Positions 1-54,929 of a stretch of DNA of 54,929 nucleotides are shown here, in pieces. Within the stretch, counting starts at the first letter, position 1; the number at the start of each line of letters is the position of its first letter. The stretch spans positions 1 to 54,929 of IMG/VR virus record IMGVR_UViG_3300046383_000025; one strand, given 5' to 3'. The position numbers were made by a program, and so were the translations under genes. Source of the DNA: a virus. Taxonomy: Duplodnaviria > Caudoviricetes. The notes beneath the pieces were generated by a model, which had not been told where the DNA came from, ran no database searches, and saw only the letters and a program-made list of their open reading frames with translations.

Positions 1-127
1 AATGGACCGAGCACACCTGGAATCCATTCGTCGGCTGCACGATCCATACCGCCGGCTGCGCTAACTGCTACGCCATGCGACAGGCCGAGCGCATCGTCCG
101 CCTCACGCCGGGCCGCTCTGTCTACGA
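1..127. repeat. Exact 127-nt terminal overlap with 54803-54929; circular assembly, unit genome about 54802 bp
   Basis: aatggaccgagcacacc...ctctgtctacga is identical at both ends; 127 is a common assembler k-mer; the overlap falls inside one gene. Confidence 0.97.
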
Positions 128-881
128 GGGCACCGTCCGCAACGCTAACGGCAATCCGGTTTGGACCGGGCAGATCAATCGCGCGAGTGACGCGACCTGG
201 CGAAAGCCGCTCAAGGTAAAAGAGCCGTCCATGTTCTTCGTTAACTCGATGTCGGACTTTTTCCACGAGGCCGCGCGCGACGAATGGCGCATCGAGGCGC
301 TGCGCATCATGGCCGCGACGCCTCACCAGTATCAGATCTTGACCAAGCGCCCGGCCGAGATCCTCGCATTCCTGGCGCGCACGCGCGCGAGCTTCCCGAG
401 TAACGCCTGGATCGGCGTCACGATCGAGCGCGGCGACTTCGTCTCGCGCCTCGACACGCTGCGCAGCGTGCCCGCGCTGATCCGCTTCGTCTCGGCAGAG
501 CCGCTGCTCGGACCTCTCGGGCCGCTCGATCTGTCCGGCATTCACTGGATCATCACCGGCGGGGAGAGCGGGCCCGGCGCACGGCCCATGCATGCGGATT
601 GGATCCGCGAGATCCGTGACGCCTGCATCGCGCAGCGCGTGCCGCACTTTTTCAAGCAGTGGGGAACGCCGCAAAACAATCCGCTGTGGAACGACGCTGC
701 AGCGCGACGCGCTGCGCTGATGCGCGCGCGCCCCGAGACCGATCCGAAGAAACCGCTGCCGCGCCTCACGCCTACCGAATGGCTCGCGACCTTCGATCCG
801 CATGGCAAGGGCGGCTCGACGATCGACGGCGCGCAGTGGAAACAGTATCCGGCCTTCGAAACTCAGCCGTTGCTGATCTGA
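1..881 (+). CDS. DUF5131 / phage Gp37Gp68 three-Cys (radical-SAM-like) protein, 3' part; true start at 54772 across the junction
   Basis: Joined translation [35 protein letters not shown]...FVNSMSDFFH...YQILTKRP...RFVSAEPLLG...WIITGGESG...ARPM...FFKQWG. Confidence 0.93.
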   Translation, partial: WTEHTWNPFVGCTIHTAGCANCYAMRQAERIVRLTPGRSVYEGTVRNANGNPVWTGQINRASDATWRKPLKVKEPSMFFVNSMSDFFHEAARDEWRIEALRIMAATPHQYQILTKRPAEILAFLARTRASFPSNAWIGVTIERGDFVSRLDTLRSVPALIRFVSAEPLLGPLGPLDLSGIHWIITGGESGPGARPMHADWIREIRDACIAQRVPHFFKQWGTPQNNPLWNDAAARRAALMRARPETDPKKPLPRLTPTEWLATFDPHGKGGSTIDGAQWKQYPAFETQPLLI

Positions 882-887
882 CGCGCC

Positions 888-1421
888 ATGTACGCTTTTA
901 CCCTCGCAGACCACGGCAAGCGCGCCCGCTACGCTCAAGGGTGCCGCTGCGACGAATGCCGCCGCGCTAACTCCCTCTACGAACGGCTGCGCTTGCGGCT
1001 GCATTCGTGCGGCCTCGCGCAACCCAATCCGCTCGTGCCGGCCGCGGCCGTCGTCGCGCACATCCTGAAACTGCGCCGCGACGGGATCGGCCGCTGCCAG
1101 ATCTCGCGCGTCGCCAAGGTGCCGGCGTCGACAATCTCGCTGATGCTCGCCGGCGAACGGCTGCACATACGCAAGCAGACCGCCGACCGGATCCTCGCCA
1201 TGACCTACCGCGATCGCGCCAACGGCGCGCACATCCGCGCCGGGCTCACCTGGAAACGCATCGACGAGCTGCTCGAGCACGGCTTCAGCAAGCGGCGCAT
1301 CGCGAGGGAGCTCGGCTATCGGTCGCCTGCGCTGCAGCTCAATCGCAGCAAGGTCACGAAGAAGAACGCCGAGAAGGTCGAGAAGCTCTGGCGCAAGTAC
1401 ATGACGATCGAGGGCGCATGA
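888..1421 (+). CDS. Phage DNA-binding protein (HG..RY..GCRC..C zinc motif plus two HTH-like segments)
   Basis: DHGKRARYAQGCRCDECRRAN; GIGRCQISRVAKV; GFSKRRIARELG. Confidence 0.7.
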   Translation: MYAFTLADHGKRARYAQGCRCDECRRANSLYERLRLRLHSCGLAQPNPLVPAAAVVAHILKLRRDGIGRCQISRVAKVPASTISLMLAGERLHIRKQTADRILAMTYRDRANGAHIRAGLTWKRIDELLEHGFSKRRIARELGYRSPALQLNRSKVTKKNAEKVEKLWRKYMTIEGA

Positions 1422-1544
1422 AGTACGTGTGCTCGAACTTCCTAGAGCGGTGCGGGCCCGACGGCGGCCGACGGCCGCGCTCGATCTGCCATATCTGCCT
1501 GCAGCCGCTCGCGCTGCACTCACCGCGCCCACCTGCACCCGTAA

Positions 1545-2231
1545 TTACCCACGCCCCCGCCTGCGAGCGGTGTCGCCGCTCGCTTTCGCCTTTCCCGCAT
1601 TTACCCGTTTAGGCCCACGCTCGCGCACGAGCACGGCGCCGTAGTGCGTCATGTCGTCGTTGAAGCCGCAGTGATAGCCGGTCCAATGCGACACGCGATA
1701 GCGTTGCATGGCCGCGAGCTGCTCGAGCTTCCAGCGGCAGACCTCCAGATATTTCGCGTGCATCGGACCATTGCCCCATCGCTCGACGGCCTGGCGCATG
1801 CTGGCAACGTGCCACGCGCCTTGTAGGCGCAGCTTCTGCCGCAGCCCATCGTTGACCGCGAGCACGAGCACGGGCCCGCGCTCACGCTCACTCGCGAAGA
1901 ACGCCTCGATGGTCGGCCACGGCTCGCCATAGGGATCGACGTCGAGCATCGAGATCGGCAGATGCGCGGCCGCGCCTTCCGCGAGCGACGGCTCGGCCTT
2001 CGCCTGATACACGCACCACGTCGGCCGCTGACGCGCGAGTACTTCGACCTTCGCTAGATCGGTCTCGAACACGGCGCCGCGCGCGACGCTCGTATAGACG
2101 CGCTTGAAGATCTCACCTAAGCCCCCGTGCGTCTCAAGAACGACGGGCGGGGAGTCCGGCGCGAACCGCCTCAGCAAGCTGAGCCGCAGTGCCGCTTTGC
2201 GCTGTAGCGTCGTGTTGTCTTTCTGTGTCAT
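1545..2231 (-). CDS. SAM-dependent methyltransferase-like protein (TcmP-like, DPYG motif)
   Basis: Likely start MTQKDNT at 2231; motif I-like VLETHGGLG; MLDVDPYGEPW. Confidence 0.65.
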   Translation of the reverse strand: MTQKDNTTLQRKAALRLSLLRRFAPDSPPVVLETHGGLGEIFKRVYTSVARGAVFETDLAKVEVLARQRPTWCVYQAKAEPSLAEGAAAHLPISMLDVDPYGEPWPTIEAFFASERERGPVLVLAVNDGLRQKLRLQGAWHVASMRQAVERWGNGPMHAKYLEVCRWKLEQLAAMQRYRVSHWTGYHCGFNDDMTHYGAVLVRERGPKRVNAGKAKASGDTARRRGRG

Positions 2232-2907
2232 GGCCTGTGAGGTAGTAGCGAGCGAGCTCGAGCACGGCCTCGCCGCGGTTGATGATTCCCGTCGCCGCGA
2301 TCGCGCGCTCGAAGTCCGCTGTCTCTGGGACGGCGAACACCACGCGCAGCACATGCCCCGGCGACTTGCCGACCGCGCGCGCGCCGGTGTTCTTGGTCGG
2401 CTTGACGATCGCGCTTTCCGCCATCGTGGAGAGCGAAGCGAGCAGCTCGTCGAGCGGGCCGCCGGCGGGCTCATGTCCGCGCAGCAGCTTCGCGAGCGCC
2501 TCGGGATCCACGCCCGCAAGCTCGGCCATCGGATTGACGATCGCCAGCGCGAGCTTCTCCTCGTCCGGCGTTAGATCGACCCACAGCACCGGCACCGTCG
2601 GCTCGTTGTTCTCGATCGCGATGTCGAGGCGCATCTCGCCGTCGATCAGCATTCGCGTGCGATGGCTCACGAGACACGTGTCGATGTATCCGAGCTGCTC
2701 GAGCGCGTCGCGCATCGCCGCGCGCTGCTGGTCCGGATGCGTGCGCCAGTTCAGCGGGTTGCGCTTGATTGTCCGCGGATCGACCAGCTCGAAGCTGACG
2801 ATCCGATTCTTGAACGCCGCCGCGATGTGGGACTTTGGCAGGCCGGAATTCCGCGCAGCTCCTCGCTTGCGCGGCTTTTCCGTGTTGGACTTTGGCAGGC
2901 GACTCAT
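2134..2907 (-). CDS. ParB N-terminal-like domain protein of the type linked to phage DNA methylases
   Basis: VDPRTIKRNPLNWRTHPDQQRAAMRDALEQLGY...LIDGEMRL...VPVLWVDLTPDEEKLAL. Confidence 0.8.
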   Translation of the reverse strand: MSRLPKSNTEKPRKRGAARNSGLPKSHIAAAFKNRIVSFELVDPRTIKRNPLNWRTHPDQQRAAMRDALEQLGYIDTCLVSHRTRMLIDGEMRLDIAIENNEPTVPVLWVDLTPDEEKLALAIVNPMAELAGVDPEALAKLLRGHEPAGGPLDELLASLSTMAESAIVKPTKNTGARAVGKSPGHVLRVVFAVPETADFERAIAATGIINRGEAVLELARYYLTGHDTERQHDATAQSGTAAQLAEAVRAGLPARRS

Positions 2908-3581
2908 TGAGCGCCGAAAGTCGCCGGCGCGCCCGGCACCGGGTTGACGGTGATCGCGACCGATTGCGTGACGGGCACCGTTCCCGAGAACGCCTTCGTT
3001 GCCGCATTGCTCGCGGCACTCTCAGCGCCGCTCGCATTGACGTGCGTGGCATAGCCGCGCAGCGTCCCGGTCTGCGATACGCCCGTGACCGTATGCATAC
3101 TCGGCCGCGTCGCCGTCATGTCGCTCAGATCGACGCACGTCACGCCGCCGCTGTTGCACGTCGGCAGCGGCGCCGTCGTCGAGAGCGTCGGATTGAACGT
3201 GTGCCGAATCCGGGTGATGCCGCGCTGCGCTTGCGCGTAAGCGGAGCCGTCCGTGTTCTGCGTCGCCGGCGTCCAGGTGAACGTGACGATCGAATCGCCG
3301 GGGAACGTGCACGTGAGCTGCAACTGCAGCGTGCCGCTCGTGGCGATCGTGATCGTTTGCGTGCCGGATCCGGCTTTCGCGCCCGCCCACGACGGATGCC
3401 CGGTCGCGGTACACGGCGTGCCGGTAGTGAGCGGCGGATTGGTAGACCACGACACGTCGGTCGTGATCGAGCCATTGCCGCTCGTGACGCTCGCGCCAAG
3501 CGTGACGGTGTTCTGCGCGAGCGCGGGACCGGCAGCCAGTGCCAGCAGTGCGAGAAGTGCATAACGATTTGCATATTTCAT
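2904..3581 (-). CDS. Secreted Thr/Ser/Gly-rich beta-sandwich (FN3/Ig-like) protein with signal peptide
   Basis: MKYANRYALLALLALAAGPALA-Q signal; TFTWTPATQNTDGS and GAESAASNAA FN3-like motifs; 4 Cys. Confidence 0.7.
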   Translation of the reverse strand: MKYANRYALLALLALAAGPALAQNTVTLGASVTSGNGSITTDVSWSTNPPLTTGTPCTATGHPSWAGAKAGSGTQTITIATSGTLQLQLTCTFPGDSIVTFTWTPATQNTDGSAYAQAQRGITRIRHTFNPTLSTTAPLPTCNSGGVTCVDLSDMTATRPSMHTVTGVSQTGTLRGYATHVNASGAESAASNAATKAFSGTVPVTQSVAITVNPVPGAPATFGAQ

Positions 3582-3876
3582 GCGAGGCGACCTCCGTCGC
3601 TTGGTTTTGAAAGATCGGGGAGAGGATCGGATGCCTGGACCGGCTGATGCCGCGGGACGACCCCCGCGAGACTACCCAAGGCCCGCTGTTGACCCACGGC
3701 ACCAGCCGGCGCCGCTGATTCTACCCAAGGCGGGTCGAGCCGTTCGGCCTCGATTGTTTCGGCGAGCAGCTCGCTCGCTCGCGGCGTGGCCTCGATGTCG
3801 TGCGGGATGCGCCGCCGATCGCCCTGGCGCACGCGCGCGCGCAGCCAGTTGACGCGCAGCTTCGGCGGATCCGGCA

Positions 3877-4713
3877 TCACGGGCCGAACCTCGGCGCCGG
3901 CGTCCAATCCGGCAGTTGCGCGATGACGCGCGAGAAGCGGTCGGCCTTCGAGTCGGCCATGTGCAGATTCCACGCGCCTATGACCCACGCAAGGCGGACT
4001 TTGGGCGGCGGCGGCACCAGCTCCTCGGAGACCGCGGCGAGCCGCTCGCGCAGCTTCTCGGCGGGCTGGCTCTGCTCGCGGCCGACACGGCGGCCGGCGA
4101 GCACGCGGAAGAAGGTCCGCGCGCGCGCCTCGTCGACGTGCACCGCCATATAGAACGCGAACATGAGCGCCGTCGGCGTGAGCAGCGCGGTGGCGTACGG
4201 CGCTTTGTCCGCCTCCTCCATCAGCGGGACCATGCGCGGATGCTGCGCGCGCAGCTCGTCGAGGATCGTATTGCTGATGCGCTTCTTCAGCCCAAGCTCG
4301 GCGGCGAGCGTGCGATGCACGAGCCGCATGGCCGCGCCGACGCTGTTCGGATTCTTGACGCCGCGGATCGCGAGCACGTCGCCGGCACTGCGCTTCTTGC
4401 CCGTGTCGATCGTCTTGAACACTTCCGGATCGAGGCCGCGGATCACGAGGAACAGGATCTCTTTGCCCGACTTGATGACGGCGTCGAGACGATGCTGGCC
4501 GTCGACGAGCTTGCCGTCGCGATCGAACTTGATCGCCTCGCCGTTGAACAGCCACTCGCCGGAGATCATCGCGCCGACGTAATCCCACACCACACCGCGC
4601 GATCGCGGCCGGTTGCCCGCGTTCGTCGCGAGATACTTGCGAGCGAGCTCGGGGCCGATCAGCTCCTCGGTATAGGTCGCATGCGTTTGCACAAGCTGCG
4701 GTGCGGCGCTCAT
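3877..4713 (-). CDS. ParB-like DGQHR-domain protein
   Basis: Start MSAAPQ at 4713 (ATGA overlap with rusA stop); NRP...W..NGEAIKFD.DG.LVDGQHRL.A. Confidence 0.8.
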   Translation of the reverse strand: MSAAPQLVQTHATYTEELIGPELARKYLATNAGNRPRSRGVVWDYVGAMISGEWLFNGEAIKFDRDGKLVDGQHRLDAVIKSGKEILFLVIRGLDPEVFKTIDTGKKRSAGDVLAIRGVKNPNSVGAAMRLVHRTLAAELGLKKRISNTILDELRAQHPRMVPLMEEADKAPYATALLTPTALMFAFYMAVHVDEARARTFFRVLAGRRVGREQSQPAEKLRERLAAVSEELVPPPPKVRLAWVIGAWNLHMADSKADRFSRVIAQLPDWTPAPRFGP

Positions 4714-5138
4714 TGTCGGACCTCGTTTGGCACGATGAAGGGCAAGCCGATCGCATGCGCGCGCCGCTCGATGTAGATCCCCGGCGTCAAGCTCCAGACC
4801 TTCGCCGCGGTCAGCGTCCACACGGGGGAATCATCCTCGTACAGCGCGTCGAGCAGCGCCTTGACGAGGTTGTCGATGTCGGGCGTTGCCTGGTGCGGAT
4901 GTCCCGAGTAGAGCTCCGGCGGCTTGCTCTTGGGGATCGGCATCAAGAACACGACGAGATCGCCCGACGTCGGCTGCCAGACGCGCCGCAGCCGGACCTC
5001 GTCGCGAAACGCGCGATAGCGCCCGACGGCCGGGCGCACGTCGCGGCCGCGCTTCCAGCGATCCGATTGGACCTGGCGCGGCGCCGGGCATGGCTCGATC
5101 GGCCAGAAAGCGGATTCAGGCAAGTGTGGCCTCCCCAT
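4710..5138 (-). CDS. rusA: RusA-family Holliday junction resolvase
   Basis: PAPRQ..SDRWK...RPAV.RYRAFRD...H.A.PDIDNLVKALLDALYEDDS; start may be TTG at 5123 behind GGAGG. Confidence 0.88.
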   Translation of the reverse strand: MGRPHLPESAFWPIEPCPAPRQVQSDRWKRGRDVRPAVGRYRAFRDEVRLRRVWQPTSGDLVVFLMPIPKSKPPELYSGHPHQATPDIDNLVKALLDALYEDDSPVWTLTAAKVWSLTPGIYIERRAHAIGLPFIVPNEVRQ

Positions 5139-5493
5139 TGTTGACGTAGCCATGCCACGCGCAGTCGCCGCTCAGCAAGATCGACCGCGCGCCGCCGGGC
5201 GGATCCCCGTGCAGCGTGAGATCGTCGAGCGAGGTCCCGTGCAGGCTCCAGCGGCCGGGCCCGGGCGTCGCCGTCTCCGGCACGCCGCGCGAACGGCTCC
5301 AGCAGATCACGGAGTGCGTGCCGACGTTGCCGCCGTTTTTGTGAAAGCACTTCGGGCAGAGAAAGCGCACGCCCTGCGCCTGCTCGATCGACGTCACCTG
5401 CGTCCAGCGCGTCGCATCGGCGTCGACGTGATAGGTGAGGAACTCGGCCTCGAGCTGGCGCAGCGTGTACGCCTTGATCTGGTCCGCGCTCAC
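5116..5493 (-). CDS. DUF6527-like small Cys/His protein
   Basis: GVRFLCPKC...H...W...G..LDDLTL...SILL...C.WHGYV.NG. Confidence 0.65.
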   Translation of the reverse strand: MSADQIKAYTLRQLEAEFLTYHVDADATRWTQVTSIEQAQGVRFLCPKCFHKNGGNVGTHSVICWSRSRGVPETATPGPGRWSLHGTSLDDLTLHGDPPGGARSILLSGDCAWHGYVNNGEATLA

Positions 5494-5967
5494 GCCGGCC
5501 GCCTTACGACTCGATCGAAATAGATCTCGATGAACCGCGCGCGCGCCGGTCGCGTGTAGAGGTATAGACAATAGCCCGACGACGGCGGGCGCACGCCCAT
5601 CCTGACCCAGCGCAACGCGAAGAACTGCCACCACGGCCACACGCGCGGACAGCCCGGATGCCCGTGCCTCGCGCCGAGGATCATCGGCTCTCGAATGCGG
5701 ACATAGAACTTTATGCGCATAGCTCGACCTCGATGACGATGAAGGCATTGCCCGACGGCAGCCCGACGGCGCGCCGATTCGGATGCTTGCTCGGCATGAC
5801 GACGACGCACGGCCGCTCGTACGGGTTGCGATCGAGCCGCGCTAGAAGCTCCTCGTGCACGTCGATCGAGAACATGACGCGCTGGCCCCGCTGCGTGTCG
5901 CCGGCGAGCGTCAGCGCGCGCAGCACGCCGAGAGGATCGGGCCCGAATTCCCAGTAATAGCGGCCGC

Positions 5968-6507
5968 TCACTGGACGCTCTGCAGGTGCCGGCCTTGGGT
6001 CACATGCACGGAGCCTTCGCGGCGCTCGACCGTGATGTCGGGCGCGAACTCGACGCGGCCGTCGGGATGCGCGATCGCGACGACATGCCAGCCGAGAGGC
6101 TTGCCGACGCCTTGCAGCGCCGTATCCCATACGTCGCAGACCTGGACGCTCGGATGCCAAAGCACGTAGAGAGCTCGGCCGACGTTCACGGCATTGCGCT
6201 GCGCGCCGGCGGCGTAGATCTCGACGAACGGAGAGCGGCGCCAGCCGGAGTAAGCGAGCCGCTGCATTGCTTCGAGCGTATCGCCGTCCCCGCGCAGAAT
6301 CTCGTTGAGCAGATCCTCGCCGAGAACGTCCTGCAGCTTTTGAAGCTCCGTGCACATCGACTCGAGCGACGAGATGAACGTCAGCGTTTCCTCTCTCGTG
6401 ATCGTCGCCTTTTCCGCGTGGCTTACTTTTTGCTTGAGCAATCGGAGAGCGCGCGCGACGTGTTCGAAGAACTCGTCGCGGGTGCGGTTGTCGGTCGGAT
6501 CATTCAT
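5968..6507 (-). CDS. Hypothetical protein
   Basis: MNDPTDNR start; genome-typical codon usage; coupled to downstream ORFs 5711-5971 and 5490-5720. Confidence 0.6.
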   Translation of the reverse strand: MNDPTDNRTRDEFFEHVARALRLLKQKVSHAEKATITREETLTFISSLESMCTELQKLQDVLGEDLLNEILRGDGDTLEAMQRLAYSGWRRSPFVEIYAAGAQRNAVNVGRALYVLWHPSVQVCDVWDTALQGVGKPLGWHVVAIAHPDGRVEFAPDITVERREGSVHVTQGRHLQSVQ

Positions 6508-6521
6508 CGGAGCCCCCAGGA

Positions 6522-6540
6522 TGCGCACAAGTTATCAACA
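6522..6540. promoter_or_regulatory. Inverted pair of DnaA-box-like 9-mers
   Basis: TGCGCACAA-G-TTATCAACA; the second box is 1 mismatch from TTATCCACA, the first is a degenerate TGTGNATAA. Confidence 0.5.
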
Positions 6541-7080
6541 GCTTCAGGCCTCGCGCGGTTACTACTGGCAGCGTCGTCTTTTTCCAGAAGAAAGAGAACC
6601 AAGACGACAACAGCAGCCGACCGATACGCGGACGGCGGACGCGCCTCTCCCTACCCGCTGACGCGGCCGAGTGGGCGCTCCTCCACAGGACGCGCACCGT
6701 GCTCCGCGCGCAGCGGTCACGGCTGATCGGTTCGCGGCTGACGCGCCGCGGGTGCCCGGGTCCGATCTTCTCCCTCCGGCTCGCTTTTGCACCCAGGCCC
6801 GGCACTCCCGCCGGGCGCTCAGCTCCTCGCGAGTGTTCTCCCTCGACGCCCGGACAGTGACCTTTCACGCGGCGACAGTTGAGACGTCGAGCGGGAGATC
6901 GACGGCCCGCACGCGGGCCAGTCATCTCCCCGAGAATCATTGAATATTTCCGGCATATCCGCCGCGGCCGTCGGCTTTCCGGATTCAGCCGGAACCGGCT
7001 GCGCGAGACCGAGAGCCTCAAGCGCGGCGCGGCAGTTTGACCCGGGATTACTTTCCGAAAGCAGCCGCGGCGCTCGATGG
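6522..7080 (-). ncRNA. Candidate structured non-coding RNA / replication origin region
   Basis: No protein-like ORF; dense nested inverted repeats (6573-6608, 6655-6716, 6725-6767, 6797-6816, 6842-6891, 6893-6930, 6986-7001). Confidence 0.45.
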
Positions 7081-7284
7081 CACTCACAGCGACACGTCAC
7101 GCCTCGGTTGATTATCCGCGTCGCCGCGCAGCGCCACGGATCGCGGTGGCGGCAATGACACGTCACGCGCAAATCTCTTGGTAGCCGCAGCGCCGGCACT
7201 TGAACGCCGCCGGCGAGCCGCTGTCGTGGATCCACACGCACTCGTGATCGTGCAGCCCGATCCAGCAAAGCCAGCGCCATCGCA

Positions 7285-7641
7285 TCATGCGAGCGCCTCG
7301 TACTTCGAGAGGATCATCTGCGCCTCGTCGAGCAGCCGCGGGTCGATGAGCGCCGGCGGCGGGCTGGCGTTGTAGAGGTCCGGCCGCAGATGCCGGCGCG
7401 TGACCTGGCCGTCGGTGATCTCCTCGAACGCGGCCCAATACGCCTTGTCGACGAGCTGGCCGCGCTTGAGCCAGAGCTGCACCGCCTGCGATGTGATCGA
7501 CAACGGCGCCTTGCCGTTCGGCGCGGAGTTGGCCGCGAGGTAGAGCGTGATTTGGTGAGCGAGCTCGCGCTGCGTCCCGACGAGCGCGATCGCATACGCA
7601 ATAGCCAGACGGGCACGGGCGCGGTGCTCAGCTCTTTGCAC
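7285..7641 (-). CDS. Cro/YdaS-like HTH transcriptional regulator
   Basis: AIALVGTQRELA...ITSQAVQLW...ITDGQVTRRHLRPDLY; first gene of the leftward operon; start uncertain. Confidence 0.8.
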   Translation of the reverse strand: MQRAEHRARARLAIAYAIALVGTQRELAHQITLYLAANSAPNGKAPLSITSQAVQLWLKRGQLVDKAYWAAFEEITDGQVTRRHLRPDLYNASPPPALIDPRLLDEAQMILSKYEALA

Positions 7642-7670
7642 TTTTTGCAGTTCTTCTACGCGGGAGCGAG

Positions 7671-7700
7671 AAGCTACACCCAACAGCCCCCGCGGCGCAA
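7671..7700 (-). promoter_or_regulatory. Leftward sigma70-like promoter
   Basis: Minus strand TTGCGC-N18-TAGCTT upstream of the cro-like gene. Confidence 0.5.
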
Positions 7701-7767
7701 ATCAACGGGCCCCGCCCATATACCGCCATATCCCGGGAAAACAGGCTCCCCGCGCCAACAAGCGGCC

Positions 7768-7797
7768 TTGCCGATTTCAACCGTTCGGGCGTAGACT
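7768..7797 (+). promoter_or_regulatory. Rightward sigma70-like promoter
   Basis: TTGCCG-N18-TAGACT at the divergence point of the two early operons. Confidence 0.55.
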
Positions 7798-8148
7798 CCG
7801 CTCCGTGACACTTCGAAGCGCCATAGCCGTGAACCACGCCACGCAAGAGCTTGTGCTCGGGCTGATCGACGACCGGACCCGGTCGCTCGTGAACGCCCGC
7901 CAGCTCGCCGTTGCGCAGCTCGGCCGACACCATCCGAACGTCGGCGAGATCTGCGAGCAGCTCGAGCGGCTGGATCGCGCGCGCGCGGAAGTGTCCACCT
8001 ATCGGCCGCGGGCGGCATGACGTGCGAAGTAGTGAGCGCATGGTCGCCGACCCTGTGAGCGCCCCGCAGACGAGGAACGCCGACCCCACCCTAGGTCGAA
8101 TCCTTGCTCGGGGCGCTCGGCCACGGACCACACCACGGAGGTACAGTC

Positions 8149-9873
8149 ATGTCGTTCACCGTCCCGCCCTCGCCCGCTGCTGCTGAGAAACCGCCGCCCA
8201 AGGCTTCGAGCTGGATCGCCGGCGACGTCACCGTCGTCGAGCGCGACGGTCCGCACGTCTACTCGCGCGCGATCCTGATCGCTTTCGCCACCGTCGAGGA
8301 GATGCGCGCCGCGATGCGGCTCGTCGAGCCGATGCTGCAGATCGGGGAGCGCCGATGATCCACTGGGAGTGGCCCGCGCTTCTGTGGGCCGGCGTGAACA
8401 ACGTCGGCCTATGGGCATGCGCCTATGTCTTGCTCAGCGAGCAGCGCCGCAAGTACGACCGCGTCATCTCGGCCGCATGCGTCGCGATGTTCGTGACCTT
8501 CACGATCAATCTGGCGGTGCTGTATGCGAGGCTCCTATGAGCAGCCACACGCGCGGCCGCTGCAAGCCTTGCGAGATCGTTTGGGAATGGCCGCGTGGCG
8601 AGCGCGCGCTGCGCGGCACGAAGTGTCCGCGCTGCTCGCGCCAGCTCGAGCAGACCGCGCAGAACGTCAAGGCGCGCCGTCGGCGCTACCCGATCGAGCG
8701 GGTCGCATGAGCGCCCCCGGCTCGATGTTCTACGCGCTCGGCACGGTCGCCGCCGCGGCGCTCGTGCATCCACACGAGAAGCCGCTGCAGCTTTGGGTCG
8801 TGTACGACAAGCCGCGCGACTATCCGGAGGATCACGTCGCGCGACGTTGGGAGATCCGCGCCGGCTCGACATGCGCGACCGACGAGACCATCGTCGGGCC
8901 GCTCGGCGCCATCCGCCGCCGACTCGCCGACAAGGGCCTGCATGCTCTCAAGCGCGATCCGACGGATGATCCGGTGATCGTGGAGTGCTGGTTATGATCG
9001 AGATCTTCGCGGGCCTCGTGCTCGTCGGCTTCGCCTGCATCATCGTGTGGATCTTCGGCAACGAGCTGAGCACGCCGATCGACTACCGCGTCGAGCGTTG
9101 GTCGCCGAACGTCTACGGCATCAAGTGCGTGCTGCGCTGGCCGTGGGGAACTCGCTGGATCATCGAGACGGCCGGGCCCGGAGATCCCGGCGTCACGTTC
9201 ACGACCCGCTCGCGCGACGAGGCCGAAGGCTTTGCCGCGATCATGCGCGAGGATCTTCATGACGCCGGCGATCGTCGCGATCAAGCGCTTTAAGTGCGTG
9301 TACTACGCCCTCGCGCGCCGCGACGACGGCCGCCTCTATATCTGCGCGCGCAGCGTGGATAGCTTCACTTGGGGAGATAACAACAATGTCCGACCGATAC
9401 GAGCTGCAGCGGCGATCCCGCAATCGCCGCGCAGTGGTGAGACCTGACGAGCCGCCGACCTCGCTGCTCGACTACAAGCGCCGTAAGGATCTGGAGGCGT
9501 ACGAGCGCCGCCGCGCGCAGATCTGCGAGGCGCGGCGGCAGATGCAGCGGCGCGACCCCGGGCCCGGCAGCTCGATGTCGCTCGGCTGGCTGTGCTTCTA
9601 CGTCGCGGCGCTCGGAGCGATGATCGCGCTCGCGGTGCTGAAGTCATGCGCGTGATCCGCAAGCACGACGACTGCCCGGATCACGTGATCGAGAATCGAC
9701 GCGAGCAGCGGCTACCGAATGCCGACTGCAATCGCTGTCTCGTGCTCGCGCTCGCCGAAGCCAATCAGAAGATCGACGAGCTGCAGGCGCGGCTCGGGCG
9801 CCCGCTTGGCCCATGCGCAGCATGTGGCGCCATGCTTGGCGAAGCTCACCTATCGAGTTGTTCGGAGATCTGA
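8149..9873 (+). other. Run of small translationally coupled hypothetical phage genes, several with membrane segments or Cys motifs
   Basis: ORFs at 8149-8358, 8355-8540, 8537-8710, 8707-8997, ~8994-9293, 9386-9655 and ~9646-9873, mostly with overlapping stop/start. Confidence 0.6.
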
Positions 9874-10238
9874 TGTCGCGTAAGAGCAAGCTGACCGATG
9901 CAACGAAGGAACGGATCCGCGATCTCGCGGCGAGCGGCCTCAATCCGCCGGCGATCGCAGCCCTCGTCGACGAGCACCCAAGCACGGTCCAATGGTTCAT
10001 GTACTCCGACGGGATGAGAGCGCCCTCGCAGACCGACGAACCGTCTAGCTACATGCGCAACGGCCGCCGCGTGCATCGGTTCACGCGCGCGGAGGATGCT
10101 TTCATCGAGGCTCGCCGGATCGCCGGCGACGGCTTCCCGGAGATCGCGCGCAAGGCCGCGGCGCGATTCGGCACGGAGCGCAAGCCGCACTCGATCCAAG
10201 TCCGACTCATCATGCTCGCGAACCTGGAGGTCGCATGA
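9873..10238 (+). CDS. HTH DNA-binding protein
   Basis: LTDATKERIRDLAASGLNPPAIAALVDEHPSTVQW; second Myb-like segment FTRAEDAFI. Confidence 0.65.
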   Translation: MSRKSKLTDATKERIRDLAASGLNPPAIAALVDEHPSTVQWFMYSDGMRAPSQTDEPSSYMRNGRRVHRFTRAEDAFIEARRIAGDGFPEIARKAAARFGTERKPHSIQVRLIMLANLEVA

Positions 10239-10631
10239 TTCTCGATGTGCTGCTATTCGCGTTGTTCTTTGCCGGCTTCTGCTATTGCGTCTCGCACAAC
10301 CATGACGACGAGCTGTACGAGCCCGCCGGCGTCGTCTGCTTGATGCTGATGTGTTGGGCCTGGCCGCTCGGGTTCGCCTATTTCATCGCGCTCGTGCTCG
10401 GCGCCGCGATGCTGCTCACGATGGTCATATGAACGAGATACAGATCGAGCAGCTCGTGCCCGGCGGGATCAAGGCAACGGACCATATCCACAAGGGAAGG
10501 AACGACGGCACGTGCTCGCGCTGTCGCAAGATGCCGGCCGAGGACGACGTGCCGCTGATGTTCTGGGCGAAGCAAGGCACCTGGCTGTGGATCTACTGCG
10601 AAAAGTGCCTCGGCGTCGAGCCGGTGCATTG

Positions 10632-11072
10632 ATGCGCGGCCTCACCATACAGCAGCCGTACGCGACGCTCTGCGCGCTCGGCGAGAAGGAGCTCGAGACG
10701 CGGAGCTGGCGCACGAATTACCGCGGCCTCGTCGCGCTGCACTCCTCGGCCGACTTTCCGCCCTGGTGCCGCAAGCTCCTGAACGTCGAGCCGTTCTACT
10801 CGGCGCTGATCCGCGATCGCAAGCGCGTGCCGATGCCGCTCGGCAAGATCCTCGCGATCGGCTTGCTCGTCGATTGCCATCCGGTCACGGAAGATTTCTG
10901 CCGCAATATCTCGCGGACCGAGTACGCGTTCGGCGTCTATCAGACCGGGCGCTTCGCCTTCCGGCTCGAGAACGTGCACATGCTGCGCCATCCGATCGAC
11001 TGGAAAGGGATGCTCGGCTTTTGGCACGTGCCGGCGGACCTTGAGGCGCGCATCGTGCGCGAGGCGGCATGA
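10632..11072 (+). CDS. ASCH-domain protein
   Basis: MRGLTIQQPYATL..LGEK.LETRSW.T.YRG.VALHS...KGMLGFW. Confidence 0.9.
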   Translation: MRGLTIQQPYATLCALGEKELETRSWRTNYRGLVALHSSADFPPWCRKLLNVEPFYSALIRDRKRVPMPLGKILAIGLLVDCHPVTEDFCRNISRTEYAFGVYQTGRFAFRLENVHMLRHPIDWKGMLGFWHVPADLEARIVREAA

Positions 11073-11635
11073 TCGTCCACATCCTCCACAACGGCGCGCC
11101 GCGCTGTCGCTTCTCGGCCGCGGTGCCGCGCGACTGGCCGCCGGAGCACCGCTGGATCTCGCTCGACGACTACCGCGGACCGCCGTCGATCGAACTCGCG
11201 CACGCGGAGCTTTGCGTGAACTGCATCCGCGCGGTCGGGCCTAACCGGCTGCGACGCGAGCGCACGAAGGGATGGCGCACGCCGAAGGGCGCGATCTACG
11301 TCGGCCGCCCGTCGAAGTTCGGCAACCCGTTCATCGACTACAAGCATCCGAAGCGCGCCGATGCATGCGTGTTCTACGTCGCGCGCGCGGGAACCACGGT
11401 GACGCTCGCCTTTCCCGGCGGGCCCGGCACCGATCGGGACTGCGTCTACTATTTCGAGCGGTGGGTCGCCGGCGAGCTCGCGGACGTGCGCGGCATGGTC
11501 GCCGTCACTGACGCGGCGCTGCGGATCCGCAAGTCGATCGAGGAGCTGCGCGGCCGCGATCTGCTCTGCTGGTGCGCGCTCGACAAGCGGTGCCATGCCG
11601 ACGTGCTTCTGCGTCTCGCCAATCAATCGAGGTAA
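11069..11635 (+). CDS. DUF4326 protein
   Basis: RTKGWRTPKGAIYVGRPSKFGNPF...ELRGRDLLCWC....CHADVLLRLAN. Confidence 0.9.
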   Translation: MIVHILHNGAPRCRFSAAVPRDWPPEHRWISLDDYRGPPSIELAHAELCVNCIRAVGPNRLRRERTKGWRTPKGAIYVGRPSKFGNPFIDYKHPKRADACVFYVARAGTTVTLAFPGGPGTDRDCVYYFERWVAGELADVRGMVAVTDAALRIRKSIEELRGRDLLCWCALDKRCHADVLLRLANQSR

Positions 11636-11637
11636 TC

Positions 11638-12525
11638 ATGACGAAGATCCGAACCGACGAGGGCGCGCTCGGCCGCACGCTTCAGACAAAGCGCGCCAAG
11701 ATCAAAGACGACGATACGTGCGTCTGCGAGACGCGCCTGCAGATGCCGGTCAAGCGCGAGGAATTCGCCACGCTCGCGGGCCTTCCGCCCGAAGTCATCG
11801 AGACGCTCTACACGGAGGAGGGCGCGCCGATCGCGAACCTCGAGATCCGCGTCGAGAAGCGCGAGCTGTCCGTGAACGGCAAATGCTGGCGCGGCGAGGG
11901 CAAGCACGCGGCGGAACTCAAGCTCAAGAAGGCGATCGCGAGCGTGCTGCGATTCAAGCTCGAGCCGTCCGGCGCGATATTCATCTGCACGGTGCGATGG
12001 CGGGCCGCCGGCGACGAGGTCGAGGACGTCAAGGATCTGCTCGGCCAATGGTGCTCGCTCGATCTGTCGCTCATGTTCGTCCAGGGCCAGCAAGAGAAGC
12101 TCGACCTGGGCGGCGGCAGCACGAAGCACACGACCACGACGCTGACGGTCGTCGATGCGCCCGTGCATACCGAATGCTGCGGCGTCACGCGCGAGACCTG
12201 TCTCGCCGGCGTCGCCGCGGGCGAGGCGAAGTGCTGCGAGAAGTGCGTGCACGAGCGGCCGCTGCGCCCCGACGAGGATCTGCCCGCCGGCGTGCCGCCG
12301 ATCCGCAAGCTCGCCCCGTCGGATCAAGAGCCCGCCACGACGCGGCTGCGCGAGCGCGTGAACGCTCTCGGCCTCGGCTACGCGGTCCCAGACGGGCCGC
12401 GCGTGTGGTTCGCTTTCTCGCCCGCGGAGCTGCAGAAGATCATTCGGTTCTGCGACCGGCGCGAGAACGGCGAGACGCCGAACCCCCCGGCTTCACTGAA
12501 GCAGTTTAAGCAGAAGAAGGAATAG
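11638..12525 (+). CDS. Hypothetical protein with an internal Cys cluster
   Basis: Start MTKIRT after GAGG; HTECC...C...CCEKC.H. Confidence 0.6.
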   Translation: MTKIRTDEGALGRTLQTKRAKIKDDDTCVCETRLQMPVKREEFATLAGLPPEVIETLYTEEGAPIANLEIRVEKRELSVNGKCWRGEGKHAAELKLKKAIASVLRFKLEPSGAIFICTVRWRAAGDEVEDVKDLLGQWCSLDLSLMFVQGQQEKLDLGGGSTKHTTTTLTVVDAPVHTECCGVTRETCLAGVAAGEAKCCEKCVHERPLRPDEDLPAGVPPIRKLAPSDQEPATTRLRERVNALGLGYAVPDGPRVWFAFSPAELQKIIRFCDRRENGETPNPPASLKQFKQKKE

Positions 12526-12527
12526 AC

Positions 12528-12845
12528 GTGCTGCAGCTTTGGCGAAACGTCGGCGAGCGCATCATGATCGGCGACGACGTCGTGCTGACGCTGGTCTCGA
12601 ACACGAACGGTGTCGAGGCGCGCGTGCAGATCCAGGCGCCACAGATCGCCGACGGCCCGCGCATCGCGCGCGTCGCCTTGCGCGAGCCCTACCGCCTCAC
12701 CGCCGAGATCTCGTTCACGCTCGATCCCATCGAGCGCACCGGCGCCCGCTTCCACATCAAAGCGCCTCGCGAGGTTCAGATCTACCGCGAGGAGATCTAC
12801 AACGAAAAACTACAGGAGCGCGGCATTGACCCCCACAACCGTTGA
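12528..12845 (+). CDS. csrA: CsrA/RsmA-family translational regulator, tandem two-domain form
   Basis: Unit 1 MLQLWRNVGERIMIGDDVVLTLV...ARVQIQAP; unit 2 ...EISFTL...ARFHIKAPREVQIYREEIY. Confidence 0.85.
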   Translation: MLQLWRNVGERIMIGDDVVLTLVSNTNGVEARVQIQAPQIADGPRIARVALREPYRLTAEISFTLDPIERTGARFHIKAPREVQIYREEIYNEKLQERGIDPHNR

Positions 12846-14256
12846 GCTTGGCTATGCGGTCGGCACTGGCGAGCGCGTCGAGATCCCGATCCGACACATG
12901 GTGGTCACCGGGCAGACGCAAGAGGCCGGCAAGACGACGACACTAGAGGCGCTGATCGAGCGCGCGGCGATCCCCGCGATCGCATTCCTGACGAAGCGCG
13001 GCGAGCGCGCCTTCGGCGAAGGCCGCCGGATCCCGCCGTACTTCCGGGAGAAAGCCGATTGGCAGTTCGTCAGCTCGGTGCTGGAGTCGATCCTGCTCGA
13101 GCGCATGAAGTTCGAGCGCGCCTGGATCATGCGCGTGACCAAGGCCGCCAAGACCCTCGCCGACGTGCTGCGCAACTGCAAAGAGCAACGCAAGCAAGCG
13201 CGACGCGGCATCGACGAGAGCATGTACATGCAGCTCGAAGCGTACCTCGAGATCATCGTGCCGCGCGTCGCGCGCGTGCAGTGGGCCAAGACCGTTGACC
13301 TGCAGCCCGGGCTCAACATCTGCGACCTGAGCAACCGCGACACATTCCCGCCGGAGCTGCAGGGCCTCGTGATGCGCTCGGTCATCGAGTGGATCTACGA
13401 GCATGCGACCGCGGCGATCACGATCATCCCGGAGGCTTGGGAATTCGTGCCGCAGTCGCGCGGCTCTCCAGTCAAGCTCGCGGCCGTCGAGCTGATCCGC
13501 AAGGGCGCGGGCCTCGGCAATTACGTTTGGCTCGACAGCCAAGACATCGGTGGCGTCGACAAAGAGATCTTACGGTCGTGCCCGGTGTGGCTGCTCGGCG
13601 TGCAGCGCGAGACCAATGAGATCAAGCGCGTGCTCGACAACATCCCCGCCGGCGTCAAGAAGCCGCGGCCGGCCGATGTCTCGATGCTGAAGAAGGGCGA
13701 ATTCTTCGCGTGCTTCGGCGAGCACACGATCCGGACATACGTCCGGCCGAAGTGGATGGACGCGGACGAGGCGCACGAGATCGCATGCGGCTACAAGATG
13801 GCCCGGCCGCCGCCGGCGCCGATCATTCGCGCCGACGATCCCTGGCCGCCCGACGTCGGCGTGCAGATGATCGAGGAGGAGCTGCGCGCGAAGATCCGCG
13901 CCGACGTGCTCGCAGAACACAAAAGCGAGCTGACGGCGGCCGAGGAGCATGGCCGGCTGAAGGGATTCGAGCAGGGTTACGCCGCGGCCGCGGCCGCGAT
14001 CACCGGCAAGGTGACCGGCGTCGTCAAGACGGGCGAGGCCTTCGTCGAGGAGTTGCGCGCGCTCGCGCGAGATCTCGCCGCGCGCGCGGCCGTATCCGCT
14101 AACACGCTCGAGATTGCCCCGCCCGGGCCCGGCCGATTCCGCTATGCCGCGGACCCGGAGCGGATCGGCTCCACGCCGGAACACCACGACAACGCCGCCG
14201 GGCAGCCAAAGCTCGATCGCATCATCCATCTGCTCGAAACACGGAGAACGCTGTGA
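12826..14256 (+). CDS. HerA/FtsK-like (DUF87-type) P-loop ATPase
   Basis: TTG start after AGGAG; HMVVTGQTQEAGKTT Walker A; IIIPEAWEFVPQ Walker B; IRKG..LG..VWLDSQ. Confidence 0.8.
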   Translation: MTPTTVELGYAVGTGERVEIPIRHMVVTGQTQEAGKTTTLEALIERAAIPAIAFLTKRGERAFGEGRRIPPYFREKADWQFVSSVLESILLERMKFERAWIMRVTKAAKTLADVLRNCKEQRKQARRGIDESMYMQLEAYLEIIVPRVARVQWAKTVDLQPGLNICDLSNRDTFPPELQGLVMRSVIEWIYEHATAAITIIPEAWEFVPQSRGSPVKLAAVELIRKGAGLGNYVWLDSQDIGGVDKEILRSCPVWLLGVQRETNEIKRVLDNIPAGVKKPRPADVSMLKKGEFFACFGEHTIRTYVRPKWMDADEAHEIACGYKMARPPPAPIIRADDPWPPDVGVQMIEEELRAKIRADVLAEHKSELTAAEEHGRLKGFEQGYAAAAAAITGKVTGVVKTGEAFVEELRALARDLAARAAVSANTLEIAPPGPGRFRYAADPERIGSTPEHHDNAAGQPKLDRIIHLLETRRTL

Positions 14257-14666
14257 GCGAAGAAAAACTCGACCGGATCCTCGCGCTACTCGAAGGCCTC
14301 GACGAGGAGCAGCTCTACCAGCGCGTCAAGGCCCGGCTCGCGGAGGAGGCGCCCGCGCTGCTGAAGGTGCTCACCGTCACGCCGCAGATCCAGCTCGAAG
14401 AAAAGTTCGAGACGATCGAGGTTGACGGCAAGACGCCGAAAGGCCGGGTCGCGCGCCTGATCCTCGATGGCTGGTTCGACACGCCGAAGAATGCGAACAA
14501 GGCGACCGAGGAGATCAATCGCCGCGGCGGCGCGCTCGTCGCCGCGCGCGTATACGAGGCATGCGATGCGCTCGTCGCGCTCGGTTTCCTCTACAAGCAA
14601 AAGCTCGCGAACCGCAGCTATGCCTACGTCGTCGTCGAAGGCATGAAGGCGAACGTGCGCGCATGA
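14253..14666 (+). CDS. Winged-helix-like protein coupled to the ATPase
   Basis: GTGA overlap; KGRVARLI.DGWFD.P....EI.RRG...LV.LGFL. Confidence 0.55.
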   Translation: MSEEKLDRILALLEGLDEEQLYQRVKARLAEEAPALLKVLTVTPQIQLEEKFETIEVDGKTPKGRVARLILDGWFDTPKNANKATEEINRRGGALVAARVYEACDALVALGFLYKQKLANRSYAYVVVEGMKANVRA

Positions 14667-14945
14667 TCGGCTCGCGACAATGAAGCCCGCTTATTTCAAA
14701 ACGTGCCGATGCGGGCAGCGAATCGTGATACTAAATACGAAGCGCGGTAAGCGGCTCGCCGTCAACGTGGAGCCCAAAGGCCACGAGGCATACCGATACC
14801 GCGGCGTCGCGCGAGTCGAGCAAATGTACGAGTGGGGGCAGCATCAGCCGCACCTGCTGACGTGCACGAAGCCATACGACAAGGCGACGCAAAATAGAAA
14901 GAAGTTCGTCTAGGCTCGTCCAACAAAACCACGGAGGTTAGTCCC

Positions 14946-16463
14946 ATGTCCCAAGAACACCGCGAAATTCTACTCGCGCAGCTCAAGCCCTCGGCCACGG
15001 AGGCGCAAGCCATGCGCCGCAAGCAATTCGACAAAGGCGCGCTGCGCGAGCTGGCCGACTCGATCAAGCTCTCCGGCGTCGTGCAGCCGATCGTCGTGCG
15101 CGAGATCCCGACGGCCGGCAAATCGCCCGGGCACTACGAGATCGTCGCCGGCGAGCGCCGCGTGCTCGCGGCCGGCATCGCCGGACTCGAGCGCATCCCT
15201 GCGATCGTGAGGGAGCTCGACGACCAGGGCGTCGCGCAGATCCAGCTCATCGAGAATCTGCAGCGCGAAGGCCTCGCGCCGATGCACGAGGCTACCAGCT
15301 ACCACGAGTTGATCGAGGAGCACGGCCTCAAGCATGAGGACGTCGCCGCGCGCATCGGCAAGTCGCTGCGCTACGTCTACATGCGATTGAAGCTGCTCGC
15401 GCTCGCCCCGCCCGTGCGCAAGCTGCTCGCGGATGGAGTGATCGAGGTCAGCATCGCGGAGCGAATCGCGCGGATCCCGACGCATGCGCTGCAGCTCGAA
15501 GCGGTGCGCGACATGGAAAGCCGCGGCATGACGGTCAAGGAAGCCGAGGCGCACATCGCCAAGAACTACATGACCAAGCTCTCGACGGCGCACTTTCCGA
15601 CCGCGGACGCGACGCTCAAGGGCGGCCCCTGCGGCACGTGCCCGAAGCGGACCGGCAATCAGTCGCAACTATTCGCCGACGTCGGCGACGACGAGATCTG
15701 CACGGACTCGAAGTGCTTCACTGACAAGACGCGCGAGCACGGCGGCCGGCAGATCGCCGCGGCGAAGGCCAAGGGTCAAAAGACGATCGCCGGCGCCGAG
15801 GCGAAGAAGATCGCGGCCTACGGCTTTCGGTACAACGATCACGTCGGCCCCTACTATCTGCTCACCGCGAAGCCCTACTTCAGCGGCGCCGGCGAGACGC
15901 CGGTCAGGCAGATCCTGAAGGAAGGCGCGGAGATCGTGCTGTTCCAGGATCCGGAGACAGGCCGCGCGCGCGAGGTCGTGCACGAGAGCCACATCAAGAA
16001 GCCGAAGGTCTCGCACTCGATCGACCGCTATCAGAGCCAGCAGCGAGCGAACGCCAAGCGCGCGAAGTACGAGAGCGCCGTGCGGCGCCGGATCTTCGAC
16101 GAGGTCCGACCGAAGCTGAAGCCGCCGACGCTGCGCCAGCTCGCGGAGATCTGCGCCGACGCCCTCGACTACGAGGCGCGCGAGATCCTGCACAAGATCG
16201 AGAACCCGGACTCGAAAAAAGGCTCGATCTACGTCGGCGACTGGATCAAGAAGTACGTGGCCGGGCTGAAGGGCGACAAGGCGCTGCAGCAGTTCATCTC
16301 GATGACCTACGTTCTCGACGAGGTCCACGTGAACAGCTACTCGCTGAGCCGGAAGATCCCGCGCCTCGAAGCCGCCGCGAAAGCCGCCGGCGTCAGCGTC
16401 AAGAAGATCCGCGCGGAGCTGAAGCCCAAGCCGAAGAAAAAGGCCAAGGGAAAACGCAAGTGA
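14946..16463 (+). CDS. ParB/RepB/Spo0J-family protein (long, PRTRC-ParB-like)
   Basis: RKQFD..ALRELADSIK..GVVQPIVVR...YEIVAGERR..A...ENLQRE.L; C..CPKRTG...C.D..CF. Confidence 0.9.
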   Translation: MSQEHREILLAQLKPSATEAQAMRRKQFDKGALRELADSIKLSGVVQPIVVREIPTAGKSPGHYEIVAGERRVLAAGIAGLERIPAIVRELDDQGVAQIQLIENLQREGLAPMHEATSYHELIEEHGLKHEDVAARIGKSLRYVYMRLKLLALAPPVRKLLADGVIEVSIAERIARIPTHALQLEAVRDMESRGMTVKEAEAHIAKNYMTKLSTAHFPTADATLKGGPCGTCPKRTGNQSQLFADVGDDEICTDSKCFTDKTREHGGRQIAAAKAKGQKTIAGAEAKKIAAYGFRYNDHVGPYYLLTAKPYFSGAGETPVRQILKEGAEIVLFQDPETGRAREVVHESHIKKPKVSHSIDRYQSQQRANAKRAKYESAVRRRIFDEVRPKLKPPTLRQLAEICADALDYEAREILHKIENPDSKKGSIYVGDWIKKYVAGLKGDKALQQFISMTYVLDEVHVNSYSLSRKIPRLEAAAKAAGVSVKKIRAELKPKPKKKAKGKRK

Positions 16464-16725
16464 AGCGCAGCGCGGAGGAGATCGCCGCGACGCACGCGCT
16501 GCGCGAGGCTATCAATCGAATCGAGGAGGAGCTGCGCAACATGCGCCGCGTCGTCTACGCGACCGTGCTCGCGGCCGGAACGCTCGTCGGCGGCGGCGGA
16601 TGCGAGGTCCGCATCCGCCGTGACATCCTCGTGAACCTCGACGATCGCGGCGTGCTCGAGCAGGATCGAGATCCCGCGACCGGCGACATCATCATGCGCG
16701 CCCTACCGCCGCCACCGAAGGAGAC

Positions 16726-17322
16726 TTGATGGGCACCGTCGCAAGCATCGGCCTCGACTGGCTCGTGCAGTCGCATCGCCTCGACACGTTCGTCGAGAGC
16801 GGCACGGGCCACGGGCACAACCTGATCCGCGCGCTGCAGTGGCCGCAGCTCACCGCATTGCACTCGATCGAGATCGACTATCCGACGCATCACCGCGCCG
16901 CGGTCACGTTCTCGAATGAGCCGCGGGTCAAGCTGTATCACGGCGACTCCTCGCAGATCCTCGGCGCGATCGCGAGCGAGCTCTCGCCGCAGCGGCGCGT
17001 GCTGTGGTATCTCGATGCTCACTTCGCCGGCAGCGGCCGGATAGAACCGCTCGCAATGGTGGTCGATCGAGATCCGCGCGAGCTGGTGCCGCTGCAGCGC
17101 GAGGTCGTCGGTCTGCGCGGCCGCCGAGATCTCGCCGGCGACGTCGTCATCGTCGACGATCTCTGTCTATTCGAGGTCGGCCCGTATGAAACCGACGCGC
17201 CGCAGCTCCGCGAGCAGCTCGGCCTGCAGTCGCTCGGCTGGCTCGATCATCTGTTCTCGCGGACGCACGAGATCTCGAGACTCACGCGCGACGGCGGCTA
17301 CTGGGTCGCGAGGCCACGATGA
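16726..17322 (+). CDS. Class I SAM-dependent methyltransferase
   Basis: TFVESGTGHG, HSIEID, YHGDS, WYLDAH, VVIVDD. Confidence 0.75.
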   Translation: MMGTVASIGLDWLVQSHRLDTFVESGTGHGHNLIRALQWPQLTALHSIEIDYPTHHRAAVTFSNEPRVKLYHGDSSQILGAIASELSPQRRVLWYLDAHFAGSGRIEPLAMVVDRDPRELVPLQREVVGLRGRRDLAGDVVIVDDLCLFEVGPYETDAPQLREQLGLQSLGWLDHLFSRTHEISRLTRDGGYWVARPR

Positions 17323-18418
17323 ACAAGACGACGCCGGCCACGACACACGGCTGCAATTTTCCGGGCTGCGATCGGCAGATTCGCCGCGAGCATTGGGCGT
17401 GCGACGCGCATTGGTGGGTGATTCCGCTGTCGCAGCGCAATCGACTGTCGCGCGCGTGGCAAGCATTGAAAGCCGTGCGCACGGCAACGGCGGCGGCGCC
17501 GGCGGTCGCGCGCGCGGCGATCGCCGAATACCGCGCGGCCGAGGCCGACATCATCAAGTTCGCCAAAGGGGGCAAGAGTGCAAGTCGATAACCGGATCCT
17601 CGCGCGCATGCGAGAGCTCTCGATCTACCAGCGCGCCGGGCTGATCTCCTCTTACACGCGATTCGATAACGGGCAGATCGACGAGCTGCACATCAATCGC
17701 GATATCCAAACGCTGACGGCGTTCATCGACGCGACTGGCGAAGGCCTGCCCGACGACATCTGCCGCGAGTGTCTCTGTCAGACGTACGGACCGGGCGACG
17801 TCGGCGGCCACAACTGGGGATGCTCGAAGAACCCGCCCGACTCGTACAAGGCGCGCCCGCCGCTGATGAAGAAGAAGCGCAAGCGCCGCTGATGTACTGC
17901 ACGAAAATGAAAATCGGCGCGACGACGGCGATCGTCTGCCACGGCGGCCGGCGGCCGCGCGAGCAGCTCTGCCTTTGCGGAAAGCCGGCGACGCGCCTAT
18001 GCGACTGGATCATCGCGAAGCGCGGGAAGCGCATCGTGCGTTGCTCGGCGCCGATGTGCGACGGCTGCTCGATCCGGCCAGCTCCCGAAAAAGATCTCTG
18101 CCCGACGCACGGCGCAGAATGGAACAAGCGCGCGAGCAACCCAGACCGCGAGGCGGCGACATGATGTGCGAGATCTGCGGCTGCACTGATGACGCGGCCT
18201 GCGTCGATCCGGTCACGCGCCGGCCCTGCGCGTGGATCGCCGAGGGCCTCTGCAGCGCGTGCGAGTTTGCGCCGCTCGCTTGGTCGGCTCCGGAGCTGCC
18301 GCGGCCGCTCGCCCCGCCCATCCTCCTCGACATAGGCCCCCGCGGCGCCTGGCGGCTCCGCGCCTTGACGGCCGCCGAGGCCGCCCATATCGCCAGCCTT
18401 CCGCCGGGCAGCCTATAA
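17319..18418 (+). other. Four small Cys-rich (zinc-finger-like) phage genes: 17319-17591, 17578-17892, 17892-18164, 18161-18418
   Basis: HGCNFPGC...ACDAHW; CREC...HNWGC; CLCG..ATRLCD...C.AP.C..C...LCP.H; CEICGCTDDAAC...LCSAC. Confidence 0.6.
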
Positions 18419-18478
18419 GCGGTTTTACGCCGGCCCTGGACCCCGCGAGTTTCCTAGGCCCCCCGGCTTTTTTGCTGG

Positions 18479-18523
18479 AAATGTGAACTAGGTCCCACCT
18501 ATAGGGGGGGATCGGCCTATACT
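18479..18523 (+). promoter_or_regulatory. CRP-family box plus -10 (class II promoter P1)
   Basis: AAATGTGA-ACTAGG-TCCCA centred 18489.5; TATACT at 18518 (site at about -40.5). Confidence 0.7.
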
Positions 18524-18583
18524 TCCTCCCATGCCCGGCGAGATGCCGCGGCGAGAACCAGGAACCACGGAGGACCTAGGACC

Positions 18584-19150
18584 ATGACCAAGACGAAATT
18601 CCCGCGCTGGATTCCCCAAGGTGCCGAAGCGATCACGCGCGAAGGCGTGAACGCGGTGTGCTACCTGTACGCCTCGCGCAGCTCGCGCCCCGCGGTGCTG
18701 ATGTATGGCGGCAACCGATCGAAGGCGGACAGCCACTACAGCTACCGCAGCGAGCAGGAAGCCCGCGACGCGGCCTCGCGCTACCTTGACGGCCAAGCGG
18801 CGAGCGCCGTCTACAAGGCCGAGCAGCGCGTCGCGCGCAACCGTCCGCACACGCTCGCGGTCGGCTCGATTCTCGCGTGCTCGTGGGGATACGACCAGAC
18901 GAACGTCGATTTCTACGAGGTCGTCGAGCTGCACGGCGCCGCGTTCCTTTCGGTCCGCAAGATCGCGCAGAAGGTCGTCGAGAACCAGCAGAGCAGCGAG
19001 CGCGTCGTCGCCTGCCCGGGCCAGTACTGCGGCGAGCCGATGCGCAAGCGCGCGACGGCCGGCAACGCGATCCGGATCGCCGACTACGCCAGCGCCTACG
19101 AGTGGGACGGCAAGCCGAAGCATCAGACCGCGTTCGGGTGGGGCCACTAG
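18584..19150 (+). CDS. Conserved-looking phage hypothetical protein
   Basis: Strong SD; VGSIL..SWGYDQTNVDFYEVV motif. Confidence 0.75.
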   Translation: MTKTKFPRWIPQGAEAITREGVNAVCYLYASRSSRPAVLMYGGNRSKADSHYSYRSEQEARDAASRYLDGQAASAVYKAEQRVARNRPHTLAVGSILACSWGYDQTNVDFYEVVELHGAAFLSVRKIAQKVVENQQSSERVVACPGQYCGEPMRKRATAGNAIRIADYASAYEWDGKPKHQTAFGWGH

Positions 19151-19190
19151 GCCCCGCCCTCTCTCTCACCACACCACGGAGGTCACTGCC

Positions 19191-19409
19191 ATGTCGCTCA
19201 ATCCGAACCAAGCCCGCGCCCTTGCTCTCGTCGTCGAGGCCGTCGTCGAGGCCGTCAAAGCGGCCGGTCCGAACGGCGCGCCCGGCGGCACGCTCTACGC
19301 GGCGCTGATGTCGCAAGGCTGCACGCTGAGCCAGTTCGAGAGCCTGATGGGCGCGCTCGTGCGCCTCGGCAAAGTTCGCCGCGAGGGCGAGCTGTACTTC
19401 GCCGCCTGA
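19191..19409 (+). CDS. Small winged-helix-like protein
   Basis: GAPGGTLYAALM..GCTLSQFE.LM.ALV..G.V. Confidence 0.65.
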   Translation: MSLNPNQARALALVVEAVVEAVKAAGPNGAPGGTLYAALMSQGCTLSQFESLMGALVRLGKVRREGELYFAA

Positions 19410-19440
19410 ACCACCACCACACGCCACGGAGGCCAAGACC

Positions 19441-19956
19441 ATGAACGACCTTTTTTCAAACTACCGCCCGGAGCCCGCACGTGCTCCGATCCCGCAGCCG
19501 CCGCCCGCGCCGCGCGCGTCGGTCGGGCTGCCGAGCGTCGCCGGCGTCGTCGAGCTGCTCGCGCACGCTGCCGAGCACGGCCTGAAGTACCCGAAGCTGC
19601 GCCTGCAGCTCGCCGACGGCACACCGCTGCGGATTCACGTCGCCGGCGAGCGGAGCCGCACCCCCGGCTACTTGATGCTGACGGACGGCGGGAAGTATCC
19701 GGACAATCTGTACTTCGGCCGGATCTCGCCCGCGGGCGATCTCGAGATCGGCCGCGACGGCCACCAGCGTCGCGAGCAGCTCGTCGCGCTGCTCGAGCGC
19801 CTCGCCGCGGAGCCGGCGAAGGTCGCCGCGGAGTACGGCAAGCTGACCGGCAACTGCTGCTTCTGCAAGCTCACGCTGACCGATGCGCGCTCGACGGCCG
19901 TCGGCTACGGCCCGATCTGCGCTGGCAAGTTCGGCCTACCCTGGGGGGCGCCATGA
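19441..19956 (+). CDS. DUF6011-domain protein
   Basis: YGKLTGNCCFC..TLTD.RS..VGYGPICA. Confidence 0.8.
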   Translation: MNDLFSNYRPEPARAPIPQPPPAPRASVGLPSVAGVVELLAHAAEHGLKYPKLRLQLADGTPLRIHVAGERSRTPGYLMLTDGGKYPDNLYFGRISPAGDLEIGRDGHQRREQLVALLERLAAEPAKVAAEYGKLTGNCCFCKLTLTDARSTAVGYGPICAGKFGLPWGAP

Positions 19957-20312
19957 GCGCCCCCGTTCTGCTGCGGCTCCTCGATCTCGTCGGCACGTCC
20001 CCGAACCTGCGATGCGACCTGCGCACGCGCGACGTGCAAGGCGGGCTGATCTATAGCCACGAGGATGAATGCGCCGACGTCGGCACGCTGGAGCGGGTGT
20101 GGATTCGCGACAAGCGCGACGCTCGCCGCTCTCAGCGCTGGCTCTGCTGGACCTTCCGCCGCGACCTGCCGCGCCGCCAGCGCTCGACGGTGTCGGACTA
20201 CTCCGCGCTGCTGATCGAGGAGAACGGCCGCAACGTAGTGACGGAGCTGTCGCACGATCCCTACCTGCTGGCGCTGGAGGCGCCCGGCTCCTCGTGGGTC
20301 GCGATCCGGTAA
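19953..20312 (+). CDS. Hypothetical protein
   Basis: ATGA-coupled to the DUF6011 gene; ends at the next promoter. Confidence 0.55.
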   Translation: MSAPVLLRLLDLVGTSPNLRCDLRTRDVQGGLIYSHEDECADVGTLERVWIRDKRDARRSQRWLCWTFRRDLPRRQRSTVSDYSALLIEENGRNVVTELSHDPYLLALEAPGSSWVAIR

Positions 20313-20356
20313 ATGCGACCTGGATCACAGTACGCCCGGGCCCGCCCGGGCATACT
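20311..20356 (+). promoter_or_regulatory. CRP-family box plus -10 (class II promoter P2)
   Basis: AAATGCGA-CCTGGA-TCACA centred 20321.5; CATACT at 20351 (site at -41.5). Confidence 0.8.
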
Positions 20357-20414
20357 CTCTCCCATGCCCGGCGCACGCCGCGGCGACACCAGGAACCACG
20401 GAGGACCTAGGACC

Positions 20415-20729
20415 ATGCAGAACCCCATCGAGAAAGGCACGCTCGTTCGGATCACGACGGCGAACGGCGGCGACACTGTCGCCTACCTCGTCGAGACGTA
20501 CCGCCCGACCTACGGCGTGCACCTGGAGCGCAACGGCCGCCCGTTCTACGTCGAGGCCTCGCGCCTGCGCTCGATCGCGATCGCGATCGACGACGACGAC
20601 GTCATGCGCACCTGCGAGGCGCTGCGCGCGTGCGGCATGTCGCCGCTCGACCGCGAGCTCTGGGCCGAGGAACACGGCCGCCACTACTCCGCGGGCGCTA
20701 AGCGCCGGCTATTCGGGGCGCGGTCATGA
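20415..20729 (+). CDS. Hypothetical protein
   Basis: Start MQNPIE after GGAGG in the repeated leader. Confidence 0.65.
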   Translation: MQNPIEKGTLVRITTANGGDTVAYLVETYRPTYGVHLERNGRPFYVEASRLRSIAIAIDDDDVMRTCEALRACGMSPLDRELWAEEHGRHYSAGAKRRLFGARS

Positions 20730-20930
20730 GCCGCGCGATCGCCGACACCTTCGCGGGCGAGCTTTGGAGGCGGTGACCCGCTGGATCCACCGCGCGGCCG
20801 TCGTCGTGCTGGCCGCGTGGGTGATCCTCGTCGCCTATCAGGTCGGCCGCGCGGTCGGCCGCGAGGAAGGCGCCCGCGAGGCCGACCGGGTCTGCTACTG
20901 CGGCCGCCGGTGATTAAGTGAAATTGCCGG

Positions 20931-20976
20931 AAATGCGAACTGGATCACGCCCGCGCGCGCGGGCCCGGCGCATACT
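20931..20976 (+). promoter_or_regulatory. CRP-family box plus -10 (class II promoter P3)
   Basis: AAATGCGA-ACTGGA-TCACG centred 20941.5; CATACT at 20971 (site at -41.5). Confidence 0.8.
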
Positions 20977-21032
20977 CTCTCCCATGCCCGGGCGATACCG
21001 CCCGCGGCGATACCAGCCGAGGAGGCTAGGAA

Positions 21033-21611
21033 ATGAGCGACATGACCCCCGGACAGAAGGCCGCCGCGACCCGCAAGGCTCGCCGCGCCGCCCAAGCCAG
21101 CCAGCCCCAGCTCGCCGCGCCGATCGCGTCGAAGCTTACCGGGCTCTGCATCCGAATCGGCGACACCTTCCGCGACGCCACGCGCGACGAGGTCATGGAT
21201 GCCGCCGCGCAATACCTGCTGCCCGAAGCCCGCGGCCGGATGCTCGCGACGCCGTCGGACTCGATCGACTTTTTCCGCGCGCTCTGCGCGGGCCGCCAGC
21301 ACGAGACCTTCGCGATCGCGTTCCTCGACACGCGGCACCGTGTCATCACGGTCGAGGCGCTGTTCAAAGGAACGATCGACGGCGCGACGGTCTATCCGCG
21401 CGAGGTCGTGCGCCGCGCGCTGGAAGTCGGCGCGAGCGCGGTGATCCTCGCGCATAACCATCCGTCGGGCATCGCCGAACCGTCGGAGGCGGATCGCTCG
21501 ATCACGCTCAAGCTCGCGAAGGCGCTCTCGCTCGTCGAGATCCGCATGCTCGATCACGTCATCGTCACGAATGCCTCGCACGTCTCGATGGGCGAGCGCG
21601 GCCTGATCTAA
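21033..21611 (+). CDS. radC: RadC-like JAB-domain protein
   Basis: E.F...FLD...GTIDGATVYPREVV..AL...A.AVILAHNHPSG..EPS.AD...LDHVIV. Confidence 0.95.
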   Translation: MSDMTPGQKAAATRKARRAAQASQPQLAAPIASKLTGLCIRIGDTFRDATRDEVMDAAAQYLLPEARGRMLATPSDSIDFFRALCAGRQHETFAIAFLDTRHRVITVEALFKGTIDGATVYPREVVRRALEVGASAVILAHNHPSGIAEPSEADRSITLKLAKALSLVEIRMLDHVIVTNASHVSMGERGLI

Positions 21612-21639
21612 CACCAGCCACACCACGGAGGTCCCTGCC

Positions 21640-22005
21640 ATGTCGATCAAAGTGTTTCACCTGCGCCCGCTGACGGACGACGAGCACAACCTCGTGAACG
21701 CCAAAGGATGGGACGCGTCGCCGGAGCTGCAGCGTCGCAGCGAGATCACGCTGTTCGCGACGGTCGGCCCGATGCGCGACGCCTGGAAGTCGGGCGACTA
21801 CGTGCTCGTCGCCGAGGTCGCGGTGACGAATCTCGAGCGCGCGTACGAGCTGACCAACCACATTGACCGCGACTGGACGACTAACGCCGGCGTCGCCGCG
21901 CACGTCTCGCGCGTTCGCAGCACGAGCATGGGCGACGTGATGCAAACGGCCGACGGCAAGCTGCACGCGGTCGCGCGCTTCGGCTTCGAGGAGCTGCAGC
22001 CGTGA
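21640..22005 (+). CDS. YodL-like hypothetical protein
   Basis: Y..VAEV...LE.AYELTN...RSTSMGDV. Confidence 0.6.
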   Translation: MSIKVFHLRPLTDDEHNLVNAKGWDASPELQRRSEITLFATVGPMRDAWKSGDYVLVAEVAVTNLERAYELTNHIDRDWTTNAGVAAHVSRVRSTSMGDVMQTADGKLHAVARFGFEELQP

Positions 22006-22903
22006 ACCTCAAAGCGATCAAACGGCCGGGCGGCGACTATGCCCTCGGCGAATGGGGCCGGAACTGGACCGCCGACCGCGCCCTCGCCTACCGCTTCCGA
22101 TTCGAGGACGACGCGCGCGAAGCCGCAGCGCTGATGGATCACGGCGGGCTGACCGTCGTTGACATCGACGACGGCGACCGCGTGCTCGCGACGACCGAAA
22201 CGATCGACGCGCTGCGCGAGCGGCTCGCCGACATCCGCCGCAAAACCATAGAGGAGTAGAGATCATGCCCAAGCGACTGCACTTGACCCAAGTCCCGATC
22301 CCGCTCGACGAGATGCCAGAACTCCGCGGCCCGGAGGCGCGCGAGAAGATCGAAGCCATGCGCAACGATTGGCCGCAGCGTTACGAGGTTCGCAAGGTCG
22401 TCGGCTCGACCGCACCGAAGATCCACTCGCATCTGAGCGAGGAGCAGGTCGCGAAGTATTGCGCCGACGAATCCTGGCAAGTGGAGATCACATGAAAACG
22501 AACGAGAACAAGGCCCGATGGCGTCGCTTCCAAGAGCTGTGGCCGCGGCAGTCGCGCGCGGAGCGGACGGCCTATCTCGACGCCAGGAGCAGCAGCGATC
22601 GCGCCGCTGTCGTCGATCGCTGGATACGGAGCGCGCGCCAATGCCGCTAACCAGCGAGCTCACCGTCGAGGGCGTGCTGCTGCACAAGCACGCCGGCGGC
22701 GACGGCTATCACTACTACCGCGGCACGATGCACGCGACGGCCGTGACCTTCCGCCCGACTCTCGGCGCGAATGGCAAGCCGCTTGGCTGGCGCTGCTACG
22801 ACGGCGCGCCGGCCTGCATCGCGACTGGCGAGACGCTCACGCTCGCCGTGCAGCGCGCCGACTACAGCCTAGGCCTGCGGGCCGAATCGAGGAGACCGAA
22901 GCC

Positions 22904-23131
22904 ATGACGACACCTAACCCGTTCACGCTGCCGACGACGCCGCATGCGCCGCAGTTTCACACGGACGACGTCGAGTACTTCCGCAAGCTATGCGAGGCCA
23001 CGGGACTTTCGTCGCGCGCGATCGCCCGACGGATCGGCGTCGATGCCGGACAATTTCGCGGCTATCTCTCCGGCGCCCGCACCTGGCCGTATGTCGTGCA
23101 GTTCGCCGTCGAGCGCCTCGCCGATCGCTAA
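22904..23131 (+). CDS. Small HTH regulator, last gene of the P3 operon
   Basis: EYFRKL....GLS.RAIARRIGV....FR.YL.G...PY.VQFAVE.L. Confidence 0.7.
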   Translation: MTTPNPFTLPTTPHAPQFHTDDVEYFRKLCEATGLSSRAIARRIGVDAGQFRGYLSGARTWPYVVQFAVERLADR

Positions 23132-23553
23132 CAGGTCGGGTTGGTCGGCTCCGTGAGGCAGAGCAGCGCGTGCTGCGACGTGGCGATCCGATCCTCCAGC
23201 TCACGCTTGAGGCGCTTGCTGACGTCGTTCTCGCCGTTCTGCGACTCCCAGAGCTTGGTCTGCGACAGCTCGCCCTGCAGCCTCGACAGCTCTTGCTGCG
23301 CGAGGAACACACGGACTTCGACGGTCGCCTGCGTCGCCGCATCGCTCGCCGCGCTCGCCTTGTCGCCGGCGATCTTTGCCGCCTCGACCGCGCCCTTGAC
23401 CTCGGAGCGCAGCTCCTGCGCCTGCGCCGTCGTGATCAGATGCTTGGGCAGATGGTCCGACGCGAGCCATGTATGGAAGCCCCACAGCCCGATGACGATT
23501 GCGACCGTTGACCCTCCCCACTTCAGAATGCGATCCGTTGTGACGACGGCCAT
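23128..23553 (-). CDS. Membrane-anchored coiled-coil protein (i-spanin-like)
   Basis: N-terminal TM (GGSTVAIVIGLWGF), long heptad helix, two C-terminal Cys; end of the lysis cassette. Confidence 0.5.
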   Translation of the reverse strand: MAVVTTDRILKWGGSTVAIVIGLWGFHTWLASDHLPKHLITTAQAQELRSEVKGAVEAAKIAGDKASAASDAATQATVEVRVFLAQQELSRLQGELSQTKLWESQNGENDVSKRLKRELEDRIATSQHALLCLTEPTNPTC

Positions 23554-23780
23554 TAGCCGATCGCCGCCTGGATCGCTTTGCGCGAGGCCTTGATGGTTGC
23601 GACCGACGGCGCGCCGAGCGCCTGCCACTCCTCGGCGAATTTCTGCATCGTCGCGTCGACGTCGCGGCCGGCTTGAACGGCGGTCAGCGCGTTGTTGATG
23701 ATCGCGGCTTGGTCGTGCTTGCCCTGTTCCTTCGCCGCGCCGGCGAGGATCTGCAAAAGAATCGTTGCCCATGTCGGCAT
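23553..23780 (-). CDS. Small hypothetical protein
   Basis: Coupled to both neighbours. Confidence 0.55.
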   Translation of the reverse strand: MPTWATILLQILAGAAKEQGKHDQAAIINNALTAVQAGRDVDATMQKFAEEWQALGAPSVATIKASRKAIQAAIG

Positions 23781-23785
23781 GGCGG

Positions 23786-24199
23786 TTACCTCGCGTTGAT
23801 GACGTTGACGAGAGCGGTGACGAGCGGCACGAACGCCTGCGCTGCGGCGGCGACGTCGGCCGCGGTCTGCGCATTCGTCGCCGCCTCGTATGCTTCGATT
23901 GCCGCGTCGGTTTTATACGCGGGCCCTTCGTCGCAGTCGGCAGTCGCCGTGCGCGCGGCGAGCTCGCTGCTCGAGCACACGGTCACGCGATACGCTTCGC
24001 GCAGTCGCGCCTTAGTCGCATCGCTGACCGCCGGATCGGCGACCAGCTTCGCGACCTCGCCGCCGATCGCGTTGTGATGAAGCAGCACGGCCTTCGCGAA
24101 CTCGACGGGCGTCGAGGCCTGCGAGTAGAGCTGGCGTGTGCCGGAGCAAGCCGCGATCGCGACGATCGCGACCGCCAGCACGAGGAGACGTTTGACCAT
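23786..24199 (-). CDS. Lipoprotein (possible o-spanin or exclusion lipoprotein)
   Basis: MVKRLLVLAVAIVAIAA-C lipobox. Confidence 0.7.
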   Translation of the reverse strand: MVKRLLVLAVAIVAIAACSGTRQLYSQASTPVEFAKAVLLHHNAIGGEVAKLVADPAVSDATKARLREAYRVTVCSSSELAARTATADCDEGPAYKTDAAIEAYEAATNAQTAADVAAAAQAFVPLVTALVNVINAR

Positions 24200-24397
24200 G
24201 TTACGGGCCTCTCTTTGCTTGGGTTTTACGGGGAACGCACGCGCCTTATAGCATGGCATCCGCGCGGCGCCTACGGCCGGCGCCGGCGGCCTATGCCCTC
24301 CTCCCCGCCCGCAACGGCGCCGCCGGCCTCCGTTCCCAAGGCCCTCCCCGGGATCTCGCCCCCTAGGCCGTTTTAAGCGGTCCCGGCTTTCGGCCGG

Positions 24398-24443
24398 AAA
24401 TGCGAACTGGATCACGGCGCCCGCCCGGGCCCGCGCCCACAAT
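24398..24443 (+). promoter_or_regulatory. CRP-family box plus -10 (class II promoter P4) driving an inverted moron operon
   Basis: AAATGCGA-ACTGGA-TCACG centred 24408.5; CACAAT at 24438 (site at -41.5); predicted +1 at about ATG 24451. Confidence 0.75.
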
Positions 24444-24450
24444 ATCCCCC

Positions 24451-24666
24451 ATGAGCTACCTGCTGACATTCGTCCCCAAGACCGCCGCCTACCGCGCCCA
24501 CGCGGCCGGCTGCTCGGCGGCGATCTCGACCAAACGCCAGGTGCGTCTCGATCAGACGTTCGAATCGGTCGCCGCCGCCCGCGAGTGGGCCCACGCCGAC
24601 GAGAGCGCCAAGGCGGGCCAGCCAGCCCGCGCGAATTTCAAGGCCTGCGCGTGTACCCATGCGTGA
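24451..24666 (+). CDS. Small His/Cys protein, probably leaderless
   Basis: MSYLLTF...AH..GC...KAC.C; no SD, ATG lies at the predicted transcription start. Confidence 0.6.
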   Translation: MSYLLTFVPKTAAYRAHAAGCSAAISTKRQVRLDQTFESVAAAREWAHADESAKAGQPARANFKACACTHA

Positions 24667-24823
24667 GCCCTCCCTCATCGACCGGATCGTCGAGCAGAAC
24701 GATGCCCTTTGGGCCTTCCTGAAGTCCGACGGCTTGTCGCGCGAGGAGCGGCTCGAGCTGCTCAAGCGCGCCTTCCCCGGCGCGAAGTCGCTGCAAGAAT
24801 CCGACGGCGAGGTCCCGCCGTGA
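24659..24823 (+). CDS. 54-aa hypothetical protein (not in the supplied ORF track)
   Basis: MREPSLIDRIVEQNDALWAFLKSDGLSREERLELLKRAFPGAKSLQESDGEVPP; its TGA overlaps the GTG start of the GGDEF gene. Confidence 0.6.
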   Translation: MREPSLIDRIVEQNDALWAFLKSDGLSREERLELLKRAFPGAKSLQESDGEVPP

Positions 24824-25350
24824 ACCTCGACCGCCTGCGCGAGACCGCCCGCCAGCTCTCCGACGAGCAGCTCGTCGAGGCGCTCTACCGCGACCAGGTC
24901 ACGGGCCTGCTGAATCGCCGCGCCTTCGGCCAGAGCCGCTCGCAGATGCTCGCCGTTCTCGACCTCGACTCGCTCAAGTGGGTGAACGATAACCACGGGC
25001 ACGGCGCGGGCGACGCGCTGCTGCAGGCGCTCGCGCGCGAGATTGTCGCCGCGTTCGGCGCGCATCGCTGCTACCGCCTCGGCGGCGACGAGTTTGCAGT
25101 GCGGGCCGACTCGGCCCTCGATCTCTTGCGCGTGCTGCGCGCGGTCCGGCTACGCTTCCCCGGCTTCTCGTTCGGCATCGGCCGCGATCTCCCCGCGGCC
25201 GACGAGGCCCTGCGCTTCGAGAAGGCCCAGCGGGAGCGAGTCGGACTGCGCGCCGCTCGCGGCCAGCGGCCGACGATGCTATGCGCTGCCGTCTCGCTGC
25301 AGCTCGTCGACGAGCGCTCGCACGATCCCCGCGATCATTCCTTGTCCTGA
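24820..25350 (+). CDS. Stand-alone GGDEF diguanylate cyclase
   Basis: DQVTGLLNRRAF...LDLDSLKWVNDNHGHGAGDALL...YRLGGDEF...SFG...ADEAL..EK. Confidence 0.92.
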   Translation: MNLDRLRETARQLSDEQLVEALYRDQVTGLLNRRAFGQSRSQMLAVLDLDSLKWVNDNHGHGAGDALLQALAREIVAAFGAHRCYRLGGDEFAVRADSALDLLRVLRAVRLRFPGFSFGIGRDLPAADEALRFEKAQRERVGLRAARGQRPTMLCAAVSLQLVDERSHDPRDHSLS

Positions 25351-25946
25351 CCGCAGACCTCGACGGCGCGATTGAAGCGCGCCTCGGCGGCGTCGCGCTG
25401 ACTCTCGACCGCCGAGCAATCGGCCTTCGCCGGCTCGACGACCGGCGGCGCGCCGAACCCCATGCAGACCTCGACGGTGCCGAACACGTTCAGCGCCTCG
25501 GCCTGACTGCACCACATGAAGCGCGCGTGATCGAGCAAGCCCATCCCCACGGCCATGCGAATCAGCTCGCGCTGCACGCATCCCGGGATCTCTTGCGTCT
25601 TGCCGAACGACACGCCGGCGCCGGGCGAGCTGCCGCCGAGAGACCAGCCGCGCAAGCACGGCGCCGTCGGCGTGATCTCCGGGGCGATCGCCGCGGGCGC
25701 GCTCGCCTCGTAGTTGAACGCGAGCGCCTGCTCGAGCGTGGCGCCGCTCGTCGCGGTCGGATTCGCCGAGGCCTTCGCGTCGCTCGTCGAGGAGCTCTCC
25801 GACTTGCTCGCGGCGATCGACGCCGACACCGCGGCCGCATGTGCCGCGGCATCTGCGCGCGCCTCCGGATCTTCGGCCGGCGGCTTGTTCGTGGCGAGCG
25901 CCGGCGCCGCGATCGCGACCGCGGCGAGGAGGAGGAGCGCGCGCAT
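25335..25946 (-). CDS. Secreted Ser/Ala-rich, Cys-containing protein in the lysis cassette
   Basis: MRALLLLAAVAIAAPALA signal; 6 Cys. Confidence 0.65.
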   Translation of the reverse strand: MRALLLLAAVAIAAPALATNKPPAEDPEARADAAAHAAAVSASIAASKSESSSTSDAKASANPTATSGATLEQALAFNYEASAPAAIAPEITPTAPCLRGWSLGGSSPGAGVSFGKTQEIPGCVQRELIRMAVGMGLLDHARFMWCSQAEALNVFGTVEVCMGFGAPPVVEPAKADCSAVESQRDAAEARFNRAVEVCGQDKE

Positions 25947-26329
25947 TAGCCGCCCTTCGACGGCGGTTGCTCGTGCGAGCGTGACCAGCCGGCCAGGCTG
26001 TTCGCCGTGTAGCCGCCCAAGATGACCGCGGCGAAGTTGAGTTGGTCCGACATCAGCAACACGAGGAAGCCGGCGCCGTTGCCGCCGAGCATGAGCAGCG
26101 TCTCGGCCCACGAGAACGTGTACGGCGTCCCGGCTTTGTTGGCATCGACGGCGTTCTCGAGAATCGAGCCGGCGGATCCCAGCAACATCAGAACGAACAG
26201 CGCGACGGGCGTCTCGAGAATGCCCTTGATGTCGTCGGCCGTCGGGCCCTGCGCGAGCACGGCGAACGCGAGGAGGAACACGGCGATCGCGAGCACGAAC
26301 TGCAGACCGTAGCGAAGCTTGAGCGTCAT
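25946..26329 (-). CDS. Holin-like multi-pass membrane protein
   Basis: 3-4 hydrophobic segments directly downstream of the endolysin. Confidence 0.6.
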   Translation of the reverse strand: MTLKLRYGLQFVLAIAVFLLAFAVLAQGPTADDIKGILETPVALFVLMLLGSAGSILENAVDANKAGTPYTFSWAETLLMLGGNGAGFLVLLMSDQLNFAAVILGGYTANSLAGWSRSHEQPPSKGG

Positions 26330-26377
26330 GGTAGGTCCTCGTTGGTTTGCGTCACACGCGGTTGCGACGAGCGGACT

Positions 26378-26962
26378 CTACCCGGGCGTTCGATCCCCCG
26401 CCAGCCGGCGCGCCGCGGCCTCGAGAAAGCCCGCCACGCGGTTATTCCAGCCGGCGGCATTCACCGCCTGCAGCGCGACGAAGCCGGCCTCGCGCGCGCG
26501 GGCGAGCTCGCGATCGCTCGACACGAGCCGGCCGCACTTGCGCGCACGCTGCGCGGCCATCCAGAGAAAGAGGCCGAGCGGATCCGCCGCGTTGACCGCC
26601 GCCAGCGTGAGCGGTCCGATCTTGCCGTCGGCCTTCACGCCGACGCCTTGCTGCAGCCACATCGCCGATTGCGGCACACCATGCAGCACGCCCGCGTCGA
26701 TCACGATCTCGCGCAGCGCGTCGTCGAGGATCTCGGCGAAGCGCGGGCCCTCGATGTGGCGGAAGTGATAGAAGTCGCGCGCTTGCTCCTCCGTGATCGC
26801 GGCGACGTCGGCCGCGGTGGCCGCGGGATTCTTCGAGTACTCGCGCCAGCTCGCGAGCGTGATGCCGCCCTTGGTCGGGCCGCCGCGATCGGCGGGATGA
26901 TCGGTGAACGCGGGCCAGCCCTCGCGCGCGAGGATCTCGCCGATGATCTCTTGCTCGGTCAT
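26378..26962 (-). CDS. Endolysin, glycoside hydrolase family 108
   Basis: IL.REG...F.DHP.DRGG.T..GIT...D.GV.HG...LQ..VGV.ADG.IGP.TL.A...GW.NRV. Confidence 0.92.
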   Translation of the reverse strand: MTEQEIIGEILAREGWPAFTDHPADRGGPTKGGITLASWREYSKNPAATAADVAAITEEQARDFYHFRHIEGPRFAEILDDALREIVIDAGVLHGVPQSAMWLQQGVGVKADGKIGPLTLAAVNAADPLGLFLWMAAQRARKCGRLVSSDRELARAREAGFVALQAVNAAGWNNRVAGFLEAAARRLAGDRTPG

Positions 26963-27606
26963 AGGATGTCGTAGAGCCCCGCGTTAAAGCCCGCTGGCGG
27001 TGTGTGTGCAAACGCGCTCGCGCCGAAGTTCGCCGTGACCGCGCGCGCAGCGAACATCGAGGTCGCAGCGTATTGCGTGCCGTTGACGCCGGTGAATGCC
27101 GGCGCCGTGTCGGTCGCTGGATTCGGCGATCCGGCGCCTAGCCACGTGCCGTTCTTGCCGAACCAAATCTTGTTGTTGTCCATGTTGAGCGCGAACATGA
27201 TGACGTCGCCGGCGACCCACAAGCCCGCGCCGGTCCCCGTAAAAGTGGCGCTGCGATACTTGAGCACGTCGACGAACGACGTCGCGGCCTGAAAGCCGGT
27301 GCTCTGCGAGCTGCTGCCGACGAAGTTAGACGCGCTGAGCGCGGAGTCGCCGGCGCCCATGATGATCTCGTTGGCGACGCCGGTGAATGTGTACTCCCAA
27401 TACCACTTGCCGGACGACTTGCCCTTGGTCGCGCGAACCGATTGCCATGCAGATCCAGCGGCGCGCGTCGCGGTGAGGTTGCCGTTAGACAGCGAGATAT
27501 TCGCGCCCGCGGTCGCCGCGTCCCAGATCGCATAGTCGAATACCGGGCCGCCGCCGCCTCCCGCGCGCGGCGCGCGCGCAGCGCCCGCGCGTACGAGCGG
27601 CGTCAC
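26959..27606 (-). CDS. SPRY/concanavalin-A-like domain protein (receptor-binding candidate)
   Basis: ISLSNGNLTA...SVRAT..KSSGKWYWE...GDVIMFAL.MD..KIWFGKNGTW...ANFG..F...PP.GF. Confidence 0.85.
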   Translation of the reverse strand: MTPLVRAGAARAPRAGGGGGPVFDYAIWDAATAGANISLSNGNLTATRAAGSAWQSVRATKGKSSGKWYWEYTFTGVANEIIMGAGDSALSASNFVGSSSQSTGFQAATSFVDVLKYRSATFTGTGAGLWVAGDVIMFALNMDNNKIWFGKNGTWLGAGSPNPATDTAPAFTGVNGTQYAATSMFAARAVTANFGASAFAHTPPAGFNAGLYDIL

Positions 27607-28352
27607 GAGCTGCTCGCCACGGTCTCGCCGAGCAGCTTGTAAAGCCCGGGCGAGCGGCGCTTCAGCATCGCGAAGTCGTCTTGCTCCAACTCGAGCGAGC
27701 CGCCTCGCGGCGGCACGACATCGCAGCTCGACTCGACGTCGATCGTGATCCCGCCGGATCCGGTCGCCATGATTCCCCATTCGCCGTCGTCGTCGGTGCT
27801 CGCGTCGTCGATCGTGATCGTCACCGGAGAATTGCTCGTGAACTCGTGCCAGGCGCCGACGGTGAGGTCGCCGACGTCGTAGGCCGTGCCGGCCAGCGTC
27901 ACGACGGGCGCGACCCCACTACTGCTACCGCCGCTCGAGATCGCGACGATGTCGGTCCCGTCATGCTGCACGAAGGCGCTGTCGCCCGCGGCCACCGTGA
28001 CTCCCGTCTGACCGCTGCGCTTGATCGTCAGCGCGACGCCGGTGTCATTGACGAACAGGAAGCGCAGCCTGGACGGCCCGCCGTAGAGCGCGTCGACGTT
28101 GGGATACGTCACCGTTTTCGAGCCGCTCAAGATGCCGGAGCCGTCGGTCATGCGGATGACGCCGAACGCCCACTCGTCGTCCGGATCCGGCGGATCGGTC
28201 GCCTGCAGCGTGTAGTTGGCGTTCGAGGGAAAGTCGATCTCGATCTCGCCGCCGAACGCCGCGGTGATGGCGCGATCACTGCCGTTGACGATGACCTCCG
28301 GCTGGCTCTGCGCTGCAGCGAGCTCGTCGGTGCCTAGTTGCGGATTGCTCAT
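27603..28352 (-). CDS. Tail fibre protein (DUF2793-like N terminus)
   Basis: MSNPQLG..ELAAAQSQPEV.VN directly after the megatron gene. Confidence 0.65.
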   Translation of the reverse strand: MSNPQLGTDELAAAQSQPEVIVNGSDRAITAAFGGEIEIDFPSNANYTLQATDPPDPDDEWAFGVIRMTDGSGILSGSKTVTYPNVDALYGGPSRLRFLFVNDTGVALTIKRSGQTGVTVAAGDSAFVQHDGTDIVAISSGGSSSGVAPVVTLAGTAYDVGDLTVGAWHEFTSNSPVTITIDDASTDDDGEWGIMATGSGGITIDVESSCDVVPPRGGSLELEQDDFAMLKRRSPGLYKLLGETVASSS

Positions 28353-31300
28353 AGCGTTGCCTCTGCCGGTGTGCCGCGGCCGACGACCGCGGAGAGTTGA
28401 TAGATCCGGACGTCGATCGACGGCTGCGCGCTGCCAAAGTCCGTCGTCTGCTGCGCGGCAGTGTACGTGACCGTCTCGACGCTCGAGCTGATCGTGCGCA
28501 CCACATCGACGCCGTCGAGGATGTCTACCTCGTACGCCTCGCTCGCCTCATTGAGTGGGACGGGCACGCCATCGGTGAGAGTCTGCGAAAGCCGATCGCG
28601 CCGCAGCCAGGTGATCGTCAAATTGTTCGAGCCGTCGCGCTCGCCGCGGACGTGCACGGGCGAGAAGGTTTCGAGCGCCTCGGCGGATCCCGCGAACGTC
28701 TGATCGGTCCCGGAGCTGAACGGCTTGCCGACGGATACCGGCCGGTAGAGTCGGTCGGCGCCGATCTCCGCGGTCTGCAGCACGTAGCGATAGACGCCGG
28801 TCCCGGATACCAGCACCGCGCGATCGCCGGCGAGCACGCCCGCGGCCAGGTGCTCGGTGCCGCGGCGGCCGACGAGGAGCCGCGATAGGCGATAGCGCCC
28901 GGGCGACACCAGCTCCGCATTCGCGAATTGCACGATGTGCCAGCGGCCATCGGCGCCGATCGCGAGCGCGTTCGCGCCGGCGAGCACCGCCGCATCGGTG
29001 CGGCTCTGCAGCGTGCCGACGATCATGTCGAGCACGATCTCGCCGTCGTTGTCCCACGTGTAGGTATCGCCGACGGAATGCGATACGACCTCGCCGACGA
29101 AGGCCTCGACGTTGACGCCGCCGATCGTTGCGTAGGTCGAGCCAGCGTCGATGCTGCGCAGCACATGCGCGCCGTTCCACGCGGAGCCCGGGCCTTGATT
29201 GCGCACGACGTAGTAGAAGCCGGGATCGTCATGCGCGTCCTGCAGCGCCGGCAGATCGAGGATCGTCAGCTCGGTATCGCCGATGAGCAGCAGCACCGAG
29301 TCTTGGCGATTCGGCGGCGTGGCGATCGCGGTCGAAGTGTACGAGCCGTCGTCATCGCGCACGGCCTCGAACTTCCGCAAGATGAGCGCGCTGTCCTGCG
29401 CGCGCAGCAAGCGCACGCGATAGTTGCGGCCGTCGATCGGCACGATCAAACAGTCGGCCGGCTCGAGCGCGTGATAGCTCGCGTCGAGCTGGAAGCTGTG
29501 CAGCCAGCGCGACGCCCACGCCTCGCGGAACAGGATCTCGGCGAGCTGCGCCGCCTCGTCGTCGTCGAGCACCACCGGGCAATCGACGTCGATGAGGTTG
29601 ACGCCGACGGTGCCGATGCGCGCCGGGGAGAGCTGCTCGCCACGCTCGAACGCGCGCGCCTCCGACAGATAGCGGATCCGGATCTGCAGCGGTAGCTCGT
29701 AATCCTGCAGCTTGCGAGTCGTGATCGCCGGCGGCTTCGCGTCCTGCGCGAGCGCGGGCCCGAGATCCTCGGCCGGAATCGTCGCGACCGCGGCCGCGCC
29801 GCGGACCGGGAAGCGCAAGGTCTCGCCGCTCTCGACGTAGTCGAACAGTCCGACCATGCGCATCGGGTTGAGCGCAGAGAGCGCGCTCATGACGCTCGTC
29901 ACGGCGTAGCCGATGACCTCGCGCTCGACGAGCTCGCTCACGTCGACGTCGGTCACATCGGCAGCCGCGCAGAGACTCTCGACGACGGTGGCGATCGAGA
30001 CGACGCGGCCCGCGTCGCCGGAGACGCACGCGATCACGTCGCTCCACGCTTGCTCGGCCGGCATATCGACGAGCGTAAAAGCCGAGTCGCCGGCTTCCCG
30101 ATAGGCGAAGCTATCGGTCCCGGTGCCGCTGCCAATCATCATCGCGCGCTCGCGCGAGGAGTCGTACGCCAGGCCCTCCCAGTTGTGCCCGCTGCGCGGC
30201 GTCTGCGCGGCGCCCATGATGCTCGTGAAGTCGCCCCACTGATCCGCGCAAATCATGACGACGCGCCCATGCGCCGGCATGTAGCGCACGCGCCGCACGT
30301 CGCCATTGTTGGGGAACGTGCTGCCGCCTAGCGGGTTGCTCCAGGTATGCATCCCGGTCGGACTCGTCGCGATGTTCGGCGGGCCGCTCGATGACTGCTG
30401 CACGCCGGAGTACACGAAATGCGCCCGCTGCGTGTCATACGTGATGCCGGTCACCCTGATGCCGAAGCCGCCCGGCGAGGTATCGACGAAGCCGGTCGAG
30501 AGCGCCCATGTGACGCCGAAGTCATTGCTGTAGATGATCCGGCAACCGATGCCGCCGCCCGAGATCGAGCCGACGGCGACGAGGCGCTGCAGCTCCGGCG
30601 AGTAGCAGATGTCGGATACATAGACGATGTCGATCGCGGTCAGGTCGATCGCGGTCCAGGTCACACCATCGGGACTCGTGCGCAGCACCGTGCTCGCCTG
30701 CTCGCCACCGCCGGCGGAATAGCAGCCTGCAATGAAGAAGCCGCCGTTGTCCGCGACCCAGACGATCGACCACCAGTTGTTGCTCGAATTGTTGATCCCC
30801 GAGTCGACGCCGGTCCACGTGACCCCGCCATCGTCGGAGTACATCGTGTCCATCTTCGGGCCGGAGGCCGTCGTGCGATTGCCGACAGCGACCAAGCGGC
30901 GTAGCGACGGAGAAAACGCGATCGCATACCACTGCCCTTGTTGGACGCCGCCATCGCCGGCGAACGGCGTCTCGCGCATCGTCCACGTCAGGCCGCCATC
31001 TCTCGACGTCGCCGCCGAATGCGAGCCGCTCGCGGTCGTGCGGCTGATTGCGCAGAGCGTCGTCTCGGCGTCGCCGCCGATCTCGACTTTGAACACGGGA
31101 TGACGCCGTGCCTGATCGTCCTGCAGCAGACGATCGGGCCAGACGATGAACGCGAGACCGCGAAACGCCGGCACGTTGCCGACCCCGAGCTCAGTCTCGA
31201 GCGTCGGATCCGGGAGCTGATCCTCGCTGCCGCGGTACAGCGTGAACGTGTCCTGATACTCGGTCGAGGCCGCGATGCGCTCGTCATAGTCGGCGGTCGA

Positions 31301-31738
31301 TTCGCCGATGCCCTGCGGACTCAAGTCATAGACGAGCTTGCCGTTCTCCCAGATGCGCGTGATCCCCGGGATCTCGCCCTCGCACAAGCCGAGCGCGAGC
31401 GTCTGCGTGTACGTGAACGTCGTCACGTCCTGAGTCGGCGCGCCCTTGCCGCCGACCTCCTCGGTGTTGGAGATCTCGGTTACGGGCCCGAGATACATCC
31501 GGAACCCGGGCACCGCGACGCGGCCGAAGCACTTCCACACCGCTGCGCCCGGGTCCGCCTCGGCGCGCTCGAAATCCTCGAGCCGCGGCCCCGTTACGCC
31601 GGGGAGTTGCGTCGGGAACAGCAGCGAACCCGCGAGCAGTCCGTATTGAAAGCCGGCGAACGCGCCGGCCGGGCCGCCGATGAAAAAGCCGACGACGCCG
31701 CCGGCGAGCGCGCTGAAGGCTTGGCCCGGGTTAGACAT
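28349..31738 (-). CDS. GTA-type central tail tip (megatron / Phage-tail_3) with an inserted Asp-box beta-propeller
   Basis: GPRL.D...FG..A...LCEG.I..I.RIW..GKL...PAFRGLA; LDLPAL...L.GAN..AIG...L..GRRGTE; W.RR.R. Confidence 0.88.
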   Translation of the reverse strand: MSNPGQAFSALAGGVVGFFIGGPAGAFAGFQYGLLAGSLLFPTQLPGVTGPRLEDFERAEADPGAAVWKCFGRVAVPGFRMYLGPVTEISNTEEVGGKGAPTQDVTTFTYTQTLALGLCEGEIPGITRIWENGKLVYDLSPQGIGESTADYDERIAASTEYQDTFTLYRGSEDQLPDPTLETELGVGNVPAFRGLAFIVWPDRLLQDDQARRHPVFKVEIGGDAETTLCAISRTTASGSHSAATSRDGGLTWTMRETPFAGDGGVQQGQWYAIAFSPSLRRLVAVGNRTTASGPKMDTMYSDDGGVTWTGVDSGINNSSNNWWSIVWVADNGGFFIAGCYSAGGGEQASTVLRTSPDGVTWTAIDLTAIDIVYVSDICYSPELQRLVAVGSISGGGIGCRIIYSNDFGVTWALSTGFVDTSPGGFGIRVTGITYDTQRAHFVYSGVQQSSSGPPNIATSPTGMHTWSNPLGGSTFPNNGDVRRVRYMPAHGRVVMICADQWGDFTSIMGAAQTPRSGHNWEGLAYDSSRERAMMIGSGTGTDSFAYREAGDSAFTLVDMPAEQAWSDVIACVSGDAGRVVSIATVVESLCAAADVTDVDVSELVEREVIGYAVTSVMSALSALNPMRMVGLFDYVESGETLRFPVRGAAAVATIPAEDLGPALAQDAKPPAITTRKLQDYELPLQIRIRYLSEARAFERGEQLSPARIGTVGVNLIDVDCPVVLDDDEAAQLAEILFREAWASRWLHSFQLDASYHALEPADCLIVPIDGRNYRVRLLRAQDSALILRKFEAVRDDDGSYTSTAIATPPNRQDSVLLLIGDTELTILDLPALQDAHDDPGFYYVVRNQGPGSAWNGAHVLRSIDAGSTYATIGGVNVEAFVGEVVSHSVGDTYTWDNDGEIVLDMIVGTLQSRTDAAVLAGANALAIGADGRWHIVQFANAELVSPGRYRLSRLLVGRRGTEHLAAGVLAGDRAVLVSGTGVYRYVLQTAEIGADRLYRPVSVGKPFSSGTDQTFAGSAEALETFSPVHVRGERDGSNNLTITWLRRDRLSQTLTDGVPVPLNEASEAYEVDILDGVDVVRTISSSVETVTYTAAQQTTDFGSAQPSIDVRIYQLSAVVGRGTPAEATL

Positions 31739-32147
31739 AGATCACGCCCGGCGCCGCCCAGATGCCGACGGTCATCGCGCGCCACACGCCGCGATACGGT
31801 TGCCGCACCACGGCGCCCGCCTTCTTATAGGCGTGAATCAGATCGCCCGCCGCATAGATCCCCAGGTGACTCGGCAGCTCCTCCCGCGGCCACTGGAGCT
31901 GCACCAGGCAGCCGTCGCGCAGATCCGCGAGCGGCCGGCACCATTGCTCGATCGCCGCCTGCAGCTCCGCGCCAGGCCGCCGCCCGTAGTTCGCGCGTAC
32001 GCGATAGCCCTCCGGCAAGCCCGGGCCGTCGGCGATCGCGCACTCGACGAAGCCGACACAATCGACGGCGACGCGGCTGCGACCTTGATGCGCATACGGG
32101 ACGCCGATCCAGCTCTCCGCGACCGCGATGAATTCCGCCGGCGTCAC
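31731..32147 (-). CDS. NlpC/P60-family tail peptidase
   Basis: AESWIGVPY.HQGR....DCVG...HLGI...LIHAY. Confidence 0.9.
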   Translation of the reverse strand: MTPAEFIAVAESWIGVPYAHQGRSRVAVDCVGFVECAIADGPGLPEGYRVRANYGRRPGAELQAAIEQWCRPLADLRDGCLVQLQWPREELPSHLGIYAAGDLIHAYKKAGAVVRQPYRGVWRAMTVGIWAAPGVIYV

Positions 32148-33034
32148 GTCGGCCCCCGGAGCAGCGCATCTTTGCCCGCCGCGAAACAGCCATAGCCGCG
32201 GAAGTTCACGATGTTGTCGTGCACATCGCGGCACGTCTCGAGACGCCGATCGCAGCCGGGCGGAACGCTGACCGTGTTGCCGATCGCGATGTCGTCGGGC
32301 GCCTCGTCCCACAGCTCCACGGTCAACGTCGAGCTGACGAGCGTGGCCGTCTTGATCTCGCGGACCGCGTTCAAGTTCGGGCCCGACGTGAACACCAGCC
32401 GGCCGCCGTTGTAGTAGGTTGCGTTCAGCGGCGCCGGGCCCGCGTCGAGCGTGACCGTGAAGCTCCGCCGGTTCGCCACGGTTGCGACCGTGCCGGTGCG
32501 CGTCACCGCGGCCACGTCGAATTTGCAGCGCGCATCGCCGAACAGCTTGACGTTGCAGCGCTCGCTGTACGTTTGGACGATGTTCTGCTGCAAGGCCTGG
32601 GTGAGCCCGCGCACCTCGCTGCGAAAGGCGCCATTCGAATCGCGCGAGAATTCGCCCAGCGTGCCCGCGCACATGACCTTGACGACGTAGCGATCGACCC
32701 AGTTGACCAGCAGCAACACCGCGCGCGACTGATCGAACAGCCCGCCCTCGATCTGCGCCACCGTGATCTCGCCGATCTCGGCGTCGAGGCGGAACGCGCC
32801 GTCGACGTCGAGGTTACTGACGGAGCCGTCGGACTTCTGCTGCACGTCGGTCGCGAACGCCGCCGAGCGCGCCGTATACGTGCCGGCATAGGGTCCGGAC
32901 GCTATCGGCAGATCCTTGTTGTGCTGAGTGCCGCGCAGCACGACGCCATCGTTGCGATAGACCGCCCAGCACGTCGTGAGCGTCGTCGCGTCGAGATTCA
33001 GATGCGCCGCGGCCTCCGCGGTGAAGGTCAGCAT
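32144..33034 (-). CDS. DUF2163 / BR0599 baseplate hub protein
   Basis: TT...CW...R.DG...C...LFGD.RC...PGCD...TC....N..NFRG. Confidence 0.9.
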   Translation of the reverse strand: MLTFTAEAAAHLNLDATTLTTCWAVYRNDGVVLRGTQHNKDLPIASGPYAGTYTARSAAFATDVQQKSDGSVSNLDVDGAFRLDAEIGEITVAQIEGGLFDQSRAVLLLVNWVDRYVVKVMCAGTLGEFSRDSNGAFRSEVRGLTQALQQNIVQTYSERCNVKLFGDARCKFDVAAVTRTGTVATVANRRSFTVTLDAGPAPLNATYYNGGRLVFTSGPNLNAVREIKTATLVSSTLTVELWDEAPDDIAIGNTVSVPPGCDRRLETCRDVHDNIVNFRGYGCFAAGKDALLRGPT

Positions 33035-33673
33035 CTACGCCTCGGCATCCTCGACGACAGACAGGTCGCCGATCGCATACGCGAACTCATTGCCGCTCGC
33101 GCGCTGCTCGAGCCCGAGGAACTGCGCCGAGACCATATCGCGATCGAAGCGCGCCGGCACGTAGAAGAACCCGGTCCAGCGCAGCCCGTCGCCGGAGTCG
33201 AGATTGATGGCCGTGTCGAGGCTCACGATCCCGGTCGTCGTGTCGAGATCGTAATTGGACGGGGAGACCACGACCCAGCCGCTGCCCGTGTTCGACTCCA
33301 GCACGAAGCCATCCGCGGACGGTTTCTTGATCGCGCGCGACCAGCCATTGATCGCCAGGCCGTAGGTCTTGGTGAGCTGCACGTCCTGCTGGCTCTCGTG
33401 CGCGAGCAGCTCTTGCGTCGCTATGTAGTCGTTCCAGTCTTTGTAGAGGAACGAATGCATGCGCCCGCGCATCGCGTGCAGGAATCCGCGGATGTAAGCG
33501 AGCTCGTCGCTGCGCACGTTGCGATTGCCGAGCTGCCAGCGGCCGAGCGCATCGGCGAATTGCTGATTGCGACGGGTCGCGCCATTCGGGAAGCTCAAGA
33601 CCTGCGTGTCCCAGCTATGCCCGCCGTCGGCGCCGTAGTCGATCCCGATGTCGAAGATCTCCTCGAAGTGCAT
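33035..33673 (-). CDS. DUF2460 distal tail protein
   Basis: YGA.GG...T.V....G...RN...FL.A.RGR..SF.YKDW.DY...QL.K.Y...F.VP.RFD.D. Confidence 0.9.
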   Translation of the reverse strand: MHFEEIFDIGIDYGADGGHSWDTQVLSFPNGATRRNQQFADALGRWQLGNRNVRSDELAYIRGFLHAMRGRMHSFLYKDWNDYIATQELLAHESQQDVQLTKTYGLAINGWSRAIKKPSADGFVLESNTGSGWVVVSPSNYDLDTTTGIVSLDTAINLDSGDGLRWTGFFYVPARFDRDMVSAQFLGLEQRASGNEFAYAIGDLSVVEDAEA

Positions 33674-33675
33674 CG

Positions 33676-36288
33676 CTACCCACCGTTACGCGCGCGCGCG
33701 CGTTGCAGTTGCGTCGCTATCGAGGCGCCGATCTGGCCTTCGCTCTCGCGCCTGAAGCTCTCGGCGTCTTTCGTCTCGATCGTCACGTTGACCGTGCTGC
33801 CCCCGCCGCTGTTGCGCGAGTTGCGCGGATCTCGCCGGCTCAGAACCTCCTCCCCGGTCTGCAGAATCGCGGGGCGCTCGCCCGGCACGATCCCGCCCAT
33901 GTGCAGCCGCGGCGCGCCGGCGAAGGCGATTTTCGGCACGAGCCGTTGTGGCGCGCCCGGCTCGCCGACGATCCCGCCGCCATGAAAAAGCGAAGCGAAG
34001 AATCCTCCAATACCACCGCCGCCCCCGATGCCGCCCAGCGCGCCGAACAATTTATCGAAGATCTTCTCGCTGACGAGCTGCGCGGCCTTGCGCCGTAGAT
34101 CGTTGAGAAAGCTGTCGAACGCATCGCCGGCCTCTTGCGCCCCGGAGAGGAACGACGCGAACGCACTCTCGCCGGCGTCCCGCGTCGTCTCTTTCATTTC
34201 CTGGAAAACCGTCTTGGAGGTTTTGCCAAGCTCCTCGATCTCGAGCTTCAGATCCTCGACGCGCGCGATCGCCGCCGGATCGCCGGTCGCGGCCGCGAGC
34301 TGCTCGTACAGCGGAATCAGCTTTTCCAGCTCCTCGGCCGTCTGCTGATGCAGCTCGATGATCCGCCGGCGGCCTTCCCGCTCGCTGATGTTCCCGGTCT
34401 CGACCTCCAGCTCGACGCGCCGCTGCGCGCGCGCGAGATCTGCGAGCGTGGTATCGACCTCCTCCTGCAGCTCCTCCAGGCGCGTGCGGGCGAGCTCGAC
34501 GTTGATCAGCTCTTGCACGAGCTGCTGCCCGGCGACGTCGCCCTCTGCGACAAGCCGCGCCATTAGATCCTTGAACTCGCGCTCGAGCGCGCTCGCGCGC
34601 GCGCCCTCGTCGTCGCCGCGCAGCTCGAGCAATCGCTCGCGCACGCCGGCGAGCTGTTCGGCCAGCTTCTCGTTTGCATCGGCGAGATCGCGCGCCGCCT
34701 TGGTCGCGACATCACCGCGTTCCCGTTCGAGCACCGTGATCTCGGAGACGAGCTTCGCGCGCTTCGCTTCTTGATCCTCGATCTCGTCGCCGCGCTCATC
34801 GGCTAAGCGGATCTCCTCGTCGAGCAGCGACAACGCCGCCCGGCGCTGCTCGATCTCTTGATTGATCGCGCGCGTCTGCAGCTCAGTGCGCTTGCGGAAG
34901 AAGTCCTCGAAGCTCACGAGGTTCTTCGAGAAATCCCGTTCGAGCGTTTCGCGGATCCGTTTCAGCTCGTCGTCGAGCAGCACGCCGGCGGCCTCGAGCT
35001 GGCTCTGCAGCTCTTTGATCGCATCGCGTGCGTCGATCGGGGCGATCGTCGGGGCGATCGTCGCCGGCGTCGGCCGGGTGACCTCGCCGGCGCCGCGGCC
35101 CGGCGTCACGCCCTCGGTAAAGAACGCGTTCGGGTTGGTCTGCAGCACGTGCTGCGCTTCCGCCAGGCTGCGCGCCTCGGCTTCGAGCTTCGCGATCTTC
35201 TCGCGCGTCTGGTCCGCCAGCTTCTGATTGAAGCCCTGGAATTGCGCGAGGTCGTGCTGCGCGAGTTTCAGCTCGTCGCGGTTGCGCTCGATCGCCGCCG
35301 TGAGCGCCTCGACCTGATCGGTCGGCGACGTCGTCCCGGTCGCCGCCTGCGCGAGAAAGATGCCGATCCCCTGCCCGGCCTCGACGAGCAGCCGCGTCGC
35401 TTTGACCAAGGTCTCGGCCGCGGCGAGGACCGCGCTCGTGAGGGTCTGAAAAGCCGCGACCGTCGCCGGATCCTTGAGGACCTCCGTTAGCGACTCGATC
35501 GACGCGCGCAGCGCCTCGGAGCCCTCGCCCTTACCTTCGAGCAGCTCGCCGAAGGCATTCTTCAGCGCATCGAGCGCGCCGCCTAGCGTGTCGCGCGCGG
35601 CCGCGGCGGCGCCGCCGTACTGTTTCTCCAGCGCCTCCAAGATCACGCGCTGCGCGCTCGCGAGGTCGTTGATCTCCTGGAATCGCTTGACCTGCGCCTG
35701 CTGCTCGTTCGTGAGCAAGATCCCTTGGCGACGGAGCTGCGTGATTCCGCGCACCGGATCGTTGAGCGCCTTACCGAGCGTTTGCGCCGCGCTCGATGCG
35801 TCGATGCGCAGCGCGCTCGCCATGTTGAGCACGGCTTCGGTTGTGTCGGTGAAGTTGTCACCGCGAATGTTCTGGAAGCCGAGAAGCACCTGCTGCGCGC
35901 CGACGATCGCCTCGTCGGAGAAGCGGGTCACGTCCTGCAGATCCTTCGCGAACTTGACGAGCTGCTCGCCCGTGAAGCCGGCGACGCCGCCAGTGCTCTT
36001 GATCCGCGCCTCGAGCTGCGCCGTGACCTCCTCGGCCTGCACGGTGTTGCGCACGACCGCGCTGATGAGCGAGGAGACGCCGCGGAAGGAAAGGTACGCG
36101 CCGACGATCCCCGAGATCTGCGACTTGATGCCGGTCAGGCCGCGGCCGAGGCCCGCCCAGTTGCCGCTCGACTTCTTCGCCTCGTCGCCGGCGGCGCGCG
36201 TCTCGCGCCGCAGCTCTGCGATCGAGCGGCGGATGTCGGTGAGATCGCCGGCTATGCGAACGCGGATGTCGTCGTTGCTTGCGCTCAT
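33676..36288 (-). CDS. Tape measure protein
   Basis: 870 aa, Ala/Glu-rich helical; LGKALNDP..G...L; C-terminal FH.GG..G...APRLH.GG..GE..AILQ.GE.VL. Confidence 0.92.
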   Translation of the reverse strand: MSASNDDIRVRIAGDLTDIRRSIAELRRETRAAGDEAKKSSGNWAGLGRGLTGIKSQISGIVGAYLSFRGVSSLISAVVRNTVQAEEVTAQLEARIKSTGGVAGFTGEQLVKFAKDLQDVTRFSDEAIVGAQQVLLGFQNIRGDNFTDTTEAVLNMASALRIDASSAAQTLGKALNDPVRGITQLRRQGILLTNEQQAQVKRFQEINDLASAQRVILEALEKQYGGAAAAARDTLGGALDALKNAFGELLEGKGEGSEALRASIESLTEVLKDPATVAAFQTLTSAVLAAAETLVKATRLLVEAGQGIGIFLAQAATGTTSPTDQVEALTAAIERNRDELKLAQHDLAQFQGFNQKLADQTREKIAKLEAEARSLAEAQHVLQTNPNAFFTEGVTPGRGAGEVTRPTPATIAPTIAPIDARDAIKELQSQLEAAGVLLDDELKRIRETLERDFSKNLVSFEDFFRKRTELQTRAINQEIEQRRAALSLLDEEIRLADERGDEIEDQEAKRAKLVSEITVLERERGDVATKAARDLADANEKLAEQLAGVRERLLELRGDDEGARASALEREFKDLMARLVAEGDVAGQQLVQELINVELARTRLEELQEEVDTTLADLARAQRRVELEVETGNISEREGRRRIIELHQQTAEELEKLIPLYEQLAAATGDPAAIARVEDLKLEIEELGKTSKTVFQEMKETTRDAGESAFASFLSGAQEAGDAFDSFLNDLRRKAAQLVSEKIFDKLFGALGGIGGGGGIGGFFASLFHGGGIVGEPGAPQRLVPKIAFAGAPRLHMGGIVPGERPAILQTGEEVLSRRDPRNSRNSGGGSTVNVTIETKDAESFRRESEGQIGASIATQLQRARARNGG

Positions 36289-36490
36289 TCCTGCAGCTTC
36301 GCTAGGTACTTCTCAAAGTCTTTCTTCGAGGCCTGCGACGCACGTAGATCTAGCAACGCTGCAGCGCGCCTATTCGAGAGCGCGCGCTCGATCGCTTTGG
36401 TGAACGCCCGCACTTGCGCGAGCGTATAGCCCTCGATGTCCGCTAGTCGATGTCCGCAGCCGACGAGCGTTTGGATGCTGTCCGCCCAAC
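36285..36490 (-). CDS. Frameshifted extension of the tail assembly chaperone (gpGT-like, -1 frame)
   Basis: W.D.IQ.L...GHR..DI..YTLAQVR.F in the -1 frame, no own SD, ends at the tape measure start. Confidence 0.7.
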
Positions 36491-36946
36491 CCCAAGCAGC
36501 CGCAGAGTCGCGCCGAGATCGCGCACGCTGGCTTCGCCGTTTGGAATCAGGCGACGGACGAAAAAATCGAGGTTCACCGAAACGACTGCCGTGACCAGCT
36601 CGAGCAGCTCGTCTGGCATCGCGTCGTCGATCCACGCCGCTTCGCGTCCCACCGCCGCGGCCGTCGCTTTGACGACGTGCTCGCCATGCTGCTCGATGAG
36701 GGTCATCAAGGTTTGCGCCTTGAGCAGCTCATCGAGGGAACGCGTCTTGACGACCTGCTCGAGCAGGCCATTGACCGTCGCCATCAGCGGGCGGGCATGC
36801 GGCAGAAAATCGCGGATGCGGCGCACGGTCATCGGCGAGACCTCGATGGTCTCGCCGCGGACCTGCACAGTGCGTTTGCGCGACGCGCCGCCGAGAGCTT
36901 CGTCGATCTCGGCGGCGGCGCCGGTCAGTGGAGCTACTGCGCTCAA
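36443..36946 (-). CDS. Tail assembly chaperone (gpG-like)
   Basis: Between tail tube and tape measure; DELLEL...V..VN.DFF. Confidence 0.8.
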   Translation of the reverse strand: MSAVAPLTGAAAEIDEALGGASRKRTVQVRGETIEVSPMTVRRIRDFLPHARPLMATVNGLLEQVVKTRSLDELLKAQTLMTLIEQHGEHVVKATAAAVGREAAWIDDAMPDELLELVTAVVSVNLDFFVRRLIPNGEASVRDLGATLRLLGVGRTASKRSSAADID

Positions 36947-37695
36947 GTGACCTGATCCTCATAGAAGTACTGCGACAGCCCGGCGCCGACGATCGTCGTG
37001 TCTTTCAACACTTCGCCCGTGAGCTGCAGCGCGCCGAAGTCGTCGCCGGACAGCAAGGCTTGCTCCGCGGCCGCGCCGAGTCGCACCTTGTGCAGGCGTA
37101 CCCGGACCTCTTTCTCGTCGCGCGCCTCGTTCTCGCCGACGAACACGATCTCGACCTCCGGCGCCGCGGTGCGAATCGCTTGCGTGCGCACGTATGCCGG
37201 ATGCGTGTAGTCGATGAGCAGCGTCTCGCCCTCGTCGATGTCCGGAGAGTCGGCGTCGATCGCGATGCCGCCCGGCTCGACGGTGTAGTTTCCATCCGCG
37301 GTGATCGGCACACCGGGCGAGGAGCTCGTCGAGATATTCACGCCCGTATACGGCCCCGGGTGATCGAGGAAGATGAAGCCGCCGAGCGTGGCCTCGTGCT
37401 CCTCGTTCGTCACTGCGGCGCCGGCGACGCTCGTGTTCTCGCCGAACAATGCACGCGCCAGCAGCGCGGGACGGAACTCGCGGTGATTGATCGTCACCGT
37501 GACATTCTGGATCCGGCGCACCTGATCGTAGATGCCGCCGCCCGGCTGCGTGCGATCGGGCAAGTCGATGACTTGCTCCGCGATCGCGAGATTGACCGTG
37601 TCGACGAGACCCGGCCACTCGAAGGCAGAAGTCTCGCCGTACTCGCGCACGTAGAGTTTGCCCGAGACGAAGTAAGTGAAAATCTCGTCGGCCAT
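36943..37695 (-). CDS. Major tail tube protein
   Basis: YF..G.LY...GG....V.RI...NLA-like...F.G.NEA...L..DDF..L...GEVL.D...G.G.SQYF; position. Confidence 0.85.
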   Translation of the reverse strand: MADEIFTYFVSGKLYVREYGETSAFEWPGLVDTVNLAIAEQVIDLPDRTQPGGGIYDQVRRIQNVTVTINHREFRPALLARALFGENTSVAGAAVTNEEHEATLGGFIFLDHPGPYTGVNISTSSSPGVPITADGNYTVEPGGIAIDADSPDIDEGETLLIDYTHPAYVRTQAIRTAAPEVEIVFVGENEARDEKEVRVRLHKVRLGAAAEQALLSGDDFGALQLTGEVLKDTTIVGAGLSQYFYEDQVT

Positions 37696-37707
37696 CGAAT
37701 AACCTCC

Positions 37708-38169
37708 CTAGGTATTTACGGTCGAGTCGTTGCGACGGGTCTGAAAACTCAGCTCAAAGATCCGGGTGGCGATCATCGTGTAGACCTCTTTGTACTCCGA
37801 TCGCCGCGTCGTTCCTGTCTCTCTGCAGAAGTGCACCAGCCCGCCGAGGCGGGTCTGGCCGAGAGTCGCGGTAGCCCAGTTCAGCATCGCGTCAACACTG
37901 CGATCGAGCTGCTCGACCTCGTCGACTGACGCGGCGCATTGTACTGCTATCGCGGTGCGGCGCCTCGTCATTCGGTCTTGGCTGCTCGACTGCATCGGCG
38001 CGTCGATCGACTCGTCGCCGAGGAATACCGCCATGCGCGGCGCGCTCTCGACGATCGGATCGCCGGGAAATACCCGCTTGTTCGAGACCTCCGGGATGCC
38101 GTCCGGCCGATCGGTATTGAGCAGCACGATCGCGGCGCCGACGGCCTGGAGGATGATGCTGTCCGCCAT
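37708..38169 (-). CDS. Tail terminator / completion protein
   Basis: Position, ~153 aa, TLGGL motif. Confidence 0.6.
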   Translation of the reverse strand: MADSIILQAVGAAIVLLNTDRPDGIPEVSNKRVFPGDPIVESAPRMAVFLGDESIDAPMQSSSQDRMTRRRTAIAVQCAASVDEVEQLDRSVDAMLNWATATLGQTRLGGLVHFCRETGTTRRSEYKEVYTMIATRIFELSFQTRRNDSTVNT

Positions 38170-38516
38170 TAGATCGGCTCGCTCATGATCTTGCCCAGCA
38201 GGATGATGACGCGGCCGACGCCGGCGCTGTAGGGACCGCCGTTGTACCGGAAGCTGCCGCGGCCCTCGATCGCTACCTGATCCTCGAGCTCGACGCCGGC
38301 GCTCTGCATCGCTTCGAAGTCGCTGGCCCGCATGTTGAACGTCGGGGAATCGAATACGAGCGCCTGCTCGTCGATCCCATCGACGCCGCCGGCCTCGTTG
38401 AAGTAGCCGCGCAGCACGAGCGAGCCGAAGGTGAGGGTATCGCCGAGCCCGACGTGATCGAGCGCGCCGAGGATCTTGGCGTCCATTCCGGTCAGGGTGT
38501 CGTACGTATTCCCCAC
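38169..38516 (-). CDS. Head-tail joining (gpFII-like) protein
   Basis: Size, position and beta-rich pattern. Confidence 0.55.
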   Translation of the reverse strand: MGNTYDTLTGMDAKILGALDHVGLGDTLTFGSLVLRGYFNEAGGVDGIDEQALVFDSPTFNMRASDFEAMQSAGVELEDQVAIEGRGSFRYNGGPYSAGVGRVIILLGKIMSEPI

Positions 38517-38558
38517 GCGGCGGGCCCTTGCTGCTGACGGCGCCGAGTCTACTTGCCC

Positions 38559-39389
38559 CTAGGCCGCGATGCGAGCGCCGGCGACGGCCAGCTCCCCGAG
38601 CGCCCGCACGTCCGGCACGCGATCGGCACGGATCGGCCAGTACGGCGCGTCCGGCGCGACCCAGGTCCGCGGGAAGGCTTCGTTGTGCGCCGTCGGATAG
38701 ATCGCGACGCATGGCGTGCGGAAATGATTGGCGAGAATCGACATCCCGCAGATCACGCCGATGTAGATCCGCGCGTGCTTGAGGATATCGGCCACTTGCA
38801 TCAGCGAGGTCGCCTCGACCAGCGGCTCGATGTCCAGCGGCCGCGGCGCCTCGCGGATGAGCCGGTCGAAGAATGGCCGATCCCATTTCGCGCCGATGAT
38901 CGTCACGCGGCCGATCGCGCGGTTCAGCTCCTCGATCACGGCATGCCAGTAGCCCGCCGGCAGATGCGACATCCACGCCGTATTGATCGCCTCGCTCGAA
39001 ACGTAGAGCACCGTGCGCGGCCCGCCCGGGACGGGCGTCGTGCGCACCGGGAAACCGAGATCCAGCTCGAGATCCGGAAGCCAGTTGCGCAGATGCTCGC
39101 CGCGGTCCACGACCGCGTTCGGCCATAGCAACGGCGTGCCGTCTTTGAGCTGGCCCACGCCGGTATCGAGCGCGAGCCGATCGGGCCGGAAAACGTGGAA
39201 GCTCGCGCCGGCCTCGATGAAGTCCACCATCTGCGCCCACTGCCCGGCCCGATCTTGCGCGCCGCCGTGGGAGCCCTGGATCACCATGTGCAGGCTCTCA
39301 ATCTTGTGCTTTGCCTTGTACGCCTTGAGCTTGGTCAGGGCCCAATAGACGTCCCCGACACCAGGGGGAACCGCGACGCGCGTGCCCAT
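38559..39389 (-). CDS. GT9 (heptosyltransferase-like) glycosyltransferase
   Basis: PPGVGDVYW...W..VI..L...IIG..WD...L...TSL.Q...IL..A..YIG...G...LA....P.V. Confidence 0.75.
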   Translation of the reverse strand: MGTRVAVPPGVGDVYWALTKLKAYKAKHKIESLHMVIQGSHGGAQDRAGQWAQMVDFIEAGASFHVFRPDRLALDTGVGQLKDGTPLLWPNAVVDRGEHLRNWLPDLELDLGFPVRTTPVPGGPRTVLYVSSEAINTAWMSHLPAGYWHAVIEELNRAIGRVTIIGAKWDRPFFDRLIREAPRPLDIEPLVEATSLMQVADILKHARIYIGVICGMSILANHFRTPCVAIYPTAHNEAFPRTWVAPDAPYWPIRADRVPDVRALGELAVAGARIAA

Positions 39390-39427
39390 CCGATCTCCTC
39401 TGCTTTGATAGCGGCTGCGCTTCAGCC

Positions 39428-40135
39428 TCACCGCCGCGCCCCATACGCGACCATCTTGCCCGGGAGCGGCTTGTCGATCGCCAGCAGCGAGAAGCCGGCA
39501 TCGACGATCAGACGGCCGAGCGCCTCGTCGGTGAAGTACCAGGGATGTTCGGCCTTGTAGTGATGCTCGCCCTCTGGCACGGAAACGTCGGGCACGTCGA
39601 CGACGAGCAGGCCGTGCTGCCAGCAGAGGCGCGACGCCCACATCAGCTCCGTGCGCGGATCGAGCACGTGCTCGAGCACATCGTGGTAGGTCACGAGATC
39701 GAAGTGCCACGCGCCTTCGAGGTCGATCGCGGTCGCGTTCATGACGCCGGCGCGCGCCATCGCGGGATCTGGGTCGATGCCATGCGCGACGATGCCGACC
39801 GACATCATGTGGTCGACGAAAGCGCCATTGGCCGCGCCGACGTCGAGCGTGCAGCGCACGCGCTCGAGATGCCGGCCGAGGATCTCTTTGTAGCGGGCCC
39901 AGCGCAGCGCCGCGACCTTGCGGTCGTGCTCGTATCGCTCGCGATAGGGAATGCAGCCGGGATGCCGATCGACGGCGCGATGGTAGGCGCCGCGATACTG
40001 CGCCTCGTAGTCGGCCGCGGAGATCTCGGTGTCCAAGTGCTGCACGCCGCAGACGCACGTCGCGATCGCGAGCCCGTTGCGCGTGATGATGTCGAAGCCG
40101 CGCGAACCGCAAAGGCATTGAGTGATGAGTCTCAT
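39428..40135 (-). CDS. Class I SAM-dependent methyltransferase with N-terminal zinc site (glycan-cluster type)
   Basis: CLCG...C.CG; LDVGAANGAF; GID; FDLVT.HDVLEHVLDP; VDVP; EH.WYF. Confidence 0.9.
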   Translation of the reverse strand: MRLITQCLCGSRGFDIITRNGLAIATCVCGVQHLDTEISAADYEAQYRGAYHRAVDRHPGCIPYRERYEHDRKVAALRWARYKEILGRHLERVRCTLDVGAANGAFVDHMMSVGIVAHGIDPDPAMARAGVMNATAIDLEGAWHFDLVTYHDVLEHVLDPRTELMWASRLCWQHGLLVVDVPDVSVPEGEHHYKAEHPWYFTDEALGRLIVDAGFSLLAIDKPLPGKMVAYGARR

Positions 40136-40935
40136 AGGCTCCCGGTGTGTAGCCACTTGAAGATAGACCTACTCGCATCGGGCGGCTCGATCCTGTTCAC
40201 GATCTTCGTCTGCCCGGCAAAATCGCAGCGCGTCGGATTCGACGCGCCGTCATAGATCGTCACCTGCGGCACGCCGAGAAACCCGGCGAGCACCATGATC
40301 CCGTTCTCGAGCCCGATGTACGCGCGCGCGCTCGCGAGCAATCTAATGACCTCGCGCGCGGGCGCGCCCAAGTAATGCGCGCTCGCGGCGGGAAGGGCGC
40401 TGTCCACGCTCGCGCCGATCTGCACGATCTTGACGCCGCGCTGCGCGAGCGAGCTCGCGAGCTGGCGCATGTTGTCGAGCCCCCACTCTTTCCGCATCCG
40501 CCGCCGCCGCTTGCCATGCGCGATCATCACCACGTGATCGCCGCGCTCGATGCCCTCGGCCATCGGGAAGCGTGGATAGACGCCCGGCTCGTAGTGGATA
40601 CCCAAGCCGGTCTGATCGTTCAGATGCTCGACGGTGCTCGCGATGTACAGCTCCGGCGGCCATTTCCGATACACGAGCGAGTCGCGCGTCGCGGTCGTGC
40701 CGGGCGGGCCATGCCCGGAGCTGTAGTGCACATCGCTGAGCGCATAGAGCTCCGGCACGATCGGCGGGAGAGTGCCTTGCGTCACGCTGCGAAAGTCCAC
40801 GTAACACGGCAGATCCGGCCGCTGGCGATTCACGTACTTGAGCACGGCGAGACAGAACAGCCAATCGCCGATCCCGTTATACGGTCGAGTCAGCGTCAGA
40901 CTTGGGCGGTCGCCGGCGACTGCTTGGGCAAGCAT
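40132..40935 (-). CDS. GT9-like glycosyltransferase
   Basis: GIGDWL...KEW...L...GV.IVQIG...L..A..YIG.ENG.M.LA...GVP.VTIY. Confidence 0.78.
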   Translation of the reverse strand: MLAQAVAGDRPSLTLTRPYNGIGDWLFCLAVLKYVNRQRPDLPCYVDFRSVTQGTLPPIVPELYALSDVHYSSGHGPPGTTATRDSLVYRKWPPELYIASTVEHLNDQTGLGIHYEPGVYPRFPMAEGIERGDHVVMIAHGKRRRRMRKEWGLDNMRQLASSLAQRGVKIVQIGASVDSALPAASAHYLGAPAREVIRLLASARAYIGLENGIMVLAGFLGVPQVTIYDGASNPTRCDFAGQTKIVNRIEPPDASRSIFKWLHTGSL

Positions 40936-41678
40936 TGTTGTTGCTCTTGGGCGCGGGGGTACGCGTCGGCCGGAGTATAAGCACGGGCGCGGTTTTGTTT
41001 CAGCATCCGTTGCGCCTCGCGCGGCGGAAGCTCGATCGGCCCGGCCGGATATTCGAAGTCCTTGATCGGCTGCGGCTGCAAGAGCAGGACCCACACGCCG
41101 CGCAGCTCGCTCACGATCTGCTCGCGCGCGATCGGCCCGGCGGTCCGCTGCTGCGGGAGCACGACGTCGGCCAGCGTCCCGAAGGTCCGATACGGCCCGT
41201 GATAGCCGCCGAAGTACTTGAACCATCGGCTAACGTGCCACGACTGCGGCATCGCATAGCCGCCGGATTTCGGGTCATCTTTGTCGTGATAGGTCTGCAC
41301 GCCGGGCGCGAAGCAATCCATCCCGACGATGTAGATCGGCGCGCAGCCCATCAGGCGCGCCGCCCATGCCGCGATGATTCCGCTATTGGCCGCGGGCCAG
41401 TCGAGCACGCGGTAGTCGGCCCAGAGCTGGCGCGAGATCAGCGGCAAGCCGAACGGCCGCACGCGATCCTCGATCTTGTCGTGCGCGACGATGTAGTCGC
41501 ATGGCGTGAGTCGAGCGCCGTGATCGTTGGCGCTGATGTAGACGGCTTCGCCCCGCGGCGGGCACTGCTCGAGCTGGGCTGGGAGAGAGAGCCCGCCGCC
41601 TAGACAGACGGCGGGCCGACCAACATGCGCGTGAACAAGATCGCGGACCGAGCGCGTCGCTGCGCGACGCCGATGCAC
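40896..41678 (-). CDS. DUF115/Maf-like transferase fused to a short gpFI-like C-terminal domain
   Basis: AVCLGGG.SL...ISAN...DY.V..D...NSG..A...A..MGC.PIYIVGMDC; C-term VLLL...EY..G.IELP..EA..ML....A. Confidence 0.65.
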   Translation of the reverse strand: MHRRRAATRSVRDLVHAHVGRPAVCLGGGLSLPAQLEQCPPRGEAVYISANDHGARLTPCDYIVAHDKIEDRVRPFGLPLISRQLWADYRVLDWPAANSGIIAAWAARLMGCAPIYIVGMDCFAPGVQTYHDKDDPKSGGYAMPQSWHVSRWFKYFGGYHGPYRTFGTLADVVLPQQRTAGPIAREQIVSELRGVWVLLLQPQPIKDFEYPAGPIELPPREAQRMLKQNRARAYTPADAYPRAQEQQQCLPKQSPATAQV

Positions 41679-41680
41679 CG

Positions 41681-42715
41681 CTAGGTGTTCTTCGCGCGCT
41701 GCAGCATCTCGGGCCTGCTGCAGACGAACAACGGATAGCTGTAGACCTCCGGCTTGATCCACATGTTGCGGTCTTTGTCGTTGACCAGCAGCGCGTAGAC
41801 GTTTTGCCCCGGAGTGTTCGCCCAGTCGAACGTCTCGCCCGGGCTCATGGCCTGTTGGAAGGCCGCGTTGGCTCCGACCGGGAAGAAGTGCGCCTTCAGC
41901 GTATTGACCGCGACGGTGCTGTTGTCGTCCGTGCCCTGGTAATTGACCCAGGTGATCCCGCCATAGCGGAACGTCCCGAACGGCGCGCCGACATCGTTGC
42001 GCAGCTCTTGCGCCGCCACCTGATTGAGATACGTCTGCCGGATCTCGGTGTGCGCGGTGAGCTGATCCCAGAACGTGTCGCCGGCGAGGCCCATCACGTA
42101 AGTCCGACCTGGAACCCAAGAGCCCTTGGCCGCGCGCTGCACCGCGCGCACGACCTGGTTGCACTTGATGCGCACGGCGCCCGACGCGGGCGACGCGTTG
42201 TCGAGGTCGAAGTCGATCTCGGCCGGCTGCGACAGATCCCACTCATCGAACCAGTTGATGAGCGTGGATCCGTCGGCATCGAGGACGATGCCCTGCACCG
42301 CGCCCAAGCGCATGTGCTCGTGGGTGAGATCGACGTCGCGCCGGAGCTTCGCGAGGCGGTTCATGACCTCGGTCTGCGCCTGCTCGAGCTCGGTCGTCGT
42401 GCCGAACGCGCGGATGTTCTGGATCTCGCTCGCGTTGACGACGTCGCCCTTTGCCACGCGCACCGTGCGGAAGTCGCGCATGTCGCGCGGATCCTTCCCG
42501 CCTTGCGGCAGCGGCGCACCGCGCGGCGTCGTCTGCACGATCGCCAGCTCTTGATCGCGCTTCTCGATCGCGATCGTCTCCGTGCGCACCGGCCGCGGCT
42601 CGAAGATGCCGAGCCCGCCGAGGAACGCCGGCACGTAGGGGATCTTGTCGAGCGCGTCGGTCAGCTCGAAAGTGCTGAACGGATCGCCCGTAAAGACGTT
42701 CATCTGCAAGGTCAC
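41681..42715 (-). CDS. Major capsid protein (lambda gpE-like)
   Basis: FS..ELT.A....YVP..LG.LG.F...T.RG.P...IRAFG...T.EHMRLGA.QG...DADG...YS.PL..C.RP..L. Confidence 0.93.
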   Translation of the reverse strand: MTLQMNVFTGDPFSTFELTDALDKIPYVPAFLGGLGIFEPRPVRTETIAIEKRDQELAIVQTTPRGAPLPQGGKDPRDMRDFRTVRVAKGDVVNASEIQNIRAFGTTTELEQAQTEVMNRLAKLRRDVDLTHEHMRLGAVQGIVLDADGSTLINWFDEWDLSQPAEIDFDLDNASPASGAVRIKCNQVVRAVQRAAKGSWVPGRTYVMGLAGDTFWDQLTAHTEIRQTYLNQVAAQELRNDVGAPFGTFRYGGITWVNYQGTDDNSTVAVNTLKAHFFPVGANAAFQQAMSPGETFDWANTPGQNVYALLVNDKDRNMWIKPEVYSYPLFVCSRPEMLQRAKNT

Positions 42716-42747
42716 GGTGGTTACCTCCCGGTGTGCCTAGTGGGCCG

Positions 42748-43116
42748 TTAGCGCAGGACGATGCCGATCTCGAGCAGATCGGCCGTGCCAGCGGTCACGC
42801 CGCCGGTGTTGTTGTCGTCCCAGTCGATCTCGTCCTCGTTGACTTCGGCGTCGCGCACGATGCCGACTGCGTCGACGTCGCCGTTGCTCGTGTCGACCTC
42901 GTCGAACAAGATGCCCTCGGCCTTGCCGGCCGCGGCGTTGCTCGTCGCATTGTCGTAGGCGACCCACTTGGAATCGCCCGCGCGCTTCGAGATCACGGTG
43001 CCCGCTGGGAGCGTGCCTTGCCCGCCCGCGACGACGATCTGATCGCGCGATCGCGTGCCGGGAGCCTCGGAGATCAAGAACCCGCCAGCGTGCGGGCCTT
43101 CGGTGACGGTCGTCAT
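42748..43116 (-). CDS. Head decoration protein (gpD-like)
   Basis: EG.H...FL.SEA.G.RSR...L.AGTV...GIL...RDAEV...L...GI..R. Confidence 0.88.
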   Translation of the reverse strand: MTTVTEGPHAGGFLISEAPGTRSRDQIVVAGGQGTLPAGTVISKRAGDSKWVAYDNATSNAAAGKAEGILFDEVDTSNGDVDAVGIVRDAEVNEDEIDWDDNNTGGVTAGTADLLEIGIVLR

Positions 43117-44405
43117 TACGGCTTGCCTCCCATTTTGGTGATGACCTTGTCCCAAGCGCCAGGACGTTTGCCGAGTCCGCCGCTACCTATCGGGAGCGTC
43201 GGATCCGTTCGCCGGCGCTCATCGTCGCCCGCGAGCTTGTCTTGGATTTCCTTGCGCGCGGCCTCGAGCGGGACATTGCGCGTGACGATGCCCGCGGCCA
43301 GCTCCGGCACCTTCGCGACCTCGCAGATCCCGGTGATCTCGCGTGCATGCGCTACGCGGGTCTCGATGTCGGCGACCTCGACGTCGGTTGCGAGCAGTGC
43401 TTGGGCGACGGCGGCGGGCAGCGCGGCGGCAGTGACAGCAATCGCGAGAGCGCCTTTCTTTTGCGTTGCGATCGCGGTCTCGTCCATCGCGGGCCCTTCG
43501 GTGACTACCGGCAGAGTTGGCTCGGTCTTGGTCGCCAGGAATGCGAGCGCATCATGCAACGTCCCGATGCGATCTGCAAAGCCTTTCTGCACGGCGACGG
43601 GTCCGGAGGCGATCCCGGCATCCGTTGCCCGGGCTGCTGCAGCGCTCAATCGGTCGCCGCGATAGCGCCCGACGGACTCGACGAACATCCCATAAAGCCG
43701 ATCGACCTCGGCCTGCTCGAGCGCAAGCGCCTCCTCGGAGAGAGGGAAGTGCGGCGAGAAGTCGATCTTGCGCGCCCCCGCGTAGATCGGCGTGATCTTG
43801 ATGCCTTCGGCCTTGTCGGCGCCGCTGCGATCCACGTGATAGGCGACGACGCCGATGGAGCCGGCGCCGGCAGTTCGGCTGACCCAGATCTCCCCCGCGG
43901 CCGCGGCGATCGCATACGCCGCCGAGTACGCCATGTCGTCGATGACGGCGTGCACCGGTTTCTTAGCGCGCGCGGCCGCTATCTGATCGGTGAAGTCGAA
44001 CAGGCCCGCGGCGAATCCGCCCGGAGAATCTAGGCGCAGCACGATCGCCGAAACCGCCGGGTCGTCGACGAGCTGCGCGAAGGTCGCGGCGAGCTGCTCG
44101 TAATTCTGCGGTCCGCCGCCCGACGGGCCCGGCATCGGCCGTGACGCGAGCGCGCCCTGGATGTCCATGACGGCGACGGTTCCCGCGGAGCGGTAGCCCT
44201 TGTCCGGCTCGCGCGGCGTCGTGTCGCCATCATCGTCGTCGAACATCATCGGGACCGGGCCGCGCATGTACGCTTCGAGGAGCTCGGCGCCGATGCGCGG
44301 CTCGACGAACAGCGGCCGCCCAAGGCAGTGCGTGTAGAGCTGGCCGATGACGGTGTTGTCGGTCCGCGCCCACAAGCGCGCGAGCATCTTGAACGGGTTT
44401 GCCAT
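43116..44405 (-). CDS. S49-family head maturation protease with scaffold-like tail (gpC/Nu3-like)
   Basis: DP.V.AI.L..DSPGG...AYSAAY..A.AA...GSIGV...AG..K....P. Confidence 0.93.
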   Translation of the reverse strand: MANPFKMLARLWARTDNTVIGQLYTHCLGRPLFVEPRIGAELLEAYMRGPVPMMFDDDDGDTTPREPDKGYRSAGTVAVMDIQGALASRPMPGPSGGGPQNYEQLAATFAQLVDDPAVSAIVLRLDSPGGFAAGLFDFTDQIAAARAKKPVHAVIDDMAYSAAYAIAAAAGEIWVSRTAGAGSIGVVAYHVDRSGADKAEGIKITPIYAGARKIDFSPHFPLSEEALALEQAEVDRLYGMFVESVGRYRGDRLSAAAARATDAGIASGPVAVQKGFADRIGTLHDALAFLATKTEPTLPVVTEGPAMDETAIATQKKGALAIAVTAAALPAAVAQALLATDVEVADIETRVAHAREITGICEVAKVPELAAGIVTRNVPLEAARKEIQDKLAGDDERRRTDPTLPIGSGGLGKRPGAWDKVITKMGGKP

Positions 44406-44418
44406 AGATCCTCCCAGG

Positions 44419-45426
44419 TTAGGCGGCTAACGAGATCTCGAGATCCTCACGCTCCAGACGTTCACGATGCGCGCGCGCGGCGGTCACGCTCGGCGGCTCG
44501 CCATGCACCACGGTCGGAACGCCGAAGGCTTGGACGTTTGCGAAACCAGCGGCCGCAAGCGTATGCGCCGGCGGGCGCTTTGGAAAGCGCCGCGGCATCG
44601 CGCGCAGCATTGGCGCCTCGATCGCCGGCGTCTGCTCGGTGATCGTCGGCAACCCGAAGGCCTGCTCATTGGCGAAGCCGTCCGGCCGGATGAATTGCAC
44701 GACGACGTCGCCCACGACCGGGAGGCCGAAGGCGCTTTCGTTCGCGACGCCGTCGGGCGCGATCGTCGCATTGAGCGCAACGGTGCCGAAGGCATTGGCG
44801 CTTGCGACGCCGTCGGGCCCGACGTTGGCGTTGAGCGCGACGGTGCCAAGCGCGCTCGTGTTCGCGACGCCGTCGGGCGCGATCGTCGAGTTGAGCGCGA
44901 CGGTGCCGAACGCGATCGAGCTTGCGATGCCGTCCGGCGCTAACTGCGCATGCAGCTCGGGATCGCCGAAAGCGGAGACGTTCGCGACGCCATCGGGCCC
45001 GACGTTCGCGTTGAGTCCGACCGTGCCAAGCGCGCTGACGTTCGCGACGCCGTCGGGCGCGATCGTTGCGTTGAGCGCGACGGTGCCGAAGGCGTTGCCG
45101 CTCGCAATCCCATCCGGCGCGATGTTGGCATTGAGCGCGACCGTGCCAAGCGCGCTCGTGTTCGCGAAGCCCGCGGGCGCGATCGTCGCATTGAGTGCAA
45201 CGGTGCCAAGCGCATTGACGTTCGCGACGCCGTCGGGCGCGATCCTCGCATTGAGCGCGACCGTGCCAAGCGCGCTGACGTTCGTGAGAGGCGTCGGTGC
45301 GATGTTGGCATTGAGCGCGACCGTGCCAAGCGCGCTCGTGTTCGCGAAGCCCGCGGGCTGGATCGGGATCGTCTGCGATCGACGAGCAGCAATCGGTGTC
45401 GCCGCTATCGGGGCCGCGCCAATCAC
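44419..45426 (-). CDS. 20-aa tandem-repeat virion protein
   Basis: About 11 copies of IAPDGVAN.SA(L/F)GTVALNA(N/T) plus 2 degenerate copies. Confidence 0.8.
   Translation of the reverse strand: MIGAAPIAATPIAARRSQTIPIQPAGFANTSALGTVALNANIAPTPLTNVSALGTVALNARIAPDGVANVNALGTVALNATIAPAGFANTSALGTVALNANIAPDGIASGNAFGTVALNATIAPDGVANVSALGTVGLNANVGPDGVANVSAFGDPELHAQLAPDGIASSIAFGTVALNSTIAPDGVANTSALGTVALNANVGPDGVASANAFGTVALNATIAPDGVANESAFGLPVVGDVVVQFIRPDGFANEQAFGLPTITEQTPAIEAPMLRAMPRRFPKRPPAHTLAAAGFANVQAFGVPTVVHGEPPSVTAARAHRERLEREDLEISLAA
44721..45363. repeat. 60-bp coding tandem repeat, about 10.7 units
   Basis: Consecutive 60-nt lines align: gatNNNNgcNttgagcgcgacNgtgccNaNNgcN...gcgacgccgtcgggcgc. Confidence 0.97.
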
Positions 45427-45430
45427 AGCT

Positions 45431-47338
45431 CTACTCGAAGTGCGTGGTCACGACGACGCAACCATGCCCGCCGGCGCCGCCGAATCCGCCCGCCACGCCG
45501 GCGCCTCCACCGCCCCCGCCGCCCGGAAATCCGCCGGTGCCGCCGAGCACGACCGACGAGCCGCCATTCACGCCGCCGGCGCCGCCATACGGAAGCCGCG
45601 TGGACTGCGCGCCGGTCGCGCCTTGCGCCGCGAACGTCGCCGCCGCGCCGCCGCCCCGGCCAGGCTGCGAGATGATCGTGTTTGTACGTCCGCCCGATCC
45701 GCCGCCGCCGCCGCGCTGGCTGTTGCCATTGTTGGCCGATGTGATCGCGGCATCCGTATCGGCGCCGGACTCGCCGCCGCCGCCTCCCCACTCGGCCTCC
45801 GATCCGCCGACGGGCGCCGTCGTGCCGGATCCGCCGGGCGCGCCGCGCAGACCAGAGCCCGCGACGCTGCTCCCTTGCACGTTCACCGTGAGCCGAGTCG
45901 TCTGCACTGGACCGGGCGTGCCGATGCCGCCGCCGCATCCGCCGTTGCCACCGTCGGCGACGCCCGCGGCAGTCGCGACCGTCCCGGTGTTGTAATTGCC
46001 AGCGATCAGCGGACCGTTGGTATCGAACCACGAGACCGTGCCCGCGGTGCCCGCCTGATTGAGCCCGGTGCCGACGGCGCCGCCGCGGCCGGCATGCACG
46101 GTGACGTTTGCGGAGAGCTCGGCGTGATCGAACCACGCCTCGTCGTAACCGCCGCCGGCGCCGCCGCCACCGCCCGCCGCGGTCGTCGTCGTGTTGCCGC
46201 CGGAGCCGCCTTGCCCGCCGTCGCACTTCTGCACGAATACGCGCGTCGCGTAGGACGGCTTCCGCCAGTTGTCGTCGAGGTCGGCCGGCGAGCCTATGAA
46301 GATTTGGACCTCCGGCGAGCGGCGCGCGCTGCCGGTTTGGTAGCCGTTCGGAACGAAGGCGATCATCTGCGACACATCGACCGTGGAGTTGGCCCACGTC
46401 AAACCCATCGTGAACGGCAGCCCGACGTGATTGTCGAGCTCGCCCGACATGACGTAGATGCCGCCGCCGACTCCATCGGTCGTCGAGCCGTCGAAAACTT
46501 CCGTGACGTTGACCATCGTCACCGCGCTTTGACCAGAGCCCTGCGCGGATGCGCTATCCACCGCATGCGCGAAGATTCCCAGATACAAGCAGTGCGGAAC
46601 CTTCGACCAGCCGCGGCCGCCGCCTCCGCTGCTCGTCCCGGCCGTCGTGCTCGCGACGAACTTGAATCCTTGCATCAGCAGGTGCGGCTTCTCGAGCGTA
46701 TCGGCGCCGCGGATCGCGAGCATGACGCCGAAGGTGTGATCGCCGGAGTCGGTCAGCGTCGGCGCGCTCTCTGCGCCGTTGTCGCGCTTCCAGAACATGC
46801 AGAGCTTGGTCGATCCCGCCGCGCCGGCGGCGCCGATGCCGTTCTGCGGACCGAGCCGCTCGTAGCCGGCGGGGGCCGCATAGTCCACCTGATTCGCCTG
46901 CTGGATGAGGAGCAGCAGAATATCGTCCGCCGCATGCGTCGCCGGGAGCGTCGCCGTCGGAACGCCCGTGCTCGAGAACTGCGTGCCGACCGAGATCACC
47001 GTCGGCACGACCGGCTCGACCTTGGCGATCGGAAGCGTCACGAATACGCGCTTCGTCCCCGCCGCGAAGTTCACGAGCGCGTTCGAGTTGCTCGATGCCG
47101 AGACTTTCGTCCGCGCGATCGCCGGCGTCGCGCTCACATAGGTTCCGTAGCCAACCTCCCAATCGCCTGTCGGAACGCCGTTGCTATCGACGGCCTCGAT
47201 GCAATAGAAGAACGTCTCGTTATTCGCGTAGCCGGCGGCGGCGAACGTGCGAAACCCGGCGACAGCTCCGGCCAGCGTGAGATTGCCGGTGCTCGTCCCG
47301 ATCGTGGTCTCGCAGACGCGATCGAGGATCTTGTGCAC
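45431..47338 (-). CDS. Fibre/adhesin-like virion protein with a C-terminal glycine-rich domain
   Basis: N-term DRV.ETT..T.TG..TL.GA..GF..F...WEVG.GTY...R....SSN....VNF..G.K.VF.T; many GGGG runs. Confidence 0.78.
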   Translation of the reverse strand: MHKILDRVCETTIGTSTGNLTLAGAVAGFRTFAAAGYANNETFFYCIEAVDSNGVPTGDWEVGYGTYVSATPAIARTKVSASSNSNALVNFAAGTKRVFVTLPIAKVEPVVPTVISVGTQFSSTGVPTATLPATHAADDILLLLIQQANQVDYAAPAGYERLGPQNGIGAAGAAGSTKLCMFWKRDNGAESAPTLTDSGDHTFGVMLAIRGADTLEKPHLLMQGFKFVASTTAGTSSGGGGRGWSKVPHCLYLGIFAHAVDSASAQGSGQSAVTMVNVTEVFDGSTTDGVGGGIYVMSGELDNHVGLPFTMGLTWANSTVDVSQMIAFVPNGYQTGSARRSPEVQIFIGSPADLDDNWRKPSYATRVFVQKCDGGQGGSGGNTTTTAAGGGGGAGGGYDEAWFDHAELSANVTVHAGRGGAVGTGLNQAGTAGTVSWFDTNGPLIAGNYNTGTVATAAGVADGGNGGCGGGIGTPGPVQTTRLTVNVQGSSVAGSGLRGAPGGSGTTAPVGGSEAEWGGGGGESGADTDAAITSANNGNSQRGGGGGSGGRTNTIISQPGRGGGAAATFAAQGATGAQSTRLPYGGAGGVNGGSSVVLGGTGGFPGGGGGGGAGVAGGFGGAGGHGCVVVTTHFE

Positions 47339-47340
47339 GG

Positions 47341-47742
47341 TTAGAGAGCGAAGATTTTGTTGGCGCCGTTATCCCAAACGACCGGGCATACCTGCGAGGC
47401 CTCCGGCGTGAACGGCAAACCGACGGCGCTATCAATGTACGCGATCAATCGCGCGGTCGCGTCGCTTCCCGTGTGCAGGAACAGGATGAGCGCATTCGAC
47501 GCGGTGCTCGCTGTCGCCGTGATCGAAGTATCGTTCGCGTCGAAGATCCCGTTGGTAAAGGCCTTGCCCGCGAGCGCCGCGCTGCGGCCGTTATCGACGG
47601 CGCCGAGATCGGCGAGAAACTCGTCGGTCGAGTCGTACGTGTATGAGCTCAGCACGAGCATGGCGCGGATGTCGCCACTGCTCATGTTGATGCCGGCCTG
47701 CAAGAGCTGCTCTTTGGCCTTCGGAAAAATCGCGCTCGTCAT
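47341..47742 (-). CDS. Small beta-rich virion structural protein
   Basis: F...KE..L...I......I.A.LV...YT...G.FDA.D...LIAYID...GLP.TP...W..GANKIF.L. Confidence 0.7.
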   Translation of the reverse strand: MTSAIFPKAKEQLLQAGINMSSGDIRAMLVLSSYTYDSTDEFLADLGAVDNGRSAALAGKAFTNGIFDANDTSITATASTASNALILFLHTGSDATARLIAYIDSAVGLPFTPEASQVCPVVWDNGANKIFAL

Positions 47743-47745
47743 CGG

Positions 47746-49665
47746 TTAGCCCTCGCGGTCAATGATGCGCTCGACGAGTCCGCTATCGCCGCGCTCGAGC
47801 GTGCGGATTGTCGTGCGAGGCTCGCGCTGTACCTCGACGTTCACTTGCGGCGCCGCGACCTCGATGCGTGGCTCCACCTTCGGCGGCTCGACGTTCACGG
47901 TTACGGCCGCCGGCGCGACGTTGATATTCGGCGGATGCACTTCGACGGTCGCCGGCGCGACGTTCACGACCGGAGCTGGCATCGCGCGAATCGCATCGGC
48001 GATATATGCGAGATCCGCGCGCCGATACCCAGGGCCCGCGGCCGGCGGGTCTCCCGCGGTCGCCTCGTCCGGATCTGCGCCGGTCGGTCGATCTTCGGGC
48101 GGCGCGTTCGGATCGTCAGGCGCGTTCGGATCGTTCGGGTCTGCGCCTGGTTTCGATGCGCCTTTCTTCGATGCGACGCGGCCGTCACTCGTGAACACGA
48201 GGCCTTTCGCATCCGCGCGCTCGTTGTCGGCGGCTTGCTCGTCCTCGATCTCCTCCGCATCCTCGCCGGCGCCGAGCGCAACCTTGGTCCGCGACGTGAG
48301 CCCGGCCGAGATTGCCTCGATGTCGGCCTTGACGTCCTGCACCGGATGGCTGTACGGCCAGCCCTGCGGAACCCACAGCGTCTCGACGTACTCCTCGCGG
48401 CGCGTCTCGTAGTCGGCGAGCTGCAGCACGCCGGCGACGTATGCGCTGTCGAAGAACGCCTCGCGGATCCGCTGGCAGAACATCGGGATGAAGTACTGCC
48501 ACTGCAGCATTTCGAGCAGCCGGCGAAACTCGTTCAAGATGAGCTTGAGCGCGCGATCGCTGACGCCGCGCAGATCTCCGGTCAAGACCTCGTACGGCAC
48601 GCCATAGCGCGCGGCGATCGCCATCAGGCCGCCGCGCATGAATTCGCCGTACTCGGTGCCCGGCGCCGGCGGTTGACTGAACACGGGCTCAACCCCCGGC
48701 GGGAGATCCTGCATCGTGCCCGGCTCGAGCCCGGCGAGCGGCGTGTCGTCGAAGTCGGTCTCTTGCTCGTCGCTGCTCGCGCTCCGCGTCATCTCGTCGA
48801 TCATCGAGTCCGGATTTTCCGGGTCGATCGTTTTCTTGTAGAAGCCCGCGAACAGGTTCGCGATCTTCTGCCGCTCGAGCACCGCGTCGTCGAGATTGTC
48901 GAGGTTGAACATGCGCACCATCGCCGACACATGGTCGGGAATGCCGCGCTGCTGACCGATGCGCCACGGCCGATACAGATGCACGACCTGGTCGGCCGGC
49001 ACGCGCACCAGCTCGCTCGCGTTCGCGATCGAGAAGAAGGCCGCATCGCCGGGATGCTCGCGATAGAACCAGTACGCGGTCCTTCGGCCAATGCCGTTGA
49101 ACTCGATGCCCGCGCGCACGACGTTGCCGTTGCTCGCGATCGTGTTCAGATCAGACGGGCATTGCTCGCTTTCGAGGAGCTGCACCTGCAGCGGGACCGG
49201 CAGCTCGTCGGTCGGCCGCCGCGGCCGCAGCCGCGCGAACATTTCGCCAGCCTCGCGCCACTCGAGCCAGGCGAGGCCTTGCTGGCCGTAGTAGTCGAGC
49301 ATGCCGTCGGCGTCGCAGACCTTGCACCAGGAATTCCACAGCTTTTTGACTGCGGCCTTCTCGGCGTCGGTGCCGTTGACCATCTTGGCGAGGATGCCCG
49401 TGCCGATGCCGTTGGAGAGCGAGCGGTCGAGCGCGGTGCCGGCCCACGGATCGTTGCGCGACTGCGAGCGCGATCGCGCGAGGATCGTTTGGCGATCGCG
49501 CGCGACGGCGCTGTTCGGGCCCGACAGCGGCGCGCGCCACATGCGCAGACGACGGCCGGTGCTCGCGGCGCGGTACTCGCGCTCCGGCGGGACGTTGAAG
49601 CCGTCGAGCGAATTCGCGCGACGTCGCGGTCTGTTGTCGTCGAGGAAAAACCAGTTGGTGCTCAC
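47746..49665 (-). CDS. Portal protein (lambda family) with a C-terminal extension
   Basis: R.R...RND.W...G.G...GE.F.R...PLQ.Q.LE...GIEF...GRR..Y...GQ.RG.P...GVPYE.LTGDL..V...W....P..DV.A. Confidence 0.93.
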   Translation of the reverse strand: MSTNWFFLDDNRPRRRANSLDGFNVPPEREYRAASTGRRLRMWRAPLSGPNSAVARDRQTILARSRSQSRNDPWAGTALDRSLSNGIGTGILAKMVNGTDAEKAAVKKLWNSWCKVCDADGMLDYYGQQGLAWLEWREAGEMFARLRPRRPTDELPVPLQVQLLESEQCPSDLNTIASNGNVVRAGIEFNGIGRRTAYWFYREHPGDAAFFSIANASELVRVPADQVVHLYRPWRIGQQRGIPDHVSAMVRMFNLDNLDDAVLERQKIANLFAGFYKKTIDPENPDSMIDEMTRSASSDEQETDFDDTPLAGLEPGTMQDLPPGVEPVFSQPPAPGTEYGEFMRGGLMAIAARYGVPYEVLTGDLRGVSDRALKLILNEFRRLLEMLQWQYFIPMFCQRIREAFFDSAYVAGVLQLADYETRREEYVETLWVPQGWPYSHPVQDVKADIEAISAGLTSRTKVALGAGEDAEEIEDEQAADNERADAKGLVFTSDGRVASKKGASKPGADPNDPNAPDDPNAPPEDRPTGADPDEATAGDPPAAGPGYRRADLAYIADAIRAMPAPVVNVAPATVEVHPPNINVAPAAVTVNVEPPKVEPRIEVAAPQVNVEVQREPRTTIRTLERGDSGLVERIIDREG

Positions 49666-49874
49666 AAGCCGCGCCCGCGCTGATACGCGCGGAACGTCCG
49701 CCGGCGACGCGTCCCCGCGGCGTGCTCGATCTCGTCGATCATTTCCTGCCGCAGCTTGCGCATCTGATCGAGCGACTGGTACGTGACCATGCGGCCATCG
49801 GTCTGCCGCACGCTGAGCACGCCAGAGGCAATCGCCTCGGTCAGCTCATCGACCTGAGTCTGCGTGTAAGCCAT
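49662..49874 (-). CDS. gpW-like head completion protein
   Basis: MAYTQ..D.L..AIA.G...V...DGR.V.Y.SL..M; between terL and portal. Confidence 0.88.
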   Translation of the reverse strand: MAYTQTQVDELTEAIASGVLSVRQTDGRMVTYQSLDQMRKLRQEMIDEIEHAAGTRRRRTFRAYQRGRGL

Positions 49875-49886
49875 CGCGCGCCCCTC

Positions 49887-51806
49887 TCATCGTTTGAGGT
49901 AGCTCGAGCGGCTAACGCGGAAGCGCGGGCGCTTTTTAGGCGGCGGCCGCTTCGGCGGCGGGTCGGGCGGCTGAATCGTATCTGATGTCGGCGCCTCTTG
50001 CGAAGTCCCCGCCGCCGGCGTCGGCAATTTCGGCTGCGCGCGCGCGGCGAGCGCGGCGGCGAGCTGGTCGATCGAGACACCGCGGCCGACGGTGCGACCG
50101 AGCATGACCGCATAGGCGTAGATCCACGTGTCTTGGCCCTCGGTCCGGATCCCGATGCGCTTCGGCCGCCACACCGCGACGCGCCGCCCCGCCGCCTTGT
50201 GATAGACCTTCGTCTCGCTCGTGAGCTGCTCGAGCCACTCCTCGTCGACGTCGGCCGGCAGATGGATGAAGCCCGCCTTCGGCTCGCCGGCCGACGGTGC
50301 GGAGATCCGCGCGAGGCGCCCGTATAGCAGATCCTTCGCCGCATCGACGCCGATCGAGTAGACATCGGCCTTCGAGAGTTTCGTCTTGCCCGGCTTGCGC
50401 GGCCAGATGAGCCGGCCCTGGCCGCCCTGACCTTTGAGCGCATACACATGCTCGAAGCGATACCGATGCGCGTAGTTATAGACCTGCGTCGCGAAGTGAC
50501 CGCCGGAGTCGATGCCGGTCGCCTGCACGCGCAGCAGCCGGCCGTCCTCGGTGTAGTACTGCCGGTGACGGATGCCAGTGAGCTCCTGCCACACGCCGCG
50601 ATCGGGCCCGACGCCGGGATCGCCGCGCAGCACGCCCGGCTTGACGACCCAATTCTCCTCGCCGGCGCCGTGCCCGACGAGCAGCCACTCGAGACGATCG
50701 TCCTGCGTATCGACGCCGATCGTGAGCATGATGACGCCGGCGGGAATCGACTCGATGCCATAGGTCTCGCGGCGCTTCGCGAGGCCTTCGGGCGCGATGT
50801 TGGCCGAATCCTCCCACGTCTCGCCCAAGCTCGTGTTGATCCAGACCTGGAAGGTCTCCGGCAGTTTCTTGGCGTCGAGGAAGCTCACGGCCATTTCGCC
50901 AAGCGTGACGAAGGGCGACATCAGCTCGTTGATGTGCAGGCCTGCGATGCCGGCGAACGGCTTGAGCGCGACGACGCGATATTCGCGCTGCAGGATGATC
51001 TGCCGCTCTGCCTCGTTCATGTACTCGCCGCAATGCACACACTGGTAGCACGCATCCTCGGCGGGCGCGCCGAGCTCGGTCCATTTCACTTGCGACCACA
51101 CGAGACGCTGGAACGTCGCGCAGTGATAGCACGCGAACTCGAAGTGTCGTTGGTCGCTCGAGTCGTAGCCGGTCTCGACTCGCGACTGGCCTTTGATCGT
51201 CGGCGTGGAGCCGGCGAGGATCTTGCGATTCCAGAATGTCGTCGTGCGCTTGCGGGCCAGCATGAACGGGTCTCCCTCGGCGCCGGCGGACGCCGGATAG
51301 CCGTCGATCTCATCGCAGAGCAAGATCCGAATCGGCCTCGCGCGAAGGCCCGAGGGAGAATTCGCGCCGGCGATCGTCAGATGCCCGCCGGCAAACTTCT
51401 TGTGCAGAAGCGTGTTGCCGCTGTCGCGACTCTTGGGATCGGCGATCTTCTCGGTGATCGCCGGCGTGTCGCGCACCATCGGCGCCACGCGATCCTTGCT
51501 GAAGGTCTCGGCGAGCTCGAGCGTCGGCTGCACACAGAGCAGCGGCGACGGATCGCAATCGACGTAGTAGCCGATCACGTTCAGCAGGATCTCGGTCCAA
51601 CCGACCTGCGCGGACTTGATGACCCAGATCTCGCGCACCAGCGGATCGTTGACGAGATCCATGATCTCGCGCTGCCACGGCACGCGCGACGTGCGCCAGC
51701 GCCCCGGCTCCGCGGACGACTCCGGACTAAGCCTGCGCTCTCTGTCGGCCCACTGACTGACCGTTAGGCGCGGAGGCGGCCGGAGTATCGCCGCCATTTC
51801 CGCCAT
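49887..51806 (-). CDS. terL: Terminase large subunit (lambda gpA family)
   Basis: PP.LTVSQWAD..R.L..ESSAEPGRW...KSAQVGWTE...DEID.Y...EGDP..LA..RT.TF...STPT...GVDTQDDRLE...IDSGG; start approximate. Confidence 0.97.
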   Translation of the reverse strand: MAEMAAILRPPPRLTVSQWADRERRLSPESSAEPGRWRTSRVPWQREIMDLVNDPLVREIWVIKSAQVGWTEILLNVIGYYVDCDPSPLLCVQPTLELAETFSKDRVAPMVRDTPAITEKIADPKSRDSGNTLLHKKFAGGHLTIAGANSPSGLRARPIRILLCDEIDGYPASAGAEGDPFMLARKRTTTFWNRKILAGSTPTIKGQSRVETGYDSSDQRHFEFACYHCATFQRLVWSQVKWTELGAPAEDACYQCVHCGEYMNEAERQIILQREYRVVALKPFAGIAGLHINELMSPFVTLGEMAVSFLDAKKLPETFQVWINTSLGETWEDSANIAPEGLAKRRETYGIESIPAGVIMLTIGVDTQDDRLEWLLVGHGAGEENWVVKPGVLRGDPGVGPDRGVWQELTGIRHRQYYTEDGRLLRVQATGIDSGGHFATQVYNYAHRYRFEHVYALKGQGGQGRLIWPRKPGKTKLSKADVYSIGVDAAKDLLYGRLARISAPSAGEPKAGFIHLPADVDEEWLEQLTSETKVYHKAAGRRVAVWRPKRIGIRTEGQDTWIYAYAVMLGRTVGRGVSIDQLAAALAARAQPKLPTPAAGTSQEAPTSDTIQPPDPPPKRPPPKKRPRFRVSRSSYLKR

Positions 51807-52485
51807 CGCGCGCCGCGCGTTCTGCCAGCTCAGCTCCGCCGTCAAAGTCTGCGAGCTCGGCGAGGGCCTCGTCATGCTCGCGGTCGATTGCATCACGTGC
51901 AAGGTTCGGTTCCTTCGGGTTGACGAGAGGCGCGAGCTTCGCCGCGGCGCCGCGCAGTCGAGCACGGAACGCCGTGATGGCGCGTCCGAAGATCTCTTGC
52001 ATGTGCGCAACATACACCAGCTCGCCGCGGCGCTCGGCCAGCTCAAGCTCTAGTCTATCTGCTCGAGCACGATGCTCGCGCGCTTGCTCGAAACGCGGAT
52101 CGACGCCGTCGCCGTTTTTCTTTTTGCCGTCGCGCTCATCGCGCGCGGCGAGCACGTCGGGCCAGTAGTAGAGGACCTCGCGGCCGCGCTTCTCTTTGCT
52201 CGACACATTCCACTTGACGAAGGCCTGCACGGAGATCCCGAGCAGCGCCGCGATCTCTTGCTGCGAGAAAAGCATGTCGGCGGCGCTGCGCGATCGCGCG
52301 CGAAGGTGTTTGCAGTACGCCTGCACCACGCCGACGAGCGCGTACTTGCCCGGGCCCTCGCGAGGGATCACGCCTTCGGCTGCGAGGTTCGCGATCTCCC
52401 GCTCGCTGATGTCGAGCAATGCCGCGATCGTCCGCGCGTTGAACAGCGGCGACGTCGGCGTGTCTCGATCGAAAAGGTCAGCCAT
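51727..52485 (-). CDS. terS: Terminase small subunit (Nu1-like) with two HTH units
   Basis: IAALLDISER...YAL..VV..Y and QQEIAALLGISVQAF; ..A.ADRLELELAE.RGELV. Confidence 0.88.
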   Translation of the reverse strand: MADLFDRDTPTSPLFNARTIAALLDISEREIANLAAEGVIPREGPGKYALVGVVQAYCKHLRARSRSAADMLFSQQEIAALLGISVQAFVKWNVSSKEKRGREVLYYWPDVLAARDERDGKKKNGDGVDPRFEQAREHRARADRLELELAERRGELVYVAHMQEIFGRAITAFRARLRGAAAKLAPLVNPKEPNLARDAIDREHDEALAELADFDGGAELAERAARDGGNGGDTPAASAPNGQSVGRQRAQA

Positions 52486-52524
52486 TCAGCGCACCACGAA
52501 ACAACAACCGCCTAAAAATCTCTG

Positions 52525-52590
52525 GCACTAGACGTCGAACGAGGTCCGCATAACCCTCGGACCGGGTCCCGTCCCCAGGGGCCCCCGGCG
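52525..52590 (-). other. Putative cos/packaging site region
   Basis: Intergenic gap immediately upstream of terS in a gpA-type phage; minus strand GGGCCCCTGGGG...CGAGGGTTATGCGGACCTCG...CTAG. Confidence 0.45.
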
Positions 52591-52610
52591 AAAGCCGCGC
52601 CGCGCTTGGC

Positions 52611-53360
52611 TTAGCGCGCACTGGCTAACGCCCTTCGCAAAGCATTGGGCCATGCGAGCACGAAACGTCTGCGCAGCTCATCGCGTGCGAGTTGAGGGAA
52701 ATCAAATCGCTTCTGATACGTGGGCAATGGAACGAACAAGAGCACTGGCTTGATGTTGCGCAGCCCTGGCCCATAGCGCTCATAGACACCACGGGGCAGG
52801 CCTTCTCCAGCTCGAGACACGAGGAAATATTTCCTGCGATTCTTTTTCGCGCTGCGACGCTTGGACGCATCGGTTTGATTGGCGCTGAAGCCCTCCTCCC
52901 CGAACGCACGTATCTGCGAGAGGATCTGCACGATGATGCGAGCAGGCACGTTGCCATAGCGATCGAGCTTGACCGCAGCAGGCACGTAGCCCTCGTTCGC
53001 CGTGAGAATGCGAGCACGCTGCAGCACACGCTCGCCACGCTTGGCCTTGCGTCTGCCCCCTGCTATCTGATGGGCAAGGTAGTCCGTTGGGGGAGTGCCC
53101 TTGGACGCATCGCCACTGAGAAAGACTTCGGCAGCGGGACTCAGCTTATTGCCCTTTCGATAGCCGACACCGCGCACCGTGAACGGCGTCGGCCGATCGA
53201 ATATCAAAGGGAGGGCAGCTCGCAGCGTGCCCATCGTCTCGAATGCGGCCGTATTGGCCGCGAGCGATCTCGCGAAAGGGAGCTGCAGGCGCTCAAGGCG
53301 GCTGAGCTTCTCCTCGAAGTTCTTGGTCTCGACGATCACATCAAACGTCGCCACGGCCAT
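52611..53360 (-). CDS. Neck / tail completion (gpZ-like) protein
   Basis: QLPFA.S.A.N..A...FDRPTPFT...YL..QI.GG.R..K..E...LD.YGN...LP.GVY.R...PVL.FV....Y..RFDF. Confidence 0.75.
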   Translation of the reverse strand: MAVATFDVIVETKNFEEKLSRLERLQLPFARSLAANTAAFETMGTLRAALPLIFDRPTPFTVRGVGYRKGNKLSPAAEVFLSGDASKGTPPTDYLAHQIAGGRRKAKRGERVLQRARILTANEGYVPAAVKLDRYGNVPARIIVQILSQIRAFGEEGFSANQTDASKRRSAKKNRRKYFLVSRAGEGLPRGVYERYGPGLRNIKPVLLFVPLPTYQKRFDFPQLARDELRRRFVLAWPNALRRALASAR

Positions 53361-53446
53361 TCCTCCCCCGGAAATCCCCGCGCCACTCCACGCCGCCGGG
53401 CCAATGGTGGCGCGGCTCCGGGCCTCGCGCCTCGGCTTTTCCCCGG

Positions 53447-53523
53447 AAATGCGACGTAGCGCACGAAAAAAGGCGGCAATTATGTCGCGAAGTCGTACAT
53501 GGCGGGCCGTTCACGACTACACT
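53447..53523 (+). promoter_or_regulatory. Degenerate CRP-family box (P5), possibly class I
   Basis: GGAAATGCGA-CGTAGC-GCACG centred 53457.5 with the same upstream ggcttt tract as P1/P4; candidate -10 TACACT at 53518 (about -72.5). Confidence 0.45.
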
Positions 53524-53571
53524 TGCTCCCGTCCTTAGCACTATTCGACACACACCACGGAGGTCTGTCAC

Positions 53572-54702
53572 ATGTCCCGATCTAAGTCTCTCCCCGCGAC
53601 CGCATCGCGCAAGGGCCGCAAGGCCAAGGCGCCGACGGTCCCGCCGGCGGCCTCGGCCCCGGTCGATCTCGATGCCAAGCGCGCGCAGCGCAAGGCACAG
53701 GACGCGGCCACGACGGCCGGCGTGCGCAAGGGCCGCAAGGGCCGACGCTCGTCGAACGTCCCCGCGCTCGAAGCCCCCAATGCCGAATCTGCGGCAGCTC
53801 TCGACGCGCAACGCAAGGCGAGCGAGGCCGAGCGCACGCTCGACGCGCTCGATCGGGCGATCATCTCGGGCGAAGCGGATAAGGCCGCGGCGCAAGTCGA
53901 GGTCGGCCCGGCCGAGCAGCTCGAGCTGCTCGCCTCGGATCTTCTCCCGTTCCTGGCGATCGCGCCGACGAAAGAGAAGCGGCACTACATGAACTCGATT
54001 TACGTCCACAAGATCGGCGACGAGCTGCGCCTTGTGGCGACCGACGGGCATCGCTTGCTCGTGCAGTCGATCGAGCACAAGACCGCGCTGCCTTGGGCCG
54101 AGAAGGGCCTGCTGTTGCCGACAGAGCGCCTCGCTCAGATCTACAAGTACTTGGGCAAGAGCGAGGAGCCGATCACGATCGCGTACGGCTCGCATTGGCC
54201 GAAGGGCACGGTGCAAGCCTTCGGCGCGGTGTTCGAGATCCAGCCGATCGACGCGACGTATCCCGACTACACGCGAATCCTCGCGGACGTCGGCAACGTA
54301 TTCGCCTCGGAGCGAGAACCGACGGAGACGTCGGCGATCAATCCGAAATATCTCAAGGCGGCGGGCGCGGTCGGCTCGATGTTCAAGGCCGAGGGCGTGT
54401 TCTGCTACACGGGCGAGACGGACAAAAGCCCGATGGCGTTCACGTTCACGAAGGCACCGGGCGTGATCCTGGTCGTGATGCCGGTCGCTTCCGATAAGGT
54501 CGGCGGCATCGAGAAGGGCGTCGCGCGCCTGATCGGCGAGAAGGGCATGGCTGGCACGCTCGCGGCGCTGCGCGCGCACGAGACACGCCAGCGCAAGGCC
54601 GGCAACGATGACGCGGCTAACAAGTTCGCCGCGCGCATCGCCGAGATCCTGGCCGGCGTCTCGCCGCAGCTCGAGCACAAGAAGGAGGAGGCCAAGGCGT
54701 AA
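53572..54702 (+). CDS. DNA polymerase III beta-clamp-like protein with a basic N-terminal extension
   Basis: R.YMN.IY......LVATDGHRL...ID..YPDY.RI...IN.KYL...VVMP. Confidence 0.82.
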   Translation: MSRSKSLPATASRKGRKAKAPTVPPAASAPVDLDAKRAQRKAQDAATTAGVRKGRKGRRSSNVPALEAPNAESAAALDAQRKASEAERTLDALDRAIISGEADKAAAQVEVGPAEQLELLASDLLPFLAIAPTKEKRHYMNSIYVHKIGDELRLVATDGHRLLVQSIEHKTALPWAEKGLLLPTERLAQIYKYLGKSEEPITIAYGSHWPKGTVQAFGAVFEIQPIDATYPDYTRILADVGNVFASEREPTETSAINPKYLKAAGAVGSMFKAEGVFCYTGETDKSPMAFTFTKAPGVILVVMPVASDKVGGIEKGVARLIGEKGMAGTLAALRAHETRQRKAGNDDAANKFAARIAEILAGVSPQLEHKKEEAKA

Positions 54703-54713
54703 GGATGCGCCGC

Positions 54714-54745
54714 GCGGCGGGCTCAGCAATGGGCCCGCCGCTTTT
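54714..54745 (+). terminator. Intrinsic terminator
   Basis: GCGGCGGGCTCA-GCAA-TGGGCCCGCCGC-TTTT: 12-bp stem, GNRA loop, short U tract. Confidence 0.7.
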
Positions 54746-54771
54746 CCTTCACTCACCGCAACGGAGATCCC

Positions 54772-54929
54772 ATGACACCGCCCAACAGAACCACCGGCAT
54801 CGAATGGACCGAGCACACCTGGAATCCATTCGTCGGCTGCACGATCCATACCGCCGGCTGCGCTAACTGCTACGCCATGCGACAGGCCGAGCGCATCGTC
54901 CGCCTCACGCCGGGCCGCTCTGTCTACGA
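54772..54929 (+). CDS. 5' part of the DUF5131 gene (continues at the window start)
   Basis: GGAG SD then ATG; [23 protein letters not shown]......GCANCYA. Confidence 0.9.

Follow-up and report, generated by a model that had tools for sequence, protein, structure and literature searches.

A repeated nine-letter ribosome-binding-site sequence at early gene starts of a soil phage encoding a CsrA-like protein

We analysed a 54,929-nt stretch of DNA (the window) from a soil phage whose nearest kin are Burkholderiaceae prophages, and in which a nine-letter sequence built round the ribosome-binding site, CCACGGAGG, is repeated exactly nine times on the plus strand and never on the minus strand. The copies start at 8133, 14929, 14995, 18565, 19174, 19424, 20396, 21623 and 53555. 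The original prediction had placed the motif before eight start codons; all eight are borne out by exact matches, and the copy at 14995 was missing from that list. An ATG follows every copy (9/9), 7-10 nt after the last motif G (7, 8, 8, 10, 8, 8, 10, 8 and 8 nt in site order), which equals the predicted 14-17 nt when measured from the A of ACGGA; all nine starts are ATG, and the chance of an ATG at this spacing is 0.043 per position. At all nine sites ACGGA stands in a GGAGG ribosome-site context with its GGA overlapping the Shine-Dalgarno sequence, and GGAGG, the 3' part of the motif, is extended to GGAGGT at five of them.

All features described here lie on the plus strand. Site 1 (8133-8141; 7-nt spacer) precedes ATG 8149, the start of a 69-aa gene that is the first of the rightward early operon, and the same leader holds a half-copy, CCACGGA (8121-8127), starting 12 nt before it. 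Site 2 (14929-14937; 8 nt) precedes ATG 14946 of a ParB-like gene (505 aa) and has possible AACC/GGTT flanks; site 3 (14995-15003; 8 nt) lies 66 nt further on, inside the conserved coding sequence of ParB, before an in-frame ATG at 15012 (codon 23). The leader of site 4 (18565-18573; 10 nt; ATG 18584, 188 aa, phrog_37844) stands downstream of a promoter-like repeat (18470-18540) that consists of a GGAAATGYGA-N6-type box, a -10-like hexamer and then CTCCCATG, with further copies at 20306-20366, 20926-20986, 24393-24453 and 53433-53465. Site 7 (20396-20404; 10 nt; ATG 20415, 104 aa) has almost the same leader as site 4. Site 5 (19174-19182; 8 nt; ATG 19191, 72 aa) and site 8 (21623-21631; 8 nt; ATG 21640, 121 aa) fall in a 33-nt repeat family that includes the motif together with the start codon and a Ser codon. 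Site 6 (19424-19432; 8 nt) precedes ATG 19441 (171 aa, DUF6011), and site 9 (53555-53563; 8 nt) precedes ATG 53572 of a 376-aa gene with a DNA polymerase III beta-clamp domain. The predicted radC variant, AGCC-GAGGA-GGCT (AGCCGAGGAGGCT, 21015-21027), is present upstream of radC ATG 21033. So are the extra GGA motifs claimed for some leaders, namely a second ACGGA at 8123-8127 and AGGA on either side of 18565 and of 20396; three of the nine leaders (8133, 18565 and 20396) thus carry extra GGA motifs, and five sites have a single GGA.

The genome-wide count proposed as a check gave nine copies against 0.44 expected, and none of 100 dinucleotide shuffles reached nine, the largest count being three. 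Allowing up to one mismatch yielded 15 matches genome-wide against 17.1 expected, of which only six are variants; the motif is all-or-none because its one-mismatch variants occur at chance level. The nine exact copies span at least six different flank contexts. CCACGGAGG is a real start-associated motif. The 15 nt upstream of it are 40% C, 33% A, 18% G and 9% T (73% C+A) in a genome of 66.9% G+C, and ACA lies no more than 8 nt upstream at 6/9 sites.

As predicted, the motif overlaps Shine-Dalgarno sites in a definite group of early plus-strand genes. Compared with late-gene Shine-Dalgarno sites, the second proposed check, it was found at 8/35 early and 0/31 late genes. Eight copies stand at starts of early genes without translational coupling, with upstream gaps of 28-419 nt in our own gene model, and the ninth at the internal ParB ATG. 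Overlapping genes of the same operons have a weak or absent GGAGG in that model, and CCACGGAGG is missing where a gene overlaps the stop codon before it. Late genes with GGAGG use a GGGAGG form and never CCAC; the motif thus marks one class of genes, which is what would be expected of an operator. The looser pattern A-N-GGA was found at the ribosome sites of 13/35 early and 2/31 late genes (P = 0.003), but without the eight motif genes its early enrichment was not significant (5/27 vs 2/31, P = 0.23).

The motif had also been described as an ACGGA-loop mini-hairpin with covarying closing pairs. CACGGAGG does set GGA in a potential loop, in keeping with the GGA-in-a-loop preference of CsrA, RsmA and RsmE targets given in the available parts of two papers (PMC4347634, PMC7366521), but the stem is marginal: it has 2-4 bp, amounts to -0.8 to -2.5 kcal/mol in the flanked forms and +0.9 kcal/mol for CC/GG alone, and belongs to the minimum-energy structure in 5/9 leaders, with pairing probabilities from 0.00 to 0.93. 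The most stable mini-hairpin is the 4-bp stem of the radC variant, at -4.9 kcal/mol. The flanks are as predicted (ACC/GGT four times, AACC/GGTT once and GCC/GGC, at site 6, once), and the -1/+1 pair is complementary at 7/9 sites (permutation P = 0.028) and in 6/7 independent flank contexts (P = 0.048). However, the word covariation overstates this pattern: the CC/GG core is invariant, the -2/+2 pair is complementary at 14929 only, and the variation consists of two G-C cases within one genome. We regard the hairpin and covariation claim as weak. In prediction the leaders are not uniformly unstructured: GGAGG has unpaired probabilities of <=0.12 at 19174 and 18565, where it is mostly paired, and of 0.00-0.59 at 14995, where it is largely paired.

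The candidate trans-acting factor is encoded at 12528-12845 (105 aa, GTG start), and the prediction of a phage-encoded CsrA was upheld. The protein matches Pfam PF02599 at 58.1 bits (cut-off 27; E = 8.7e-16) in two stretches, and its PHROG annotation is 'CsrA-like regulator'. Its RNA-contact segments in beta1 (MLQLWR) and beta5/helix (REVQIYREEIY) align to solved CsrA/RsmE structures; in the alignments to 7yr6 and 1vpz, LxLxR (L2, L4, R6) and R-E-E-I-Y are conserved. The RNA-contact residues of CsrA are L2/L4/R6 in beta1 and R44/E46/I47 in beta5-helix (E. coli numbering). L2, R6, A79, P80, R87 and E89 fall in invariant or near-invariant columns among 24 long-form homologues. With ~40 extra residues and an internal partial repeat, this long form departs from the ~60-aa subunit of a symmetric homodimer with two RNA sites. 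The predicted model (pLDDT 92.7) has eight strands and one helix in one chain, of which solved CsrA chains match only ~53 columns at an rmsd of ~1 Å. An Rfam search of the phage gave no matches at all, decoy RNAs of the CsrB/Rsm type included, and no other candidate factor was recognised among the 79 predicted proteins.

A CsrA in the host is doubtful, as is the control by host RsmA that the original prediction had allowed for. The kin of the phage are Burkholderiaceae prophages, PF02599 was absent from all three betaproteobacterial genomes tested, and the accessible text of one paper (PMC7366521) indicates that CsrA is missing from the likely host clade, so that in the cell the family could be represented by the phage protein alone.

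The same nine letters recur in phages that carry no csrA. Three Cluster L mycobacteriophages (99-100% complete) hold 5-6 copies of CCACGGAGG each, four per genome being clustered in one arm as (CA)n-CCACGGAGG(t)-5 to 8 nt-ATG, and PF02599 matched in none of the three (0/3). In Krypton555 two of the clustered copies precede annotated genes 136 and 138, and the motif is again all-or-none, with five exact copies and 22 one-mismatch copies against 17 for a control pattern. The leaders of Krypton555, Whirlwind, Snenia and Lolly9 share the identical 9-mer and up to 18 identical nt with those of the window, at a similar ATG spacing (5-8 nt vs 7-10 nt here), and are likewise clustered on one strand in an early-looking arm. 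These phages differ in being unrelated, with an actinobacterial host and no csrA, and their motif loci have no protein in common with the window; Mycobacterium itself is not known to encode a CsrA. A search of the accessible literature found no published description of CA-rich CCACGGAGG leaders in Cluster L phages.

Burkholderia phages often have CA-rich CACCAC leaders and ribosome sites of the A-N-GGA type, whether or not they carry csrA (22/71 in csrA-positive Bcep22, 10/48 in BcepMu). BcepMu, which gave no CsrA hit with our HMM, carries CCACCACGGAG before a tail gene and has ACGGAG-type ribosome sites at 4/48 genes. Conversely, no ribosome-site motif was repeated in three distant csrA-positive ParB relatives, and a multi-copy motif linked to ribosome sites was found at 0/160 ParB loci, all distant from the window; the search found no relatives closer than ~50% ParB identity. 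The proposed co-occurrence with csrA thus did not hold in this sample of distant phages, the motif being present in three csrA-less mycobacteriophages and unrepeated in three csrA-positive relatives. The original prediction had named equal frequency in relatives lacking csrA as evidence against itself. Part of that pattern was seen, in that csrA-less Cluster L phages share motif, CA-rich context and spacing and BcepMu has the ACGGAG sites, although the phages concerned are distant.

Several known systems resemble the motif in part. CsrA/RsmA targets occur in the looser CANGGANG form, which CCACGGAGG matches, and in the hcnA hairpin. Like CsrA/RsmA/RsmE sites, the motif has GGA in a potential C-G-closed loop over the Shine-Dalgarno sequence, CA before N-GGA and, in some leaders, several GGA motifs; it differs in its stem of only 2-4 bp, in the invariance of the variable position of A-N-GGA and in its occurrence in phages without CsrA. 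The SELEX consensus RUACARGGAUGU, in which ACA and GGA are fully conserved according to the available text (PMC4347634), is not matched in full: GGA and CA..G(U) agree, ACA is replaced by CCA and two 5' positions differ. The start-associated sequences of Cluster K mycobacteriophages, as far as the accessible part of their description goes (Pope et al. 2011, PMC3203893), are also short asymmetric motifs with a Shine-Dalgarno core a few nt upstream of starts, found in one orientation and in the non-structural half only, with a marked bias towards ATG and little departure from consensus. They differ in being a 13-mer, GGGATAGGAGCCC, against a 9-mer here, in the phylum of the host and in having an 'extended' form with 17-bp inverted repeats that has no counterpart in this phage, which in turn encodes a candidate RNA-binding protein. 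Judged by sequence, CCACGGAGG is an analogue of the Cluster K 13-mer and not a member of its family. According to the available text of Yang, Figueroa-Bossi and Bossi (2014, PMC3879156), experiments have shown that ACA motifs shortly before the Shine-Dalgarno sequence enhance translation; 6/9 leaders here likewise have a C/A-rich tract with ACA triplets directly 5' of it, although those enhancers tolerate variable position and sequence, whereas one exact 9-mer is reused here.

We consider it possible, though on balance unlikely, that CCACGGAGG is an operator for the CsrA-like protein, which as an early-operon product would bind ACGGA on a CC/GG mini-stem over the Shine-Dalgarno sequence, block 30S binding and turn down chosen early genes as infection proceeds. 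T4 RegA, which represses the translation of many early mRNAs, would be the functional analogue, as a phage protein acting on the initiation regions of early messages, although it belongs to an unrelated protein family and repression is only a candidate role here. The CsrA-family gene with its kept RNA-contact residues and confident model, the early-only distribution of both the motif and A-N-GGA, the exactness of the sequence, the extra GGA motifs, the paired ParB copies and the -1/+1 flank pairing (P 0.03-0.05) all favour an operator, as do the match to a published target type and the lack of CsrA in the likely host clade, so far as the sources cover them (PMC4347634, PMC7366521). Set against these are the weak stem, the single GGA at five sites, an invariant N that CsrA recognition does not require, the loss of the A-N-GGA contrast once the motif genes are removed, the lack of a decoy RNA in the Rfam search, the repetition of the identical motif in csrA-less mycobacteriophages and its non-repetition in the three csrA-positive relatives. 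The predicted CsrA regulon therefore stands as regards an early Shine-Dalgarno motif and a phage CsrA, and falls short as regards the hairpin and the exclusivity of the motif to csrA carriers. Slightly less probable again is a self-contained circuit, in which a single-chain protein made of one truncated and one complete CsrA repeat, and therefore probably keeping a single RNA-binding face, would bind the motif at nine early starts and shut them off while accumulating in a CsrA-less host. If true, the phage would have a CsrA-based counterpart to T4 RegA, and a cis-regulon would have been defined for a phage CsrA for the first time.

Recognition by another trans-acting factor, whether a protein of host or phage origin or a small RNA of the G/U-rich GcvB type, strikes us as improbable. 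The Cluster K description, whose available text leaves function open and suggests a host or phage factor (PMC3203893), fits the motif point by point as exact, asymmetric, single-orientation, non-structural and mostly before ATG, and small RNAs are known to target C/A-rich tracts that lie 5' of ribosome sites (PMC3879156). Against this, the phage holds no stretch complementary to the motif besides the opposite strand of the sites themselves, Rfam gave no hits, and the CsrA-like protein was the only candidate recognised. We rate just as low the idea that the motif arose as a side effect of recent copying, in which duplication or recombination would have carried cassettes of ribosome site, ATG and first codon from one small 'moron-like' gene to another, with no selection on CCAC itself. 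The 33-nt repeats (94% identity between 19169 and 21618, 70-73% for 14924 and 53550), the near-identical leaders of genes 18584 and 20415 and the ATG-TCS opening of 5/8 motif genes point that way; yet at six or more sites the flanks are unrelated beyond ~5 nt without any single-base drift in the motif, and the internal ParB copy sits in conserved coding sequence.

We favour, with confidence that is evenly balanced, the reading of CCACGGAGG as a start-associated ribosome-binding cassette, a C/A-rich leader plus GGAGG(U) serving independent initiation on early genes. GGAGG, a canonical Shine-Dalgarno sequence 7-10 nt before ATG, can pair with the 16S rRNA 3' end, and CCAC closes a C/A-rich, G/T-poor tract, a type shown to enhance translation in enteric bacteria. 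The cassette would act without a dedicated factor and let early or 'moron-like' genes be initiated independently and at a high level; these lie behind a real intergenic gap and therefore would need an initiation event of their own. That it is repeated exactly would come from a single good solution having been copied or strongly optimised. The ATG spacing, the C/A-rich upstream tract, the gaps, the csrA-less Cluster L copies, the Burkholderia leaders, the lost A-N-GGA contrast and the ACA precedent as given in the available text (PMC3879156) argue for it. A generic enhancer with a ribosome site does not predict letter-perfect conservation, and class-specificity, the partly paired leaders and a phage CsrA-family gene with a matching target type also count against the cassette. 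Position, spacing, strand, restriction to early genes and recurrence in unrelated phages are direct observations, while enhancer activity and optimisation or copying as the cause of the conservation are what the cassette would imply. Two looser members of the set precede other genes of the window, a CACGGAG ribosome site at 14241-14246 (gene 14253, GTG start) and an ACGGAG site at 22626-22631 (gene 22641).

The nine-nucleotide sequence CCACGGAGG (core ACGGA, 5' part CCAC, 3' part GGAGG) is a real and statistically striking start-associated motif. It occurs nine times in the window, always on the + strand, against 0.44 copies expected, and none of 100 dinucleotide shuffles reached nine. The original prediction had listed eight sites of this kind before start codons and called for such a genome-wide count; all eight were recovered, together with a ninth at 14995. 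An ATG follows every copy at 7-10 nt (9/9), a spacing that a random position would show with a probability of 0.043. The copies at 8133, 14929, 18565, 19174, 19424, 20396, 21623 and 53555 lead to starts at 8149, 14946 (ParB), 18584, 19191, 19441 (DUF6011), 20415, 21640 and 53572 (clamp), respectively. The motif is all-or-none: exact copies are enriched, whereas near-variants occur at chance level, with 15 matches at up to one mismatch, six of them variants, for 17.1 expected.

What sets the eight motif genes apart is a real gap on their upstream side (28-419 nt). Where a gene overlaps the stop codon before it, GGAGG is weak or absent, and late genes that do bear GGAGG have it in the form GGGAGG. 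The 15 nt 5' of the motif consist of 40% C, 33% A, 18% G and 9% T, and five of the eight genes open with ATG-TCS. The position directly after the motif (+1) is T at five of the nine sites, which lengthens complementarity to the 16S rRNA 3' end (GGAGGU). Further pairing of CCAC with the 16S rRNA 3' tail was ruled out, the two not being complementary on inspection. A DNA-level operator, for example for ParB, was ruled out by the asymmetry of the motif, its strand specificity and its tie to ATG spacing. At a leftward gene, the sole near-variant is the ribosome site GCGA-CGGAGG-TCGC at 3582-3604, before the - strand gene at 2904-3581, where a 4-bp inverted repeat surrounds the Shine-Dalgarno sequence.

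The ParB-like gene itself contains the ninth copy, 66 nt from the one at its start and 8 nt before an in-frame ATG at 15012 (codon 23). Because ParB residues 1-22 are conserved in 19 homologues, with L10, S16, T18 and Q21 near-invariant, the first ATG is taken to be real. The internal site suggests either a second, shorter isoform or a paired, second copy of a regulatory site.

The sites had been read as ACGGA-loop mini-hairpins with compensatory stem changes, and folding gave this a mixed outcome. The CC/GG stem by itself is unfavourable (+0.9 kcal/mol), and with its flanks it reaches -0.8 (ACC/GGU), -1.7 (AACC/GGUU) or -2.5 kcal/mol (GCC/GGC). The radC variant AGCC-GAGGA-GGCT (21015-21027) and the extra GGA motifs are present as described, the variant stem having -4.9 kcal/mol. 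In 79-nt folds the mini-hairpin belongs to the minimum-energy structure of five of the nine leaders, with pairing probabilities between 0.00 and 0.93. The Shine-Dalgarno sequence of 18565 pairs instead with CCUCC near the 5' end, and that of 19174 pairs with coding sequence. The two core pairs are invariant and therefore uninformative on structure. The third pair is complementary at 7/9 sites (P = 0.028) and in 6/7 independent contexts (P = 0.048), a suggestive result that draws on two G-C cases, of which one falls within coding sequence. Pairing with rRNA accounts for the T at +1 just as well as the stem does.

The genome encodes a CsrA-family protein of 105 aa at 12528-12845 (+) (PF02599, 58.1 bits; PHROG 'CsrA-like regulator'). 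Its residues 2-38 align to CsrA beta1-beta4 and residues 72-94 to beta4-beta5 and the helix, including R-E-E-I-Y. An exhaustive profile-free search of 1.84 billion representatives returned 42 homologues at E <=0.001, many of them about 100 aa long with the same architecture. In an alignment of 24 of the 42, the invariant or near-invariant columns were L2, R6, G15, A79, P80, R87 and E89, and conservation was confined to the N-terminal strand and the C-terminal strand and helix. The AlphaFold model (pLDDT 92.7) has eight strands and one helix, about half of which can be superposed on solved CsrA chains (53 columns, rmsd about 1 Å). We infer that a truncated repeat (beta1-beta4) and a complete CsrA repeat are joined in one chain, which would probably keep one RNA-binding face. 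Published work places csrA genes in 30 of 2,517 phages, about 1% (PMC7366521), and one knock-down phenotype has been reported for their role in the phage life cycle (PMC11879866). In the open-access literature searched, no cis-regulon had been described for a phage CsrA.

The proposed CsrA regulon is plausible, but the comparative tests that we ran did not support it. Ribosome sites with the loose motif A-N-GGA are found in 13/35 early and 2/31 late genes (P = 0.003); with the eight motif genes removed, the figures are 5/27 and 2/31 (P = 0.23). Scanning sequence collections with the pattern CACACCACGGAGGT returned 80 loci, mostly with single matches. Three of them (L018, L033 and L088, in the complete genomes G001-G003 of about 76 kb) belong to Cluster L mycobacteriophages, one (L033) being 100% identical to Krypton555, and carry 5-6 copies of CCACGGAGG each. 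Four copies per genome cluster on one strand in the arrangement CA-rich leader, CCACGGAGG(t), 5-8 nt, ATG, and two of these sites precede annotated genes 136 and 138. The Cluster L loci have no protein in common with the window, none of the three genomes gave a CsrA match, and no published description of their motif was found in the open-access literature searched. The clustered leaders (NC_053505.1, 72022-74971) stand downstream of a repeated element (CACGGCGTGTAAC...). Annotated gene 134 contains one site (72022-72030), and another (74963-74971) comes before an unannotated reading frame, which suggests that start or gene calls in Cluster L are worth revisiting.

Co-occurrence of the motif with csrA also failed from the other direction. 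None of 160 loci surrounding ParB homologues showed a multi-copy motif tied to ribosome sites. A CsrA-like gene lies near ParB in four of these loci, representing three distinct contigs (L126 and L195 are apparently one), and the ribosome sites of all three contigs are ordinary and varied. Two Burkholderia phages were also compared. The csrA-positive Bcep22 has A-N-GGA at 22/71 starts and frequent CACCAC leaders. BcepMu, which gave no match with our CsrA HMM, has A-N-GGA at 10/48 starts, four of them with ACGGAG; one of its tail genes is preceded by CCACCACGGAG. Phages of this kind thus commonly carry the loose motif. Exact, letter-for-letter repetition, nine-fold here, sets this genome and Cluster L apart. 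In Bcep22 (L451, NC_005262), the terminase gene has CACACCACGGACG directly before its start (25065-25094), and several genes have a CAAGGAGAGAGGA-type ribosome site in common.

We give about an even chance to CCACGGAGG being a ribosome-binding cassette that would work without a dedicated factor. This reading is favoured because of the position, spacing, C/A-rich context and restriction to genes needing independent initiation, and above all because the motif recurs in phages that lack csrA and belong to another phylum. That ACA and C/A-rich elements enhance translation has been proven (PMC3879156). A generic cassette leaves unexplained the invariance of CCAC across unrelated flanks and its absence from late genes. 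Both would be expected of an operator for the phage CsrA-like protein, a suitable candidate RNA-binding protein encoded 2 kb upstream of ParB, but the recurrence in csrA-less phages counts against such an operator, and we regard it as possible though rather unlikely. The two readings are compatible and not mutually exclusive; among known CsrA targets, it is typical for a strong ribosome site to double as a CsrA site. Measured against such sites, CCACGGAGG places GGA over the Shine-Dalgarno sequence but does not co-occur with csrA among the phages compared.

Another trans-acting factor appears improbable: a search for a phage-encoded antisense or G/U-rich partner RNA gave nothing beyond the sites' own opposite strand, and Rfam gave no families in the phage. 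We also doubt strongly that the copies spread without selection. A 33-nt repeat family does span the motif and the ATG into a Ser codon (19169 and 21618 are 94% identical), and the flanks beyond about 5 nt from the motif fall into at least six distinct contexts.

Start-associated motifs of phages have been known since 2011 (PMC3203893), with no known mechanism. Of the systems described, the start-associated sequence of Cluster K mycobacteriophages comes nearest: CCACGGAGG shares its asymmetry, its inclusion of the Shine-Dalgarno core a few nt before starts, its single orientation, its restriction to non-structural genes and its ATG preference, but differs in sequence and phage group, and is therefore an analogue. 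With this proteobacterial-type phage there is now a second and independent example, one whose genome also encodes a plausible candidate RNA-binding partner. If the CsrA link is true, the sites would be the first defined target set for phage csrA genes. If it is false, the occurrence of one CA-rich CCACGGAGG(U) leader both in actinobacterial phages and in a phage of a high-G+C Gram-negative host would hint at a strong ribosome-binding design of broad use in high-G+C systems.

Upstream of some leaders stands a promoter-like repeat with five copies (18470-18540, 20306-20366, 20926-20986, 24393-24453 and 53433-53465). It comprises a CRP/FNR-like box, GGAAATGYGA-N6-YCRCR, a -10-like hexamer (CATACT, TATACT or TACACT) and then the conserved CTCCCATG, and it precedes the sites at 18565, 20396 and 53555 and the radC variant. 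A sigma-70 promoter scan of the phage found none, and terminator-like sites occurred at chance level only. At 24451 a gene is predicted to start at the repeat's own ATG, so its message may be leaderless or have a very short leader. In the 18584 leader (18531-18587), an upstream frame of 18 codons begins at the repeat's conserved ATG and ends in a TGA that overlaps the main ATG (ATGA). In the 20415 leader (20364-20417), the equivalent ATG is in frame with the gene and would add 17 residues. The motif falls within both of these leader reading frames.

No close relative of the phage turned up in the collections searched. INPHARED gave no megablast match to 18000-23000 and, for a 66-nt cassette query, only four Cluster L records, matching over 18 nt; the CsrA-like protein had no tblastn match. 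IMG/VR searches with ParB or the beta clamp as single proteins returned none. The gene at 18584 gave 80 loci there (best segment <=53% identity; <=42% where most of the protein was covered), and a ParB alignment gave 80 at <=46%. A2, a smaller alignment of CsrA-like homologues, gave three weak loci, and a JGI metagenome scan with it kept 80 (<=32% identity where most of the protein was covered), with five single motif matches in 483 kb. Scanning GTDB genomes with ParB yielded 80 loci (best segment <=48% identity; <=41% where most of ParB was covered), 11 of them with single motif matches, 10 on the ParB strand. Single matches resembled ribosome sites only at L188 among these GTDB loci and at L123, L138, L153 and L165 among the IMG/VR loci.

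Most ParB relatives come from Burkholderiales and gammaproteobacterial assemblies. Across 396 Burkholderiaceae genomes (a tally including G625, flagged unpublished, on which no claim rests), a search at the DNA level found only short matches of about 70% identity in ParB and RadC. Prophage capsids with 44-47% identity to that of the phage occur in 11 of the 396, among them Paraburkholderia xenovorans LB400, whose prophage also has a ParB homologue. Five Burkholderiaceae prophage early regions with two or three genes in common with the window contained no CsrA-like gene and no motif copy. PF02599 was found in none of three betaproteobacterial genomes tested and in both other genomes, labelled Gammaproteobacteria and Proteobacteria; a published survey places CsrA in only two betaproteobacterial species (PMC7366521). 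If the host is a member of the Burkholderiales, control by host RsmA, as suggested, is unlikely, which would leave the phage protein to act by itself.

The record, a complete virus, is 54,929 bp long, has 66.9% G+C and carries a direct terminal repeat of 127 bp; its 79 genes come from our own codon-usage script and not from a curated annotation. A repressor-like gene (7285-7641, - strand) is followed by a long rightward early region (8149 to 23131, + strand), a leftward lysis, tail, head and terminase block (23128 to about 51900), a minor-tail-like gene (52611-53354) and the beta-clamp-like gene (53572-54702, + strand). The head and terminase genes are lambda-like, and the tail module is of the Rcc01698/phiJL001 type. 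A small + strand island separating the early and late blocks holds a gene (24820-25350) for a 176-aa protein with a partial GGDEF (diguanylate cyclase) domain. Inside the head-tail module, two glycosyltransferase family 9-like genes and one methyltransferase gene (38559-40935, - strand) are flanked by a head-tail attachment gene and capsid genes. The structural-region gene at 44419-45426 (- strand), whose product matched no Pfam family, contains tandem repeats of 60-nt period at 44665-45407; the repeat finder reported nine overlapping copies at 60-nt spacing, which encode about a dozen 20-residue units with a consensus near GTVALNAxIAPDGVANxSAx.

Follow-up and report, generated by a model that had tools for sequence, protein, structure and literature searches.

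Class II CRP promoters are built around a TGTGA-N6-TCACA dyad, with the site centred at -41.5, a weak or absent -35 element and a functional -10 element. The middle and late promoters of phage Mu are activated by Mor and C. Host control is also on record for phage T1, whose pir, dam and recE promoters are regulated by host cAMP-CRP according to one report (PMC6737242). A further point of comparison comes from Yuavirus/Vojvodinavirus phages (Bordetella CN1, CN2 and LK3; Pseudomonas Aergia, PC1 and others), which share a GGDEF subfamily of ~150-176 aa with the phage described here, and LK3 lysogens are reported to overproduce biofilm (PMC8471281).

The window analysed in this study, a stretch of 54,929 nucleotides taken as a whole, represents the complete 54.8-kb genome of a new siphovirus from soil. 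P1 to P5, five promoters in this genome, probably form an activator-dependent, class II-like family. In common with the class I and class II CRP promoters of enterobacteria and with Vfr/Clp sites, they have a TGYGA-N6-TCAC dyad with an AAA left flank, a predicted centre at about -41.5 without a -35, a GC-rich, unconserved spacer between box and -10, and one copy that lies a further ~31 bp upstream and on the same face of the helix. They differ in their phage location, their five paralogous copies, a weak right half and right flank, and a conserved CCGG on the left. The Mu promoters are similar in lacking a -35, in placing a dyad site over the -35 region and in having a dedicated activator, as is predicted here, but no Mor-family gene was found in the present phage and its box is CRP-like, not Mor/C-like. 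As in T1 (PMC6737242), host CRP is proposed here to act on several promoters of one phage and to couple expression to host metabolic state; in T1 CRP represses, whereas the present geometry predicts activation, and the present targets are accessory operons, not a lysis-lysogeny regulator.

The box and its promoters

A search with AAATGYGA-N6-TCMC, allowing at most one mismatch, gave five matches in the window, all on the plus strand and each before an operon, as against 0.40 expected (sd 0.60; none of 100 shuffles reached five), although they are paralogous copies of a single cassette and hence do not count as five independent events.

18479-18496, plus strand: box P1, AAATGTGAACTAGGTCCC, exact; centre 18489.5; 17/22 to the CRP 22-mer, 9/10 to its core
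20311-20328, plus strand: box P2, AAATGCGACCTGGATCAC, exact; 17/22; overlapping the TAA stop codon of the preceding gene
20931-20948, plus strand: box P3, AAATGCGAACTGGATCAC, exact; 15/22
24398-24415, plus strand: box P4, AAATGCGAACTGGATCAC, exact; 15/22
53447-53464, plus strand: box P5, AAATGCGACGTAGCGCAC, degenerate, one mismatch; centre 53457.5; 13/22

Every window position was scored against a 22-bp CRP consensus. On this scale the P1-P4 boxes are the best four of 54,908 positions (17, 17, 15 and 15 of 22; the next reaches 13), which bears out the CRP likeness noted in the initial annotation, and the composition model gives a probability of 1.8e-6 per position for at least 15/22; since the copies are paralogous, this resemblance counts roughly once. 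Against the dyad core the same boxes score 9, 9, 8 and 8 of 10, and the bare 10-bp core at up to two mismatches has nine window matches vs 9.5 expected. A two-block pattern derived from the phage was located at four loci in species genomes, all Gammaproteobacteria (Shewanella, two Pasteurellaceae and one MAG), and at seven in metagenomes, five of them distinct. Position 19 is left free in the pattern, and 6 of the 9 distinct bacterial sites have an A there, which continues the palindrome. The box is supported as CRP-type at the level of sequence. The box was absent from every other phage or genome searched (IMG/VR, metagenomes and species genomes), and as no related phage found carries it, there is no cross-genome footprint.

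On detailed examination of the five copies, AAATG and GA were found to be invariant, as were the symmetry-related pairs G5/C18 and G7/C16, and four copies have an additional CCGG in front of the box. A 20-mer is the same in P3 and P4, and P2 departs from it at two positions; P5 keeps the half-site cores and has with P3 and P4 a common 12-mer, CCGGAAATGCGA, while its N6 spacer is divergent at 4 of 6 positions and its context is otherwise unrelated. The box is asymmetric, the left half and CCGG being far better conserved than the right half, and the right flank has no mirror sequence. In all five copies the strong half-site is promoter-distal, an arrangement that, unless inherited, would not be expected of a symmetric dimer. 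A terminator-like hairpin (18456-18469) lies directly upstream of box P1.

Downstream of the boxes, the -10 block YAYAMT-N2-CYCCCATG was matched six times in the window at up to two mismatches (0.82 expected), exactly at 18518, 20351, 20971 and 24438 and with two mismatches at 53518, which is P5. The sixth match (33886, two mismatches) is inside the tape-measure gene and was taken as chance. In P1-P4 the -10-like hexamer follows the first base of the box at 39-40 nt and the box centre at 28.5, 29.5, 29.5 and 29.5 nt, placing the centre at -40.5 to -42.5 depending on the predicted start chosen; the P5 box is ~31 nt further from its -10, at about -72.5/-73.5 from the predicted start, a class I-like position. 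The P1-P4 hexamers match TATAAT at 4-5 of 6 positions, with A2 and T6 kept, whereas those 17 nt upstream of them (CCACCT, CAGTAC, CGCCCG and CGGCGC) each match TTGACA at 1/6, and a consensus scan gave no sigma-70-type site in 7000-26500. The four boxes with a degenerate fifth, the spacing values and the missing -35 had all been described in the initial annotation and were recovered here. Pairwise identity among P1-P4 is 0.83 in the box and 0.79 from the -10 to the ATG, compared with 0.37 in the 21-nt spacer and 0.30 in the upstream flank; conserved blocks held at a fixed distance over an unconserved spacer argue for selection on box, -10 and spacing. A promoter without the box is available for comparison.

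7768-7807, plus strand: TTGCCG-N18-TAGACT (7768-7797), 7 nt, then GTG at 7805; has a -35

It is a candidate early rightward promoter and lies beside a repressor-like gene (7285-7683, minus strand).

The operons behind the boxes

18518-18533, plus strand: P1 -10 TATACT, C-rich discriminator and conserved ATG; start predicted from the -10 at 18530/18531
18531-20312, plus strand: predicted P1 leader of 53 nt with four GGA motifs, then the operon
18584-19150 (phrog_37844), 19191-19409, 19441-19956 (DUF6011) and 19953-20312, plus strand: P1 operon genes
20351-20913, plus strand: P2 -10 CATACT (20351-20356), leader with four GGA motifs, operon
20415-20729 and 20773-20913, plus strand: P2 operon genes, no family
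20971-23131, plus strand: P3 -10 CATACT (20971-20976), structured leader (z-score -3.5), operon
21033-21611 (RadC), 21640-22005, 22002-22259, 22265-22495, 22492-22650, 22641-22907 and 22904-23131 (HTH_31), plus strand: P3 operon genes
24438-25350, plus strand: P4 -10 CACAAT (24438-24443) and three-gene operon
24451-24666, 24659-24823 and 24820-25350 (GGDEF), plus strand: P4 operon genes, stop and start codons overlapping
53518-54702, plus strand: P5 -10 TACACT (53518-53523) and first gene 53572-54702 (beta-clamp-like)
75-881 (DUF5131) and 888-1421 (HTH_38/HTH_23), plus strand: P5 operon past the circular junction
23786-24199, 23553-23780 and 23128-23553, minus strand: three-gene cassette between P3 and P4, no box, no Pfam family

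The P5 operon spans the circular junction of the genome. As for gene content, the RadC (E 3.5e-41), DUF6011 (E 1.2e-13), helix-turn-helix and GGDEF genes named in the initial annotation were confirmed by Pfam, the third of them as HTH_31 (E 5.9e-6; 26.9 bits, just below the 27-bit cut-off). The YodL-like label was not confirmed, as 21640-22005 has no Pfam match at E<=0.01 and its PHROG assignment is weak and to a group of unknown function. P1 and P2 have almost the same leader. The first ORF of P4 (24451-24666) has its ATG at the predicted start and no Shine-Dalgarno, which fits that start, and the transcript looks like a leaderless candidate. In the minus-strand cassette, the translation of the first gene, 23786-24199, suggests a lipoprotein-like N-terminus.

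Candidate readers of the box

Our best single guess, a tentative one that falls a little short of an even chance, is that a host CRP-family protein binds the box. The promoter type common to P1-P5 joins a YAYAMT -10 and a C-rich discriminator, with a predicted purine start 7 nt past the hexamer, to a 22-bp CRP-type box (CCGG-AAATGYGA-N6-TCMC) standing in place of the -35, with the P1-P4 boxes in class II geometry (predicted centre about -41.5/-42.5) and P5 about three helical turns further upstream in class I geometry. On its own, RNA polymerase would be unable to use the P1-P5 promoters; a dimeric activator of the CRP/FNR family would recruit it, and since the phage lacks such a protein, the host would supply it. 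In keeping with the initial annotation, a six-frame search of the phage gave no match at E<=1 to the CRP-family and cNMP-binding domains (PF13545 and PF00027); a six-frame search likewise gave none to the Mor family (PF08765) at E<=1, and sigma-70 region 2 (PF04542) also had no match in the phage. The T7-type RNA polymerase domain (PF00940) matched neither the phage nor any of 14 control genomes, which makes that search uninformative. If a host CRP-family activator is indeed at work, the second-messenger state of the host would govern the accessory operons (RadC, DUF6011, the HTH protein and a minimal GGDEF cyclase), and the clamp/DUF5131 operon would likewise depend on it. It counts against this reading that, among records matching the tail module, 82 of 122 are phages of Alphaproteobacteria, a class in which TGTGA-type CRP proteins are not known to be established. 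The earlier class II CRP-type reading is supported as regards architecture and CRP-type sequence, whereas a host protein as binder is a proposal that competes with four phage HTH candidates.

A serious rival, which we regard as possible rather than probable, is that the activator is phage-encoded, an HTH protein that would bind the box and switch on the operons as delayed-early or middle ones, in the manner of Mor and C in Mu, the CRP likeness being coincidental. Promoter boxes that recur within a phage and are specific to it usually have a factor of the phage itself as their reader, and this phage encodes four HTH proteins that could be the binder instead, with candidate activators at 9813-10238 (early operon; HTH_38, E 2.2e-6), 888-1421 (P5 operon; HTH_38/HTH_23, 2e-5) and 22904-23131 (end of the P3 operon; HTH_31, 5.9e-6), however, none of these has a characterised relative that activates transcription, and domains of the Mor, sigma region 2 and CRP-type HTH kinds were not found in the phage. 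The asymmetric box, a conserved CCGG extension not required in CRP sites and five same-facing copies suit a phage factor, as does the restriction of the box to this genome among those searched, which is expected of a private factor-site pair. P1-P3 follow the early operon and have its orientation, so that read-through could prime a positive loop. A match of 15-17/22 to the CRP site, symmetric G/C contacts and class II/I phasing would nevertheless be an unlikely coincidence.

It is unlikely that no activator is involved and that a cassette of box, -10 and leader was simply duplicated, leaving the box as a passenger or as a weak UP-like or upstream element for the host polymerase. The 20-mer, identical in P3 and P4 with two differences in P2, and the near identity of the P1 and P2 leaders suggest recent copying, yet identity in the spacer has fallen to background (0.37) with the box still at 0.83, which indicates that the box is under selection. 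P5 moreover retains the shared 12-mer in its otherwise unrelated context, and promoters without a -35 and with a 4-5/6 -10 should have poor unaided activity.

The GGDEF gene and a proposed second-messenger loop

The gene that ends the P4 operon encodes what is, judged on its sequence, a genuine and complete minimal GGDEF domain. It matches PF00990 (47.6 bits vs a cut-off of 23.8; E 2.1e-12; profile positions 3-86 of 161) and, at E<=0.001, 46 PDB sequences, almost all of which bear the name of a diguanylate cyclase or GGDEF protein (best E 2e-9), and contains both RLGGDEF and DLDSLKWVNDNHGH, with the DxD...ND metal/GTP-binding signature. When the protein was aligned with 26 relatives, G89, D90, E91, D48, D50, N56 and D57 were invariant in all 27 sequences, and DxDSLKWVND is invariant in the phage subfamily. 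Identity to the CN1 protein is 51% over the alignment and 53% in the best tblastn segment. The present gene, however, closes a three-gene overlapping operon behind a CRP-like box, whereas that of CN1 sits in a long same-strand accessory run, and no CRP-like site was found near the genes of the relatives.

Clp is released from DNA by c-di-GMP, and the initial annotation had proposed that the P4 enzyme could shut the regulon off through such a protein. As an addition to the host CRP-type reading, a c-di-GMP-sensitive, Clp-type binder with feedback from the P4 enzyme has in its favour a complete minimal GGDEF domain in a box-driven operon, but we consider it decidedly improbable. The proposal depends on a Xanthomonadales host, an assignment that nothing in the present analysis supports: Xanthomonas phages account for 9 of 122 tail-protein and 10 of 309 portal matches, and the tail module points to phages of Alphaproteobacteria instead. 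Conservation in related phages did not emerge either, as none with the box was found in IMG/VR, metagenomes or species genomes and the surroundings of 29 related phage GGDEF genes, 173.5 kb in all, have no site of at least 15/22 (control, 1), which argues that the pairing of box and GGDEF is not a conserved design. As 20 of the 27 aligned sequences carry SGDE and one AGDE, c-di-GMP is no more than a predicted product of this subfamily.

It is very improbable that a repressor, of phage immunity or of the host, silences the operons by using the box as its operator: a repressor-like gene is present (7285-7683, minus strand) and host cAMP-CRP represses several T1 promoters (PMC6737242), but the intergenic region beside that gene has no box, a centre at -41.5 on a promoter without a -35 is an activator position, and repression alone does not explain the firing of such a promoter.

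A further regulatory gene is found in the early operon.

12528-12845, plus strand: tandem CsrA-like gene

Its product is a possible translational regulator of the GGA-rich P1 and P2 leaders.

The promoter family and its operons

Four boxes of the form AAATGYGA-N6-TCMC, resembling binding sites of the transcription factor CRP, and a degenerate fifth had been proposed in the initial annotation, and a search of the window recovers four exact copies (starting at 18479, 20311, 20931 and 24398; P1 to P4) and one with a single mismatch (53447; P5), all on the plus strand, where 0.40 are expected and none of 100 shuffles attains five. The -10 hexamer described downstream of each exact box is also present, as the block YAYAMT-N2-CYCCCATG at all four exact boxes and, with two mismatches, at P5 (six matches in the window versus 0.82 expected). 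Another two-mismatch match, at 33886, sits within the tape-measure gene and was taken as chance rather than as a promoter. In P1 to P4 the centre of the box lies 28.5-29.5 nt upstream of the hexamer, as had been claimed, the start-to-start distance of box and -10 being 39 nt in P1 and 40 nt in the other three. The hexamers at the -35 position (CCACCT, CAGTAC, CGCCCG and CGGCGC in P1 to P4) each agree with TTGACA at one of six positions, in keeping with the reported lack of a recognisable -35, and a consensus scan of 7000-26500 found no sigma-70-type promoter.

Mean pairwise identity amongst P1 to P4 is 0.83 over CCGG plus the box (22 nt) and 0.79 from the -10 to a conserved ATG (16 nt), while it is 0.37 in the intervening spacer (21 nt) and 0.30 in the 22 nt upstream. 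Conservation of the box and the -10 at a fixed distance, with a spacer that has drifted to background, is the strongest internal evidence of selection on box, -10 and spacing. There is good support for the promoter family and its activator-type geometry, and dependence of P1 to P5 on an activator is likely. In P5 the box is about 31 nt more distant from the -10 than in P1 to P4, which keeps it on the same helical face in a position like that of class I sites. The five paralogous copies constitute a natural mutational series for what the binder reads, in which half-site cores are conserved, the spacer is free and one copy has moved by about three helical turns.

Operons behind the five boxes (plus strand)
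P1: 18584-19150 (phrog_37844), 19191-19409, a DUF6011 protein, 19953-20312
P2: two small proteins without a family
P3: RadC (E 3.5e-41), five small unknowns, an HTH_31 protein
P4: three genes joined by stop-start overlaps (ATGCGTGA and GTGA)
P5: a beta-clamp-like protein, DUF5131, an HTH protein

The RadC, DUF6011, HTH and GGDEF genes named in the initial annotation are thus found behind the boxes, the last of these in P4; the "YodL-like" protein of the P3 operon could not be confirmed. The first P1 protein has 304 relatives in IMG/VR, with identity up to 42%. The first ATG of P4 (24451) lies 7 nt past the -10 and is not preceded by a Shine-Dalgarno sequence, making P4 a leaderless candidate, and its first ORF has no relative except itself among 5.8 billion proteins. 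The gene divergent from P5 (52611-53360, 249 aa) matched no Pfam family.

An ATG occurs exactly 13 nt past the -10 start in P1 to P4 (18531, 20364, 20984 and 24451). In P1 this ATG starts an ORF of 18 codons, the TGA of which overlaps the main ATG; in P2 it is in frame with the main ORF, in P3 it begins an out-of-frame run into RadC, and in P4 it is the start of the first gene. Duplication of the cassette may have left it as a relic, or it may mark a leaderless upstream ORF. The -10 and discriminator are flanked in P2 (20343-20371) and P3 (20961-20993) by an inverted repeat, CCGGGCAT ... ATGCCCGG plus a near copy, which is weak in P1 and missing in P4; it could serve as an additional operator or simply follow from the GC-rich sequence. 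For comparison, a candidate early promoter that lacks the box (TTGCCG-N18-TAGACT, 7768-7807) adjoins the repressor-like gene; the GTG of 7805-8020 sits 7 nt past its TAGACT, the same -10-to-start-codon geometry as in P4, hinting at the use of leaderless mRNAs by the phage and by its host. In 11 places (2.9 expected), with at most one mismatch, there is an extended ribosome-binding context, ACCACGGAGG; nine of these are on the plus strand, and the positions include 8132, 14928, 18564, 19173, 20395, 21622 and 53554.

The predicted binder of the box

All window positions were scored against the symmetric 22-bp CRP consensus. The CRP likeness asserted earlier was borne out, the four exact boxes taking ranks 1-4 in the window with 17, 17, 15 and 15 of 22; five positions, P5 among them, score 13 of 22, and under a base-composition model the probability of at least 15 of 22 is 1.8e-6 per position. 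With two mismatches allowed, the bare 10-bp CRP core is no commoner in the window than expected (9 versus 9.5), so that the signal resides in the extended repeated motif, and since the copies are paralogous the CRP likeness counts roughly once.

The symmetry-related pairs G5/C18 and G7/C16 are invariant in all five boxes, and P5, the most diverged copy, differs from P3/P4 at four of six N6 spacer positions while keeping AAATGCGA and CAC; both features favour recognition of a dyad. A two-block pattern was built from the phage copies only, with position 19 left unspecified. It matched four loci in 185,579 species genomes, all Gammaproteobacteria (Shewanella, two Pasteurellaceae and one MAG), and seven loci, five of them distinct, in metagenomes. 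Six of the nine distinct bacterial and metagenome sites carry A at position 19, which continues the palindrome there. The matches are mostly real-looking CRP sites of bacteria, or else chance occurrences, with no phage relative among them. In a 64%-GC metagenome fragment (L142, 1663-1710) the box-like AAATGTGACCTGGATCAC, with CACAAT after it, precedes a kdpF-kdpA-like operon (ORFs read by eye) by about 130 nt; this site is bacterial and no phage relative.

A simple CRP reading is opposed by several features of the box: conservation is much stronger in its left half than in its right, four of five copies have an additional CCGG in front, its GC-rich right flank does not mirror the left, and the strong half-site is distal to the promoter in every copy. 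Sequence likeness, phasing and the absence of a CRP gene from the phage nevertheless favour a host CRP-family protein, which we tentatively put forward as the best single explanation for the predicted binding. That absence, already noted in the initial annotation, holds in a six-frame search (E<=1), which detected neither HTH_Crp_2 nor a cNMP-binding domain.

The close rival is an activator encoded by the phage itself, a possible though somewhat doubtful reading, for which four HTH or repressor-like proteins are candidates.

Candidate phage-encoded binders
9813-10238: HTH_38 protein
888-1421: HTH_38/HTH_23 protein, in the P5 operon
22904-23131: HTH_31 protein, last gene of the P3 operon
7285-7683, minus strand: repressor-like protein

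No box was found in the region adjoining the repressor-like gene. A GcrA-like identity of 9813-10238 was not supported (PF07750, 0 matches). The six-frame search (E<=1) also revealed no sigma-70 region 2 or Mor domain in the phage. A T7-RNAP domain was matched neither in the phage nor in any of 14 control genomes, which renders that search uninformative. Sigma-54, ECF/sigma-E, sigma-32, LexA, DnaA-box, IHF and FNR readings of the box, compared by eye with consensus sequences, lack the second element or key positions, G5/C18 being of the CRP and not the FNR type.

If a phage HTH protein is the binder, P1 to P5 would form an ordinary middle-promoter set. If a host CRP-family protein activates them, a block of accessory genes, including RadC, a minimal GGDEF cyclase and a sliding-clamp operon, would be tied to the nutritional or second-messenger state of the host. 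Action of host CRP on several phage promoters is already known: CRP represses those of phage T1 (PMC6737242), whereas activation by a CRP-family protein is proposed here. Literature searches brought up no phage in which several operons form a class II-type activation set.

GGDEF and CsrA-like proteins

The diguanylate cyclase-type gene assigned to the P4 operon encodes a 176-aa GGDEF protein that scores above the Pfam cut-off and matches solved diguanylate cyclases. It was aligned with 26 of its 29 IMG/VR relatives, leaving out L099 and L112 (scores equal to L098 and L110) and the truncated L114. DxDSLKWVND and GDE are invariant across the alignment, the full motif being GGDE in six proteins (this phage included), SGDE in 20 and AGDE in one (Bordetella phage CN1 locus). 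This short subfamily is widespread, with 29 IMG/VR loci and 10 Bordetella/Pseudomonas phage records in GenBank; Bordetella Vojvodinavirus phages have it as an annotated gene, and in Pseudomonas phages it matches genes that lack annotation. No enzymology for it was found in the literature. LK3 lysogens are described as overproducing biofilm (PMC8471281).

Conservation of the box with the GGDEF gene, named as a check in the initial annotation, was not seen, with no site of at least 15 of 22 in 173.5 kb around the 29 relatives (control, 1), and the pairing is therefore particular to this phage. Feedback of the GGDEF enzyme on the regulon through c-di-GMP is a conjecture that we consider very unlikely.

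The gene at 12528-12845 (plus strand) encodes a 105-aa CsrA-like protein (Pfam CsrA, E 8.7e-16, two stretches), of which residues 1-38 and 72-94, separated by about 35 residues, each align to CsrA/RsmA structures (PDB, ~5e-6); it looks like a tandem, single-chain form of CsrA. The P1 and P2 leaders (18531-18583 and 20364-20414) have four GGA motifs no further than 45 nt from the start codon, a maximum among 71 genes (median 1). The leaders of P1 to P3 (P3, 20984-21032) share one predicted fold of two hairpins, the second of which carries the Shine-Dalgarno/GGA in its loop (z-scores -1.5, -1.1 and -3.5). As CsrA targets have this shape, the phage CsrA may control translation of the operons behind the boxes.

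Taken jointly, these elements would make up a private two-layer regulon built on host signalling, a combination we regard as highly improbable. A host CRP-family second-messenger sensor would gate transcription of the five operons at class II and class I sites, and the single-chain CsrA would gate translation of their first genes by contacting GGA motifs that the conserved leader hairpins display in their loops. The GGDEF cyclase, made from one of the box operons, would then alter the second-messenger pool read by the sensor and so close a timer or feedback loop.

Relatives, host and genome layout

The exact box matches three IMG/VR loci, all chance matches in coding regions of unrelated contigs, and the two-block pattern matches none. 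Among 110 loci of other records the box is absent, the sole matches being the phage's own (L002-L004) and chance ones (L005-L007). Protein searches returned distant kin only, with identities peaking at 42% (P1 protein), 53% (GGDEF) and 52% (major capsid protein), and the best phage relatives are scattered by gene: TerL is nearest to Roseobacter and Paracoccus phages (45%), portal to a cyanophage (55%) and Pseudomonas phages (48%), and capsid to phages of Synechococcus (49%) and one of Aurantimonas (43%). For the 476-aa early protein no match among phages came up. With the tail host-specificity protein, 122 phage records align at ~30% identity, mostly phages of Alphaproteobacteria; 82 infect Caulobacter, Rhodobacter, Brevundimonas, Roseobacter or Dinoroseobacter, and nine are Xanthomonas phages.

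Against species genomes the capsid protein found nothing and TerL mostly Lachnospiraceae. The capsid protein matched 24 of 401 sampled genomes of one phylum (E<=1e-20), at best with 53% (G126); 300 further genomes of the order of G126 added no match, and the five best capsid-matching genomes showed no enrichment of the box over a control pattern. A DUF5131 search led to a distantly syntenic contig in a Casimicrobiaceae MAG (50% GC), which shares terminase, portal, head protein, DUF5131 and RusA at 31-47% identity and lacks the box. Among sequencing runs, only a soil metagenome DNA run contained the region.

The end of the window repeats its start exactly over 127 nt and IMG/VR lists the record as a complete virus with direct terminal repeats, which together indicate a circularly closed genome of ~54.8 kb. 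GC content is 64-71%; the genome has no tRNA genes and the window matched no Rfam family.

Main gene blocks
7285-7683, minus strand: repressor-like gene
7805-23131, plus strand: block following the repressor-like gene; mostly unknown early genes, ParB-like proteins, a DUF4326 protein, the CsrA-like protein
25335-52485, minus strand: small and large terminase, portal, protease, major capsid protein, tape measure, GTA-like host-specificity tail protein, endolysin

No integrase domain was found in the phage; despite the repressor-like gene, there is thus no indication of lysogeny by integration. Between portal-side genes and the protease gene lies a gene for a 335-aa protein (44419-45426, minus strand) with nine or more tandem 60-nt DNA repeats (44665-45407). 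These encode a 20-residue unit, about IAPDGVANxSALGTVALNAN, in ~12 copies, and the protein may be a head fibre or decoration protein.
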